Source: Octopus sinensis (taxonomy: Eukaryota). From it: a stretch of DNA of 64,000 nucleotides. A program made the translations under genes and the position numbers. The DNA is taken from NCBI RefSeq assembly GCF_006345805.1, contig NC_043009.1, forward strand, positions 18,476,001 to 18,540,000, written 5' to 3'. Below the pieces are notes generated by a model that had not been told where the DNA came from, searched no databases, and saw only the letters and a list, made by a program, of their open reading frames with translations. Positions 1 to 64,000 of the stretch are shown here, piece by piece; position 1 is the first letter of the stretch; each line of letters begins with the position of its first letter.

Positions 1-479
1 GAATCTTTCTAGGGTTCTTGCAGAATACAGCACTGCACTTTTCTACAGATCAAGTCCTCAATTCAAACATCCTTCACTCTCTTACGCAGAAGAAGTTTGG
101 ACGTTGTGCCAAGTGCATTCATTTCCACAGGCATAATTGTCATCTTAGTCATCCACAATCTCTTCCTCCCTCTGATAAGGTTCTGATATTTCTCTTTTTT
201 TTTTCTTTTCAACTTCTTTAGCATTCTCTCTTTCTTGAATTTGTCACACTTTTGGGAAGATATTTTTTCGAAGATGATTTTATGGCATTCTGTATCCACT
301 TCATTTACACTGTGCTAGAACAATACGATTTGTCCTTGATTATTTTTATATTCATATTTTGTAAATACTCTTTACTAGATAAACAAAATGGTTTCCACTT
401 ATTAGAAAGCGCGAAGAAACGGCCAGCACAGGGTTGTAACACTAATGTAAACAAAGAGAGAGAGAGAGAGAGAGATTTC

Positions 480-1000
480 ACATCCCCTGAAAAGGACAGT
501 TGCAAGAGGCCATGGTCGATGTATGATAAAGATGTGGCTTTCATCAGCCGTGGCAAAATATATGGCAATAGATGCCTACTTTTCAACACCAAGGACAAGA
601 TGATACGAAAGACTGGTTAAGAACATCACACCCCTGCCCAGAGGCACATACTGCAATACATGAGCCAGATCAATACAAGGGTGGCGTATTGGAAGCAACA
701 TTGAACAGCCCAATACAAGTAATTCCTGAGCGCAGAATGAAACGTTATTGTTGGAAGATAGTATGAACTTAATGACACCGAAAATTCCAGGGCTATTTAA
801 GAGCTACATCTCGTCCTAGGTTCGGCAACAAAATCAATGAAACTGAAGGTGCAAGGAAGATATCGCACTTCGAGCAGTAAGAAGTGCGTGGAGGCTTTCT
901 GCGTCAAAGAACGAGAAAAAAATAGAGAAGGTGAAAAGGCCCGACGGCAGCATAATCCACATCAACAAAAATAGCTTATTGAGGAAGTCCCAGCAGCAGC
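480..1000 (+). pseudogene. Highly degraded LINE ORF1 (gag-like) fragment
   Basis: Residues such as 'KDVAFISRGKIYG' resemble the ORF1 fragment at 26.3 kb ('TFYTRSRKYGTVEV'); many stops and frameshifts. Confidence 0.3.
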
Positions 1001-3372
1001 ACCAACTGCGCCAACAGTTGCAGGTTTAAAGACGGACAAAAAACTTACTCCTCGTCCAGGAACAAAAGCCGATTGCTAGAGAGTGTTTTCTACGCCACAA
1101 CCAACACTTCGATGCCATGTGCCTCTACAATGTTTCTCCAAACTCTACAATCTCCAACTGCTTTGAAGATTAAGCGTCAAGTTTCCGCAGTCAATAATAG
1201 CTGTGTTATATACAAAAGTTGAACTAGTGTGGTTTCTCAGGATCACAGTCAACGCACAGGTTTACAAACGGATCCGGATCACTTTTGATATTCGTTAGCC
1301 GACAGGTTGTTTGGTGATGTAGATCTTCTATTGTAGTTCGGATTTTACACCGGCGTGTAGTACCTAAATAATCCCTATCTGGTTTGCTGATCATCACATC
1401 AAAGTTCTTTCTTGGTCAGGTTACTCAACTGACTGCAACTACATAATGGTTATTAAAAAAAGATTGTAATCCAGCAACAAGGTGGAACCGAAGGCTGATT
1501 TCGAAACCATCCTGGTTTCCATTAACCCAAACAATGTCACAACTTGGTTTGCTATATTCTACGACACATTCAGGCGTACCAATTGATATTCTGTAGCCAA
1601 TTTTCTACTAGTGTAATGATACGTTTTGGAAATTTAGTTGTGACATTATAACATTTTATGATATTGAATTTATAATGAACCATGCATGGAAATCATAAAT
1701 GTTAGATGGCTTTAAAAATCACTAGGAATAGATCCGTTTAATTAAAAGTTTAACGTTCTGACTTAACTGAGAGCGAATGTCCAATTTTTGCATCTATTAA
1801 TTTTCTGCAATACACCTGTACTCACACACATTTACTCCGATTATTGTTGATTTAGATAAAGTGCAATCAGAAATATATGCAAGAAAAAACATTTACAAAA
1901 TCACGTGAGAAATACTACAGACATTGTATTACTTAAATGACAAGAGAAACAACAAATAAATGAATAGCTTCAGCGTATATTGACCAGTGAATTATTTTCT
2001 TTAAAAATGTCTTGTCTTTTCTTGCAACAGGTTTTCAATGATTCAATGAATTCTACTGGATATATTATGGCAGTCTTATCTTTCCATATACTCTGTAATT
2101 TTCGACACAAATTTACTGAAGTTACTTAAGTTTACTGAAGATAAATATTTTTCACAAGAAAATAGTTACATAAATCTGTTTGTCATGTTCGACTTCATCT
2201 AATTTAGTTTAATGGAAATTGCACAAGCACTCCATCCACCCCCTCAAATTGTACATTTAAAATAACAATACTTGTTTTTATACGTCAATGATGTCATCGT
2301 GATATTGAGGTATCATTGTGATATCATGGTTGCCTAATAAGCTTTATTACTTCATTGGACTGAATCGCGTCAGTTGAAACATAACTTTAGCAATAAACAA
2401 TTCTTAGAGTTAAATAGTCATACAATGTATCAAACCATTGGTTCATATATAAGATACGCTGTTATCTTGGGCAATACAATATTACATGTTTATGCTCCAA
2501 GCTATGTAATAATAAGCTGTGAACTTTGCATACAACATCTGAGGTAAAAGTCTGTGTGAGGAAAAAAACTGCGTCTCTGAACTTCCCAGCGCTATATAAT
2601 CTAGTGATAAACATCTTATATCGGCGTAAAGGACTGGAGGGAAGATTTATATTATTTAATGTAGGCATGAATGAGTAAAGGAACACTTTGGAAGGGATGC
2701 ATATAAACTAGTATATTTATATATTGTTTGTACACATATAGTTCCTTATAGACGGATATTCCTATGGAATGATGCGTCATCCTTATGCATTCATCCGGAT
2801 GTATAGGTAATGTTATGTAGTTACTTGTATACATTTCTCTACTATATTATGATATGAATACAAATAGCCACGCTAGAAAGAAACTAGAAAACCCGAATGA
2901 ATATTTATAGTGACAGAATCACCTTAAAGCTAACCTTCTTAAAATACCAAGTTTAAAATTTCTTAATCTGTTAAAATTAACACAAATTCGATTTCAGATT
3001 GACCAATGCTAAGTGACTATTTTAGCTACAAACATTCTTTTGCGAACCCTAAAACACAATAGATCCAACTTTTTACACACACACACACACACACAAAATT
3101 GTGACCTGAATTTGGACATATCTATTTATACCTTTACTTTACTCGCCTGGCTGAGCAGTAACAAAATTACTAGATCAGGCCAATATAAATCCCTTCTTAA
3201 TTTTCTTTCAATGCACTCCCTGCAATGTCATATTTTCCTCTTACCGTCCTCTATTCCCTCCTTCTTACACGACCGGTCTACCAGCACCACTTCTATTTAT
3301 CATTCACATAACCTTACCTAAAAAGAAACTTACTTAACTATATTATAAAACCAAACAAACCCACAATAAACC

Positions 3373-3416
3373 ACAATCTGATGAAGGCGAAGAAACTGAA
3401 ACTTCGAAGTCATTGT
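3373..3416 (+). ncRNA. Minimal type I hammerhead ribozyme motif
   Basis: acaat-CTGATGA-ag..ct-GAAAC-TTCGAA-GTC-attgt: stem I acaat/attgt, palindromic stem III ACTTCGAAGT, GUC cleavage triplet; followed by (CA)n. Confidence 0.8.
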
Positions 3417-3465
3417 CAAATGTTTCCTTGTAAGATTAAATAAAAATTTACATAAATACAGACAT

Positions 3466-3514
<49 letters not shown>

Positions 3515-4227
3515 CCTTCTTTCAAATGCTGTATTCAGTTCTCTATGGTTTGAAATCGTTTACACGTATACGTGCACACTCACAATCCACACATACACAC
3601 ACACGTGTGTATGTGTGTGTGTTCATGTACTGTGTATATATGTATTTATGTATATACATATAATAATTCATTCACAAAAATAGAAAATAACTATAAATTT
3701 ATTAGTAAGAAATGATGGAGAAAATTGACACGCATTCTGTGTATATTCTAAAATACGGATAAAATAAAATAGAAGAGTTAAAAGAACAGAAAAAAGGATA
3801 AATAAAGAGGGCAAAGGGATCAGCCTTTGTTGCTAAAATGTCTTGTAGACCTCAGATGTTTAATTTCCGGTAGAAATAACATTTTGTGTGTGTGTGTGTA
3901 GTGAGAGAGATAGATAGGTAGAGAGAGGGAGAGAGAGAGGGGGAGAGGGAGAGAGAGGAAGCGAATATACAACAAATCTAATATGGCTTGAGGATTGAAA
4001 ACTCTTCCGTGAAAGAGATAGCAACGATGCTATCTAGCGTTTGGTTTCCATAAACAGTGCATCCGTTGTTTCTGCTTGTCAAAACAGGGGAAAACGGCAA
4101 AAGAATACCCTAGTGTATGGAACAGATCTTCACTTTCTATCCTGCTTGAACCGAACTAAATAGTTTTTATTTATATATAATTTCGACATACAAAAACACA
4201 CTCATAAGCACATTAATATATAATTGT

Positions 4228-4230
4228 ACA

Positions 4231-4273
<43 letters not shown>

Positions 4274-4321
4274 ATGCGTGTGTGTGTGTATGTGTGTGTG
4301 TGTGTGTGCATGCGTGTGTGT

Positions 4322-4355
<34 letters not shown>
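4228..4355. repeat. (GT)n microsatellite
   Basis: Direct reading. Confidence 0.95.
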
Positions 4356-5408
4356 TCTGCTTTAGTGTATGAGCGTTTGTTTCTGTCTTTTCACACACAT
4401 TCCAGTGTCTGCATGTTGTTAACCGAGGATACAGATCTGCTAGACTAATTGCTAAATATGTAAACACATGAACACACACACTTATGTATATATACAAACA
4501 TACATACACACACACACACACACACCACACACACACACATATATATATATATATAGTGTATGCGTGTGCGTGTGTGTGTGTCTTCCATGTGTTCGTGCTC
4601 CTTTTCCCTTACTTTTGCATATTCAATCCGTGTATATCTTAGCTGAAAGTGCACAAAGACAGCCATTCTTGTAATTTGACGATCGTTCACACAATACGCT
4701 CCTATCCGCTGTAGTATGTAAACGTCTTTTGCATATTAACAGCCAAATAGTTGTCGACTCTTTAGAACATTACAACGTCGGCAGTCTTTTGTTAAGTCCG
4801 AATGTAAAGTAAAATAGAAACGGATCTTCGTCGGTTATGACAATGAATTATTTGATCAACTGAATTATTTGCCCATTGAGCGTAAGTGGTTGAGTATTAC
4901 ACTTAGTGCTTCCATCACCCCCAAGCAGAATCAGCGTGTCACATAGAAGGCGCTTGGATGACAGAAGAATCGATCCGATCAGCCTCCACACAACTTTCGT
5001 CCACCCGATTCCCCCCACAGGACTCCGGGTGACCCAGGGCTTATAGCAAAAGACATTGGCCATGATACGTTGTTAGTGAGTCCGAACCATGAACGATGAG
5101 GCTACGAAGCGGACTTCTTTACAATGCCTTCACCTTCGAATGTATATATTAATTTACAGATACATACTAAAACACACACGCAAACATGCACGTACACACA
5201 CAAATATACACACGCTGCACAAGCATAAACAGTATAAGCAAATGTTATATGTATGCATGTATGTATGTATGTATGTATGTATGTATGTATGTATGTATTA
5301 TGCAAATCAAAAGCAAAAGACTGGAAAAAACAGCAAAGGTCAATTGGAAGTACACTGGGCATATATTAGATTGACGCTCAGTGAAAGTTTGAAATGGGAA
5401 AAATAGGA

Positions 5409-5440
5409 GTGACGTTTCGAGCAGAGCTTTTCGTCGGAAA
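5409..5440 (-). ncRNA. Degenerate hammerhead motif
   Basis: Minus strand tttCCGACGA-aaagc-tct-gctc-GAAACGTC; stem I not restored. Confidence 0.45.
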
Positions 5441-5664
5441 GAGGAAAAAGTTTAGAGACGAGAAAAAGAGGGAGAAAAAGGTAGGCCGGATATATACGAG
5501 GGAGTGGTGAAAAGCTCTTAGCTTTGGGGAAAAGAAAATACGGAAGGATCAGTTAATTATGATTTTATTGAACATATTCTTAGATTCACACACTTATTGC
5601 AGCAGACCTTCAGTTTTTCTAACCCTGTAAAAGAACTCGGATGGTTGGGCTTCAGACAAGACCT

Positions 5665-5735
5665 TTATGTATGTATGTATGTATGTATGTATGTATGTGT
5701 AAATATATATATATATATATGTATGTATGTGTGTG

Positions 5736-5832
<97 letters not shown>

Positions 5833-5969
5833 GTATATATATATATATATATATTACGGAGATGTACTCGCATAGCAAGTAATTTGATCTGAGATCGTGT
5901 GCTGAAACGAAAACAATTGCAGCGTGGAAGGTGTTTATAAGCCATTTAAGAAACACACAAACACACATA

Positions 5970-6039
<70 letters not shown>

Positions 6040-6040
6040 G
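5665..6040. repeat. (TATG)n/(TA)n microsatellite block with a ~110-bp interspersed insert
   Basis: Direct reading; unique insert at ~5855-5965. Confidence 0.9.
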
Positions 6041-6384
6041 ACATTATTGAGTTCTGTTTCTTTTGCTCGTAACTATTGTATCATATATCAGTGTTCACTA
6101 ACCTGGGTTCATACGTTCGTAAGTCTGCGAAATTTTTCTGAATTTGTGAAGCGGTGGGAGTGGAGGTCTAACAGAAGTCGACGGTAAAATTTGATATAGA
6201 ATTTTGATCCAAATTTTTAATATTGAGGAAATATTAAAATCATAGAATAGAAAGAAAAAAAAAACTGGGGAAAAAAAGCGACAGCAATTTTGACAAAAAT
6301 AACATTTAGGATCAATGAAAAGCTATTTACTGTCTTTCGAGATTTTTAGGTAAAAGAGAATACAACTGCCATGATAAATAATAT

Positions 6385-6965
6385 TTTTTATTATAGGCAC
6401 AGGGCCTGAAGTTTTGAGGGAGGGGGACTAGTCGATTACATCAACCTCAGAATTTCACTACTACTTAATTTATCGACCCCGAAGGGATGAAAGGCAAAGT
6501 CGACCTCGGCGGAATTTGAACTCGGAACGTAGCAACGGGCGAAATACCTATTTCTTTACTGCCCACAAGGGGCTACACACAGAGGGGACAAAAAAGGATA
6601 GACAAACGGATTAAGTCGATTATATCGACCCCAGTGCGCAACTGGTACTTATTTAATCGACCCCGAAAGGATGAAAGGCAAAGTCGACCTCGGCGGAATT
6701 TGAACTCAGAACGTAACGGCAGACGAAATACCTATTTCTTAATTACCCACAAGGGGCTAAACAAAGATGGGACAAACAAGGACAAACATAGGTATGAAGT
6801 CGATTACATCGACTTCAGTGCGTAACTGGTACTTAATTTATCGACCCCGAAAGGATGAAAGGCAAAGTCGACCTCGGCGGAATTTGAACTCAGAACGTAA
6901 CGGCAGACGAAATGCCGCTAAGCATTTCGTCCAGCGTACTAACGACTCTGCCAGCTCAACGCCTT
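6385..6965 (-). mobile_element. SINE family B (ggcggcgagctggcag... head), composite with three tandem internal units
   Basis: Three copies of 'atcgaccccgaaaggatgaaaggcaaagtcgacctcggcggaatttgaactc'; same family at 7.1, 7.3, 29.5, 41.0 and 42.2-43.0 kb. Confidence 0.85.
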
Positions 6966-7077
6966 TGCCATAATAAATGATGAGATATGGTCATATTTAA
7001 TATATGATATTCTCTCATACCAATGGAATAAGATAATTGTGTTTGCTTATATTACTTTTCATAATTAATTTGTAGCG

Positions 7078-7292
7078 AAGGCGGCGAGCTGCCAAAACCG
7101 TTAGTATGCCGGCAAAACGCTTAGCAGCATTTCATCTGTCTAAATGATCTGAGTTCAAATTCCGCCGGGATCGACTTCGCCTCTCATCCTTTCGAGGTCA
7201 ATAAAATAAGTACCAGTTGAACGTTGCGCTCGATGTAATCGACTGGCCCTCTTCTCCAAATTCCACACCGTGTGCCTATAGCAGAAACGATT
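7078..7292 (+). mobile_element. SINE family B copy
   Basis: ggcggcgagct... head, 'gagttcaaattccgcc' B-box-like motif, conserved body. Confidence 0.8.
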
Positions 7293-7317
7293 ATTAATTT
7301 ATAGCGCATTAAATGCA

Positions 7318-7527
7318 CTGAGCTGGCAGGAATGTTAGCACGCCGTGCAAAATACTTTGTGGCATTTCGTCCGTCTTTTCGTTCTGAGTTCGAATTCTGC
7401 CGAGGTCGACTTAGCTTTTTAGCCTTTCGGGATCGATGAATTAAGTACTGGTAGAGTACTGGGGTCGATGTACTCGACTACCCCCATTCCAAAATTGCTG
7501 GCCTGTTGCTAAAATTTGAAATCAATT
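7318..7527 (+). mobile_element. SINE family B copy
   Basis: gagctggcagg..., 'ctgagttcgaattctgccgaggtcgac'. Confidence 0.8.
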
Positions 7528-8349
7528 TATAGTGCACTATTTCAAATAACCGCGGCCAGTTACACGGATAAGTTATTTTGCCTAGAAGTATATTTCAGTC
7601 AATCTCTTTAAATTATCTATCATTCAGTATGAAGAACATCGTAAATTTATTAATGAGTTTGGAACCACTTATGTTGATAATAACTGTTCAGTAACTCTAA
7701 CTCTTTACCTGGGGCACACCTACCAAACTCTTTCAGATTGTTTCAATTCATTTATCATCCGTCACGATTATATAACGATGGTTGGTGATTTATGCGAAAA
7801 TTCAAAAGAACAGGTATTGTACAGCATACGGAATACACTATACTATCTGTTAGAAATAGACGAAAGCACAGATATAACCAACCATGTTATGTTATGTACG
7901 TTTATTTAGTTGTTTCTGCTGCCTTAACTTATGTTGTTTAAACATTATATAACAAATTCAGAGATCATTTTGAAAATAATAATTTCCAAGTTAAGACCAG
8001 ACAAATATGCTTCTGTAGCTACTAATGTGCCTTTGAAAAAGCCGGTTGGTGAAGCTTTGAAATTTCTGGTTCGAGTTACTAATACAAAACGCTGCTACAA
8101 GAGAATAACAGTGGTGACTTAAATCAAAAACAAAGTATGAAATCAACTAGAGAATTTGTTGGAATAACTTCAAAAGCAACCGTGTTTCAAATCAACAGAG
8201 TCACTTTATTTTATTGATAAAAGTGCAGAGGTTTCAAACACACACACACACACTCACACATACGCGCGTGCACACACACACACATACACACACGCGCGCA
8301 AGATTAATAACTACACGAAATGCCTTCGTGTCCCAACCGGCCTCACTCA

Positions 8350-9707
8350 TGTTGTTCTCTATTGTTATCAAGCAAAGATAAAGCTAACCTTAATCCTTTG
8401 TGGAAGAGTAGAAGACTAGAGAAGTAATAATGTATACTTGAGGATTCTGTAGATAAGGTTTCGTCTCTTAATGAACCTGGGTTTGAATCTTTCCAAGGAG
8501 TCTAGTCGCGGAAAGAATTTCTCCGCCAGCGAACTCCATACCTGGTCACCCTCCAGGTAGAGCCAGAGTTGCCTCAGCCTTAGCGCATGTTTGCGCATCC
8601 TCAGCTACGGTATCCCTAGCCCACCCTTTAGCGGTTCTTGACAGCAGAAATGTCGCCCCACAAGCGGTTTTCCTTCCTTCCACAAAAAGCGAAAGAGAAG
8701 GCGTTCCAACTTGTTTATCCACGAATCTGGGCAAGGGACTACAGTCAGACAGTAGGTGATAACAGATGCAATAAACACCTGCACCACCTCTGTCCTTCCT
8801 TTCAGGGAATACGTCCATCCGGACCAGATCCGGGTTAGGACCGCCACCCTGACGTCACCTCACTGCAATTCTCTGTCTGGGAATCCAATCCAAACCAGAT
8901 TCCAAGCAACTTCGCAGGACCTTCCGTCCAATGCCCCACGGCTTTGGACGGTATCGTCTTGCCACTCCAGGTACCGAGTCGCAAACCGATGGACTTGTCC
9001 TTATTAATTTTTGCCCCTGTCACCGCCTCGTAACCTTTGATTGCCTTTTCTACACAAGGTAGCTGAGTTTCATCAGTTACGGTGATGGTGACGTCATCCG
9101 CGTAAGCAGAAACTGATTTATTACATCCCAGTTAATTGGGGCTGTCTTCCAAATTCTCCAGCTTCCTCAGCAATGGCTCGAGAGCCAATACATACAGGAG
9201 CGGAGACAGGGGACACCCCTGACGAACCGAGCGCTCGATCTTAAACGGCACCGACAGGTAGCTGTTTACCTGGATAGGTGATTCAATGCCGCCGTAAATG
9301 GCAGTGATCCAGCCACGGAAATCTGGGCCCAGCCCAGCCGCCTCCAAGATTGCTGCCAGGTACTGGTGGTCTACCCTATCGAAGGCTTTACTTTGGTCTG
9401 AAGGGACTAGTGCTCCACCTTTACTGGAAAATTTACCCACCCTGTCTAGTGTGTATCGCAAAAGATGGAGATTGTCCTGGATTGACCTGCCTGGGATGGC
9501 GCATGTCTGCGCCTTCCCTACAAGTTTCTCCAAGACACGTGCCAACCTCTTAGCTAACACTTTGGCCAGAATCTTTAACTCTGCATTAAGTAGAGTTATG
9601 GGCCTAACATTATTGATATTATCCCCTTTGATCAGATCTTTTCTGATCCGCGTCACCACTCCCCGACTCACAGAGCTGGGAATCCTTCCATTCTGCTGCC
9701 AGTACAA
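8350..9707 (-). mobile_element. L1/Tx1-clade LINE reverse transcriptase fragment (disrupted)
   Basis: RPITLLNAELKILAKVLAKRL, DQSKAFDRVDH, RQGCPLSPLLY, SAYADDVT motifs; frameshifts downstream. Confidence 0.9.
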
Positions 9708-9889
9708 TCTTAATCTTTCTCTGAGTTAGATATGCTTTTTAAAGAAAAAAAAACTCAACAAATATAGACATTAAAAATCAAGTTGTTATACTTCCTGAAA
9801 CAGGTACAGCGTATGCTGAAATCGACGAGTTACTGGAGAAAAACATTTCTATTTCTCTACCTATCACAAAAATAATAAGTGCACAATTC

Positions 9890-10230
9890 CAGGAAGCTCT
9901 TTCTACTACAAAGGCAAAGGATTCTTAGTCTTTCTGGAAACAAAGAAAAACTTGCTGCAACTGTCTAGAGGGTTCACAACTACTGAAAATAAGACTGTTT
10001 TCAGAGGGATGATTACAAGAAGGTTGGCAGATGATTACAAGAAGTGCTGAGAAGCCACTATTGATCAAGAGAAATATCAGGGACAGACTGCACTTTTCGG
10101 CAAAGTCTGGTGATTGCAACTCAGTCACAAGGTCATCAGCCATTATGAACCAAGATGTGAGATTTGTAGAAATGTCCCACCTTCCGAAAGCTGGTGAAAA
10201 TTTCCACTCTGAACATATATAAATAGTTAT
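9890..10230 (+). mobile_element. Possible Tc1-like transposase remnant
   Basis: 'SAEKPLLIKRNIRDRLHFSAK' resembles the Tc1 'KKPLL...RL.FA' segment. Confidence 0.45.
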
Positions 10231-10483
10231 AAAATTTGGTGAAGTCGGTACCATGGTATGGAGTGACTTTTTATAATACCATGGTATGGTAAGAAGTGAT
10301 TATTTTTTGACGGGTGTTGGTGAGCTGGGAAGGAGTCAATTACTGTCTTGGAGTAACTCGACTGTTAGAAAGAGGAAAGAAAATATTTTAACATGATGAT
10401 ACTCCTGCTCATACACAAAAATTATGCTTTAACCACAGAGAATATTTGGAAATTTGTCAATCATGAGGGGAACAGTATACTTG

Positions 10484-10543
<60 letters not shown>

Positions 10544-12286
10544 CTGCAACAACTGAAACAGTTTGCACAAAAGATTGGGTTAGTTAAAGAAAAAAGAAAC
10601 GAAAAGATATGCTGTTTCATATAAATTTATAGAGCTATCTCAGAATGTTCATATATTTGTCAAGGGATTTTATCACAAAATAAAATAGTCATTAGAGAAA
10701 TTGATTAAAAATTGACCTAATTTAAATTTTCGCCCAGGAGTAATGTTTTTAGTTTCGTTAGTGTGAGTCGCTTATTATGCTCGCTCTGGGACAAAGACTT
10801 TAGATATAACACACTGATAACATTAAGCAGAATATATAACATCATAAGCATGTTTAGTACACACTAATTTTGATAATAATAAGTTATACAAATGTCCGTG
10901 ATTATATGTGGCTTTCACTATATATATATATATATAATGTGTGTATGTGTCTGTGTATGTGAGGGGTGTACTTGAAATTAGTGTGCGAGTGAGTGGGTGT
11001 TCTAACGTATGCAAGCCAGATCTATTAACTAGAATCGAGTTTGGAAAAGCACACTTTCTCTGACTCTCTCTCTCTCGCTCCTCTGGATATATATATATGT
11101 GTGTGTGTGTGTGTATACGGGGGTCGGTGCCGTGAATGTGTGTGCGTCCGTCTATACATATACATACATGAAACATACGCACATGCATGCCTACATCCCT
11201 ATCTACCTTCTTGTACCGTATCAGATTCGGTTCAGTTCAGACAGTTCCTCTGACCCTGTATAGCCGGAACTCGGTGGATGCTATCTTTAGACTCGGTGAA
11301 TCCAGTACATCCAGAAAATAAAACAACTTTTTAACGGACAAACATACCTACTTACACACACACACAAACACACACATAAACACACACACACACACGCACG
11401 CACACATAGACACACCGTACATATGTTTGTGTGTATGTACTTTTGATGGACCGACCTTCTCACATGTGCTGCCTATTTGAGCAGCTCCTTTTTCTAGGTC
11501 AAACGCAACACAACTGACACGAAACACCGAAGGGTATCTGTTGTCTTTCAGAACTTATACCTCTTCAAATAGACTGAGAGGAAAAAGAGAAGAAATTTGA
11601 TGTAGGTGGAACTCAACGAAGAATGAGGGAAACAGGGTTGAGAAACGTATGGGAACAAATAAAGTGATACGCTAAGAGCAACGGAAAAGGTCTGTGTAAT
11701 GCTAGCGATACGGTGTGGTTCGTTCTGAATCAATAATAGTGCTGGTAGATATATTTGGTTGGGTGAAAATATTGTCACACACATACAAATATAAGCAAAT
11801 ACAAACACAGCCTCATAATTGTATTGTCATTTATTTATCCATATATTTGTATAGGTGTATTATTCTCCTCACTAAGAGTGTAATTTTGAACTATTTAGGT
11901 TTTCGATCTACTACGTTAAGTAAATTAGCACTTGACTATTGATTCCAGCAGACTTCCTCGGGTATTCTTTGCTAGCCATTCTGTTTCATTCATAACGCCA
12001 CCCATTCACTAAAGTTTCATATTCTGTCAAGTCGTTTTAAGATTTGTACAATTGAACGAGGCTCTGTTGATCAGACACCTCAAACATGATTTTTATTTAC
12101 TTTTGTGAATTTACCTTGTGGGATTGTCTCCTCTGCCTTTTTGTTCACCATTAAGATTATGATTTTTCTCCCCAATAACGGTATAATTTCTTTTAAATTT
12201 ACTAATTCAATACATTTAATATATTGGCATCCAGTCTTCCGTTTGTTTAAAGGATGTGGACATCTTTTGATAAGTGTATACGCACA

Positions 12287-12386
12287 TGTATGTATGTATG
12301 TATGTATGTATGTATGTATGTATGTATGTATGGATGGATGGATGGATGGATGGATGGATGGATGGATGGATGGATGGATGGATGGA
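12287..12386. repeat. (TATG)n-(GATG)n compound microsatellite
   Basis: Direct reading. Confidence 0.95.
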
Positions 12387-12937
12387 TTCTCATGCATAGA
12401 GTTGCATATCTAGACATGCTCATATATACTTAAATGATAAACTTCTGGAAAGTTTTACAGACACTTACAGTCCCAGTGATGGCTTGGATCTGTAGTCATC
12501 GAATCAGCTTTCTCCTTTATGGTTTTTGAGAAGCCTAATTTCTCAAGATTGGTATTTAAGCGGTGTTACATATTTCAGTGCCCAAGAATTACCTGAACTA
12601 GTTGTCTGGATAGATAAACCTGAACTTGTAAACACGGTAATGATTTTTATTTCATGCTGACTATCTGATAAAAATAATGTTTTATCCTTCTATTCCATTA
12701 TGAATAAATAAATAATATAATATATTTTTACTCCTGATCAAAATCGCATTTCCAGCGGAGCGATTTTGATAATATACACCTGGTTGTCGTGAAAAAGTAT
12801 AAATCTGACATATCTTTGATCTATACGTGCAAATATTTGTATGTAGATGTGCAAATCCGCTTTGTACGAGTATGTATGTATGTATGTATGTATGTATGTA
12901 TGTATGTATGTATGTATGTATGTATGTAGTATGTATG

Positions 12938-12994
<57 letters not shown>

Positions 12995-13262
12995 CTGTTG
13001 TGTCTGGGGAGAGTCATTTTCTTTTTGTGCCTTATAATGTAACACACTCACCGGTAAAATTTTAATAGTTTTGACTCAATAGTCTTGAGTTGCAAGACGC
13101 AACGAAAATTTTGGGAAATTAAAATAAGAAATAAGTGGAAATTTTACCGGTGAGTGTGTTACATTATAAGGCACAAAAAGAAAATGACTCTCCCCAGACA
13201 CAACAGAATATGCTTCAACACGCGAACTCATATAAAGAATCTTGCAAACCAAATCCAAAGAC
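12995..13262. mobile_element. Short fold-back element inside a (TA)n tract
   Basis: 12995-13061 is the reverse complement of ~13139-13206 (ctgttgtgtctggggagagtc...ccggtaaaattt); (TA)n on both sides. Confidence 0.85.
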
Positions 13263-13263
13263 G

Positions 13264-13317
<54 letters not shown>

Positions 13318-13340
13318 ATATATATAGATACATACATATA

Positions 13341-13507
13341 TGGCTGCGTGGTCCGTAGCTTGCTTACCAGCCACATGGTTCCGGGTTCACTCCTACTGCG
13401 TGGTGACTTGGGCAATTGTCTTCTACTATAGCCTCGGGCCGACCAAAGCCTTGTCAGTGGATTTGGTAGACGGAAACTGAAAGAAGCCCGTCATATATAT
13501 GTATTTG

Positions 13508-13560
<53 letters not shown>

Positions 13561-13760
13561 TTGTCCCCCCAACATCACTTGACAACTGATGCTGGTGTGT
13601 TTACGCCCTCGTAACGTAGCGGTTCGGCAAAAGAGACCGATAGAATAACTACTAGGCTTACAAAGAATAAGTCGTGTGGTCGATTACCTCGACTAAAGGC
13701 AGTGCTCCAGCATGGCGGCAGTCAAGTGACTGAAACAAGTAAAAGAGTAAAAAAAAAGAG
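13341..13760 (+). mobile_element. SINE family A (tRNA-derived; ggagtggctgtgtggtaag head)
   Basis: A/B-box-like head, 'ttgggcaa(g/t)tgtcttct' body, internal (TA)/(TG) tract, 'gactgaaacaagtaaaagag' tail; many copies in the window. Confidence 0.9.
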
Positions 13761-14039
13761 TATATACACACGTACATGTCAAACGATGAAAATGAATCCT
13801 CAACACCGCATTGGTGGATAGAATATTTTTATTTGTGAATTAAGGCTACCATTTGTTTCATGTTAAGAAAAATAGGAAAATAACTTAATATCTTAAGAAT
13901 TGTTCAAGGCGATCTTATGGAGAAATAGTGTTCGTCTCCATGGCTTCAAAAATTGTAAAGATATTAAAATATTTTCCTATTGTTCTTAATATGAAATCTA
14001 TGGTAGCCTTAAACCCCCCCACCCCCACACACACACATA

Positions 14040-14322
14040 TCAACAGAAATGTAATAAATGTATCCATGGTTAAATATCATTTACTACCAAAATTCCATAT
14101 GCAGCTGAAGATTGCTCTACATTTTAAAACTGATGTAATACTTGCATTGTTTAATTAAATGAAGTCGCATGAAACGATTGTATTGCACTACCTTTGGATA
14201 TCCTTGTTGCTTATTTTGATTAAAATCACCCCATTTTGATTTATATCGATAATACCATACCAAATTTTGGTGCTTTTACCTTAAGTGCCATATTCAACTG
14301 AATCTAAATTCTTACTGAACTA
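14040..14322 (+). mobile_element. Non-coding hammerhead-bearing element (same family as 60.44 kb)
   Basis: Hammerhead motif 14100-14187: tgcag-CTGAAGA-ttgc...gcat-GAAAC-GATT-GTA-ttgca; 3' tail 'gataataccataccaaatt...ttaagtgccatattcaactgaatc' ends in (TA)n. Confidence 0.8.
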
Positions 14323-16269
14323 TATATATTATATAACAGTCTGTAACTGTTATATTATATATCAAACCCCATAAGATCGACGGACAAACCTGAACTAGGT
14401 AGGATTTGAACTCAGAGAACCAGAACAATTACCACAAGGCATTCTATCCGATGTTCTAACGACTTGATGCTAACTGTTTAGTACACGTAAATACGAGCGA
14501 ATATTTCTTATTTGCAATGGTTTAAGAAATATATATATTCCATTTTTTTTACATATATTTTTTCATAATTTATTATCCTATAATATATTCAAGCTAAGTT
14601 TACTTGAGCTTTACTTTTACTTGTACAGACATTTAGTTCTGAGGCTTCTATCTGCCTTCCTCCTCCTTCCCATCCAGACTATTCACTTTGATCCGAATAG
14701 TAATAATCTTGTATTATCTCCTCTAGCACTGTAAAGTTTGCGATATCAACACGAACGATTTTAACAAACTAGTTTTGAATTTATACGAATATATATACAT
14801 CCCTACAAAATGTATTATAATTTTTGTTTCACCTTCGTTGTTTTACTTATTGTTTTTCTCATCTCTAGAATTAAATATATAGAATATATTTAATTATCTC
14901 GAAGCGTGTTCTGGTCTCCGGCAGCGAAAGAAGCTTTATTTAGTTCTTTAACAGTCAGTCTAAAAAAAATTACACCGAGCGCGCGCACATACATACACAC
15001 AAACACACAGGCACACAATCCTGACCACCACCATGAAACAACCACCGACACCATCAAAACATCCGGTTCAGCTAGACGGCTAATGCTACTCTATGCTTAG
15101 CGAAATGAGTTCTTCGATTCATCAACAGGAAATATATCGGTATTTCAGTACACTATATTCTACTATAGCAATTGACCCTGTTCCAAATTCTCCTGATATT
15201 ACATACCCGCTACATTTATTTTATCCATCAACAAAGGTTTCATAAAAACGTTATGTAAAGTTTGACATAAACTTCCCGCCAGGCAAGCTCTTGTAGAAAT
15301 ATTTCTCGAGAAAGTAAGTAGGTGAGTATACCAAGACATGGGCTCAGCGAAAAACAATGAGTGGCTGGCTTGTTTGTGAAGGTCAAGACCTCTATGCGGG
15401 TTGGAATTCAGCACAACTAAAGAAATACATGTTTGTTTCAGAATTGAAACTGTTGAATATATTTAACGCAAATCAAAAGCAACAAAACACTCACAAATAA
15501 GTATTCATAGAGAAAACAGGTGTTTTATTGTTATTAGAATTATTGTTTAAACGCCACTGACAAGGTTCAAGGAAGCCGCAACACTCCTGGTGTTCCCGTT
15601 GATCTGCTGGGACGACGTTCGTGTTGCTCTGATATACTGTTTTAAACATAACATATCTATGAAAATATTTTCTCTCAGACGAAATCACAGTATGATACAT
15701 AGATAACTATTTTAATTTGATACTTTTTCTAATTGTGATGACCTAGTTTTGATTCGGCCAGGCAGCTTTCCGAAATATCGGTGAATGCATCAGTCATTGT
15801 TTCCTTTATATCGGAGGGGACAGATTTCGTTTAGGCATGGGACTATCTAGTACATGTCATTAACAAAGTTCTAGGAAGCCGAACCGCGTTCTCGTGGGTC
15901 ATTGCTGCGACGATGTTCGCCCCGCTCTGACATTTATTACGTTTATAACACAACATACCTATCAAGAAATGTTTCCTTAGTCAAAAACCACATCATGCTT
16001 TTCAAAGGTGTATGCAGGTTATCTATGACATGATGCATAGATTTTAGTTATTGGTTGGTTAAAATAAAGAAAAAAGGACTTTCATGCTCTACAGCATTTA
16101 CTACTAGTCAACATTTATCTGTATGAAGTCTCATAGTAGGGTTAAGACTGTTAACTGACGCCGTTTTAAAGACTGTGCCTTCACGAGGAAGCTTCTACGC
16201 TGTTACACGAACTGCTAAAACGGTCAGCTAGTGACTCTTAAAGTGTCAAACATAACCACATAACTTCCA

Positions 16270-16940
16270 ATATTTCCGAAAAGTTCCTTTTGCTGAAATT
16301 TCATTATGAAGATGGAAACTTCTAGTTAGGAATGCATTACTGGCGATCTTCGAGGATCTAGATGGCAAGTCAATGATCCTGGGCGTGTAGAAAAGCGGTG
16401 GCAGTGCCTTCAAACATAGTGGCCATCTACGCAGAGCTAAGGACAGGGCAGCCGGATTTCTTGCGGTATCTGAAAGTTGTAGGGAACGTCTTACTTTTTA
16501 TACTAATTACACACAATGGGGTTGCGTTAGGCTACCTGACAGGAAAGATTGGTATAAGAGTCTCACAAACCTACTCAGGCGATTCTAACTGACTGACAGG
16601 TACCGACTGGATAACGGAAGTGTAGTATTGAGGATGTGGAATAATCGCATGAGGTTGTCCCGATCGTATACAGACAGTGTATTTATCAGCTCACAAAGGT
16701 AACAGTCAAGGGCATTAGTTACTATATTGATCCTTGGCTTGGAACCTTTGCATTGCGGTGTGGAAAAGTAGTCACTGAAGGGTCGGATGAGTAGAAATGG
16801 ACTTATACATCCTAATTCCCGGAGCAACAACAACATACCGAAAATGTTTCGTGCTGTGGGTGCAGAAACGAAAGGCTTTCTATAGAGAGTCGGTGGTGAG
16901 CAAGAGTAACAACGTTTCGAGGGGAGATCCAAAACAATCA
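16270..16940 (+). mobile_element. Tx1/L1 APE endonuclease remnant
   Basis: 'IVAIYAELRTGQPDFLRYL' and 'SRSYTDSV' resemble Tx1 endonuclease motifs; degraded. Confidence 0.55.
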
Positions 16941-16945
16941 GCTTG

Positions 16946-17228
16946 CTAGTCTGTCCTCTCTTTGCCGAACCGCTAGGTTACGGGGACTTAAACACACAAG
17001 CATCGGTTGTCAAGCGATGTTGGGGGGACAAACACAGATACATAAACATATACACACACATACATATAAATATACATATATACGACGGTCTTCTTTCAGT
17101 TTCCGTCTACCAAATCCACTCACAAGACTATAGGAGAAGACAGTTGCCCAAGGTGCAACGTAGTGGGAACGAACCCGGAACCATGTGGTTGGTAAGCAAG
17201 CTACTTACCACACAGCCACTCCTGCGCC
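16946..17228 (-). mobile_element. SINE family A, 3'-truncated
   Basis: Reverse complement of the family A head and body. Confidence 0.85.
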
Positions 17229-17230
17229 TA

Positions 17231-17299
<69 letters not shown>

Positions 17300-17300
<1 letters not shown>

Positions 17301-17523
17301 CCGGAGTAAACACATAAATGTAAAACAAGGTGGAAAAAAGAGTACTCAAATACTAGTGGTAGAGTAATATGCTTTATTTAAGCAGCAGAAAATTCAACAA
17401 AACCTGTTACTCTGAGTTTCGCGTTGCCGTTCATCGGACAGTTGTAGCAAAAACTGTCCGATGAACGGCAACGCGAAACTCAGAGTAACAGGTTTTGTTG
17501 AATTTTCTGCTACTTTAAATAAA

Positions 17524-17527
<4 letters not shown>
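17300..17527. mobile_element. Hammerhead-containing fold-back in (TA)n
   Basis: Arms ~17367-17443 and ~17452-17527 are inverted. Plus-strand motif 17454-17491: ctgt-CCGATGA-acggcaacgc-GAAAC-TCAGA-GTA-acag; minus-strand copy at 17404-17441. Confidence 0.85.
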
Positions 17528-17584
<57 letters not shown>

Positions 17585-17691
17585 ACCTAACTTCTGGACT
17601 TATCTAATTGGAACTATCCAAATGATAGTAATCAATTTACATGGATAGAAGCTTATTTTTTAAAAAAAATTATCCTGAAAATCACCTGATA

Positions 17692-18011
17692 CTTTTGTTG
17701 TAAAGTGAAAGAGGGGAGAAAGTAAAAGATGTATGAACGTGTATATGAAATGGACGTGTGTGTTTGTGTGTGTGTGAGAGAGAGAGAGAAAGACATGGAA
17801 AGAAAGCGAGTGTGCTACTTATACATACATACGAACATACACATTGACTCACTCTATTTCTCTCTCTCTGTCTCACACGTACACGTACATACAAAAAAGA
17901 TGTACGCATATGTATTGATGTATGTACGTATATATGACAACACACCCCTTCACTCATATTCTCTCTCTCTTTCTCTCTCTTCCTTCCTCTCTCTCAGTGC
18001 TTCTCTCTCTT

Positions 18012-18049
<38 letters not shown>

Positions 18050-18122
18050 ACACACACACGTCCATTTCATATACACGTACATACATCTTACACTTTCTCC
18101 TCTCTTTCACTTTAAAACAAAA
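17692..18122. repeat. Inverted repeat with ~100-bp arms
   Basis: ttttgttgtaaagtgaaagagg...gaaatggacgtgtg versus cacacgtccatttc...tttcactttaaaacaaaa. Confidence 0.75.
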
Positions 18123-18315
18123 GTAAATAAATAAAAAATTTACAGAAATTAACGAACTGAAATCACATTTAGTTAAAAATATTTCGAAATGATTAAAATA
18201 CTGTGTAAGTCAAAATGTCAACGTTTTTTTTAGAGAGTGAAATGACTATATGTGTGTGTGTGTGTTACAGATAGCCGACGTGTGTTTATGCTGATTGACA
18301 CGCCATGGCATTCAT

Positions 18316-18354
<39 letters not shown>

Positions 18355-18565
18355 TGCCCCCACGGAAGCCATGTATTTTTTTGTTAAAAAATAACAAAAA
18401 CTGTGTTTAATTGTTTAAAGAGAAGTCCAAATGTCGCAAAAATTTGTACAGCACTGCCGAAGGTAAGTATGAAAATAAATATGTAAAAATATTAAGATAA
18501 AACATACGATTTGAGATATTTCAGTTACAGACAAACATCTCTAAAGTTTTAGTATTATCAACATA

Positions 18566-18969
18566 GTCGCAGGAGTGGCTGTGTGGTAAGTAGCTTGCTT
18601 ACCAACCACATGGTTCCGGGTTCAGTCCTACTGCGTGGCACCTTGGGCAAGTGTCTTCTGCTATAGCCTCGGGCCGACCAAAGCCTTGTGAGTGGATTTG
18701 GTAGACAGAAACTGAAAGAAGCCCGTCCTATATATGTATATATGTGTGTGTGTTTGTGTGTCTGTGTTTGTCCCCCCAACATCGCTTGACAACCGATGCT
18801 GGTGTGTTTACGTCCCCGTAACTTAGCGGTTCGGCAAAAGAGACCGATAGAATAAGTACTAGGCTTACAAAGAATAAGTCCTGGGATCGATTTTCTCGAC
18901 TAAAGGCGGTGCTCCAGCATGGCTGCAGTCAATTGACTGAAACAAGTAAAAGAGTAAAGAATAAAGAGT
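18566..18969 (+). mobile_element. SINE family A, full length
   Basis: Complete head, body and tail. Confidence 0.9.
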
Positions 18970-18978
18970 ATACATTTG

Positions 18979-19192
18979 CTCTTTACTCTTTTACTCTCTT
19001 CAGTCATTTTGTCTGAGGCCATACTAGGGCACAACCTTTAGTCGAGAAAATCGCCCCCAAAATTTATTCTTTGTAAGCCTAGTATTTATTCTATCGGTTT
19101 CTTTTGCCAAACCGCTAAGTTACGGAGACGTAAACACAGCAGCATCTGTTGTTAAGCGATGTTGAGGGGGGACAAACACAGACACACAAACA

Positions 19193-19242
<50 letters not shown>

Positions 19243-19422
19243 ACACACACACACATATATACATATATATATATACGATGGGCTTCTTTCAGTTTCCGTC
19301 TACGAAATCCACTCACAAGGCTTTGGTCGGCCCGATGCTATAGTAAAAGTCACTTGCGCAAGGTTCCACGCAGTGGTCTGAACCCGGAACCATGTGGCTG
19401 GTAAGTAAGTTACTTACCACAT
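18979..19422 (-). mobile_element. SINE family A, tail-to-tail with the previous copy
   Basis: Reverse-complement copy. Confidence 0.9.
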
Positions 19423-19475
19423 ACACTCACACACACACAGACACACACACAGACACACACACCACACACACACAT

Positions 19476-19551
<76 letters not shown>

Positions 19552-19552
19552 C

Positions 19553-19703
19553 AAGAGTGGCTGTGTGGTAAATAGCTTGCTTACCACATGGTTCCGGGTT
19601 CAGTCCCACTACATGGCACCTTGGGCAAGTGTCTTCTACTATAGCCTCGGACCGACCAAAGTCTTGTGAGTGGATTTGGTAGATGGAAACTGAAAGAAGC
19701 CCG

Positions 19704-19772
<69 letters not shown>

Positions 19773-19968
19773 ATGCGTCTGTGTGTGTGTGTTTGTTCCC
19801 CACCATCGCTTGACAACCGATGTTATTGTGCTTGTGTCCCCGTAACTTAGCGATTCGGCAATGAGACCGATAGAATAAGTACTAGGCTTACAAAGAAAAA
19901 GTCCTGGGGTCGATTTGTTCGAGTAAAGACGGCGTTCCAGCATGGCACGGTCAAATGACTGAAACAAA
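19553..19968 (+). mobile_element. SINE family A
   Basis: Complete head, body and tail. Confidence 0.9.
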
Positions 19969-19989
19969 TAATATATATATATATATATA

Positions 19990-21062
19990 TATTAAACTAA
20001 AATTATTGAACAAACAAATGCAAGGTCATCCGCATAGCATTTCATAATTCGAACATTTAATCATAGAATATACATATAAACATCCCGCAAGATGGAACAT
20101 GATTCATCTGTACAAGCATATAAGCATATATATACTTCATCAAAATTTTTGAGTTAATATTTTAGCGATTCAGAAAAAATACATTTTTTAAAAAACGTAG
20201 AAAGTAAAAATATAATATAAGTAATATATAAAAATAAATAGGTATATAAAAATATATAAAATATATATTATTATATACATATAGGAGCATATAAAAAATA
20301 TATATCATGTAAATAAAATAAAAGTTCATCGTTTAGAAATCTTATTAAATAATTATTCAAGTAAAAGAAGCCTTATAGTTAAGAAGGGAACCATAGTTAC
20401 ATATCCCTATGGCCATTTCAGGGGTGTATTATGTTTAAAGCACTAGGGTGCATCCAGATAATACCTCCTTCGTCAGGGAAAAAAATATATAAACATAAAG
20501 ATAGACATTATCACGTACCAAGCCCGCACAATGTTGTTTGCTTTCCTATTGAGGCATTCATGCTCGGATTGCCCAAAACTATAAGGCTTCTTTTACCTAA
20601 ATAATTATTTAATAAGATTTCTAAACGATGAACTTTCATTTTATTTACATGATATATATTTTTATATGCTCCTATATGTATATAATAATATACATTTTAT
20701 ATATTTTTATATACCTATATATTTTTATATATTACTTATATTATATCTTTTACTTTCTACGTTTTTTAAAAAATGTATTTTTTCTGAATCGCTAAAATAT
20801 TAACTCTAAATTTTGATGAAAAAAAAATTTTTCTCGCACCTTATTATTATTATATGCTTGTCTGCTTATACAGATGAATTATGTTCCATCTTGCGGGATG
20901 TTTATATGTATATTCTATGATTAAATGTTCGAATTATGAAATGATATGCGGATGACCTTGCATTTGTTTGTTCAATAATTTTTGTTTAATATTTTTGTCT
21001 CTTTCAATAGAGCACTTCTATTAATCTTTTTGTTCCTGACAAGAAACAATCACTGTATTATT
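19990..21062. mobile_element. Long AT-rich fold-back in (TA)n (arms ~390 bp, loop ~195 bp)
   Basis: 19992-20380 is the reverse complement of ~20577-20990, with several substitutions; the right side extends a further ~70 bp to (TA)n. Confidence 0.85.
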
Positions 21063-21109
21063 GATATATATATATATTTTATTTCATAGATATTCATTTT
21101 ATTTTTATT

Positions 21110-22390
21110 TTATCTAGTTTCAGCTCACGAGCTGTGGCCATGCAGGGGCACCACCATTTGGTTTTGCTGCATGATTTTACTTCACGAATGCTTTTTAGCA
21201 ATTGACATTTGGTGCATGAGAGAGTTTGATGCAGCTGCCCTCACCTGCACCTCCTGCTGCGAAGTTGGTTCATCTGGGACACCTGACAGGAAGAAGTCCA
21301 CCTTTATTTTGAAGACACCTACATCCACCCCATGCAGGTCTCTCAGGTCCTTCGGAATGATATTGAAGAGCTTTGGACCTCTGAAGCCCAGGATATTGCA
21401 ATATCTTGTCCTACATCTTGACGGCAAATTTGGAATCCTTGACACTATGCAGTGGCGCCCAGTTCTAGCATTTGTGTAACTCTCGATGCTAAAGTTTGGG
21501 ACAAGTCCTTCCAGGATCTTCCAGATGTATATTATGGCATATTTCTCGCCTACGCTCTAAGGAATAGAGTCTTAATCTCTTGAGTCTTTCCCAATAGCTT
21601 ATATGCTGCATAGAGGCTATCTTCTTCGTGTAGCTTCATTGGATTGCCTCAAGTTCTGAGATTAATTTGACACTGAATGGTGACCATAGCTGAGAGTAAT
21701 AGGCAAAGTGGCTTAGGACAAGTGTCCTCCAGAGGACCATCATGGTTTCCTGGTCTCTTGTTCTAAAGGCTCTAAGAATCCATCCGGTCAGCCGCCTACA
21801 TTTCATTGCCAATTTAGCAACATGCACATGAAAGGTTGCATCATTACTCATGTAAATACCCAGGTCTCGCACTGATTGTGCCTCTGGGATTGCAATCCCT
21901 CCAGGTCCAGTGTATTCATTGGGTATTGCATTTAGTTTTGCATGCTGAAAGCATAAAGCTTGAAACTTTTCAGCATTGAACTGCATGCTATTCTTTTCAG
22001 CCCCCTTGTATATTTTGCCCAGCTCACATTGCAGGTGCATAGTGTCTTTAGGATTCTGTATTACCTGTGAAACTTTTGTATCATCTGCATAACTTGTGAT
22101 CGTGGCTCTCTGCGTGGCTGAGGGCATGTCTGAGAGGGCCATTATGAACAGTAGTGGTCCCAAAACAGTGCCTTGCGGAACACCGCTCATTATTTGCATG
22201 TCATTGGAGGTGGCCCCATAGGCTACTACCACCTGACTTCTATCCTTCAGAAAATCATGAAGCCATTCTCCCAATTTTCCAACTATGCCAAGATCACGCA
22301 GTTTGTGACATATCATTCCATGATCGACTTTATCAAAGGCCTTTGCAAAGTCGAGATATATCACTGCCACATTTGAGTGGTTGAGCAGCT
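21110..22390 (-). mobile_element. CR1/Jockey-group LINE, 5'-truncated RT plus 3' end
   Basis: YLDFAKAFDKVDH, SGVPQGTVLGPLLF, YADDTK, RDLGI motifs; interrupted at (TA)n near 22393. Confidence 0.9.
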
Positions 22391-22409
22391 GTTATATATA
22401 TATATATAA

Positions 22410-23215
22410 CTTACAAAATGGGACAAGAACGCAAAACATCCGGACAACTAGGTGATACAAAAAGGGAAACAAAACATCCAGACAGACGATACAAAAAAAA
22501 AAAACAAGGACGGGTCATTCGAAGCCTTTTATCTTCAGTCAAGAACCGGATCATCCTCGCAATTTCGGTTGATTAATCTTGAGATTGCTCCAATCTGGCC
22601 AGCCCCAAGGAAAAACTAACTTCTTGAGCATTAGATTCCTTGGAAAAAAAGCATTGAATGTATACGAAAAGAAGGACAGAAAAACAGACGATGTTACACG
22701 AATATAAATACAAAAATTGAATATAAATAACAATAATAATATTAATAATAACAGGGCATAACAACAGGCGTCTTTCGATTGGAGACGAATTGAATTCAGC
22801 TGGCGTGTGTGGAGCTCAAGCCTTACGGCAGAGGGAAGTGTATCGATGTGGCAGTGACCGTGGTCAGACGCAAAAGGGCTAGCAGTCGGCCAATCGGTCA
22901 CGTGAGAAGAGAAGAGAGAGAAAAAGAGGTACAAAGGAATTAAGGAGGGGGAGAAGAGAGAGAGAGAGAGCGAGAGAGAGAGGGAGAGAGCGAAAGAGAG
23001 AGTGTGTAGACGGAAGAATCAAGGAGTGGCGAGAAAAAAAAGAGAGACAGAGACATAGTGAAGTGAAAAGTGAGTAAGAAAGGCAAAGAAATGTGAGAGA
23101 GGTAGGGAGAAAGCAAGAACGATGCGTTAACATGTTGCAAAAGTATATATATATATATGTTTTCGTTTCTCATTGTGTTCAACGTTTTTTTGATGTCCTG
23201 TATCCATATATGCAT
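22410..23215. mobile_element. Interspersed repeat inserted at (TA)n, probably a Penelope-type 3' region
   Basis: Bounded by (TA)n, non-coding, truncates the adjacent LINE; family assignment is inference. Confidence 0.4.
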
Positions 23216-23262
23216 GTATATATACATATATATATGTAGGTTTGTACATATATGTATGTATA

Positions 23263-23658
23263 GGCGTAGGAGTGGCTGTGTGGTAAGTAGCTTGCTAACC
23301 AACCACATGGTTCCGGGTTCAGTCCCACTGCGTGGCACCTTGGGCAAGTGTCTTCTGCTATAGCCCCGGGCTGACCAATGCCTTGTGAGTGGATTTGGTA
23401 GACGGAAACTGAAAGAAGCCTGTCGTATATATGTATATATATATATATATGTGTGTATATGTGTTTGTGTGTCTGTGTTTGTCCCCCTAGCATTACTTGA
23501 TAACCGATGCTGGTGTGTTTACGTCCCCGTCACTTAGCGGTTCGGCAAAAGAGACCGATAGAATAAGTCCTGGGGTCGATTTGCTCGACTAAAGGCGGTG
23601 CTCCAGCATGGCCGCAGTCAAATGACTGAAACAAGTAAAAGAGTAAAGAGTAAAGAGA
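23263..23658 (+). mobile_element. SINE family A
   Basis: Complete copy. Confidence 0.9.
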
Positions 23659-23746
23659 ATATATGTTTATATTTATGTATTATTTATATTGTTATATGAT
23701 CGAACGCCACGCATCCTTTTCCAAGTAAGTTTTATCTATCTATCTA

Positions 23747-23782
<36 letters not shown>

Positions 23783-24054
23783 GGTGAATGCGTGGCTGTG
23801 TGGTAAGAAGCTTGCTTCCCAACAACATGGTCCCGGGGTCAGTTTCATTGTGTGACGCTTTGGGCAAGTGTCTTCTATTATAGCCTCGGGCTAATGTCGG
23901 CGTGTTTACGTCTTCATAAATTAGCGGTTCGGCAAAAGACCGATAGAATAAGTTCTAGGCTTTAAAAAAGTCCTGAAGTCGATTCATTCGACTAAAACCC
24001 TTCAACGTGGTGCTCCAGGATGGTCTCACTCAAATGACTAAAACAAGTAAAAGA
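23783..24054 (+). mobile_element. SINE family A, diverged and internally deleted
   Basis: Head and tail recognisable. Confidence 0.8.
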
Positions 24055-24104
24055 ATATATATATATACATATATACAGAGAGAGAGGTGGGAGAGAGAGA
24101 GCGG

Positions 24105-24161
<57 letters not shown>

Positions 24162-25099
24162 AATGATGCAAACAGGAAAATTGAAGTGTATTTGCTTATT
24201 GAAACACGCAACGGACGAGCAGACTATTTGAAAAATATGAATTATCAACGTCACATTCTAATTGTTTTTAAAATTTGTTCGAGAAATATCCAGGAAAATG
24301 TAATTTTAACCAGCTATATAAACTCACAGCTCTTCGACCTACAACTAGTCTGATAAGCACCAACGCACGAAACTCTCAGTGCATGAGCCACTCTGTACTT
24401 CTGCTAAATATCAATAAAAATGATATAAATATATATAAAATAACGAAGGCGACTATACGCAATATAACAGCAAAAAGGAAATGTTCACTTGTCAGTATTT
24501 GTGACTGACGATGCAGGGTAGTACCTACATTGATTGAAATAAGAGTTAAAAAAACTTTCAGCTGCAAGGAAGCACAGTTTTTGTACACTGAAAGGGAGGT
24601 CATTGCCCCACAGCGAGCGAGATCACTATACTAGTCTAGTTTCGCCTAAAATTAAAGCTAATTAGTAGTGACTACTCCACCACTAAATAGTTTGGCTAAA
24701 TCCCGACTGTCAGTATTTACGATATGAATCTATAACTGATTCAGCAAAATGGTAATGTGAAAATTATAAAATAACTGATAAGTCCCGCATTATGACAACG
24801 TATTTCGTCGTCTACGTGACTGGCGCGAACAGCCTACCTCACTGACAGTATTTCTATATTTGACACATAGGCCCTGATACAGATGGGGACGGCACAAGGA
24901 CACCACAGTGGGGACAAAAATCATAAAACGAATGGATGAGAAAGGAACAATAATTAATGAGGATGTAATGGCTGCTTGAAACCCACTCTCAAGCAAGTAC
25001 CTTTTAACTGTTTCAATAAAAAGTTTTTATATCATTTTTTCTCATTTTTTCTCCCTTTTTTTCCTTTTAGCATCGTATATGTAGTCTATTTAAAAAAAA

Positions 25100-25890
25100 T
25101 TTTTTAAGCTTGCTCACGCTTTACAAGTTCATGTATGACTTCAAATCTACATAATCTACAACAGGCGGTAGGTCATCGAACTCTACCTCCACTCCCATTC
25201 TTTTAATTTTCTACACCCCTCTTAGTCTATTACTATGCCTTTTGTATTTTCTGTGTAAAGCTCCGCTGGTAATTTTACTCTAGTTACCGATTTGAATTTG
25301 GTAATTTTCCTTTCTATTGCCGTACTTTTTGAATATGCTACCATATACCATTTATTTTAATTGTTTGTTTCTGCGGTGAACTTGGGTTGTCTGGGTAGGT
25401 TTCCTTCTTGTTTCCTTTTGTTTGTGATGCTGGTTGAGATGTGTACCGCATAAGCTCTGCAATGTCCATTTCACTCTTTTTCTTGTTTGAACTCTTCGGA
25501 GGTGAGTTCACAAATTCTTTTCTTTTTCGTCTGTTCACATCCGTAAGTCCTTCCTCCGCCTCCCCTGTGCATTTCTCACTTACTAGGGCCGCCACTTCGG
25601 CATTCTGCTCCTTTTGGCTTTCCTCATTTTTGCTATCTCTCTGGGGGCACCTTATTCTCATGTGTCCCTTCTTTCCGCATTGATAACAGGTTGGTGGTCT
25701 TCCTTCCACCACCACTCTCGACCTTATGTCCTCCGGCAGAATTACCTCTTCAGCGATTTCGTTCAAATCTTTTTGTCCAATCTGAATGACCATTTCTAGG
25801 CCATATCCCCATCAATTTACCTTCTTTGTCATTGTCACCTTTAAAATTTTGGCGTCCTCCTCGGTTTTATGCATAACTACTGTAGCTTCT
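25100..25890 (-). mobile_element. LINE ORF1 (gag-like) fragment with CCHC zinc knuckle
   Basis: ORF 25338..25793: RVVVEGRPPTCYQCGKKGHMRIRCP. Confidence 0.75.
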
Positions 25891-25949
25891 TTTTCAGAGT
25901 TTCCTTGCAAATGGTAAACTCCCGGATAAACTGGAGAAGGAAATAATAC

Positions 25950-26275
25950 GCTCTAATCATAAAGGAGGAAGCTGAACAGATACTAAAACTATAGGACTAT
26001 CTCAGCAAGGTCATGGGAGAACTAGTCCGAAGGAAATTAATTCCATTCCTAGAAAAGAATGACTTGCTGACAGACACCCAGCGCTGTTTTCGACACAGCT
26101 CTTGCAGCATTACTACTGGGAGCTAAAGCAGCTGCTCAAAACCTTAAATGTGGACGTGATATACCTCGACTTTGCAAAAGCTTTTGACAAAGTCGACCAT
26201 AGTATGATAGGTCACAAACTGCGTAATCTTAGGATAACTGCAAAACTTGGAGATTGGCTACATGTCGTTCTACAA
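25950..26275 (+). mobile_element. CR1/Jockey-group RT fragment, same family as 21.1-22.4 kb
   Basis: 'gtgatatacctcgactttgcaaaagcttttgacaaagtcgaccat' encodes VIYLDFAKAFDKVDH. Confidence 0.8.
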
Positions 26276-26610
26276 TAACCAAGAAAATAGAAAGAGCCAC
26301 GGAAGAAGCGATAGAAGAATGTCTTAAGGAGATAAAGAATCTAACAACATTCTACACAAGAAGTAGAAAATACGGTACAGTGGAGGTGAGATTTGCCAAT
26401 GAACAGGAGGCAATAAATCTGTGACGCTGAGGACGAAAGAATGGGTACTCCCGTCACACTACTGCGGCAAAATGGTCGCCAGAGTTAGAATTGGCAGGGT
26501 ACCACCGGAAATCAAAGAAGCGTGTCTGGTGGAAGCCATAATGCACAAAACCGAGAACGAGGCCAAAATTTTAAAGGTGACAAGGACAAAGAAGATACAT
26601 TGATGGGCAT
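26276..26610 (+). mobile_element. LINE ORF1 fragment related to 25.1-25.9 kb (opposite strand)
   Basis: 'gccaaaattttaaaggtgacaa' is shared in inverted orientation with 25830-25855. Confidence 0.65.
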
Positions 26611-26611
26611 A

Positions 26612-26709
26612 TGGCGTAGTGGTTAAGAGCGCGGGCTACTAACCGCGAGATTCCGAGTTTGATTCCAAGCAGTGACCTGAACAACAACAACAACAATAAT
26701 AATAATAAC

Positions 26710-26748
<39 letters not shown>

Positions 26749-26892
26749 TACAACATCGAAAAATACCTTAGGAATGAGAACTCAGGTTCGAAATTTCCCC
26801 AAGATACCTGATGAAGGCTGGAGGGTATTTCAGCCGAAACGTTGTGTTAACAACAAACAAAATGAGGAAAAATATCCGTCAAATGTAAATAA
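26612..26892 (+). mobile_element. tRNA-headed SINE-like element ending in a hammerhead ribozyme
   Basis: A box TGGCGTAGTGG, B-box-like GAGTTTGATTCC, (AAC)n(AAT)n linker, then the hammerhead at 26803-26848. Confidence 0.75.
26803..26848 (+). ncRNA. Minimal type I hammerhead ribozyme motif
   Basis: gatac-CTGATGA-a-ggctg..cagcc-GAAAC-GTT-gtgtt: stem II ggctg/cagcc, palindromic AACGTT stem III, stem I with G-U pairs. Confidence 0.75.
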
Positions 26893-27009
26893 ATATATAT
26901 AAAGCACGGTTTATATAGTTACCTTGCAGTTGAGTATTAACTGTAATATTCAATATTCTTTGTGTAGGATTTTGCTATCCCTGAATGAGGTTTGTAACAT
27001 TTATTTGTG

Positions 27010-27066
<57 letters not shown>

Positions 27067-27239
27067 TATATACCAACACCGACAGTCTTTCGCTCTCACT
27101 TTTTCCAATCACTCACATATACACACACTCATCATAACCACCTTTTTCCCCTCCTCTATCTTTGACACATCATTTTTCTCTGAGACTAACCCTGCATTTA
27201 TATGTTCCACAAATGAAATACTGTCTTGATGTACATACT

Positions 27240-27277
<38 letters not shown>

Positions 27278-29537
27278 CATAGATATGCACATAACACCAC
27301 CCTACTAATTATCGCAGTCTTTATCTGTCACCCTTTCTCTTGCTCCTATATACTCACTTCCCACTTTTGAGTGAAGACTTAAAACACCAGCTGTTACAAA
27401 AACTGCAAAGCGTACGCTCACAAACACATGCATGCAATAATACACAGGCTCCATCTTGCTCTGCCTGTCTCCTTCTCTCCTCCCCTCTCCCCCTCATACC
27501 CCCCCCCCACAAAAAAGTTAGTGTTACTCATACTCGAGTCACACTAACTTTTTTTTTAGATATTCTTTTCTCACTTCCTGCCATCACTATCCATCTCTGA
27601 TTGAAGTCACAAAAGCATCAATGCCTGTGTTTATTATGTGCACATGTGCAGAATACAGGATAAAACATGCAATGCAACTTCTACAAAACTATTCTTTTCA
27701 TTCCCTGAGGTCGCATTGTGAGCTTTATCTGTTTTTCTCCACTTCATAGTATTATTTCCTCAACTTTCTTTTTCTCGTCACTTTTCTCCCTCCATCAAGT
27801 CCCCTGCGCACCGGAGGTGATGCAGAGGCAGCACGAGAATGGTTTCCTATACATTCTCCTCTTTTCTCTGTATCATTTCTAATACAAGCTTCTTTTTGGT
27901 GATGGTATTGGTGGTGAATCTGGTTGTATTGGTATTGGTGGCAGCAATAATGGTGGTAGCAAATATAGCATTGCTGGCGATGGTAATGACAATGATGGTA
28001 TTAGTGGTATTAGTGGTACTGTTCGCAGAATAAATGGTCATGACAGTGCGTGAGGAGTGTTAATTGAGACGGTAGTAGTGGTAGTTGTGCTGATAGTGGT
28101 GCGTTTATTTTTGTTCTTGCTTCTCGCAATGGAGATGGATGATGGTGTTCATGATATTGTTGGTGTTGCTGAAAGGGATAGTGATATTGTCCCGTTATTA
28201 GTAAAATGGTGGTGACAGTGCTCTCATTGGTATTAAGTATAGAGGTATTGAGAGTGATCTGGGCGGTGTTAGGAAGTGCGCAGTTAATGAGGTCAGCTAC
28301 AGCTTTGTATGACAGCCATTGGATAACATACAGAACAATTCAATATAGTTATATAAGTACATAGTGCGCGCGCGCAAACACACACATGATCGAGTAAAAA
28401 GTACATGAGCTTGAATTTGTTACACCTTTATTTCATCTGTTGCACTATTTCAGCATCCAGTAATACATGATGTCATGCTATAGATGTAACAGATGAAATA
28501 AAGGAGTACCGAGTTCAAGCCCTTGTTCTCTTTTCTCACATTATTGATGTGCTCTTATATAACGTTATAGCAAACATCAGACTGCAAATGACCGCGTGTG
28601 AACACGCTGCGGTGGAATTTAACGCGATTAGCAATAAGATCCGAAACCTGTATGAAATAATTGTCGCGCGTGGAGCACGCACGCCCAGTCATTAGTGTGT
28701 ATGTGTGTGTGTGGGGGGGGGGGTAACATTTACTAATTCTCTCTAAACTATCTTGTCCATCTTTCATCATGTTCGTTATACTTCTTTCACTATTTGTTTG
28801 CACGACCAAATATTTTTCCTTCTTTGCGCCGAGGCCTCCTTGTTCTTCTGCTAGAAATAGTAAATTTCCCTTTAATCAAACCTTATCATCTGGATAATGA
28901 CCAGTTTTCTCTGCACGTAGAAAAAGGCGCATAAGGTCACAGTTTCAAATGGCTTGAGGTTAAGCAACAAGAGCCACTCCGTTCATCTTCTGTATTTCTC
29001 TCGCTTTTCAGTGACTACAAGTTCTACAGAGTGAGGTCCATCGAAACATACTCTGTCTCTGTTAAAACACATCGGCAAATTTTATCTGGATGACTAAACC
29101 TTTTTCTGGTATACAGAATTGGCGGAGTGTAGATCGAAGAGAAGTCCGTCAGCACATGTTGCAATGCTGCTGTAGCATAGAATAGTGGCTGATCCTCTCT
29201 ATAAATTGCAAGTAAGGAAAGTATTTGAATGCTGTTGACTCGTACGGTGCAGGGTTGTCAATATGTGCCCAAGCATCCGGCCATTCAGCTCGTTGGTAAA
29301 GATACTTCAACATACTACAACCAGAGGCTCATGACGCTGACTCTCTGCAATTATTTCCACTGCTACATCTTTGAACTAGCAAACTGCATACCTCACCCTT
29401 GAACCTGATTGTAAAAGTTGCCGTTTCTCCTCTCGTCTTCTATATTGTCTCCCCCTCCTAATATCTAAGACGAAACACCTTTTTCTAATAACGTCAAGCC
29501 AAATCTGCAACCTTCTGTAATATCTTCTTCGATTACA

Positions 29538-29935
29538 GGGTGGCGAGCAGCCAGAATTGTTAGCACGACGGGTGAAATGCTTAGCGGTATTTCGTCTGCC
29601 GTTACGTTTTGAGTTCAAATTCCGCCGAGGTCGACTTTGCCTTTCATCCATTCGGGGTCGATTATATAAGTACCAGTTACGCACTGGTGTCGATATAATC
29701 TACTTAATCCGTTTGTCTGTCCTTGTTTGTCCTCTCTGTGTTTAGCTCCTTGTGGGTAGTAAAGATATAGGTATTTCGTCTGCCGTTACGTTCTGAGTTC
29801 AAATTCAGCCGAGGTCGACTTTGTTTTTCATCTTTCGGGGTCGATAAACTAAGTACCAGTTGCGTACTGGGGTCAATTTAATCGACTGGCCCACTCCCCC
29901 AAAATTTCGGGCCTTGTGCTTAGAGTAGATTAGAA
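29538..29935 (+). mobile_element. SINE family B with two tandem internal units
   Basis: Two copies of 'gtatttcgtctgccgttacgtt..gagttcaaattc.gccgaggtcgacttt'. Confidence 0.85.
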
Positions 29936-30029
29936 TATCTTAGAATTCTTACAGATACTGATTTAGAGAAATTCAAACAAAATTTGGTTGAGAGTAATAA
30001 ATCACATCATTCTCACCTAAAAAGGGTCA

Positions 30030-30430
30030 TGTGTAATTCCGACGTTCATTCCAACTAACTAAACGCATGAAAATGAAAAAAAAAAAATGCATCGGAAGCA
30101 CGATGCATACCCTGCGCGCACACAAGGATAGAATTTAATTTAATTTAATATATTCTCAAGACGAATTCATATTTCAAAATGACGTCAAGAGTTATTTCTC
30201 TTGTTGATCGGTTATGCATATGTAAACAAAGAAAAAAAATTTGATTCACCCGTCCGCCAGTGTTGAAGATAATCAAACCAAAAGAATGAGTTCGAGCCAC
30301 TCACCCAATGAGTATTTCGGCCAAATTTAGTGAAAATCTGTTCAGCCGTTCATCAGTAATTTTGCAAATACACAGACAAACACGAGCGACTACAATATCC
30401 TGTTTTCGCTTATGCTTGCAAGATAATAAA
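30030..30430 (+). mobile_element. Possible Helentron/DINE-1-like non-autonomous remnant
   Basis: 'aaatttagtgaaaatctgttcagccgtt...acagacaaac...tacaatatcc' layout followed by a short terminal hairpin. Confidence 0.35.
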
Positions 30431-30754
30431 AATAATATTTCAAGCGATGACTAAAGATAGTGGAAGTAGTTTACATGTACAATTACAATATTTCCAGATT
30501 ATGCACCCTATACACTGTACCATAGTTCCTACTCTGTACAACACACAAAACACAATATACTATATCTCGATGTTATTCTATCTCAATATTGCATCCCAGT
30601 CTCTATTGTATAAAGTTTTACACAATAGGATCAACGACATCACGCATCATTAGTAGCAGTAGTAGCTGTAATTTGTAATCAATGAACAATACATCAGTAA
30701 TGGTTTACGAGTTTCATGTTAAGGAAGATATACAAAACTGATTTATTTGTATTG

Positions 30755-31091
30755 TGTTATAAAGCGGTCTTTTGCAGCTTTTGTAATCTGTCTTTGTACG
30801 ACTGGTTTTCGCACTGACAGATATTATTATATTCCGAAGTCGTTGATCAGACGTTTCTATCTAGTACTGTACGACCCCCAGTCGTACGGTGTTATTATCC
30901 TCAAAAGGTCGGATCGTTATAACGCCCACTCAATATCACAGTATAATTACTATATCAGCACAGACACGACTATCAACACAGTCTACACCTACTCTCGTAC
31001 TCTCTCGATACAGGCCGATGTCACCTTACCTATAGTGGAATGATCCACTCGTCACATGGGAGGGGTGTACCAGTGTTACTAATTCCCTACA
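30755..31091 (-). repeat. 3' LTR of the Gypsy element
   Basis: Direct repeat of 33559-33914; adjacent PPT. Confidence 0.85.
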
Positions 31092-33558
31092 ATATCTCCC
31101 CTTTTAAGTTTTTCTTAGGAAGTGTCATTTTATTTATACATTCCACCTCTCTTTCTTTTCGAACCAATTAATTTTTTTTTTTTGCATCTATTTTCAGGAA
31201 CTTCGTATGTTTTATTTCCCTTTCACTTGTACGCTTGGCTCAACCACTGGAGTGGTGTTGGTACTTGGAACGCATCGTATAACCATTCCATCGGATCCTC
31301 CAACTTCTTTGGTTCGCTTTCCACGAATCTCTTTTTTCTGTCTCTCTTTTGTTTGCCTTTTCTACTTTTTACCCAATACATCATTTTACCTATGTATTTG
31401 GTAATTTCGCCCTCTTCCCAGTTCTGCTTTCCATCTTTGTACGTCCTCAAGTACACCCTATTACCACCCTTAAATCTGGCACTTTTTCTTTTCTTGCCGG
31501 GTAACAATTTATCAAACACTGCCTTTACTTTACTTGCAAACATCAGCTCTGCTGGTGAGCTACCTGCTGGTGTATTTGGATTTGGTGTTGCACAGTACAC
31601 TCTTAAAAACTGCTGTACCTCATCCATGACTACCTTATTTGCTTTTCTTAAAAATCTTTCGAAGGTATCAACAAAGCGTTCTGCCTGTCCATTAGATCTG
31701 GGATGGTATGGCGCCGAAGTTATAAGTTCTACCGCGAACGTTTCACAAAATTTTTTAAATTCGCTAGACACAAATTGCGTTCCGTTGCCATCAAACGTTC
31801 CCATATTTGTCCTAAGTATTTGAATTTTTTTTTTCAGCAAGAATTTACACTTTTCGTCTGTGTTAATTTTTTAACAAATGTGAACATGTGCCACTAAAAA
31901 ATCGTCCACCCTTGTTGAACCAGTACAAACTCTGCGTTTGTCATTCTTCTTTTTCACGTAAACTGTCTGTGTTGCCCAGTCTGCGTGGTCATTCTTTTCA
32001 ATTACACCAAGACTTTCCAGTCTTTCCAGTTCTTTGTTAACCTGGTCTATTACTGCAAACGGTACATTTCTTTTTGACCTACATACGAATGTTTCATGTT
32101 TTACTGCAATTTTTTGTTTCAGTCCTTCGGCCTAGTTTGAAGCTTTGACAGAGGTGACTATATTTCCCCACAGAACCCTTATGGGTGTACACCACAATTT
32201 AAATAGTTCCATCCATTCTGTGCCGAGTAAGTTAAGTAAATCTTTCAACACATAAATCTTTGTCTTTTTCGTTTGACCTCGAAAAGTTACAGTGCATTCA
32301 AATTCACCGAAAAAAAATTGTTTCCCCCTGTAACACCATGTGCTAAATTTTTAGATTTAGTTAAATTCGGCTTACCGACATATTTCCACGTTTTTTGGTT
32401 TATAATAGTAATGTCACTACTCGTGTCCAAATGCATTTTAACAGTTGTATTTCTAATTTTCGCCTTCACGAATTTTCTCATCGTTATAATTCCAATTTGT
32501 TCCGATGGCATACCATTTTTCTGACGTTTTATCATCGTTCTTCTGTGCCTCTTTATATGCCCCACATTTCCACAACGAAAATACTCCGCTTTTTTAAATG
32601 GACAATTTTTCCTCAGGTACATACTACCACATGTAAAACATGGGTTTATATCTTGATGTTTGTCGTGTTTTTTAGAAAATCTTTTATCTCTATTCAGACT
32701 ATTCTGCACCGGTTTTACTTGGAACCACTCTTTACGTTCAATTTCTTCTGTGTTGTGTCTATTTACTATCCTTTCATATTCTCCAGACACTTTTTGCAGG
32801 GTTACATCCTGGCTTTGCTCCAACTTTGCAAGAATTCTAATTCTGTCTTCGGTGTCCTTTTTGACAGTTAGTCCCTGTATATCCATCTCTGGAGTTAATT
32901 TATCCAGCTTAATCTTCTCGCATTCCCTGTTAACTCTACCAGTATATGTGATAAAGTCTTCGGAATTGTTTTTCTCTATGTTTAGACACTTCCACCGTGT
33001 GTTGAACAAGGAGCTTTTTTCACTGAGTCTTGCATAATATATCTATTGTGTCATTAAACTTTACTTTCAGACGGTTTTCTTCGGAATACATAATTACTGC
33101 ATCGTTCGTATTCTGTTGGCGCCAGTTTTCTCAAGATCAAGCGAGTTTCCATCTCGTTGTCTTAATCTTTACATTCTTTTTCGAAGATTCGTTCATATCT
33201 TCTGTAGTATGCTTCGAAGGTAACTCAGGTTTGTATTTGAATTCAGTTATTGAATTCGCAACATAATTTGACGAGAACACTTTTTCTGGGTTACCTGGTA
33301 ACTTCAGTAATTGCAGCATTTGTTGTTGCAATATTAATTGTTGCTGTTGTTGCTTCTGTTGTTGTTCTTGCAGTTGTATCCGCTATTGTTGTTGTTCTTT
33401 CAACTGTTGTTGCTGTTTTGAAACTCAAGCAAACCTGCCATCAAATGTTCCATACTTTTACGTTTTTTCGTAAACTTCGTACACCAACTTTGTGAGTTTA
33501 TTAACACTTCTTCGAGTTTCTATTAACTCCACGTGAATTGGTTTATCTTCGTCGCCAC

Positions 33559-33914
33559 TATTATAAAGCGGTCTTTTGCCACTGTTGTATCTGTCTCTGT
33601 ACGACGGGTTGTCGCACTGACAGATATTGTTATATTCCGAAGTCGTCGATAGGACTGTCTGGCGCTGTGCGACCCCCAGTTGTACTGCGTTATTATCCTC
33701 AAAAGGTGGGATCGTTATTACGTCCACTCAGTATTACAGTATAATTACTATATCAGCACAGACACGACTATCAACACAGTCTACACGTACTCTCGTACTC
33801 CACGTACTCTCGTACTCCACGTACTCTCTCAATACTGGCCTATGTCACCTTACTTATAGTGGAATGATCCACTCGTCATGTGGGAGGGATGCTCCATTAT
33901 TACTAATTCCCAGA
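33559..33914 (-). repeat. 5' LTR of the Gypsy element
   Basis: Direct repeat of 30755-31091; adjacent PBS. Confidence 0.85.
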
Positions 33915-35239
33915 AAAGATTGACATGAGATGACATTTAGAAGCACAACTAGAAGCTAGGGTAAAGAAGAGAAAACAAATTGGGAAAGTTACTGGAACTA
34001 CCTACTTATGGAATATTTCAATATACTTTTCAAATTTTGCTGTATTTCTGGGCAAAACACTTTCATAATGCTACAGTTAACCCAACTTTCCGAAATATAA
34101 GCTGGGTCATATTAGCATGATCAGTCTCAAGCTATATCTATCTTGTCATCGAATGGTAAATGATTTCATCTAAGAACTCCGTCCGATGGCTAATGTGAAA
34201 CAGTTCATCTCACTCCTACGCTGAAAATAATGCAAACAGGATTTCCACAACCAGATGAAGATATTTTTTCAGTTTCCAATATACGTGGTAAGTACTTACT
34301 AGTGACTGCAAAGACTAATAACGAACTGATATTCAGGCGTTTTTCAAAATACATTAATGACATACGTGGGTTAAAATGGTTTCAAACAAGAATAAAAACT
34401 GTCGCAATCTCAGTCTGCGAGAAATTTACCCCTTATTGTGTGGTGTTTCTATTTATTAATATCTTACTGGGATGGGTTACAATTCTCAATAGGATGTGAA
34501 AGTTTTAGCCGTCTAATCCTCATGAATTCTTTAGTAATCACCAGAGCCATTAATAACTGTTATTCAAGTGAATTAGTGCTACATTACCGGTTCATCACAA
34601 GTCATACAGAATTTATACTGATTATGTATGCCAGATTTACAAGAAGATTCTCCCCACCACCACCACGCTCCAGCAAGTTACAAAAGATCTTTAATATAAA
34701 GTTCCTTCTGCTATATGCTGTACTTACAACTTGCAACAACTCATGTATACGATGCAGTACCAATTTTCAACACATTGGACTGAACTTCTGAAAGCTTATT
34801 GATATAATAAATAGTAAATAAATAATTATATCAAAATGTTTTTAAGCCAGTTCTCTCACCTCAATTACTGGCGTTAAGATGTTGAAAGATAAATTTTTAC
34901 CACTGCATAAGGCACCAGCCTATCTCAGATTACTTTCTTAAAAGACCTGGAACCTATTCTTAACAATTATGTGAACTGAGATTTATAGAACTGAACTTAA
35001 TTACTCGACCATTTCGTCTCTACTGAAACAAGTCATTCGGTTGTTTTTCATACTCAGGGGTATTCATTAAACTGTAGTCAGTCATATTGTTTTTAGTGGG
35101 TAAGATCATGGCGTCCTCAGTTTCATTTAGGAAAATAAGTGTAATGACTATGACTGGAACTCGAACCCGCGTTTCAGAATATTGACAGAGAGGTTAACAC
35201 TCTCGTTACGTGGTTTCGTGTATAAATATGATAGAAATG

Positions 35240-35610
35240 TGGAGGCGCAATGGCCCAGTGGTTAGGGCAGCGGACTCGCGGTTTCGATTCCCAGACCGGG
35301 TGTTGTGAGTGTTTATTGAGCGAAAACACCTAAAAGCTCCACGACGCTCCGCCAGGGGATGGTGGTGATCCCTGCTGTACTCTTTCACCACAACTTTCTC
35401 TCACTCTTACTTCCTGTTTCTCTTGTACCTGTATTTCAAGGGGCCGGCCTTGTCACTCTCTGTGTCACGCTGAATATCCCCGAGAACTACGTTAAGGGTG
35501 CACGTGTCTGTGGAGTGCTCAGCCACTTACACGTTAATTTCACGAGCAGGCTGTTCCATTGATTCGGATCAACCGGAACCCTCATCGTCGTAACCGACGG
35601 AGTGCTTCCA
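35240..35610 (+). mobile_element. SINE family C (tRNA-derived)
   Basis: Head 'ggcgcaatggcccagtggttagggcagcggactcgcggtttcgattccc' with A and B boxes, followed by a unique body. Confidence 0.8.
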
Positions 35611-35834
35611 TGATAGAAATATGATCGTGATTGCTACTTTCTCTCTTCTATATTTTCTGTAGAACCTCTCCACAGTGTCTATTTGCAGCAAGCAAAGTAT
35701 TAGGTCCTCATACTGCCTATTTACAGTGAAGTGATCTAACCATTGGCAAATAAAACTCTCCATTAGACTTTACAAGGTAAGGATACATAAAAATTGATAG
35801 GCTATGGCTATTAACTCTAAAATGGGTGCTGCAG

Positions 35835-35846
35835 CTACTACTACTG

Positions 35847-35904
<58 letters not shown>

Positions 35905-35932
35905 CACCACCACCTACTACTACTACCACCAC
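35835..35932. repeat. (CTA)n/(CCA)n microsatellite
   Basis: Direct reading. Confidence 0.95.
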
Positions 35933-36097
35933 AATAACCCATCTGTAAACTTATCGCCAGTTTCCAGTTCTGCATATAGATAACTGCAGATTCCTTAGCA
36001 ATATCCTCCTCTACCACTACCCCAGTTTTCCTCTCCAATTCCCCTCATCTTCCCTCCACTGTACATCTCCTTTTACCTTCCCCTCCTCTCCTCCTTC

Positions 36098-36131
<34 letters not shown>

Positions 36132-36689
36132 TAGTAGCAGTAGCAGCATAATCAATTCCGGACGTAGTTGTTAAGATGCAGCAGTGTCTTCAGAAAAGTA
36201 TACAGAGGAGTGGTTTCCTGTTGCTTTCTCCTACAGACGTGACACTAGAGAATTTTAAAGGAGTTTGGTGAAAGGAAATGTGCTATTAATGCCTTTCCCA
36301 AGGTTATTAGTAACATACGTGAAAGGAAACATTTTTCATTGGGAATAGAAACCAGGTTTTATCCTTCACGAATATGATCCCACAGATTTTATGCTGCCAT
36401 ATCGGTGCACATATTACTGTACTATTGAAGTAAGATATTATCGTTATCAAACGCAACAGGAAGCTTAGAGTTAAATAAACCTAAGACAACACTCACTCTC
36501 TCTTAAGCTTTTGGTCAGTGAAAAATCCCTCAAAATTGTAAATAATTTCATGTCGCTCGTGAACTCAAGTCCTGTTTTTAGATTTCTCAATAACTGTTGA
36601 ATGAAAATGGATATTACACCACAATATTAAGATCTAGAGAGCAAGCTACCTTAAAGAGGTTTTGCTCAATGTTTGGTATGAAATCCAAC

Positions 36690-39480
36690 GAACTTCAAAA
36701 CATTAATTTCCATTTTATTAAGTACAAGGCTTAAGTACAATGGTGCAGCATTTTTATAATAGACCGACTAGTGGGTCGTATGTTCCAAACCATTCTGCTT
36801 TAGTCTCTAGACGAGGTTCGAAAGAGATGTGGAGTGTCCTTTATTTATATTAGAAAATGAAGAGAGGTGGTTTCTCAGACGATTTTTCATGGTATCTCCG
36901 GTGCCTCCAATGTACACGTATTTTTGCGTATCTCTCTTCACCTCACATTTGTACAATACATGCAGTTGTTGTTAAATCTGCATTCTTCTTTACACATATT
37001 TTTTTCTTTCCGAGTATTTACTATTAGTGGTCCTCTTTTTTCTTCCTCTTATAACCGTGCACTCATTTTTCTAATGCATGAATTGTACCTTTAATTGTGT
37101 GATGTTGTTTGGGTCCGTTTTTGCTTTTGATGAGTTTTTATTACTTCTACTTTCCACCATTATATCGTCGTATACAGTGTTATTAGCTGCGGTTAGTTCA
37201 TATTTCTCCTCTAGTTTTATTCAATTTAGTTTTGTGTTATTAAGTTTGTGTATATAGTATTCTATATTGTGGGAGGTCGCGTATGCTAATCTTACATTAT
37301 GCCTGTGATATTTGGAAGATCTTGGGAAGTGTCTGTCTAATGCTGCGAAAAATTCCTGGCCTATTTTTGGATTTCACTTGTGAGTTGAAGATCAGGTTAA
37401 ACCAGACAATTTCATCGGTTATTTTTCCATTTCTTTTAATATATATTTCTAACTTTCGCTGTGGTTTCGTGGGTTCTGTTTTATATCTATTGCTATTAGT
37501 GTTGTGGGTTTTTTTCTTTCCTTTTGGTCCCTTTTATATTTGCTATTTTTCTAGGTTCTGGTATTCTGCGGCTACTTATATGGTTACCACCACTATTGAT
37601 AATGCCATCTGGGTATTGTGCCTTCTCTGTCTCCTTCTGTATATATACTATTTTATCTTCATATCCCGCTCTAGCCACTGCTGAGTTGTAATATTCGGCA
37701 TGCATATCGTATATCTGTTCATCTGTGGATAATCTAGATATTCTATTACTCACACTTTATGGGATGCAAGCAACGCAGTATAAGTTCCGAATGATTAGAT
37801 CCTCGGCTCCCATATTTTAAGTTCTCATTTGGCTTATGGAATGGTTCGAATTTCCCATCAATGAGGCTAAGCTTTACATCTAGGAATTTTACCACCTTGT
37901 GATTTTTTCAATTCCAATTTCCAATCCAAAGTTCTTAAAGAATTTGAAGAGTTTTTCCTTGCATCTTTCTATTTCTACGTTGCTACTTTTATGTTTAGTG
38001 AACAGTGCGTCATCTCTATATAATCCTCCCCTATGTTCGGTAGCCAAGATTCTACTTGCGATAATAGGAATACGCCTACAAAATCCGTGACATGCACGGA
38101 GTCGCTAGATCCCATTGATATGTCGAATGAGCCAATCCTGTCCGATCGAGTCCATATCTTACCCTTGTATTCTATTATAGTGCTCCTAGCAGCTAAAATA
38201 TCTATTTCTTCCCTAGTTAGGTCGGAGTTGGTCTTAGTGAATATTAGTGCCTTGTTTAGTAGAACTGAGTTTATGGACTGGTAGTAGTTCAATATGTCTA
38301 GCCGAACAAACTTGGTCTTGTTTTTGTTCCCCAGGCTTTTAAACCATGAGATAACTTCATTTGTGTTAGACCATAATTTGAGGTTGGGTACACATTTTAA
38401 TTTAGGTATTATCCTATCTATTATTGCTTCGCTAATTTTACCTATATCTGATTTAGATGGGCACATAAGTCTTACTGTTGGGTTCTCTTGGAAGTTTTCT
38501 TTATAGTCTTTTAGGCTTATTCTAGGTGTCATTGGTGTGTAAGGTCCAGTCCTATCTTGTATACCTAATTTCTTAACTATTTCGAGTCCCTTCTTATTTA
38601 TATTATCTAGTGTGTTGCGCAGTATGTGTTTGTATTTGCTATGTAATTTCTTAGTTATAAGTTTAGTGTATGTGTTAATATTAACATTATAGAGGTTACC
38701 GGTTTTATCCGTAGGTACTAATATTCTAGTTGCATTTCTGATGGACTTAAGCAGTTCATTTAGTTTCCTTTGGTGTTTGCTGCGTTTCTTTGGGTTCTTT
38801 TTAAATTTGATGTTTTTGATTATGTTAAAAAGTTCAAACTCGAATAGTGCTAAAATCCCTGTTTGGTGGTGGATTGTTGAGTGATTTGGATTTTTTGTTC
38901 AGATCTTCGTGAAATTCTGTTCTCATATTTGGCCTCATTTTTTCTGTAAAAAATGTACATTCCATCTCAACCTGTTAATGAATGCACTAATGGGATTCTG
39001 TCATTTTACCCCGGTACTCTCTTCTGCTTGGTATAGGGATATCCTTCAGGGAAACATCCAATTTTATTTTTTCCATCCTGGATTGTTTGCTTAAAGCAGA
39101 TACACAAAGAAATATCCACATATCTCACATGACCTTCAGACTGGTAAAAAGAGACAAACATCCCTCTGTGGTTCATCCACTAATGTTATATCGCCTGAAG
39201 AAATGAATCAATGATGATCATCAACCGGATGCTCAAGGATACTATGGACTACACTGTAATCGTCCCAGGAATACGGACTGTGATCTTTAAAGTTATGTGA
39301 CTTGTAGAAATTCGCGTAGCGATGCATTAAATGTTTATAAATTCAATCCTAGAATTATTGTTATTATAATTATGTTTATACTACATTAGATCGGTATAAC
39401 TTGATGCAAAGCCGAAAAGCTGGCTCACTAGTCAGCATCATTAAACGGTGGCCGGCATAATGGATAGGAGCTTTATTTGC
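36690..39480 (-). mobile_element. Decayed Penelope-like element (RT + GIY-YIG), a different family from 48-51 kb
   Basis: PTDKTGNLY, PTVRLMCPSKSDIGKIS, LDILNYYQSI, MGSSDS, GLYRDDALF; C-terminal 'GGTGDTMKNRLRNH...HSTSLS'; multiple stops and frameshifts; ends approximate. Confidence 0.85.
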
Positions 39481-39505
39481 ATATTCAAAACGTTACCATA
39501 AACAA

Positions 39506-39550
<45 letters not shown>

Positions 39551-39564
39551 TATATATATATAAT

Positions 39565-39875
39565 GTCCCGATAGTGAAATTCTTCAGGTATAGAAAATCC
39601 TGGTTTCACGACGGTAAGACCGTTGTGTGATATAGTCCAAATAATAAGACAAAGAAATGCTTTAACACGTCTTTAATGATCACTTACAATTGTTTCTGCC
39701 AGTTAACGCAAAGGTTCGAAGTGAAAACTTACGTAATATTTGAAGTTTTAGACATTAGAGGGGCACTTCATCAGATTTGCATCAAAGGTGTGCTCTCACA
39801 TTGAGCATCTTCCAGAATGTTTGCTTATGATAATTAAAGATGTGTTAAAGCATTTCTTTGTCTTATTATTTATAT
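39565..39875 (-). mobile_element. Short fold-back with a hammerhead-like motif next to (TA)n
   Basis: Arms 39640-39678 / 39833-39871. Minus strand CTGATGA-agtgcc...ggca-GAAAC-AATT-GTA (39681-39779); stem I weak. Confidence 0.7.
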
Positions 39876-40988
39876 TGTAATTGTGTACGTGTGCGTGTGT
39901 GTGTGTGTGTGTAGGAAAGCTTGTCAGAGCATAAAGAAATGTATTTTGTTGAATTCATTCTTTTTGATAAAGCACATTGATACGGAACCCTTTTGAGTTC
40001 TTTATTGTAAGTGACCTGTTCGTATTAACATGAACTGGTAAACAGATTCTCAGTGTGAGAGCGCGCGCGCGTATGTTAAACATACATACACATAAAGACA
40101 TGCACACACATACACACACACACATATATACATGTGCGTGCACACATGCTCTCTCTCTCTCTCTCTCTCCCTCTCTCTCAAACACACACACTTGCACATA
40201 TACTATGCTGGCAATGATAATGTTTAGACCGACAACCCAGCCACTACATCGCGCTTTGCGAATATTAAAACAATCACCCAGTTGGGCGCATCTTGAAGCA
40301 TAAACGAGACGTTCCCTTCTTTTACAGCAGGGTAAACAAATAATATATAAACAAAGACCGCCATATAACCCTCAAATTATGTAAAAACAAACGACAAAGA
40401 AATCTAATAACCCAAACTGTCAAGGGAAAAAATAGTAGATCTAAGCAAATTCAGCCTGCACTGAAGCAGAAAATGACTGCATAATTGATGGCTCTATGAA
40501 TTTGTGTGCATTGTTTTTGTAATGTTTTTCTATCGTTCTATTGCTTTAACAGCGTAGCCTTTTCTTTCGTTACTGACGCTATGGTGTGTAAAAGAATGTA
40601 TATGTATGTATGCATGGATGTGAACGTCTTTCCTTTTATCTGTCTGTCTGTCTCTCTCATCTCTGTGTTATGTACATAAGTGCGTATTCACTAAAACATA
40701 TGTAAATGGAATGTATGTATATAAATATGTATAAATATAGATAAATCAAAAATATTCTCGTAAACAACGTTGCATTCTTTATTACTATTAGATCTTCATT
40801 TTAACAGTTAGTATATCGAACAGAAAATGGCATAACCGTCGTTTTGGTCTGGTATCCTGTGTAAAAACATAGTAGGGATTTAATTGTATAATAACCAAGG
40901 CACCCACACATACACACATACACACACATCCCCCACCAACACACACTCATGTACTGAATCATTAAATCCTTACGCATACAAAGCTCCA

Positions 40989-41203
40989 ATGGTTTCAAAT
41001 TTTGGTATGAGGCCCGCAATTTCGGGGATGGGACCATATCGATTACATTAACCCCAGTGCCCAACTGATACTTAATTCATTGACCCTGAAGAGATGAAAG
41101 GGAAAGTCGACTTCGGCGAAATTTGAACTCAGAACGTAAGGACCAACGAAATGCCATTAAACATTTTCCCCGGCATGCTAACGATTCTGCTAGCTCACCG
41201 CTT
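40989..41203 (-). mobile_element. SINE family B
   Basis: Reverse-complement copy. Confidence 0.8.
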
Positions 41204-42210
41204 TAGCATATATAAATATTCTTTAATGAAAGAAATGATGTCACCCTTTCATAGCACAATGTGGTCACTGAAAACAGACCTAAATTAGCTATCTTTCTCG
41301 CCGCTATTTCCCTTCTGTTTAGTTGGCATTGATCTGCTGTTCTGTTTTACGGTTTTGTTTATGTTTATTTTGCATACGAATACAAAAGTGTAGTACAACT
41401 TAGTCTTTGTATTTATTACTGAAGCATATGAGATGAAATCATTAAAGCATGTGTGTAAAAAATGCATATAAATATCAAATGATTTCTACATTTCTCACAT
41501 TCGAAGCATGAGACCAACCTGTCCCCCATCCAATTCAACACTACAGGTCAGTCCATCACACATGACTGAGCGGCATCCTCGCACACCAGGAATTCACGTA
41601 GCCAAGAAAACAGAAGGAACATTTCATGTACACACACACACACAAACACACGCACGCACGCACGCGCGTACGTACGTATGTATGTATGTATGTATGTATG
41701 TATGTATGTATGTATGTATGTATGTATGTATGTATAGTAAAATCGATAAGATTGATAAGTATGTATGCATGTATGTATAGTAAAATCGATAAGAAGAGAA
41801 TAGTGAACAAGCAGTGGGGGAGTGGAAGATCCAACTTTTCGGACCGAGTCCTTCTTTAGGGAAAAGTTGAAAGGAGAGAAATTAATGAGAGATAACAGAG
41901 TTTTACATCCTATAAGTTAGAAACACTGGCTGAAACTGATAAGGAACGAAAGACCACGGGAACTACATACGAGTATAGGAAGCGGTAGGAGAGAGAAACA
42001 TGATGACAGAAGTACAAGTTCATCTTTCAGACAACATTAAGTCTCTGTGTTTTTGCTTTTTCAACATGGGAGGTGTAATTTGAATTCGACGCCTGCTATG
42101 GCAAATCCTTCGCTGGCTTATTGGTGGTGATTTTGTCAGTAGTAATGTTGATACTGTTGATAATTTTAGCCGTGATTTAGGTTGTCACGAGGGAGCTGAT
42201 AGCAGTAATA

Positions 42211-42586
42211 TTGGTTTCAAATATTGGCTCAAGGCCAGCAATTTATAGGGATTACTTCGACCCCTGTTCTCAACTGGTACATATTTTATCGACCTCGAAA
42301 GGATGAAAAGCAAAGTCGACCTCGGCGAAATTCGACCTCTGAAAGTGAGGACGGACGAAACGCCGCTAAGCATTTTGCCCGGCGTGCTAACGATACCTTA
42401 GTGATAGTAGTAATACTGGTTTCAAACTCTAGTACAAGTCCAGAAATTTCGGGAAGAGGCTAAGTCAACTGGTATTTATTTTATCAATTCCGAAAGGATG
42501 AAAGGCAAAATTGACATTGGCAGAATTTGAACCCCAGAATGTAAGGATGGGCGAAAAGCCGCCAAACATCTTGCCAGCTCGCCACC
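42211..42586 (-). mobile_element. Two adjacent diverged SINE family B copies
   Basis: 'aaggatgaaa(a/g)gcaaa' core occurs twice. Confidence 0.75.
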
Positions 42587-42839
42587 TTGTGAAAGTAGTT
42601 ATTTTGATAGCGTTTACGGTGCTGTTGATGTTAGTGTTGTCCGCGGAGCTGATTGTGGTAGAAGAAAAGGTATTTTTGTTCAAGCCGTTTCAACAATAGT
42701 GTTTGCTGTCTGCAGTGATGGTATTGATAGTGTTAGCGGTGTTATTGTTTGAGGGATTGTTTGTAGTGATCTACTCGGTGCTTATGGTGGTGGAGGTGAG
42801 ATGAGAGTGTAGAAGTGATCTTGATACTAGTTATAGTTA

Positions 42840-43020
42840 AGACGGCGAGTTGTCAGAACCGCTAGCACGCCGGACAAAAAAATGCCTACCCGCATTTCAC
42901 CCGTCTTTATCTTCTGGATTCAAGTACAACCGAGGTCGACTTTTCCTTTCATCCTTTTGGGGTCGAGAACATAAGTATCAGTTGAGTACTGGGGTCGAAA
43001 CTTGAAACTTGAAACCAATA
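42840..43020 (+). mobile_element. SINE family B
   Basis: 'ggcgagttgtcagaaccgctagcacgccgg...gaggtcgacttttcctttcatcc'. Confidence 0.75.
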
Positions 43021-45033
43021 TTAGTTACTAGCGGGACCCGTGAGTATTTCATGGGGTTAATGGTAAACTTATTGGGTTATTTCTGAAAGCTTTATCCAAA
43101 AATCCTGAAAGCGTAACATGTGTTTGCATCAAAAGATAGCCGCTCATCTGTTAATCATTGAAAAGTGAAGGAAACTGGAATACGATGATTACTTAATGCA
43201 GTTTATATATACACTTTATATACTTTATACACAATTTTATAAACTATACAACACTCTCCCTTTTTCTTTCTCACTCTTTGCTTTCCTCTTTTTCTCTTTC
43301 CTTTTTCTCTCACTCTCTGCCTTTGCATTACAAACAAGCTAAGTAACGAAGAAAAAATAACTTAGTTCAAAAAAATTACACATTTCACTCATCACTACCT
43401 CTCCCTCCCCTCCATCACCCCTACCACTCTCCCCACTCCTTTTTGCTTCCCTTCTCCTCTCCACTCCCCACCCGACTTTCCCATTCCCCCCTTCAACTAA
43501 TCGCGTGGAAGCGTTACGGACGGGTTAAGTAACGGAGTGACAAGCAGAATTATTATAAGATGGTTATGTTGGTTGTAGTAGTGCTGGTTAGTACGGCTGT
43601 GTTGATTGTGGATATTGTGGTGGTGGTGGTGGTGGTGGTGGTCTCCGGTTGCAGAAGTTATGGTGATGGATATGTGCATTAGTGTGGTGGTAGTGGTGAT
43701 GATGGTTGTGAGTTTTGTCGTTGTTGTTCTGGTACTGTTCTGGTGTAAGCAGTGATGTTACCTATTGTTGTTTTGTTGTTATTTGTGTAGGCGGTGGTGG
43801 TGGTGGTGGTTGTATAGGTTGTAGAATTGTATGAAACGAATAGACCTTTTTGGTGTCTTACAACATGAAATAGATTGCCTAATATATTTACATCAATTAT
43901 ACCCAAGATTCTTTACAAGACGTTGAAATATCTTGTGATTGCTACAATGACAATGGAGATATTTATAGTATTCCCAGTAAATTCTTGATTTTAACCTAAC
44001 ATTCTTTTACCGTGTATTTGTCATCTAATTTTGTCCCGGCTATTTTTTCGTTCAGATATTTCTTAGCTTCACTACTAGTTAAATGATTATGCAGATTCAC
44101 ATCAAATAAGGATAAAAATGTCACAAAATGATGAGCTGATATTTGTTCTGACTATCTATACCCTGTGTTCAAATCTCGCTGAAGTTGGCTTTGCTTTTCA
44201 TTCCTTCTCCTCTCTCTCCTCTCCCTCAGGATCAACAACGTTGACGGGCCCAAGACAGAAAGTTCACATCAGGGCGCCACAACCACTTTGTGAACTCAAT
44301 AAGAAAGAAAAACTTCAAAATACGACTTCCTTATATTTCAGACTTTATATGATTTTTAAATCCTACCCCGTTTCAAGAATTTTAACTATTACAATAACTT
44401 ATATAAGTGGTGGACCACGATAATTAGAAAATCACGTTTGCACTCATTTCACTCAAATAGAAAACATTAGAATGCAGCTAAAGTCAATTACAGAGAAAAG
44501 AGTCAAAATGAAAAGCTTTCTACCAGTTTGTTTCTAGGACTTTAATGTTTGATCAACATTTTTGTTTGAATTTTTTTTAATTTTTAATCCGTTCAATCCA
44601 TTAAAGAACAGTTCCTATTTGCAATTTGTTCTCCGTCAGGAATTCCCATCACAGTTACAATTAATTAATTAATTACTAACTGATTACTGTTAACTTAAAT
44701 TCTTTTTCTTTTTCTTTTCGTCTTATAATTAGTATTTTCTGTTGTTACATAGCTTTTATTTTGGTATTTGATACTGCATATTTACCATTTTCATCGTCGT
44801 CGTCGTCATCGTTGTTGCTACAGTATAAAATTAATATTATAATTGTTGTTGTTGTTGGTATGGTGGTGGTGCCAGCAACACGTTGATTCAAATCGCCCAT
44901 AAGTTTTGTATTAATTGCCTTTTGAAAATACATGTTCAAAACTTCTGCAGACGTTTTGCCATTTTCTCCATATGTTTCATATATATACTACTATTATTGG
45001 TGCTATCTAACTCATGGTTAGTGTTTCTGGGAT

Positions 45034-45447
45034 TCATGTGTAGGGACTGCTGTTGAAAGCCTTCCGGTAATCACTCCATGCCATTACTTTGAACCATCTT
45101 ATTTCGTCGGCAGATTCAGTTATGGTTTTGTCAATCAATAACTGATCGTTATAACCATATGAACCTTTGCAACATCCCTCCTGCTCTTCTAGAAACCGGT
45201 TATCTTCTAGATGTCTATTCAATCTCTGCGATGTTATTATAGCTGTTAAGACTTTGTAATTTGTAGGGAGACATGATATGAGTTTGTAATTCTCTGAGTT
45301 TGTGGTAGATTCGGAGATTAAGGCGATTTTCCTTTCTGTGAGCCATTCACACGTTGTCTCTACTTCCGTCAGCATCTCATAAAATTTTCCTGCAAAATAT
45401 TTAAACCAGAAGTCGGGTATCTTGTCATATAGCAATAAATAAATCAA
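45034..45447 (-). mobile_element. R4/Dong-like non-LTR RT fragment
   Basis: YKLISCLPTNYKVLT, EEQEGCCKGSYGYNDQLLID, MAWSDYRKAFNS. Confidence 0.75.
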
Positions 45448-45479
45448 TATTTTGTATTCTTATATTTTCCCTACTATTA

Positions 45480-46050
45480 ATGTTTTTTCCAATCCTTGAT
45501 GTCTTCGATCCAGTTCGTTTTCGGTCTTCCTCTTGAACATTTACCATTCATCTTTCCTTGCAGAAACAGTCTTTATATACCCTGTGCTTTTACAATGTGA
45601 TCAAAGTATTTTAGCTTTCTAATTAAGAGTAATGATCTTTTTGTATTTGCTACTTGTAATATTTCATTAGTTTTATGTTCTCTCCACGATAGTCATAACA
45701 TTCTTCTATATGTCCACAGTTCAAAAACTTTTTCGTTTGTCGGATAGTTTCCGTCAATGCCCATATTTCTGCACCTCATAATAAATGTCACACATTACAC
45801 TAACACACCATTTATGTTGTTTTTGTATGTATACTCTTTACTGTTGCAGCTTTTGACAGGCTTTCAAATATTTTCCTTGCGATTTCGATTTTTCGTCTAA
45901 TTTCATCTTCACACCATTTTCTGATTGTATAAAGCCAAGGTATACCATGTCTGATATTTGTCCTATTGTTGCTCCATTTATGGTTACACTGATGTTAGAT
46001 GTTTATTTCTTGCTGATTGACACATATTTCGTTTTTTTTTTTGTGTGTGT
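45480..46050 (-). mobile_element. RTE-clade LINE 3' RT remnant
   Basis: 'LKYFDHIVK...QGKMNGKCSRGRPKTNWIEDIKDW'. Confidence 0.75.
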
Positions 46051-46100
46051 GTTTTATTTTCTGTATACTTCGATGTGCAAAGTGAAAGTTGTTGTTCTTC

Positions 46101-46348
46101 TGTGGGGTCACCAGTTCAGTTAAGCTATGCACAACAAAATTAACGGAGGCCCAGATTGTGTTAACGAAAGATTTATTCTGTTAAATACATGAGGGCGACG
46201 GCTATTAGTCAACTCCTGCTAGAATAGAAAGCCCGCTTAACCGGAAGTCGACTTCGCCACTGACCAGCTCCCTAGCCAGCCCGCAGCGAAGTTCCTGTCT
46301 ACAGTTCGTCTGTCATAAATGCTTGGGCAGTGTCTTACACTCTGCAAC
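46101..46348. mobile_element. Possible solo LTR
   Basis: TGT...ACA ends, GC-richer than the flanks, internal TTTATT; no TSD confirmed. Confidence 0.35.
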
Positions 46349-46478
46349 ATTTATAAAGATTTATAAACCATTGCATTGTTCCAAAAGTATTCTTCTGACT
46401 GATGGTACTCAGAGTGACATTCTGTGAAGTTTTTGAGCTGCAATAAAACTGTATAAAACACATACACACACACACACT

Positions 46479-46567
<89 letters not shown>

Positions 46568-46570
46568 CAG
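46479..46570. repeat. (GATA)n microsatellite
   Basis: Direct reading. Confidence 0.95.
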
Positions 46571-47744
46571 ACAGACGGACGGATGGACGGACCGGTATTG
46601 CTCTGTGGAAAAGCTTTCTTCTTAAGTACGATATTCCAGGTTAGATCCTACCGCGCCGCATTTTGGATGAACGCTTTTACTGTCGTATTTATTGAACATG
46701 TCTGTGTCTTTTTGTGGCCCGTAACCTAGCAACATGAAATCTATAAAATACCAAACGAAAATAAGTAATGAGGTAAGTATGATCGAATATGATAAAGTTC
46801 ACCCGATATGCCCACAGTTCATTGACTACAGACAGTAAAAGAATTTATGTAGGTTATTTCATGAGAAGCACGCCTAATTATTCTCCTATACATTCCGTCA
46901 TATATTTCTTTCTCCCAGACTTAACGAGGTCAGTAGGACAAAAAATCCAGACTCACACAATTACGCTCCTATTATTTAGTTATACTGTGTGAAACCTACA
47001 CACATATGCACTCCCTTACTCTTTCTGTCTCAAACACACCCGTAAAAGTAAATCATTCATTCAAATGCACATCAATGACAGTTGTATAACACGCGCGCAC
47101 GCTCATATACACTTATACACACACACACACTGCCGCTGTTTAATTTACGCCACCTTCCCCCTCTCTCCCTCATGCACACAGATACACACCAACACACACG
47201 CGTACACATACACACACACAATCACACAAACCAACGCGCACACAAGCGAAAATAGTTTTTTCATTCATTTCAGTTTTTCACACTACGTCTTGATATCAGA
47301 ACGTGTACGAATTCCCACACACTAACACTATACAACTACGCGCCTTCAATATATAAACCAACCTCACGGTTTTAGGCACATGATCACCCACACGCACGCA
47401 TGCGTTTACAGATATGCGAATATGTCCACAGGTGTATATTGTACGAAACAATAAGATTGTTTGTAGCTAAATCTATCAATAATTATAGCCGAGGAGGCAT
47501 AAAACCCTAATAATTTTCGATTGCTGGTATATGGGTAGATTTGTGAACAAAGTTCAGTCCCTATTTATGGAGATTTATCAGGTATTTGAGGATAGAAAAC
47601 ACCTCAACACCTTGATTATCTACACATATTCATTATAGAATGCATCCAAATCTCTCTTACGCTTTCGTCCTCCCTGCTTTCTCTTATTCTCTCTCTCTCT
47701 CTCTCTCTTTCCATCTCTCACTATCTACACACACACACACATAC

Positions 47745-47795
<51 letters not shown>

Positions 47796-48731
47796 AAAAT
47801 AGTAAAGTGTGAAAAAACGACAGAAGGCTTAAATGTTAAAAAATATATATATTTGTGTCAAAATGCTGGAGAATATTGGAAAAATTTTTTTTCCCTTTCC
47901 TTAAAATGACATAATTTAAAATTTTTAAAGAAATTACCGGTTTCGCGTGTAGCTTTTCAAATTTCTTGTGACGTTATGTTTATATTGCATGGAATTATCG
48001 TTGTTTTTATTTCCAGGAGATTTCTAAATAAGGGGAGGTAGTGAGTGATTTTTTCCGGTGTAGGGGAGATAATCGCTTAAAAATTTTTTTTTTCCCTTTT
48101 CCTTGTTAATTTCTCTGTGTCAGTATGTTCGGATGGTTGAGTCTGGGTTTGTACTTTTCAATGAAGAATGTTTCCTTGTTCAGTCTCATTTGTGTTGATG
48201 ATCCGAAAGCACATTGGTAAAATGGGAAGATTAAAAATTGTGGCAGTAGTTGCTTTGCGCATTTCTCAATGTGCTCACTAAAAGGTATCATTCTATATTC
48301 TGGGAATGCAATCTGTTGTCGATGCAGTGTGCATCTGCGCCTGAGTGATAGTCCCGTGGAACCCACGTAGTCTTGGTGGCAGCCCGAGCATTTAATAACA
48401 TAAATTATGTTTTCAGAGGCACAAGTAAAGTTAGATTTGATCTTAATTTCTGTCCCTCTTTAAAGAAGAATTCTGATCCTTCCAATAGGTTAGGACATGT
48501 TGCACAGTTCGATCTACCACATTTTTTTACTTTTGCATCCGTAATTTTAGAAGACAATTTTGCCTTTGTGAGAATCTTTTTAAGTGATTTAGGCTGTTTG
48601 TAGCTTTTAATGATTTGGTGTATGTTTAGAATTTCCTTTAATTTTGGGTTTTTATGAAGTATTGGTAAATTCTGGGTGATGATGGTGAAGGCTTCTTTGT
48701 TTCTGGGGTTGTATGTAGATATGTAAGGTAC

Positions 48732-50789
48732 ATCCCACACAGAGGAAGAAATAAAGATCTTGACGAATTCTGTAACCACATTGAGAACTTCCCCTACCAT
48801 ACTATACATAAACAGAAAGCTAACCCAAATTTTAACACTACACAATGGAAAGAACTGATAGAACTCCAAAATGATGAAGATATAACCATTAAGGAAGCGG
48901 ACAAGGGAAATGCAGTTGTAATAATGGATACATCATACTACAGAAATCTTGTAATTTCCTTGCTTGATGAAGACCTACATTATGAAAAAATTACCAACTA
49001 CACCCCACAAAAAATAATGAAAACTATATCTTCACTAATTAAAACCCATGAAAAGGAACTGACAACCAAAGAGATTGATTTCCTAACAAACTTTAAATGC
49101 AAACCTAGCCTTTTCTATGGTCTGCCAAAAATTCATAAAAGTCAAATTATAAATGAAACCATTAAAAAATCACCAAAGACATACATACACACACCTAATC
49201 CGGGGGACCTAAAACTACGACCCATTGTAGCTGGCCCAACCTGTGAAACACACAGACTAAGTCTACTTATGGACATCCTCTTGAAACCCTTCCTTAAACA
49301 TATCGATAGCCATATCAGAGATGACTTAGATATGTTAAACCACCTTCCAAAAAAAACCAAGGAAGAAACAATCCTGGTTTCATTTGATGTAGTCAACTTG
49401 TATACCAGTATACCTCATAATTATGGACTAGAGGCAATACAATTCTGGTTAGACCAATTTCCGGAAGAAATACCAAAAAGGATCAGTAAGGAATTCATTA
49501 CTAAATCAATTGAATTCATCCTACACAATAACCACTTCATGTTTGACAATACATTTTACCGTCAAAAATCCGGAATTGCTATGGGTACAAGGGCAGCACC
49601 AGTCATTGCGAACTTAACAATGGGATACATGGAAATAATCATTTACCAGGAATCTCTATCAATCTTTGGAAACTCCCTCTCTCAATACATAAAAGAGAAT
49701 TGGAAACGATTCCTAGACGATTGTTTCATTCTCTGGAATGAAAACATAGATAAACTCCTAAAATTTAAAAACCTATTGAACAGCATAAACCCAAATATAC
49801 AGTTCACAATGGAATACAACCAAAAGGAGCTCCCGTTCTTGGATATACTAATTAAAAAAATTAACCTTAAAATAGAAACAGACATTTTTTACAAAGCCAC
49901 AGACGCCAAACAATACCTTCTTTTTAATTCATGCCACCCAAGACACACTAAAACAAACATCCCCTTCAACCTTGCAAGAAGGATATGCACAATAGTGTCA
50001 GAACAAAATACCAGGAACTTTAGACTGCAAGAACTCAAAAACACCCTAATTGACAGACATTACCCAGCTCAACTCATAGAGGATGGGATCAGACGTGCAA
50101 CAGAAATCAACATAGAAACTTTAAGAAAAGTTCAACACAACAACACACCTTCCCCGAAAATACTACCTTACATATCTACATACAACCCCAGAAACAAAGA
50201 AGCCTTCACCATCATCACCCAGAATTTACCAATACTTCATAAAAACCCAAAATTAAAGGAAATTCTAAACATACACCAAATCATTAAAAGCTACAAACAG
50301 CCTAAATCACTTAAAAAGATTCTCACAAAGGCAAAATTGTCTTCTAAAATTACGGATGCAAAAGTAAAAAAATGTGGTAGATCGAACTGTGCAACATGTC
50401 CTAACCTATTGGAAGGATCAGAATTCTTCTTTAAAGAGGGACAGAAATTTAAGATCAAATCTAACTTTACTTGTGCCTCTGAAAACATAATTTATGTTAT
50501 TAAATGCTCGGGTTGCCACCAAGACTACGTGGGTTCCACGGGACTATCACTCAGGCGCAGATGCACACTGCATCGACAACAGATTGCATTCCCAGAATAT
50601 AGAATGATACCTTTTAGTGAGCACATCGAGAAATGCGCAAAGCAACTACTGCCACAATTTTTAATCTTCCCATTTTACCAATGTGCTTTCGGATCATCAA
50701 CACAAATGAGACTGAACAAGGAAACATTCTTCATTGAAAAGTACAAACCCAGACTCAACCATCCGAACATACTGACACAGAGAAATTAA
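48732..50789 (+). CDS. Penelope-type reverse transcriptase + GIY-YIG endonuclease (open from the inversion junction; first ATG at 48924)
   Basis: EADKGNAVV, YGLPKIHK, LRPIV, SFDVVNLYTSI, GIAMGT, RFLDD, LPFLDI, CGRSNCATC linker, NIIYVIKC...YVGST...R..H..H; no internal stop. Confidence 0.95.
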   Translation: MPHRGRNKDLDEFCNHIENFPYHTIHKQKANPNFNTTQWKELIELQNDEDITIKEADKGNAVVIMDTSYYRNLVISLLDEDLHYEKITNYTPQKIMKTISSLIKTHEKELTTKEIDFLTNFKCKPSLFYGLPKIHKSQIINETIKKSPKTYIHTPNPGDLKLRPIVAGPTCETHRLSLLMDILLKPFLKHIDSHIRDDLDMLNHLPKKTKEETILVSFDVVNLYTSIPHNYGLEAIQFWLDQFPEEIPKRISKEFITKSIEFILHNNHFMFDNTFYRQKSGIAMGTRAAPVIANLTMGYMEIIIYQESLSIFGNSLSQYIKENWKRFLDDCFILWNENIDKLLKFKNLLNSINPNIQFTMEYNQKELPFLDILIKKINLKIETDIFYKATDAKQYLLFNSCHPRHTKTNIPFNLARRICTIVSEQNTRNFRLQELKNTLIDRHYPAQLIEDGIRRATEINIETLRKVQHNNTPSPKILPYISTYNPRNKEAFTIITQNLPILHKNPKLKEILNIHQIIKSYKQPKSLKKILTKAKLSSKITDAKVKKCGRSNCATCPNLLEGSEFFFKEGQKFKIKSNFTCASENIIYVIKCSGCHQDYVGSTGLSLRRRCTLHRQQIAFPEYRMIPFSEHIEKCAKQLLPQFLIFPFYQCAFGSSTQMRLNKETFFIEKYKPRLNHPNILTQRN

Positions 50790-50927
50790 CAAGGAAAAGG
50801 GAAAAAAAAAATTTTTAAGCGATTATCTCCCCTACACCGGAAAAAATCACTCACTACCTCCCCTTATTTAGAAATCTCCTGGAAATAAAAACAACGATAA
50901 TTCCATGCAATATAAACATAACGTCAC

Positions 50928-50967
50928 AAGAAATTTGAAAAGCTACACGCGAAACCGGTAATTTCTT
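50928..50967 (+). ncRNA. Minimal hammerhead in the Penelope 3' UTR (U3-A8 variant); inverted copy at 47928-47967
   Basis: aagaaat-TTGAAAA-gc-tacac-gc-GAAAC-CG-GTA-atttctt: 7-bp stem I, palindromic ACCGGT stem III. Confidence 0.75.
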
Positions 50968-51147
50968 TAAAAATTTTAAAATTATGTCATTTTAAGGAAA
51001 GGGGAAAAAAATTTTTCCAATATTCTCCAGACATTTTGACACAAATATATATATTTTTTAACATTTAAGCCTTCTGTCGTTTTTTCACACTTTACTATTT
51101 TCTTATATATTCACCCACGTGCTTTACCAAACAAACTTTCTTATCTA

Positions 51148-51224
<77 letters not shown>

Positions 51225-51226
<2 letters not shown>

Positions 51227-51625
51227 AGAATAAAGCAACAAGAATGGATCAATATTTCGGTACAATTGTTTCGTACGAAGACAGCTTTATTAAGGCTGCA
51301 AATATTGCAGTAAATATAAGTGACCCGTACTCATCAGCCGAAAAAACATCTGAGTTCTCCAAACATCTAAGGGGGTGATGTTACACTCCTGAAATATAAG
51401 GGATAGTTCTATAAAAATAAGATTTAGGTAACAAATGGACTTCTAAAAGTTCGTACGAAACAATTGTACCGAAATATTGATCCATTCTTGTTGCTTTATT
51501 CTTATTTATAATCACCCCGCATTATCTTATGGTTAACACCATATAGATTTCTGGTGCATCTAAGTTAAGTACCGCATTCATGTGAATTCAACAGAACTCA
51601 CTTGAATCTTAATTGCTTTTACTAT
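51225..51625. mobile_element. Hammerhead-containing fold-back in (TA)n
   Basis: Arms 51225-51279 / 51450-51503. Minus-strand motif 51255-51343: tttcgg-CTGATGA-gtacg...cgtac-GAAAC-AATT-GTA-ccgaaa. Confidence 0.85.
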
Positions 51626-51627
51626 AC

Positions 51628-51682
<55 letters not shown>

Positions 51683-52369
51683 TATGTCAGGTTACTTTCG
51701 TGTGCTACTGGTAACATGTAACTCAGTACAACCTGTTGCATGGTCGGGCCGTCGGCGACTAAACCGGCAACCCCACCAAGCTTGCTTGGTGAGGAGGGTG
51801 TTTATTGGACACCCTGCGGTATGAAAAACAAAACCCGTCAAAGGGCGGAGGAACTCTTGGGAGTCAACGGCCATCCAATAAATGTGCGAGGACCTAGAAA
51901 TACCTGGTATGGTTCCCAGGCGCGCAGAAAGCCTACCAGGGTGGATCAGACCCTTTAGTGTTGACTCTCGCAACTGATCTAGGAGACGGAACATTCTTAC
52001 AAGAAAATCCTGCGATCGTTTTATCATCTGACGTGTGGCACACCTTGCACCTGTACAGACCATATTAATTCAATGACCACTTTAAACAAGTCAAAGTGCC
52101 TGTTGTTCAGTAAACCATTTTCACTCAATAACACCTGAGGTTTGGCGCATCGATGTGTGCTTTTTTTGGGGGGGGGGGTAGCTGTCCACTCGGGAAAATA
52201 TTTTGAACCAACGAATACATGCAGGTGTACCATTTGCGAAAAAGTGTGCAAGACATCTGCTGGATTGAAGGTACACATGCAGTGTCACAGGGCTTAGGAA
52301 TTGTTGAAAGTTATTTACTGAACCCTCATTCATCGTCTTCGATGAGAGAATCCACCATGTATATGTATG

Positions 52370-52400
<31 letters not shown>

Positions 52401-52405
52401 TATAT

Positions 52406-52460
<55 letters not shown>

Positions 52461-52872
52461 TGGCTTCATGCAGGCATGGCGTGGATTCGATCAAGAACTC
52501 CGTAAGCCAAAGTCAGTTGGTGAGAACCGAGCTGAACAAAACGCCGTCTCTGAAAGAAAAGGCACAAAGGGACAACAATGGTAACTCACCAACGAAGCAG
52601 TTGTTTCGTCCCACCACTCTCTCTTTCACTAACTCACTAACTTCTCTCTGCAACATTACCATATCTCTCTATATAATACTACTATGAGAACGTGTACACA
52701 CATTCAGGCCGAAATTAACTGTTTTTACCTCGCATGCTTTTCCATTTACTAATTATACATATCAACCCGTCGTGGTTTTGGATATATGCAACGTAACGGT
52801 AAATAAAAAGATAAACAGAATGAGATAAAAATCCAAGGCTGTGAAAGATTTCAGAACATTTATAAAGAGAAT

Positions 52873-52920
52873 GTCTTACAGCTGTTTCCGGGATATTTTA
52901 TAAATTTCTTCATCGGAGAC
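52873..52920 (-). ncRNA. Hammerhead-like motif
   Basis: gtct-CCGATGA-...-GAAAC-AGCT-GTA-agac: stem I gtct/agac, palindromic ACAGCTGT; stem II degenerate. Confidence 0.65.
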
Positions 52921-53583
52921 GGTGCGAGAAAAGGTTACATCTTTGGACTTCTCTTTCGCATAATCCCCGAACCTGGAGCTTAACTATAGTCTGTCCATAG
53001 CCCTTACTCAGCATTACCTGACTCCTTTGAGTCTTCTTGACACCATTACCATTTCGCCACAACTTTCTCTTACTCTTTCTTCTGTTGGCCTGCTCGCTTA
53101 GCCATCAGGGGGGGGGGGCGTCATATGAAGATTAAAACAATGCGAAGCGCATTGTGACCAGCGATGTGCAGCAACATCTGATAGCCTGGTCGGTCACGGT
53201 GATCATGGTGATATATACTATGTATGTATGTGTATATACACATATATTAATGTATGTAAATGTAGATAAGTATATATGTATAAGTGCATGTGTGTACGTG
53301 TGTGTATGTAGATATGAAGTTGTAACTTGGAACTAAATACCTGGGTTAACCAGTGACAGCAAGTCATAGACCAGATGGCAACCAAGAAGAGATTGACAAC
53401 TGGAGAGTCACTTGATAGCAACCGGTACAAGTTGGGCCAGCCACCTCCGATTTTCAAGCCCAATCTTTGCTACAAATGACTCCCTGTCTTGGATACAAGC
53501 GGCCCAGAAATGGGGAGAGAATGACAAAAAGACGATGAATACAATATGCATAAGCGACAATGAGTGCAAGAATTTGCACAGCC

Positions 53584-53808
53584 TTAACCCTTTAGCATTC
53601 AATTTATTGTCAAATGTATGTATTTTTATTCACACTGGTTTGAACTAATCATGCAATATCTTGTAACTTTGAGATTTCGATGATGTGATTGCTTATTTTT
53701 AAACTGACGCTGTAGGGTAGGTGGGAGAGGACAGATCTGGTTGATTTGAACATAAAACACGTAGAAAATTTGAGCCGGATAAGGCCTAGTTAAATGTTAG
53801 AGAGTTAA
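53584..53808. mobile_element. piggyBac-type MITE
   Basis: TTAA-CCCTTTAGCATT ... AATGTTAGAGAG-TTAA: imperfect TIRs with TTAA target sites. Confidence 0.7.
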
Positions 53809-55319
53809 AATCTATCAGACCAGAAGGAAGTGTCTGGAGAAGGAGAAAGAGTTGCAACACACAGGTATGACGCAGTAAGACCATGGTCATGCCAAGTTAC
53901 TCCATGAGAATCTACCACCGCCTCCATACAGAGTAGTTCTTCAGATCAAATGACTGAATGATAGCAGTTTGAAGAGTATGCGGGATCTTTCAGACGACAG
54001 TAGATGTGGCGTTATTATTGCAGATGAGAGTTACTTCTAGATCCACAACTTCAAGCGGCACACGTGGTCAAGTGAGCAGAGGTGGAGAGTTAAGAACCCT
54101 AGTCAAAGACTTATGCGCAATAAGAGTCTGAATGTAAAGATATCATCATTGCTGGTGGGCGGGGATTCTTTCAAGGACAGGAGAAGCTCATCTCATGGGC
54201 AGCCATGAGCTTCATACCATAAGAGTCAATGTCCCTCATACTAAAGAAAGAGCAAGTGACGGAAAAGATCTACTTCAACTTACCCGAAAGACCATCATAA
54301 CATTGATTGCAATCTCGATTTTGTGGGGAAAACTCTTTCACTGCAGCCCGAATGACACAGTTACAAATAGCAAAACCAAAAGAGACCTAGAAATCTAGCT
54401 TACTTGCTTCCAGTCTTGGATATACCAGTACACCATTGTGCCCATGGTTTGCAGCCCTTAAATCTATATAATGTTGTTGTTTCAACCACAAAAATAATGG
54501 AGAAAAGGATCAGCAGCCATTTGAGGAGATGACTTGGCTTAACCTAGAAGCCCAAGCATTATCACTCTGTTTCGGTCTATTCATGTCGTACGACTCTCCT
54601 CAGCAGTCTTTCGCAAGAATTTCTGTGGACATGGACAAGAAAACCCACGCATTACAGAAATTCGTATATATTATCATTCAACTACGTAATTTACTCACAC
54701 GCAGCATCTTCAGGGCTTTGTTGATAATCCAGTTCTTAGCCAAATTGAAAACTGTTAACATTTTGAAGAGGACTGGTCCCTTGGCATAAAAAATTGGGAG
54801 TTGGTCTCATAGAAAAAAAGTTTACATCAAAATTTGTAGCGACGTTATAGGAGAGGAAGTAACGCCACCAATCAAGTTTAGATCTAAATAACTTTTTTTA
54901 TTTTAAAAACAAAATGTATTTGTCTTAGCTTCAATGACAGAAGGAAGCATGAAGAATTTCATACTTTTGCTCGCAAGCAACAAAAATTTGCATAAAAAAA
55001 GTTATGCGGTAAAATATCATGAAAATATATAAGGCAAAAATTTGGATTTAAGTATAATTAACTTTTTTTTATTTTAAAGACAAACTATATTTTAATAAAG
55101 CTTAAATGTAGAGCTCATTGCGAGGAATTTCATTATAACTTTTTAGTTTTAATAAAAGCTAATATTTTCTATATATTCTGTTTGAAATTTTACCCTTAGC
55201 TGTAATATTTTAAGTGAAAATTTTCTTATTCTGTACTTTACCAGATGTGATAACTTGTCCTGAACTTTCTCAGGTTTATAATCTTAAGAATATTATTTCT
55301 CTTGCTCGCATGTTTCCAT

Positions 55320-55354
<35 letters not shown>

Positions 55355-55361
55355 TTATATA

Positions 55362-55406
<45 letters not shown>

Positions 55407-55527
55407 ATAATAGGTATAGGTATATGTATATGCATGTATGTATGTATGTATGTATGTATGTATGTATGTAGTGTATGTATGTATGTATGTATGTATGTAT
55501 ATGTACGTATATATATGTGTGTATATA

Positions 55528-55566
<39 letters not shown>

Positions 55567-55599
55567 TGCCGGCTTTTCAATTCGAAAATTTATCCGAGG

Positions 55600-55989
55600 A
55601 AAAGAATTATGAATAATTAATAATATCAATGGGTAATCTGAAATATTAGAAATTTCCATTACCAGTGGCCTCGTGTGTAAAAATTTAGTCAATAGACTAT
55701 ATATTATTCATATAAATACAGTGTACATTTAAACACGTAACAGGTATCCATCATAGGATTACCTGCATGCTAGGAAGGACAGTTAAATTCCAAACCACTA
55801 TTAAGGATAAAATTTCGAAGGAAATGAAAAATAAAAACATTTACCATCTAACTCCTGGACCAATGGTTTCAGACTTTTTAGCAAATAAAATAATTGGCTA
55901 GGCGAAGCCTTCTTCGGCATGTACACCTTAGATTAAATATATATACACGAGGCAATCCAGTATATTCCTCGTACTAATACATCAAATAA

Positions 55990-55992
<3 letters not shown>
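55600..55992 (-). mobile_element. Non-coding element between (TA)n tracts with a hammerhead-like motif
   Basis: Minus strand 55854-55921: tg-CCGAAGA-aggctt...aagtct-GAAAC-CATTG-GTC-ca; 3' 'ccactggt...accc' motif. Confidence 0.65.
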
Positions 55993-56049
<57 letters not shown>

Positions 56050-56064
56050 TATATATATAGATAT

Positions 56065-56480
56065 AGCGCAGGAGTGGCTGTGTGGTAAGTAGCTTGCTAA
56101 CCAACCACATGGTTCTGGGTTCAATCCCACTGCGTGGCATCTGGGCAAGTGTCTTCTGCTATAGCCCGGGCCGACCAATGCCTTGTGAGTGGATTTGGTA
56201 GACGGAAACTGAAAGAAGCCTGTCGTATATATGTTATATTATATATATGTATGTGTGTGTGTGTTTGTGTGGTCTGTGTTTGTCCCCCTAGCATTGCTTG
56301 ACAACCGATGCTGGTGTGTTTACGTCCCCGTCACTTGGCGGTTCGGCAAAAGAGACCGATAGAATAAGTACTGGGCTTACAAAGAATAAGTCCCGGGGTC
56401 GATTTGCTCGACTAAAGGCGGTGCTCCAGCATGGCCGCAGTCAAATGACTGAAACAAGTAAAAGAGTAAAGAGTAAAAGA

Positions 56481-56482
<2 letters not shown>
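56065..56482 (+). mobile_element. SINE family A
   Basis: Complete copy. Confidence 0.9.
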
Positions 56483-56519
<37 letters not shown>

Positions 56520-56520
<1 letters not shown>

Positions 56521-56910
56521 TTATGCTGCATAACGGCAGTTGGCATTGCAGTCCGACCTGGTTGAAAATGAAGTGCTGCCAAACAGAAGAGCTGCCAAAG
56601 GCTCTTGTTGAGACCGTGTTGGTTGGGTGTTTATCCCTAAGCTACCTCCCAACATGCAAGATTGGTAATATCTAGGGAAATAAGAGGCATCATTTCTACC
56701 AAGATGTTTGCAAGGTGTCCGTGATCGCAGGATAGTGTTGCTCAGCCAATAAGAAACTTGTACAAGATGGCTCGACATATTGTGGTGGAACACCACTTGG
56801 TCAGATGTCTGGTGGGATGACAACAGTGGCATCAGATCTCTGACACAGGCTGTCTATGATACCTTACCAAGTCCAACAAAGCTTCACACACGGAATACCC
56901 CTGTTCCTTG
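56520..56910 (+). mobile_element. R2/Hero/NeSL-group non-LTR fragment
   Basis: 'TWSDVW...SLTQAVYDTLPSPTKLH' resembles the region upstream of the CCHC/RLE domain. Confidence 0.55.
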
Positions 56911-57045
56911 TGTACTAGATTTCTTTCCTCAACTTAACAGACAGTCACTCAGTTCAGTAAATATCACCGCAGAAAGGTGTAATGTGATGTATCTACCATA
57001 GAGACTAAACTTTCTATCAATGTTTGCACTATGTATATATGTATA

Positions 57046-57865
57046 TTTTTACATAGTCGCTCGAATGCCGAGCTTCGCTTTTCGATGCGTGTATCGACTT
57101 CATTGTTAAAGTTCAAAGACCTGGAGGGTGTGCTGCCGAGGTAGGTTAACTTATCAACAACCTTCAGGGTTTCTCTTTCGACAGTGATTGTTGGTTCCAC
57201 TTTTGCGGGGCAGGTTGGTGCAAAGCTTCGTTTTCTGAGTACTGATTGTAAATTCGTTGCAGTCAATGGAAAAGCAGTTCATGCTCTGCTGCATCTGAAC
57301 CTTTGTGGGAGAGGAGAAGTATTAGGTTGGCTACCAAGTTGAAGGTGTACTAAGCAGTTGTACTGCCTAGCCAACTGTATGCCTGCAAGATTTGAATGGT
57401 TTACGAACGCCACACCATTCGGCTAAACCGCTTTCACATGAATTTCCCGAGAAAACTGTTGAAAATCCCCTGGCAAGACAAAGTCTCAGACACAGAAGTC
57501 CTCTCTCGAGCTGATCAACCAAGCAATTACACACCGCTGATGAGTGCACAAATCAAGTGATCAGGCTACCTTATTTGAATGCCTGACACACGACTCCCCA
57601 AATGACTGTTTTACTGTAAACTAGCAGAAGGCAAGCGCATGAAAGGTGTATATAAAGAGCGCTTCAAAGCCTCACTGAAGTGCTTTGAGATCAGTCCAAA
57701 GACGAGTAGGGCCGTCTTGCCAGGCGAAGCTGCACCAACAGAGGTGCCATCCCCTTAGAACAAAACAGGATTGCAGAAGCACAAAGAAAACGTAAACTGC
57801 GTGAGTCCAGAGCGGACTCCTTGTCTTCAGCCCCAGTTGTTGCAGCGAGTGTCACTGTTGCAATT
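57046..57865 (+). mobile_element. RTE LINE 3' fragment with an inverted 5' segment
   Basis: Minus 57046-57303 ends '...TYLGST...RIEKRSSAFERLCKN'; plus 57304 onward resumes 'WERRSIRLATKLKVY...KIPWQDKVSDTEVLSRA'. Confidence 0.8.
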
Positions 57866-58439
57866 ATGTCCCCGAGGTGCGGTTGAACACACCATTGGAA
57901 CTGAAGTGTACAACCTGTTACTCCATACTCCCATCTTTTGTTGCTTAATTCCCCTTCTGCTTTTTTCCCTTTTTCTTTGTTTCCTTGTTGAAGTAATTCT
58001 GGGAGTATTTTTCGATAATTTAATCTTCAATACTTTTAGTTCTTTTTTACTTTTTACCTTTCTTGTCTTCCTGTAAACATATGTTGCCACATGAAAATCC
58101 ATCTTATTACTGTGAAAATATTCTTTTTTTAATTAATCAAGTCAAATCCTTTCTGTTCCTCCTTATCTAACTTCCTATTTTTCTTCCTATTGTTCTCTTG
58201 CATAAGTATGGGCGAAATCTTAAAATCAGTCAGCATATTACTATTTGTGGTGTTCCGATGGTTTGATTCCGCTGTACCGGGGTGAAAGAAAAGTTGGACA
58301 GTGCATGGAAATAAATTAGTAATATTCAACATAACGGCTTAATGCAACATTGGGTATAATGGAAATCAACGAAACAATTTAAAACTCAGCAAATAAGCGC
58401 AATTTGCTAACTCCGTTTTTGACTTTTCTCTCCCCCCCC

Positions 58440-58486
<47 letters not shown>

Positions 58487-58489
58487 ATG

Positions 58490-58772
58490 GACTCTCCTGT
58501 CGAAGACGACGTATGAGTGTTCAGTTTTTGCCGAACGGCATGCACAAATGATTTGTTTATAATGATCAAATGTATATGCTGTACATATGCTCACTCTTGT
58601 CATCAAATTAACGTTGCCTGAACTAGTGGACGGTGTACCACGCTTCAGGTGTTCAACTGATGGCAGAGCAATGCAAGATGAAGTGATTTACACAACGCAC
58701 CAACCTATCTAGGAATTGAAACCAAGATTTTGCAATCGTGAGTGCAACGCCCTAACCACTAGGTTATGCACC
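58490..58772 (-). mobile_element. tRNA-derived SINE (diverged)
   Basis: Minus-strand head 'cctagtggttagggcgttgcactcacgattgc...ggtttcaattcc'. Confidence 0.6.
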
Positions 58773-58982
58773 CTCACGTATGTGCGCGCATTTGTGTATA
58801 CATACATACATATATACATACACACACACACACATACACACACATGCACACACACATATATATATATACATATATACATACATACATATATATATACATA
58901 TATACATACATATATATATATATATATAATATATAATATATACATATATATACATAATATATACATATATATATATATATAT

Positions 58983-60238
58983 ACATTAACAATTAAGGAA
59001 CGGCCATAATAGGCCATTCACCCACTAGAAATAACAGCCAAAGCTTCTACCGCAAATAAAGATCAATTCCGTAAACTGGAGAAAATTAAAAAAACATTTA
59101 CCCTGTAATTTCTTGTACGGTATACCGTTTCATCCGCTGTTTAATGGTAAACTAACCTGATTAAATTAAATCAAGCTAATCTTCCATAAGCCCTCGGATT
59201 CTTCAGCAAGAAATAGCTCAAGTCGGAACAGATATATACACGAGGCATACCCAATCTTGCCAAGTCAATATCTGACCTAAAATTTTCAAATCGTCGCACT
59301 CGCGCCAAATTTATCGGCAGCAAATAAATATCAGCCGTCGATTCCATTACGGAATTAACCAAAAAATTCATAATTAATCAATATAGGGTGGCAAGGAAAA
59401 TTTTGTAGAATTTTATTGCCACCAGCGGCCCAGCGGGAAAAAAATTAAATAGTCATAGACCATTTTTAAGTTCAACATTAACAACATTAACAATTAAGGA
59501 ACGGCCATAATAGGCCATTCACCCACTTTTTTTAATTTTCTCCTGTTTACGGAATTGATCTTTATTTGCGGTAGAAGCTTTGGCTGTTTTTCTAGTGGGT
59601 GAATGGCCTATTATGGCCGTTCCTTAATTGTTAATGTTGTTAATGTTAACTTAAAAATGGTCTATGACTATTAATTTTTTTCCCGCTGGGCCGCTGGTGG
59701 CAATAAAATTCTACAAAATTTTCCTTGCCACCCTATATTGATTAATTATGAATTTTTTGGTTAATTCCGTAATGGAATCGACGGTGATATTTATTTGCTG
59801 CCGATAAATTTGGCGCGAGTGCGACGATTTGAAAATTTTAGGTCAGATATTGACTGGCAAGATTGGGTATGCCTCGTGTATATATCTGTTCCGACTTGAG
59901 CTATTTCTTGCTGAAGAATCCGAGGGCTTATGGAAGATTGGCTTGATTTAATTTAATCAGGTTAGTTTACCATTAAACAGCGGATGAAACGGTATACCGT
60001 ACAAGAAATTACAGGGTAAATGTTTTTTTAATTTCTCCTGTTTACGGAATTGATCTTTATTTGCGGTAGAAGCTTTGGCTGTTATTTCTAGGGTGAATGG
60101 CCTATTATGGCCGTTCCTTAATTGTTAATGTTGAACTTAAAAATGGTCTATGACTATTTAATTTTTTTCCCGCTGGGCGCTGGTGGCCAATAAAATTCTA
60201 CAAAATTTTCCTGCCACCCTATATTGATTAATTATGAA
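58983..60238. mobile_element. Retrozyme-like ~500-nt unit: ~1.1 copies on minus plus ~1.4 tandem copies on plus, in (TA)n
   Basis: Unit start repeats at 58983 and 59484; strand switch near 59527; 59527-59750 repeats at 60022-60238; no credible ORF; contains a hammerhead. Confidence 0.85.
59903..60009 (+). ncRNA. Type I hammerhead with extended stem II; inverted copy at 59108-59214
   Basis: atttcttg-CTGAAGA-atccg...cggat-GAAAC-GGTATACC-GTA-caagaaat: 8-bp stem I, 5-bp stem II, palindromic stem III. Confidence 0.85.
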
Positions 60239-60407
60239 TATATATATATACATATATATATATACATACATACATATTATATATACATACATACATATAT
60301 ACATACATACATATATACATACATATATACATACATACATACATATATATTATACATATATATATACATATATATAATATATACATGCATACATACATAC
60401 ATACATT

Positions 60408-60442
<35 letters not shown>

Positions 60443-60445
<3 letters not shown>

Positions 60446-60650
60446 CAAAATAAGCAACAAGGATATCCAAGGTAATGCAGTACGATCGTTCATGCGACTC
60501 CATTTAATTAAACAATGCAACTATTACATCAGTTTTAAAATGTAGAGCAATCTTCAGCTGCATTTTGAATTATATGGATAATACCATACCAAATTCTGCT
60601 GCCTTTAACTTAAGTGCCATATTCAACTGAATCTAATTTTTATGAACTTA
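60443..60650. mobile_element. Rearranged copy of the 14.0-14.3 kb hammerhead element in (TA)n
   Basis: Hammerhead on minus at 60474-60564 (aatgcag-CTGAAGA...GAAC-GATC-GTA-ctgcatt, one A missing); 3' tail on plus from ~60577. Confidence 0.8.
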
Positions 60651-60660
60651 TATATATATA

Positions 60661-61050
60661 TACATGAGGGTAATCCCAAAAGTAAGGTCTCCAAAAATAT
60701 TTTAAAATCACAGAAATGTTAATTGTCAATGACGTGTACATCATTTTAAAGTTTGAATATATATTTTTCAACATAATCGCCATTTCGGTCGATGCATTTT
60801 TGTAGGCGCTGGGGCAGTTTTTGTATGCCCATGTCATGCCAGCTCACCGCCATGTCGTTGAGGAGGCGTTGAACCTCATCTTTCACCTTGACGTCGTTGC
60901 TGAAGCGCGTTCCGGCCAAATATTCCTTCAACTTAGGGAAAAGGCGGTAGTCACTGGGTGCCAAGTCCAGACTATAAGGTGGTTTGCTGTTTATGGTCTT
61001 CTGTGAGCATTCGTGGGACCCATCTTGGGCACACCGTCCGACATAGCAAC
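60661..61050 (-). mobile_element. Mariner transposase 3' fragment with terminal repeat
   Basis: PYSLDLAPSDYRLFPKLK...RLQKCIDRNGDYVEK; end 'tacatgagggtaatcccaaaagtaag'. Confidence 0.85.
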
Positions 61051-61467
61051 TTAAAACAGACGTTAGCTGATAATTAAGCGGTCTCCCACTAGCAGACTAT
61101 TGATAACGAAACAGGGAAAGTCTTATCATGTAGTACTATAGTTATTTAAACAATGTTGCTATATTATATACAGTTAAATTTTAGGGTTATTCAAAAGATT
61201 ATTAAGAAGAATATTGTAACAAAAGGATAGAAATTTATGAATACTTTTGAGTATATAACAAACTGGGGCAGTTTTAAGTATTAAGTTTTCCCTTACTAAA
61301 CCTCATGACATTGCTTCTAATAAACCTTGATTTTTATGACTATACTATCTACAATGTCAGTCTACTTCCTCAATCCTACCCCAAACAGATACTGCCCTCG
61401 GTTTCTCTCAGCCTTAAATAATCAAACTCCATTCTTATATATATATATTTATACATATATATTTATA

Positions 61468-61517
<50 letters not shown>

Positions 61518-61530
61518 ATGTATATATATG

Positions 61531-61565
<35 letters not shown>

Positions 61566-61579
61566 TATATATATATATT

Positions 61580-61615
<36 letters not shown>

Positions 61616-61619
61616 ATAA

Positions 61620-62397
61620 AATTAATTAAGGGTAGAAATTGATATTTATCAATTAAGACCAGTGGTCTAGCATATTAAAAAAGAATCCGAAGATTAAAAT
61701 ATTTATATATACCAATTAAGGACTGAACACGAAAAGTGGACAGTCAACATGCTAGATATAGACGTCAAATCGCCATTCACCACAAAAGATTATGTTCTCA
61801 GATCAAACAAAACTCAGCACAAAACCATAGCAATAAACAAGTGAAAAATATACGAATAAAATAATTACCCATGTACTAATTAGTTTCGGCTGTTATTTTC
61901 CGCAAGGAAAACTGCAGCCATCATCAGCATGGTCCGTTATAAATGCAATTTGCTGGACTAGATGCAAACACGATACCGAAATATCGCGTGCATGGAGTTC
62001 AGCCTATTACATTTGAATATATCTTTCAAATGCCTTTACTTTGGCGCGTTGAGACCCGGGTCTCAACGCGCCAAAGTAAAGGCATTTGAAAGATATATTC
62101 AAATGTAATAGGCTGAACTCCATGCACGCGATATTTCGGTATCGTGTTTGCATCTAGTCCAGCAAATTGCATTTATAACGGACCATGCTGATGATGGCTG
62201 CAGTTTTCCTTGCGGAAAATAACAGCCGAAACTAATTAGTACATGGGTAATTATTTTATTTCGTATATTTTTCACTTGTTTATTGCTATGGTTTTGTGCT
62301 GAGTTTGATCTGAGAACATAATCTTTTGTGGTGAATGGCGATTTGACGTCTATATCTAGCATGTTGACTGTCCACTTTTCGTGTTCAGTCCTTAATT

Positions 62398-62400
<3 letters not shown>
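61620..62400. mobile_element. Spacerless palindromic hammerhead element in (TA)n
   Basis: Centre gacccgggtc at ~62058; arms ~345 bp. Motif ccatg-CTGATGA-t-ggctg...cagcc-GAAAC-TAATTA-GTA-catgg at 62183-62246 (+) and 61869-61932 (-). Confidence 0.85.
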
Positions 62401-62442
<42 letters not shown>

Positions 62443-62503
62443 TAAATATAAATATATTTTGACAGTATATATATATATATAATATTTATATATTATATAT
62501 ATA

Positions 62504-63328
62504 TACATGAGGGTAATCCCAAAAGTAAGGTCTCCAAAAATATTTTAAAATCACAGAAATGTTAATTGTCAATGACGTGTACATCATTTTAAAGTTTGAA
62601 TATATATTTTTCAACATAATCGCCATTTCGGTCGATGCATTTTTGTAGGCGCTGGGGCAGTTTTTGTATGCCCATGTCATGCCAGCTCACCGCCATGTCG
62701 TTGAGGAGGCGTTGAACCTCATCTTTCACCTTGACGTCGTTGCTGAAGCGCGTTCCGGCCAAATATTCCTTCAACTTAGGGAAAAGGCGGTAGTCACTGG
62801 GTGCCAAGTCCAGACTATAAGGTGGTTTGCTGTTTATGGTCTTCTGTGAGCATTCGTGGGACCCATCTTGGGCACACCGTCCGACATAGCAACTTAAAAC
62901 AAGACGTTAGCTGATAATTAAGCGGTCTCCCACTAGCAGACTATTGATAACGAAACAGGGAAAGTCTTATCATGTAGTACTATAGTTATTTAAACAATGT
63001 TGCTATATTATATACAGTTAAATTTTAGGGTTATTCAAAAGATTATTAAGAAGAATATTGTAACAAAAGGATAGAAATTTATGAATACTTTTGAGTATAT
63101 AACAAACTGGGGCAGTTTTAAGTATTAAGTTTTCCCTTACTAAACCTCATGACATTGCTTCTAATAAACCTTGATTTTTATGACTATACTATCTACAATG
63201 TCAGTCTACTTCCTCAATCCTACCCCAAACAGATACTGCCCTCGGTTTCTCTCAGCCTTAAATAATCAAACTCCATTCTTATATATATATATTTATACAT
63301 ATATATTATATATATATATATATTATAT

Positions 63329-63362
<34 letters not shown>

Positions 63363-63378
63363 ATGTATATATATGTAT

Positions 63379-63409
<31 letters not shown>

Positions 63410-64000
63410 GTATATATATATAATATATATAATATATATATATATATTATATATATATATATATATATAAAATTAATTAAGGGTAGAAATTGATATTTAT
63501 CAATTAAGACCAGTGGTCTAGCATATTAAAAAAGAATCCGAAGATTAAAATATTTATATATACCAATTAAGGACTGAACACGAAAAGTGGACAGTCAACA
63601 TGCTAGATATAGACGTCAAATCGCCATTCACCACAAAAGATTATGTTCTCAGATCAAACTCAGCACAAAACCATAGCAATAAACAAGTGAAAAATATACG
63701 AAATAAAATAATTACCCATGTACTAATTAGTTTCGGCTGTTATTTTCCGCAAGGAAAACTGCAGCCATCATCAGCATGGTCCGTTATAAATGCAATTTGC
63801 TGGACTAGATGCAAACACGATACCGAAATATCGCGTGCATGGAGTTCAGCCTATTACATTTGAATATATCTTTCAAATGCCTTTACTTTGGCGCGTTGAG
63901 ACCCGGGTCTCAACGCGCCAAAGTAAAGGCATTTGAAAGATATATTCAAATGTAATAGGCTGAACTCCATGCACGCGATATTTCGGTATCGTGTTTGCAT
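62504..64000. repeat. Second copy of a ~1843-bp tandem duplication (mariner fragment + palindromic hammerhead element)
   Basis: ORFs 60746/62589 and 60821/62664 are identical with offset 1843; hammerhead copy at 63716-63779 (-). Confidence 0.9.

Follow-up and report, generated by a model that had tools for sequence, protein, structure and literature searches.

The hammerhead motifs in a 64,000-nt stretch of the Octopus sinensis genome (GCF_006345805.1, NC_043009.1, positions 18,476,001 to 18,540,000, forward strand; hereafter the window) are most probably the terminal ribozymes of many Penelope-like families, together with non-coding passengers, which the RT-endonuclease proteins of those families likely copy as well. 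We give this reading a probability of roughly 0.8. Hammerheads of Penelope elements, truncated ends and retrozymes are already known kinds. In the literature searched we found no published description of the tRNA-like head of family E, of the pairing of one long and one short end in inverted insertions, or of the clustering of 5' ends in family K. The first two are also absent from a preliminary description of this DNA.

Hammerhead motifs in the window and in the genome

We searched with a descriptor of type I hammerheads (C[TC]GANGA or TTGANAA as core, GAAA, at least 4 pairs in stem I, at most 110 nt in loop II) that is looser than the one behind published hammerhead counts for Penelope-like elements. 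It matched 15 times in the window, and 14 of these matches carry a palindromic stem III (Table 1). By comparison, 200 local dinucleotide shuffles of the window gave a mean of 0.145 matches (maximum 2), and 0.05 (maximum 1) for the palindromic subset. Since the 61927/62188 insertion is locally duplicated over 1.85 kb, which accounts for the motif at 63774, the window holds nine independent intact insertions. A search of the window against Rfam returned no hammerhead match at E<=5.

Table 1. Hammerhead motifs and associated elements, in window coordinates.
Feature	Position	Strand	Remarks
Intact motifs (descriptor positions)	3378+, 14105+, 17437-/17458+, 20476-, 26808+, 47960-/50935+
Intact motifs (descriptor positions), continued	51337-, 59206-/59911+, 61927-/62188+/63774-
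Family A hammerhead	3373..3416	+	intact by descriptor; old family
Family M relative, decayed minimal hammerhead	5405..5442	-	ACGT stem III, diverged
Family B hammerhead	14100..14187	+	3' end of Hydra-type element
Family C head-to-head insertion in (TA)n	17302..17524	.	Hydra-type
Family C hammerheads	17404-17441 (-), 17454-17491 (+)		core CCGAUGA
Family D inverted insertion	19972..21009	-	hammerhead 20404-20480; Hydra-type 3' end
Family E tRNA-like head	26605..26681	+	best match tRNA-Arg(TCT) of the Octopus sinensis genome
Family E internal (AAC)n(AAT)n run	26680..26748	+	part of the element
Family E minimal hammerhead	26803..26848	+	extra A after A9, ACGT stem III, GUU site; element end near 26895
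Family F insertion	39563..39885	-	hammerhead core at 39774, stem I broken
Family G inverted 3' arm	47785..48730	-	endonuclease fragment, 3' UTR, hammerhead 47928-47967, (TA)n at end
Family G ORF	48731..50789	+	5'-truncated, stop-free, Neptune-type by motifs
Family G hammerhead	50928..50967	+	U3-A8 core variant, ACCGGT stem III; element end near 51140
Family H inverted insertion in (TA)n	51228..51625	-	hammerhead 51255-51343; ends +42, +156
Family I hammerhead	52875..52920	-	stem II damaged; intact in L327, L364
Family J hammerhead	55854..55922	-	stem I broken
Family K retrozyme, 491-bp unit, head-to-head in (TA)n	58985..60240	.	ends +133, +241
Family K hammerheads	59108-59214 (-), 59903-60009 (+)
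Family B, second insertion	60445..60648	-	damaged hammerhead (GAAA minus one A), inverted tail
Family L retrozyme, 505-bp unit, head-to-head in (TA)n	61620..62398	.	copies 98-100% identical
Family L hammerheads	61869-61932 (-), 62183-62246 (+)
Family L duplicate insertion	63470..64000	-	hammerhead 63716-63779; other arm just past window edge

The preliminary description had listed twelve separate loci as foldable. Its observation of the motifs holds against the shuffles, and eight of the twelve loci are intact by our descriptor, but those at 39681, 55854, 52873 and 60474 fail and are damaged copies of real families. For the last two, other copies of the family are intact. The loci at 14100 and 60474 belong to one family, the motif at 5409 is decayed as had been stated and fails the descriptor, and the intact motif at 20476 (minus strand) had been missed.

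Fifty-four ten-kb stretches at fixed positions in the genome (539,800 bases) yielded 28 descriptor hits, 23 of them palindromic. This amounts to 43 per Mb, or about one per 23 kb, and to an estimate of about 110,000 motifs genome-wide (bootstrap 70,000-171,000). The density near one per 5 kb that had been proposed is thus a local value, with the window about five times above the genome average. The suggestion that these elements are under-annotated is weak, as an Octopus vulgaris annotation lists 190 families of Penelope-like elements (6.83%), and the supplement of PMC8557442 includes Hydra-1_Obim, a hammerhead-bearing Hydra element of O. bimaculoides.

One might ask if AT-rich, repeat-rich DNA produced these matches by chance, or if they are assembly artefacts. 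The descriptor is loose, finding 0-3 matches in each of 20 shuffles of the fixed-position sample (~540 kb), one window copy is a local duplicate, and for three of six single motifs the fold is no better than in shuffles. We rejected this origin on the excess over shuffles in both window and sample, and its probability is practically negligible: dozens of near-identical copies per family are spread over many contigs, and K and E sequences are contained in independent sequencing runs.

The motifs of the window are minimal type I hammerheads of the Penelope-like element kind, for which self-cleavage is predicted from sequence. The stems of 39 sequence clusters are unrelated, yet catalytic core, U3-A8 compensation and an NUH triplet are retained in them, with the core variants CCGANGA and UUGANAA present besides CUGANGA. 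Stems are particular to each family while the core is conserved, in line with the preliminary description. At the foot of stem II, 19 of the 39 clusters can be read as having an insertion or mismatch and 20 as pairing directly. Among the 24 clusters with even-length stems III of 8 or more nt, the central dinucleotide is self-complementary in 22. For eight of nine window palindromes no monomer hairpin is predicted, and all nine form predicted duplexes. If a motif were a monomer, the palindrome centre would be an unpaired loop. The core, the palindromic stem III, the U3-A8 variant and, in the clusters that can be read as having it, the extra base after A9 resemble the hammerheads of Cervera and de la Pena 2014 (PMC4209133), as do the many families per genome, with motifs mostly solo or in opposite-strand pairs 100-700 bp apart and few in full elements. 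Here, in contrast to that study, most stem III palindromes measure 8-12 nt, and up to 77 nt make up the stem II region. The density found here, albeit with a looser descriptor, is far above the counts in that study (about 2,000 plus 1,300 for Schistosoma and 9,000 for Xenopus).

Coding families and tandem retrozymes

Nine of 13 families could be placed: six are coding Penelope-like families, two are tandem retrozymes (K and L) and one is related to a non-coding unit of fixed length (family M, about 210 bp, with (TA)n on either side). The six reach coding sequence upstream and are Hydra-type (B, C, D, H), Neptune-type (G) or Poseidon-type (E), clade labels that come from motifs in PMC8557442 and by-eye likeness to Hydra-1_Obim, not from a tree. 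The endonuclease lies 0.1-1.9 kb upstream of the ribozyme. Only this part of the ORF was recovered in B (1.7-1.9 kb upstream; L292, L293), C (1.1 kb; L101, L111) and H (1.1 kb; L011, L026). For family D an ORF was found in L129, L131, L132, L148 and L242, near-whole but broken in the last. The family G ORF encodes an RT with a DKG motif, a CX4CxxC linker and a GIY-YIG domain with CCHH (RVT_1, E 2e-7; GIY-YIG, E 0.003, which is below the curated cut-off). Family E has RT and endonuclease upstream, with no GIY-YIG hit in a Pfam search. We found no ORF link for family A among 29 other copies (70-86% identical, none passing the descriptor), nor for family I among the loci compared.

As a group, the six endonuclease-bearing families show a copy that is inverted and 5'-truncated, with a tail at one end. 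These features, an RT with C-terminal GIY-YIG, (TA)n targeting and the clade motifs (DKT and CxCX5C; DKG and CX4CxxC; no linker) agree with PMC8557442 (2021). Compared with that study, tails are longer here (about 65-115 nt in Hydra-type and retrozyme families vs 30-40 nt), and 3' UTRs extend up to 1.9 kb.

By their sequence organization, K and L are non-coding tandem retrozymes. Their units hold one hammerhead each, with mostly 486-496 bp (K) and 496-512 bp (L) between cleavage sites, and an arm contains up to 9 (K) or at least 13 (L) of them. The longest ATG frames have 66 and 59 codons, respectively. We detected no Penelope-like protein match in 60 oriented K/L loci and no sequence link to a coding partner among the loci compared; as the best 40 candidates per family were scored, a rare coding copy could be missed. 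In contigs of other sequencing runs the palindrome centre of K switches from AT to GC jointly (depth 37136 and 37136, X16), and T and A occur as variants of the pair C59921-G59982 in stem II. Non-coding tandem units of low GC with one type I hammerhead each are known from metazoan non-LTR retrozymes, proposed to be non-autonomous Penelope derivatives (PMC7229834; bioRxiv 10.64898/2026.07.22.740005, which names no mollusc among the groups in its text). While the ribozymes of those elements are canonical, K and L carry motifs resembling the long-palindrome Penelope type and, unlike published retrozymes, directly show the Penelope insertion signature of central inversion, two fixed ends and (TA)n.

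The interpretation given in the preliminary description is supported as to Penelope origin and the presence of true retrozymes (the families at 59911 and 62188), but not as to mostly short non-coding elements, since six of the nine placed families are truncated 3' ends of coding elements. Nor do all share the machinery of the element at 48-51 kb, which is the Neptune-type one.

Six plainly coding families raise the question if all motifs are ordinary 5'-truncated Penelope ends, with K and L being local tandem amplifications of a terminal repeat, a process that the preprint bioRxiv 2026.07.22.740005 allows. However, the arrays of K and L are scattered across many contigs, lie in (TA)n, and share the two ends and the central inversion with mobile copies, with the ORF hits of the 60 loci at zero. 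We consider this alternative unlikely, also in view of family E, whose short copies it would ascribe to RT fall-off at a hairpin.

A tRNA-like head in a Poseidon-type family

In long copies of family E the stop codon of the ORF is followed, after about 30 nt, by a tRNA-like head. A-box- and B-box-like motifs are visible in this head. The likeness to tRNA is modest (alignment score 66, shuffled maximum 58, best among 20 tRNA sequences); ARAGORN recognized 0/47 loci at default and 2/30 at relaxed threshold, and the head had no Rfam hit. The ribozyme body follows in 30/30 head matches, and endonuclease matches continue into head sequence in 28/30 cases and directly into the body in the other two. 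Arms that reach the head start mostly begin there (19/21 within -6..+6), and loose contig ends pile up at this position in two other runs (139 and 103 contigs). The short form measures about 260-300 bp, and none of five family E insertions in the fixed-position sample contains the endonuclease stretch.

For the truncated-end alternative, a small palindrome at the head start (TGCCC-AC-GGGCA) could fix these junctions, and the endonuclease stretch is itself abundant (2,863 first-look candidates). Yet RT reaches the tRNA-like fold from the 3' side and the whole head is copied, and non-inverted copies likewise begin at the head. Partner arms pass the head in 4/7 insertions with an endonuclease-bearing arm vs 2/21 otherwise, which suits two RNA classes for E, and three long-tailed copies show no T4 run from head to 3' end. 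We thus favor a separate short E RNA, and the tRNA-like head likely turns the 3' end of the element into a SINE-like element. The short form acts like a SINE, but is not one by the SINEBase definition (<700 bp, non-coding, tRNA-derived head with A and B boxes; PMC3531059), because its 3' part is a Penelope-type end, with inversions and two fixed ends; copying by a partner LINE and a simple-repeat tail are not features of E.

A polymerase III-type promoter beside a hammerhead is known from the schistosome Sm-alpha SINE-like repeats (review PMC6765202), and the non-autonomous LTR elements Helenus, Ajax and Cassandra carry a tRNA or 5S piece in their terminal repeat (PMC10886601). Unlike in these, the tRNA-like piece of E is part of a coding Penelope-type element's terminal repeat, and parent and short form consequently share the 3' end and the insertion signature. 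The supplement of PMC8557442 gave no hit for 'tRNA'. Family E may be identical with one of the octopus SINE families published in 1994.

Insertion structure and predicted RNA cleavage

In all families with good sampling, 3' ends fall at two fixed positions behind the cleavage site that are separated by 30-115 nt (+108 and +41 in the window insertion of family C). Head-to-head insertions use one long and one short end in 59/60 cases (K 22/22, H 9/9, C 15/15, L 13/14), and family E does so in 40/46, with long+long in 0/46. Such strict pairing is not stated in the accessible parts of PMC8557442. (TA)5 or longer occurs within 270 nt behind the cleavage site at 13/19 motif sites vs 17% of random positions. 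Targeting of (TA)n, earlier ascribed to many families, is seen in two Hydra-type families (40/50 and 40/49 ends) but in only 7/160 ends of the Poseidon-type E. For PAc, a Poseidon element of the green anole (PMC11167929), RT likewise starts internally at two sites that lie downstream of the hammerhead and set the tail; targets are AT-rich, both strands are cut and a dimer is predicted. In vitro, however, PAc shows no strand difference in start site, whereas genomic insertions here pair one site per strand.

In the mechanism that we propose, the protein would nick the target, AT-rich or (TA)n DNA, on both strands, and each of the two start sites on element RNA would serve for the internal priming of one cDNA. 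Joined head to head, the 5'-truncated pair would leave short stubs carrying the ribozyme. Ribozymes would cut only when two copies pair via stem III, trimming multimeric transcripts; for K and L, the templates so produced would likely be circles or multimers. In family E, a tRNA-derived promoter in the terminal repeat likely gives rise to a short polymerase III RNA, which the parent element protein would copy into SINE-like copies. Tentatively, and with slightly less than even odds, we read these data jointly: a Penelope-type element with a captured tRNA promoter may have spawned a polymerase III-transcribed, ribozyme-bearing SINE-like element of tens of thousands of copies, two-armed insertions may use both start sites, one per strand, and retrozyme templates may often begin at the hammerhead cut. 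If true, a SINE was born inside, and is copied by, a Penelope element rather than a LINE.

The motifs could also be protein-binding or folding signals, or passengers, without RNA cutting in the animal. Anole ribozyme mutants inserted normally in vitro, where unprocessed RNA was the main template and 0 reads ended at the site (PMC11167929), and Naiad elements thrive without hammerheads. Furthermore, all inserted copies retain sequence downstream of the predicted site, meaning that the copied unit was uncut or religated. Published minimal Penelope-like hammerheads cut weakly (PMC4209133), and 8/9 frog retrozyme dimers were without cleavage (bioRxiv 2026.07.22.740005). Nevertheless, the core elements kept among unrelated stems and a palindrome centre constrained as dimer catalysis requires make the absence of cutting very improbable, as does the distribution of K 5' ends, and we retain the reading of terminal ribozymes that are predicted to cleave. 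No clear 5'-end cluster was seen in family L at the predicted site. In contrast to PAc, K 5' ends cluster behind it, 8/52 lying at +6..+13 vs 1.4 expected (P 6e-5) and 13/52 within +25, although these ends fall where the 8-bp stem I has its border, and an RT stop explains the cluster equally. If they do derive from the hammerhead cut, such retrozyme 5' ends would be a fossil of in vivo cleavage.

Hammerhead motifs in the window and in the genome

The window has 37% GC and is rich in microsatellites. A type I hammerhead descriptor returned 15 matches, 14 of them with a palindromic stem III. In 200 local dinucleotide shuffles of the window the means were 0.145 matches and 0.05 palindromic ones, and the motif frequency, for which the preliminary description had proposed such controls, clearly exceeds them. 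An Rfam scan of the window at E<=5 found no hammerhead family and returned microsatellite noise alone. Eight of the 12 loci previously listed as foldable passed the descriptor, while those at 39681, 52873, 55854 and 60474 are damaged. The site at 5409 is decayed, as had been stated before, and a match at 20476 (minus strand) was absent from the earlier list. The motifs sort into 13 families (A to M); 14100 and 60474 belong to the same family, and a local 1.85-kb duplication includes 63774.

In a genome sample of 54 ten-kb stretches at fixed round positions (539,800 bases) we found 23 palindromic matches, corresponding to 43 per Mb, compared to 0-3 in each shuffle. Extrapolated to the whole assembly of 2.72 Gb, this sample yields a bootstrap range of 70,000-171,000 motifs. 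It predicts 2.7 matches for the window, which holds 14. The density of one per 5 kb, from which a major contribution to the genome had been proposed, is therefore a local peak. Among all loci fetched by then, 581/605 matches were palindromic and fell into 39 clusters with unrelated stems.

As evidence of selection on the fold, the central dinucleotide of stem III was self-complementary in 22 of 24 clusters with even-length stems of at least 8 bases, under a descriptor filter of 75% palindromy overall that favours a self-complementary centre without forcing it. This dinucleotide would form the loop in a monomer, and its pairing is possible only between two copies. Eight of nine palindromes in the window had no predicted monomer hairpin, and all nine form predicted duplexes. 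For family K, contigs of other sequencing runs have GC instead of AT at the palindrome centre, both changes being at the same depth. They also show T and A variants, possibly on separate contigs, at the stem II pair C59921-G59982. Single-motif folding of short hammerheads carried no information.

We conclude that the hammerhead motifs are real and largely of known kind. The basic phenomenon is not new: in the available sections of PMC4209133 the motif is already reported with variants, in pairs on opposite strands and in mass occurrence, and those of PMC7229834 define non-LTR retrozymes, which are argued to derive from Penelope terminal repeats in the accessible part of bioRxiv 10.64898/2026.07.22.740005. 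The supplement of PMC8557442 contains a hammerhead-bearing Hydra element from octopus. Penelope-like elements make up 6.83% of O. vulgaris according to PMC13282606, whose available text does not use the word 'ribozyme'.

Coding elements and non-coding tandems

The genome was searched with eight window families, and the best 30 of about 40 scored candidates per family were fetched. The motifs had been thought to lie mostly in non-coding elements, a view that has to be revised, since six of nine placed families are ends of coding elements. Families B, C, D, E, G and H extend into RT/GIY-YIG ORFs; K and L are indeed non-coding. Family A showed no ORF link in 30 loci searched, and F, I and J showed none within the loci already fetched for other families.

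Family G is of the Neptune type, as judged from its CX4CxxC linker and CCHH motif. One copy shows 99% identity, and the protein had no match among solved structures. Its motif at 50935 has a U3-A8 core, a variant described in the available part of PMC4209133. A Neptune-type relative (58-60% protein identity) at the fetched locus L241:4175 (plus strand) likewise ends in a U3-A8 hammerhead, and this variant may hence mark the G lineage. Family D lies 0.4 kb downstream of an ORF that is of the Hydra type, carries DKT and CxCX5C motifs and by eye resembles Hydra-1_Obim. Copies of families B, C and H have Hydra-type endonuclease sequence 1.1-1.9 kb upstream of the hammerhead. ORFs near H copies in loci L241 and L242 were rejected as H's own, because they end in U3-A8-type and family D hammerheads. 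The decayed Hydra-type ORF of the window has no intact hammerhead downstream and could not be linked to motif F, from which it is separated by (TA)n.

Features of the window beside the hammerhead motifs
Feature	Position	Strand	Remarks
184-bp tandem, 2.5 copies	6462-6913		abundant repeat, also at 7311, 29545, 41039, 42250
LINE-type RT fragments and zinc-knuckle ORF fragment	9132-9725, 21636-22391, 45034-45459, 25338-25811	-	RVT_1 at first two
Broken LTR-retrotransposon-like pieces	31223-33042	-	match to integrase core (E 7e-4), preceded upstream by gag/protease-like sequence
Decayed Hydra-type Penelope ORF	36792-38898	-	47% to ORF of locus L242 over first RT piece
Family G frame	48731-50789		5'-truncated, stop-free RT-GIY-YIG ORF with inverted 3' arm
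1.85-kb tandem duplication	60746-64000		transposase-like fragment and family L insertion
Transposase-like fragment copies	60746-61096 and 62589-62906		no Pfam match

The transposase-like fragment is presumably mariner-like, judged by motif, and the duplication that contains it could be genuine or an assembly artefact.

Families K and L consist of tandem units of 491 bp and 505 bp, respectively, with one ribozyme per unit and no ORF. Arms reach up to 9 units in K and at least 13 in L, and the arrays of both show a central inversion. The insertion signature of Penelope is complete in these tandems, and as evidence of mobilisation in trans it is more direct than the earlier co-occurrence and trees. 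Copies of L are 98-100% identical; young families such as L, and G with its 99% copy, are ready material for tests. Older L subfamilies (75-85% identical) that keep the inverted layout were found at L011:498-1369, L056 and L122. Runs X1, X2 and X16, which bear three organism labels, carry the K sequence (window 59560-60260) with subfamily variants, so that K is common to related species. Further hammerhead tandems in the fixed-position sample are L298:9231/9777 (546 bp), weakly similar to family L, and L304:9993/9405 (588 bp). Non-coding retrozyme families seem numerous.

Family M consists of a unit of constant length, about 210 bp, that is flanked on either side by (TA)n, and the site at 5409 is a distant relative. 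Tandem pairs with units parted by (TA)n occurred in 2/6 fetched loci. In L432, L433 and L436, M units stand in the same orientation directly behind related ribozyme-like elements, with (TA)n between them. The elements appear to stack within one another's microsatellite ends.

The tRNA-like head of family E

In family E the ribozyme at 26808 has two further parts upstream, a run of (AAT)n and a head of 77 bp, the latter with what we take to be A-box and B-box-like motifs. Among 20 tRNA sequences of the genome the head scored best with tRNA-Arg(TCT) (66, shuffled maximum 58). ARAGORN at default settings found no tRNA in 47 E loci, and Rfam gave no match for the head. In each of the best 30 head matches the ribozyme body came next, no more than 1 kb away, and an inverted arm stood on the 5' side in 20 of them. 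Long E copies extend into a Poseidon-type endonuclease and RT, and some 30 nt separate the stop codon from the head. Of 30 endonuclease matches, 28 continued into head sequence and two directly into the body. We rejected the explanation that E bodies had simply landed in an unrelated tRNA SINE, within its (AAT)n tail, since head and body occurred together in 30/30 cases and in long copies the ORF stop is followed by the head.

Arm starts were tallied in 30 loci picked by the body alone, where 43 of 44 arms could be classed: 17 lack the head, 5 start inside it, 19 start at -6..+6 of the head start and 2 reach the ORF. Loose contig ends accumulate at the head start in two other runs. In the fixed-position sample 0/5 E insertions had the endonuclease stretch. 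This sample suggests roughly 25,000 E insertions genome-wide, with a wide error. The simplest reading is a predicted polymerase III start inside the E terminal repeat; a rival one is a fixed RT stop at a small palindrome before the head, which would account for the short copies. A terminal repeat with a tRNA head would open a new way for SINE-like elements to arise. The accessible text of PMC6765202 describes schistosome hammerhead repeats of the polymerase III type.

Family E does not target (TA)n, which was found at 7/160 ends. Its internal (AAT)n run is often broken by the 3' ends of other elements (L162, L168, L278 and others) and therefore acts as a landing site.

Two 3' ends and the pairing of arms

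Every well-sampled family has two 3' ends downstream of the predicted cleavage site, at +131/+237 in K, about +160/+255 in L (aligned ends 170 and 265 include the TA overlap), +42/+155 in H, +41/+108 in C, and about +52 and +76 or more in E. Head-to-head insertions joined a long arm to a short arm in 22/22 cases for K, 9/9 for H and 15/15 for C, where the query had the long tail and the partner arm alone is the test. In L this was true for 13/14, the remaining one being intermediate, giving 59/60 for these four families. Family E showed long and short arms in 40/46 insertions and never two long ones.

Such strict pairing suggests that one protein complex might prime both strands, using one start site per strand. 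According to the available sections of PMC11167929, two internal RT starts set the tail, both strands are cut and a dimer is predicted; those of PMC8557442 describe a tail frequently at just one end. The long and short rule limits any insertion model and lends itself to tests in the in vitro system that already exists.

The 5' ends of K, taken from 30 fetched arrays, cluster just behind the cleavage site: 8/52 lie at +6..+13 (1.4 expected, P 6e-5) and 13/52 within +25 (2.6 expected, P 1.5e-6), a surplus that persists (13 vs 8) when the count is limited to the first 140 bases, which the query favours. One K junction, in L365, lies at -5. Family L had no such cluster near its cleavage site. Our literature search covered few subscription papers and turned up neither a Penelope terminal repeat with a tRNA head, nor the pairing rule stated as such, nor a cephalopod hammerhead census. 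Judged on this literature, the tRNA-headed family, the pairing rule and the K cluster are new points worth following.

Run-off synthesis on a cut RNA, together with slight trimming, would produce the K cluster, which would then be a possible cleavage footprint. The cluster would equally arise if RT stopped at stem I (8 bp), and cleavage was unnecessary in vitro according to the available part of the anole study (PMC11167929), which counts against the footprint. Against this in vitro report of dispensable cleavage, the K cluster provides a genomic hint of a folded or cut ribozyme in the template.
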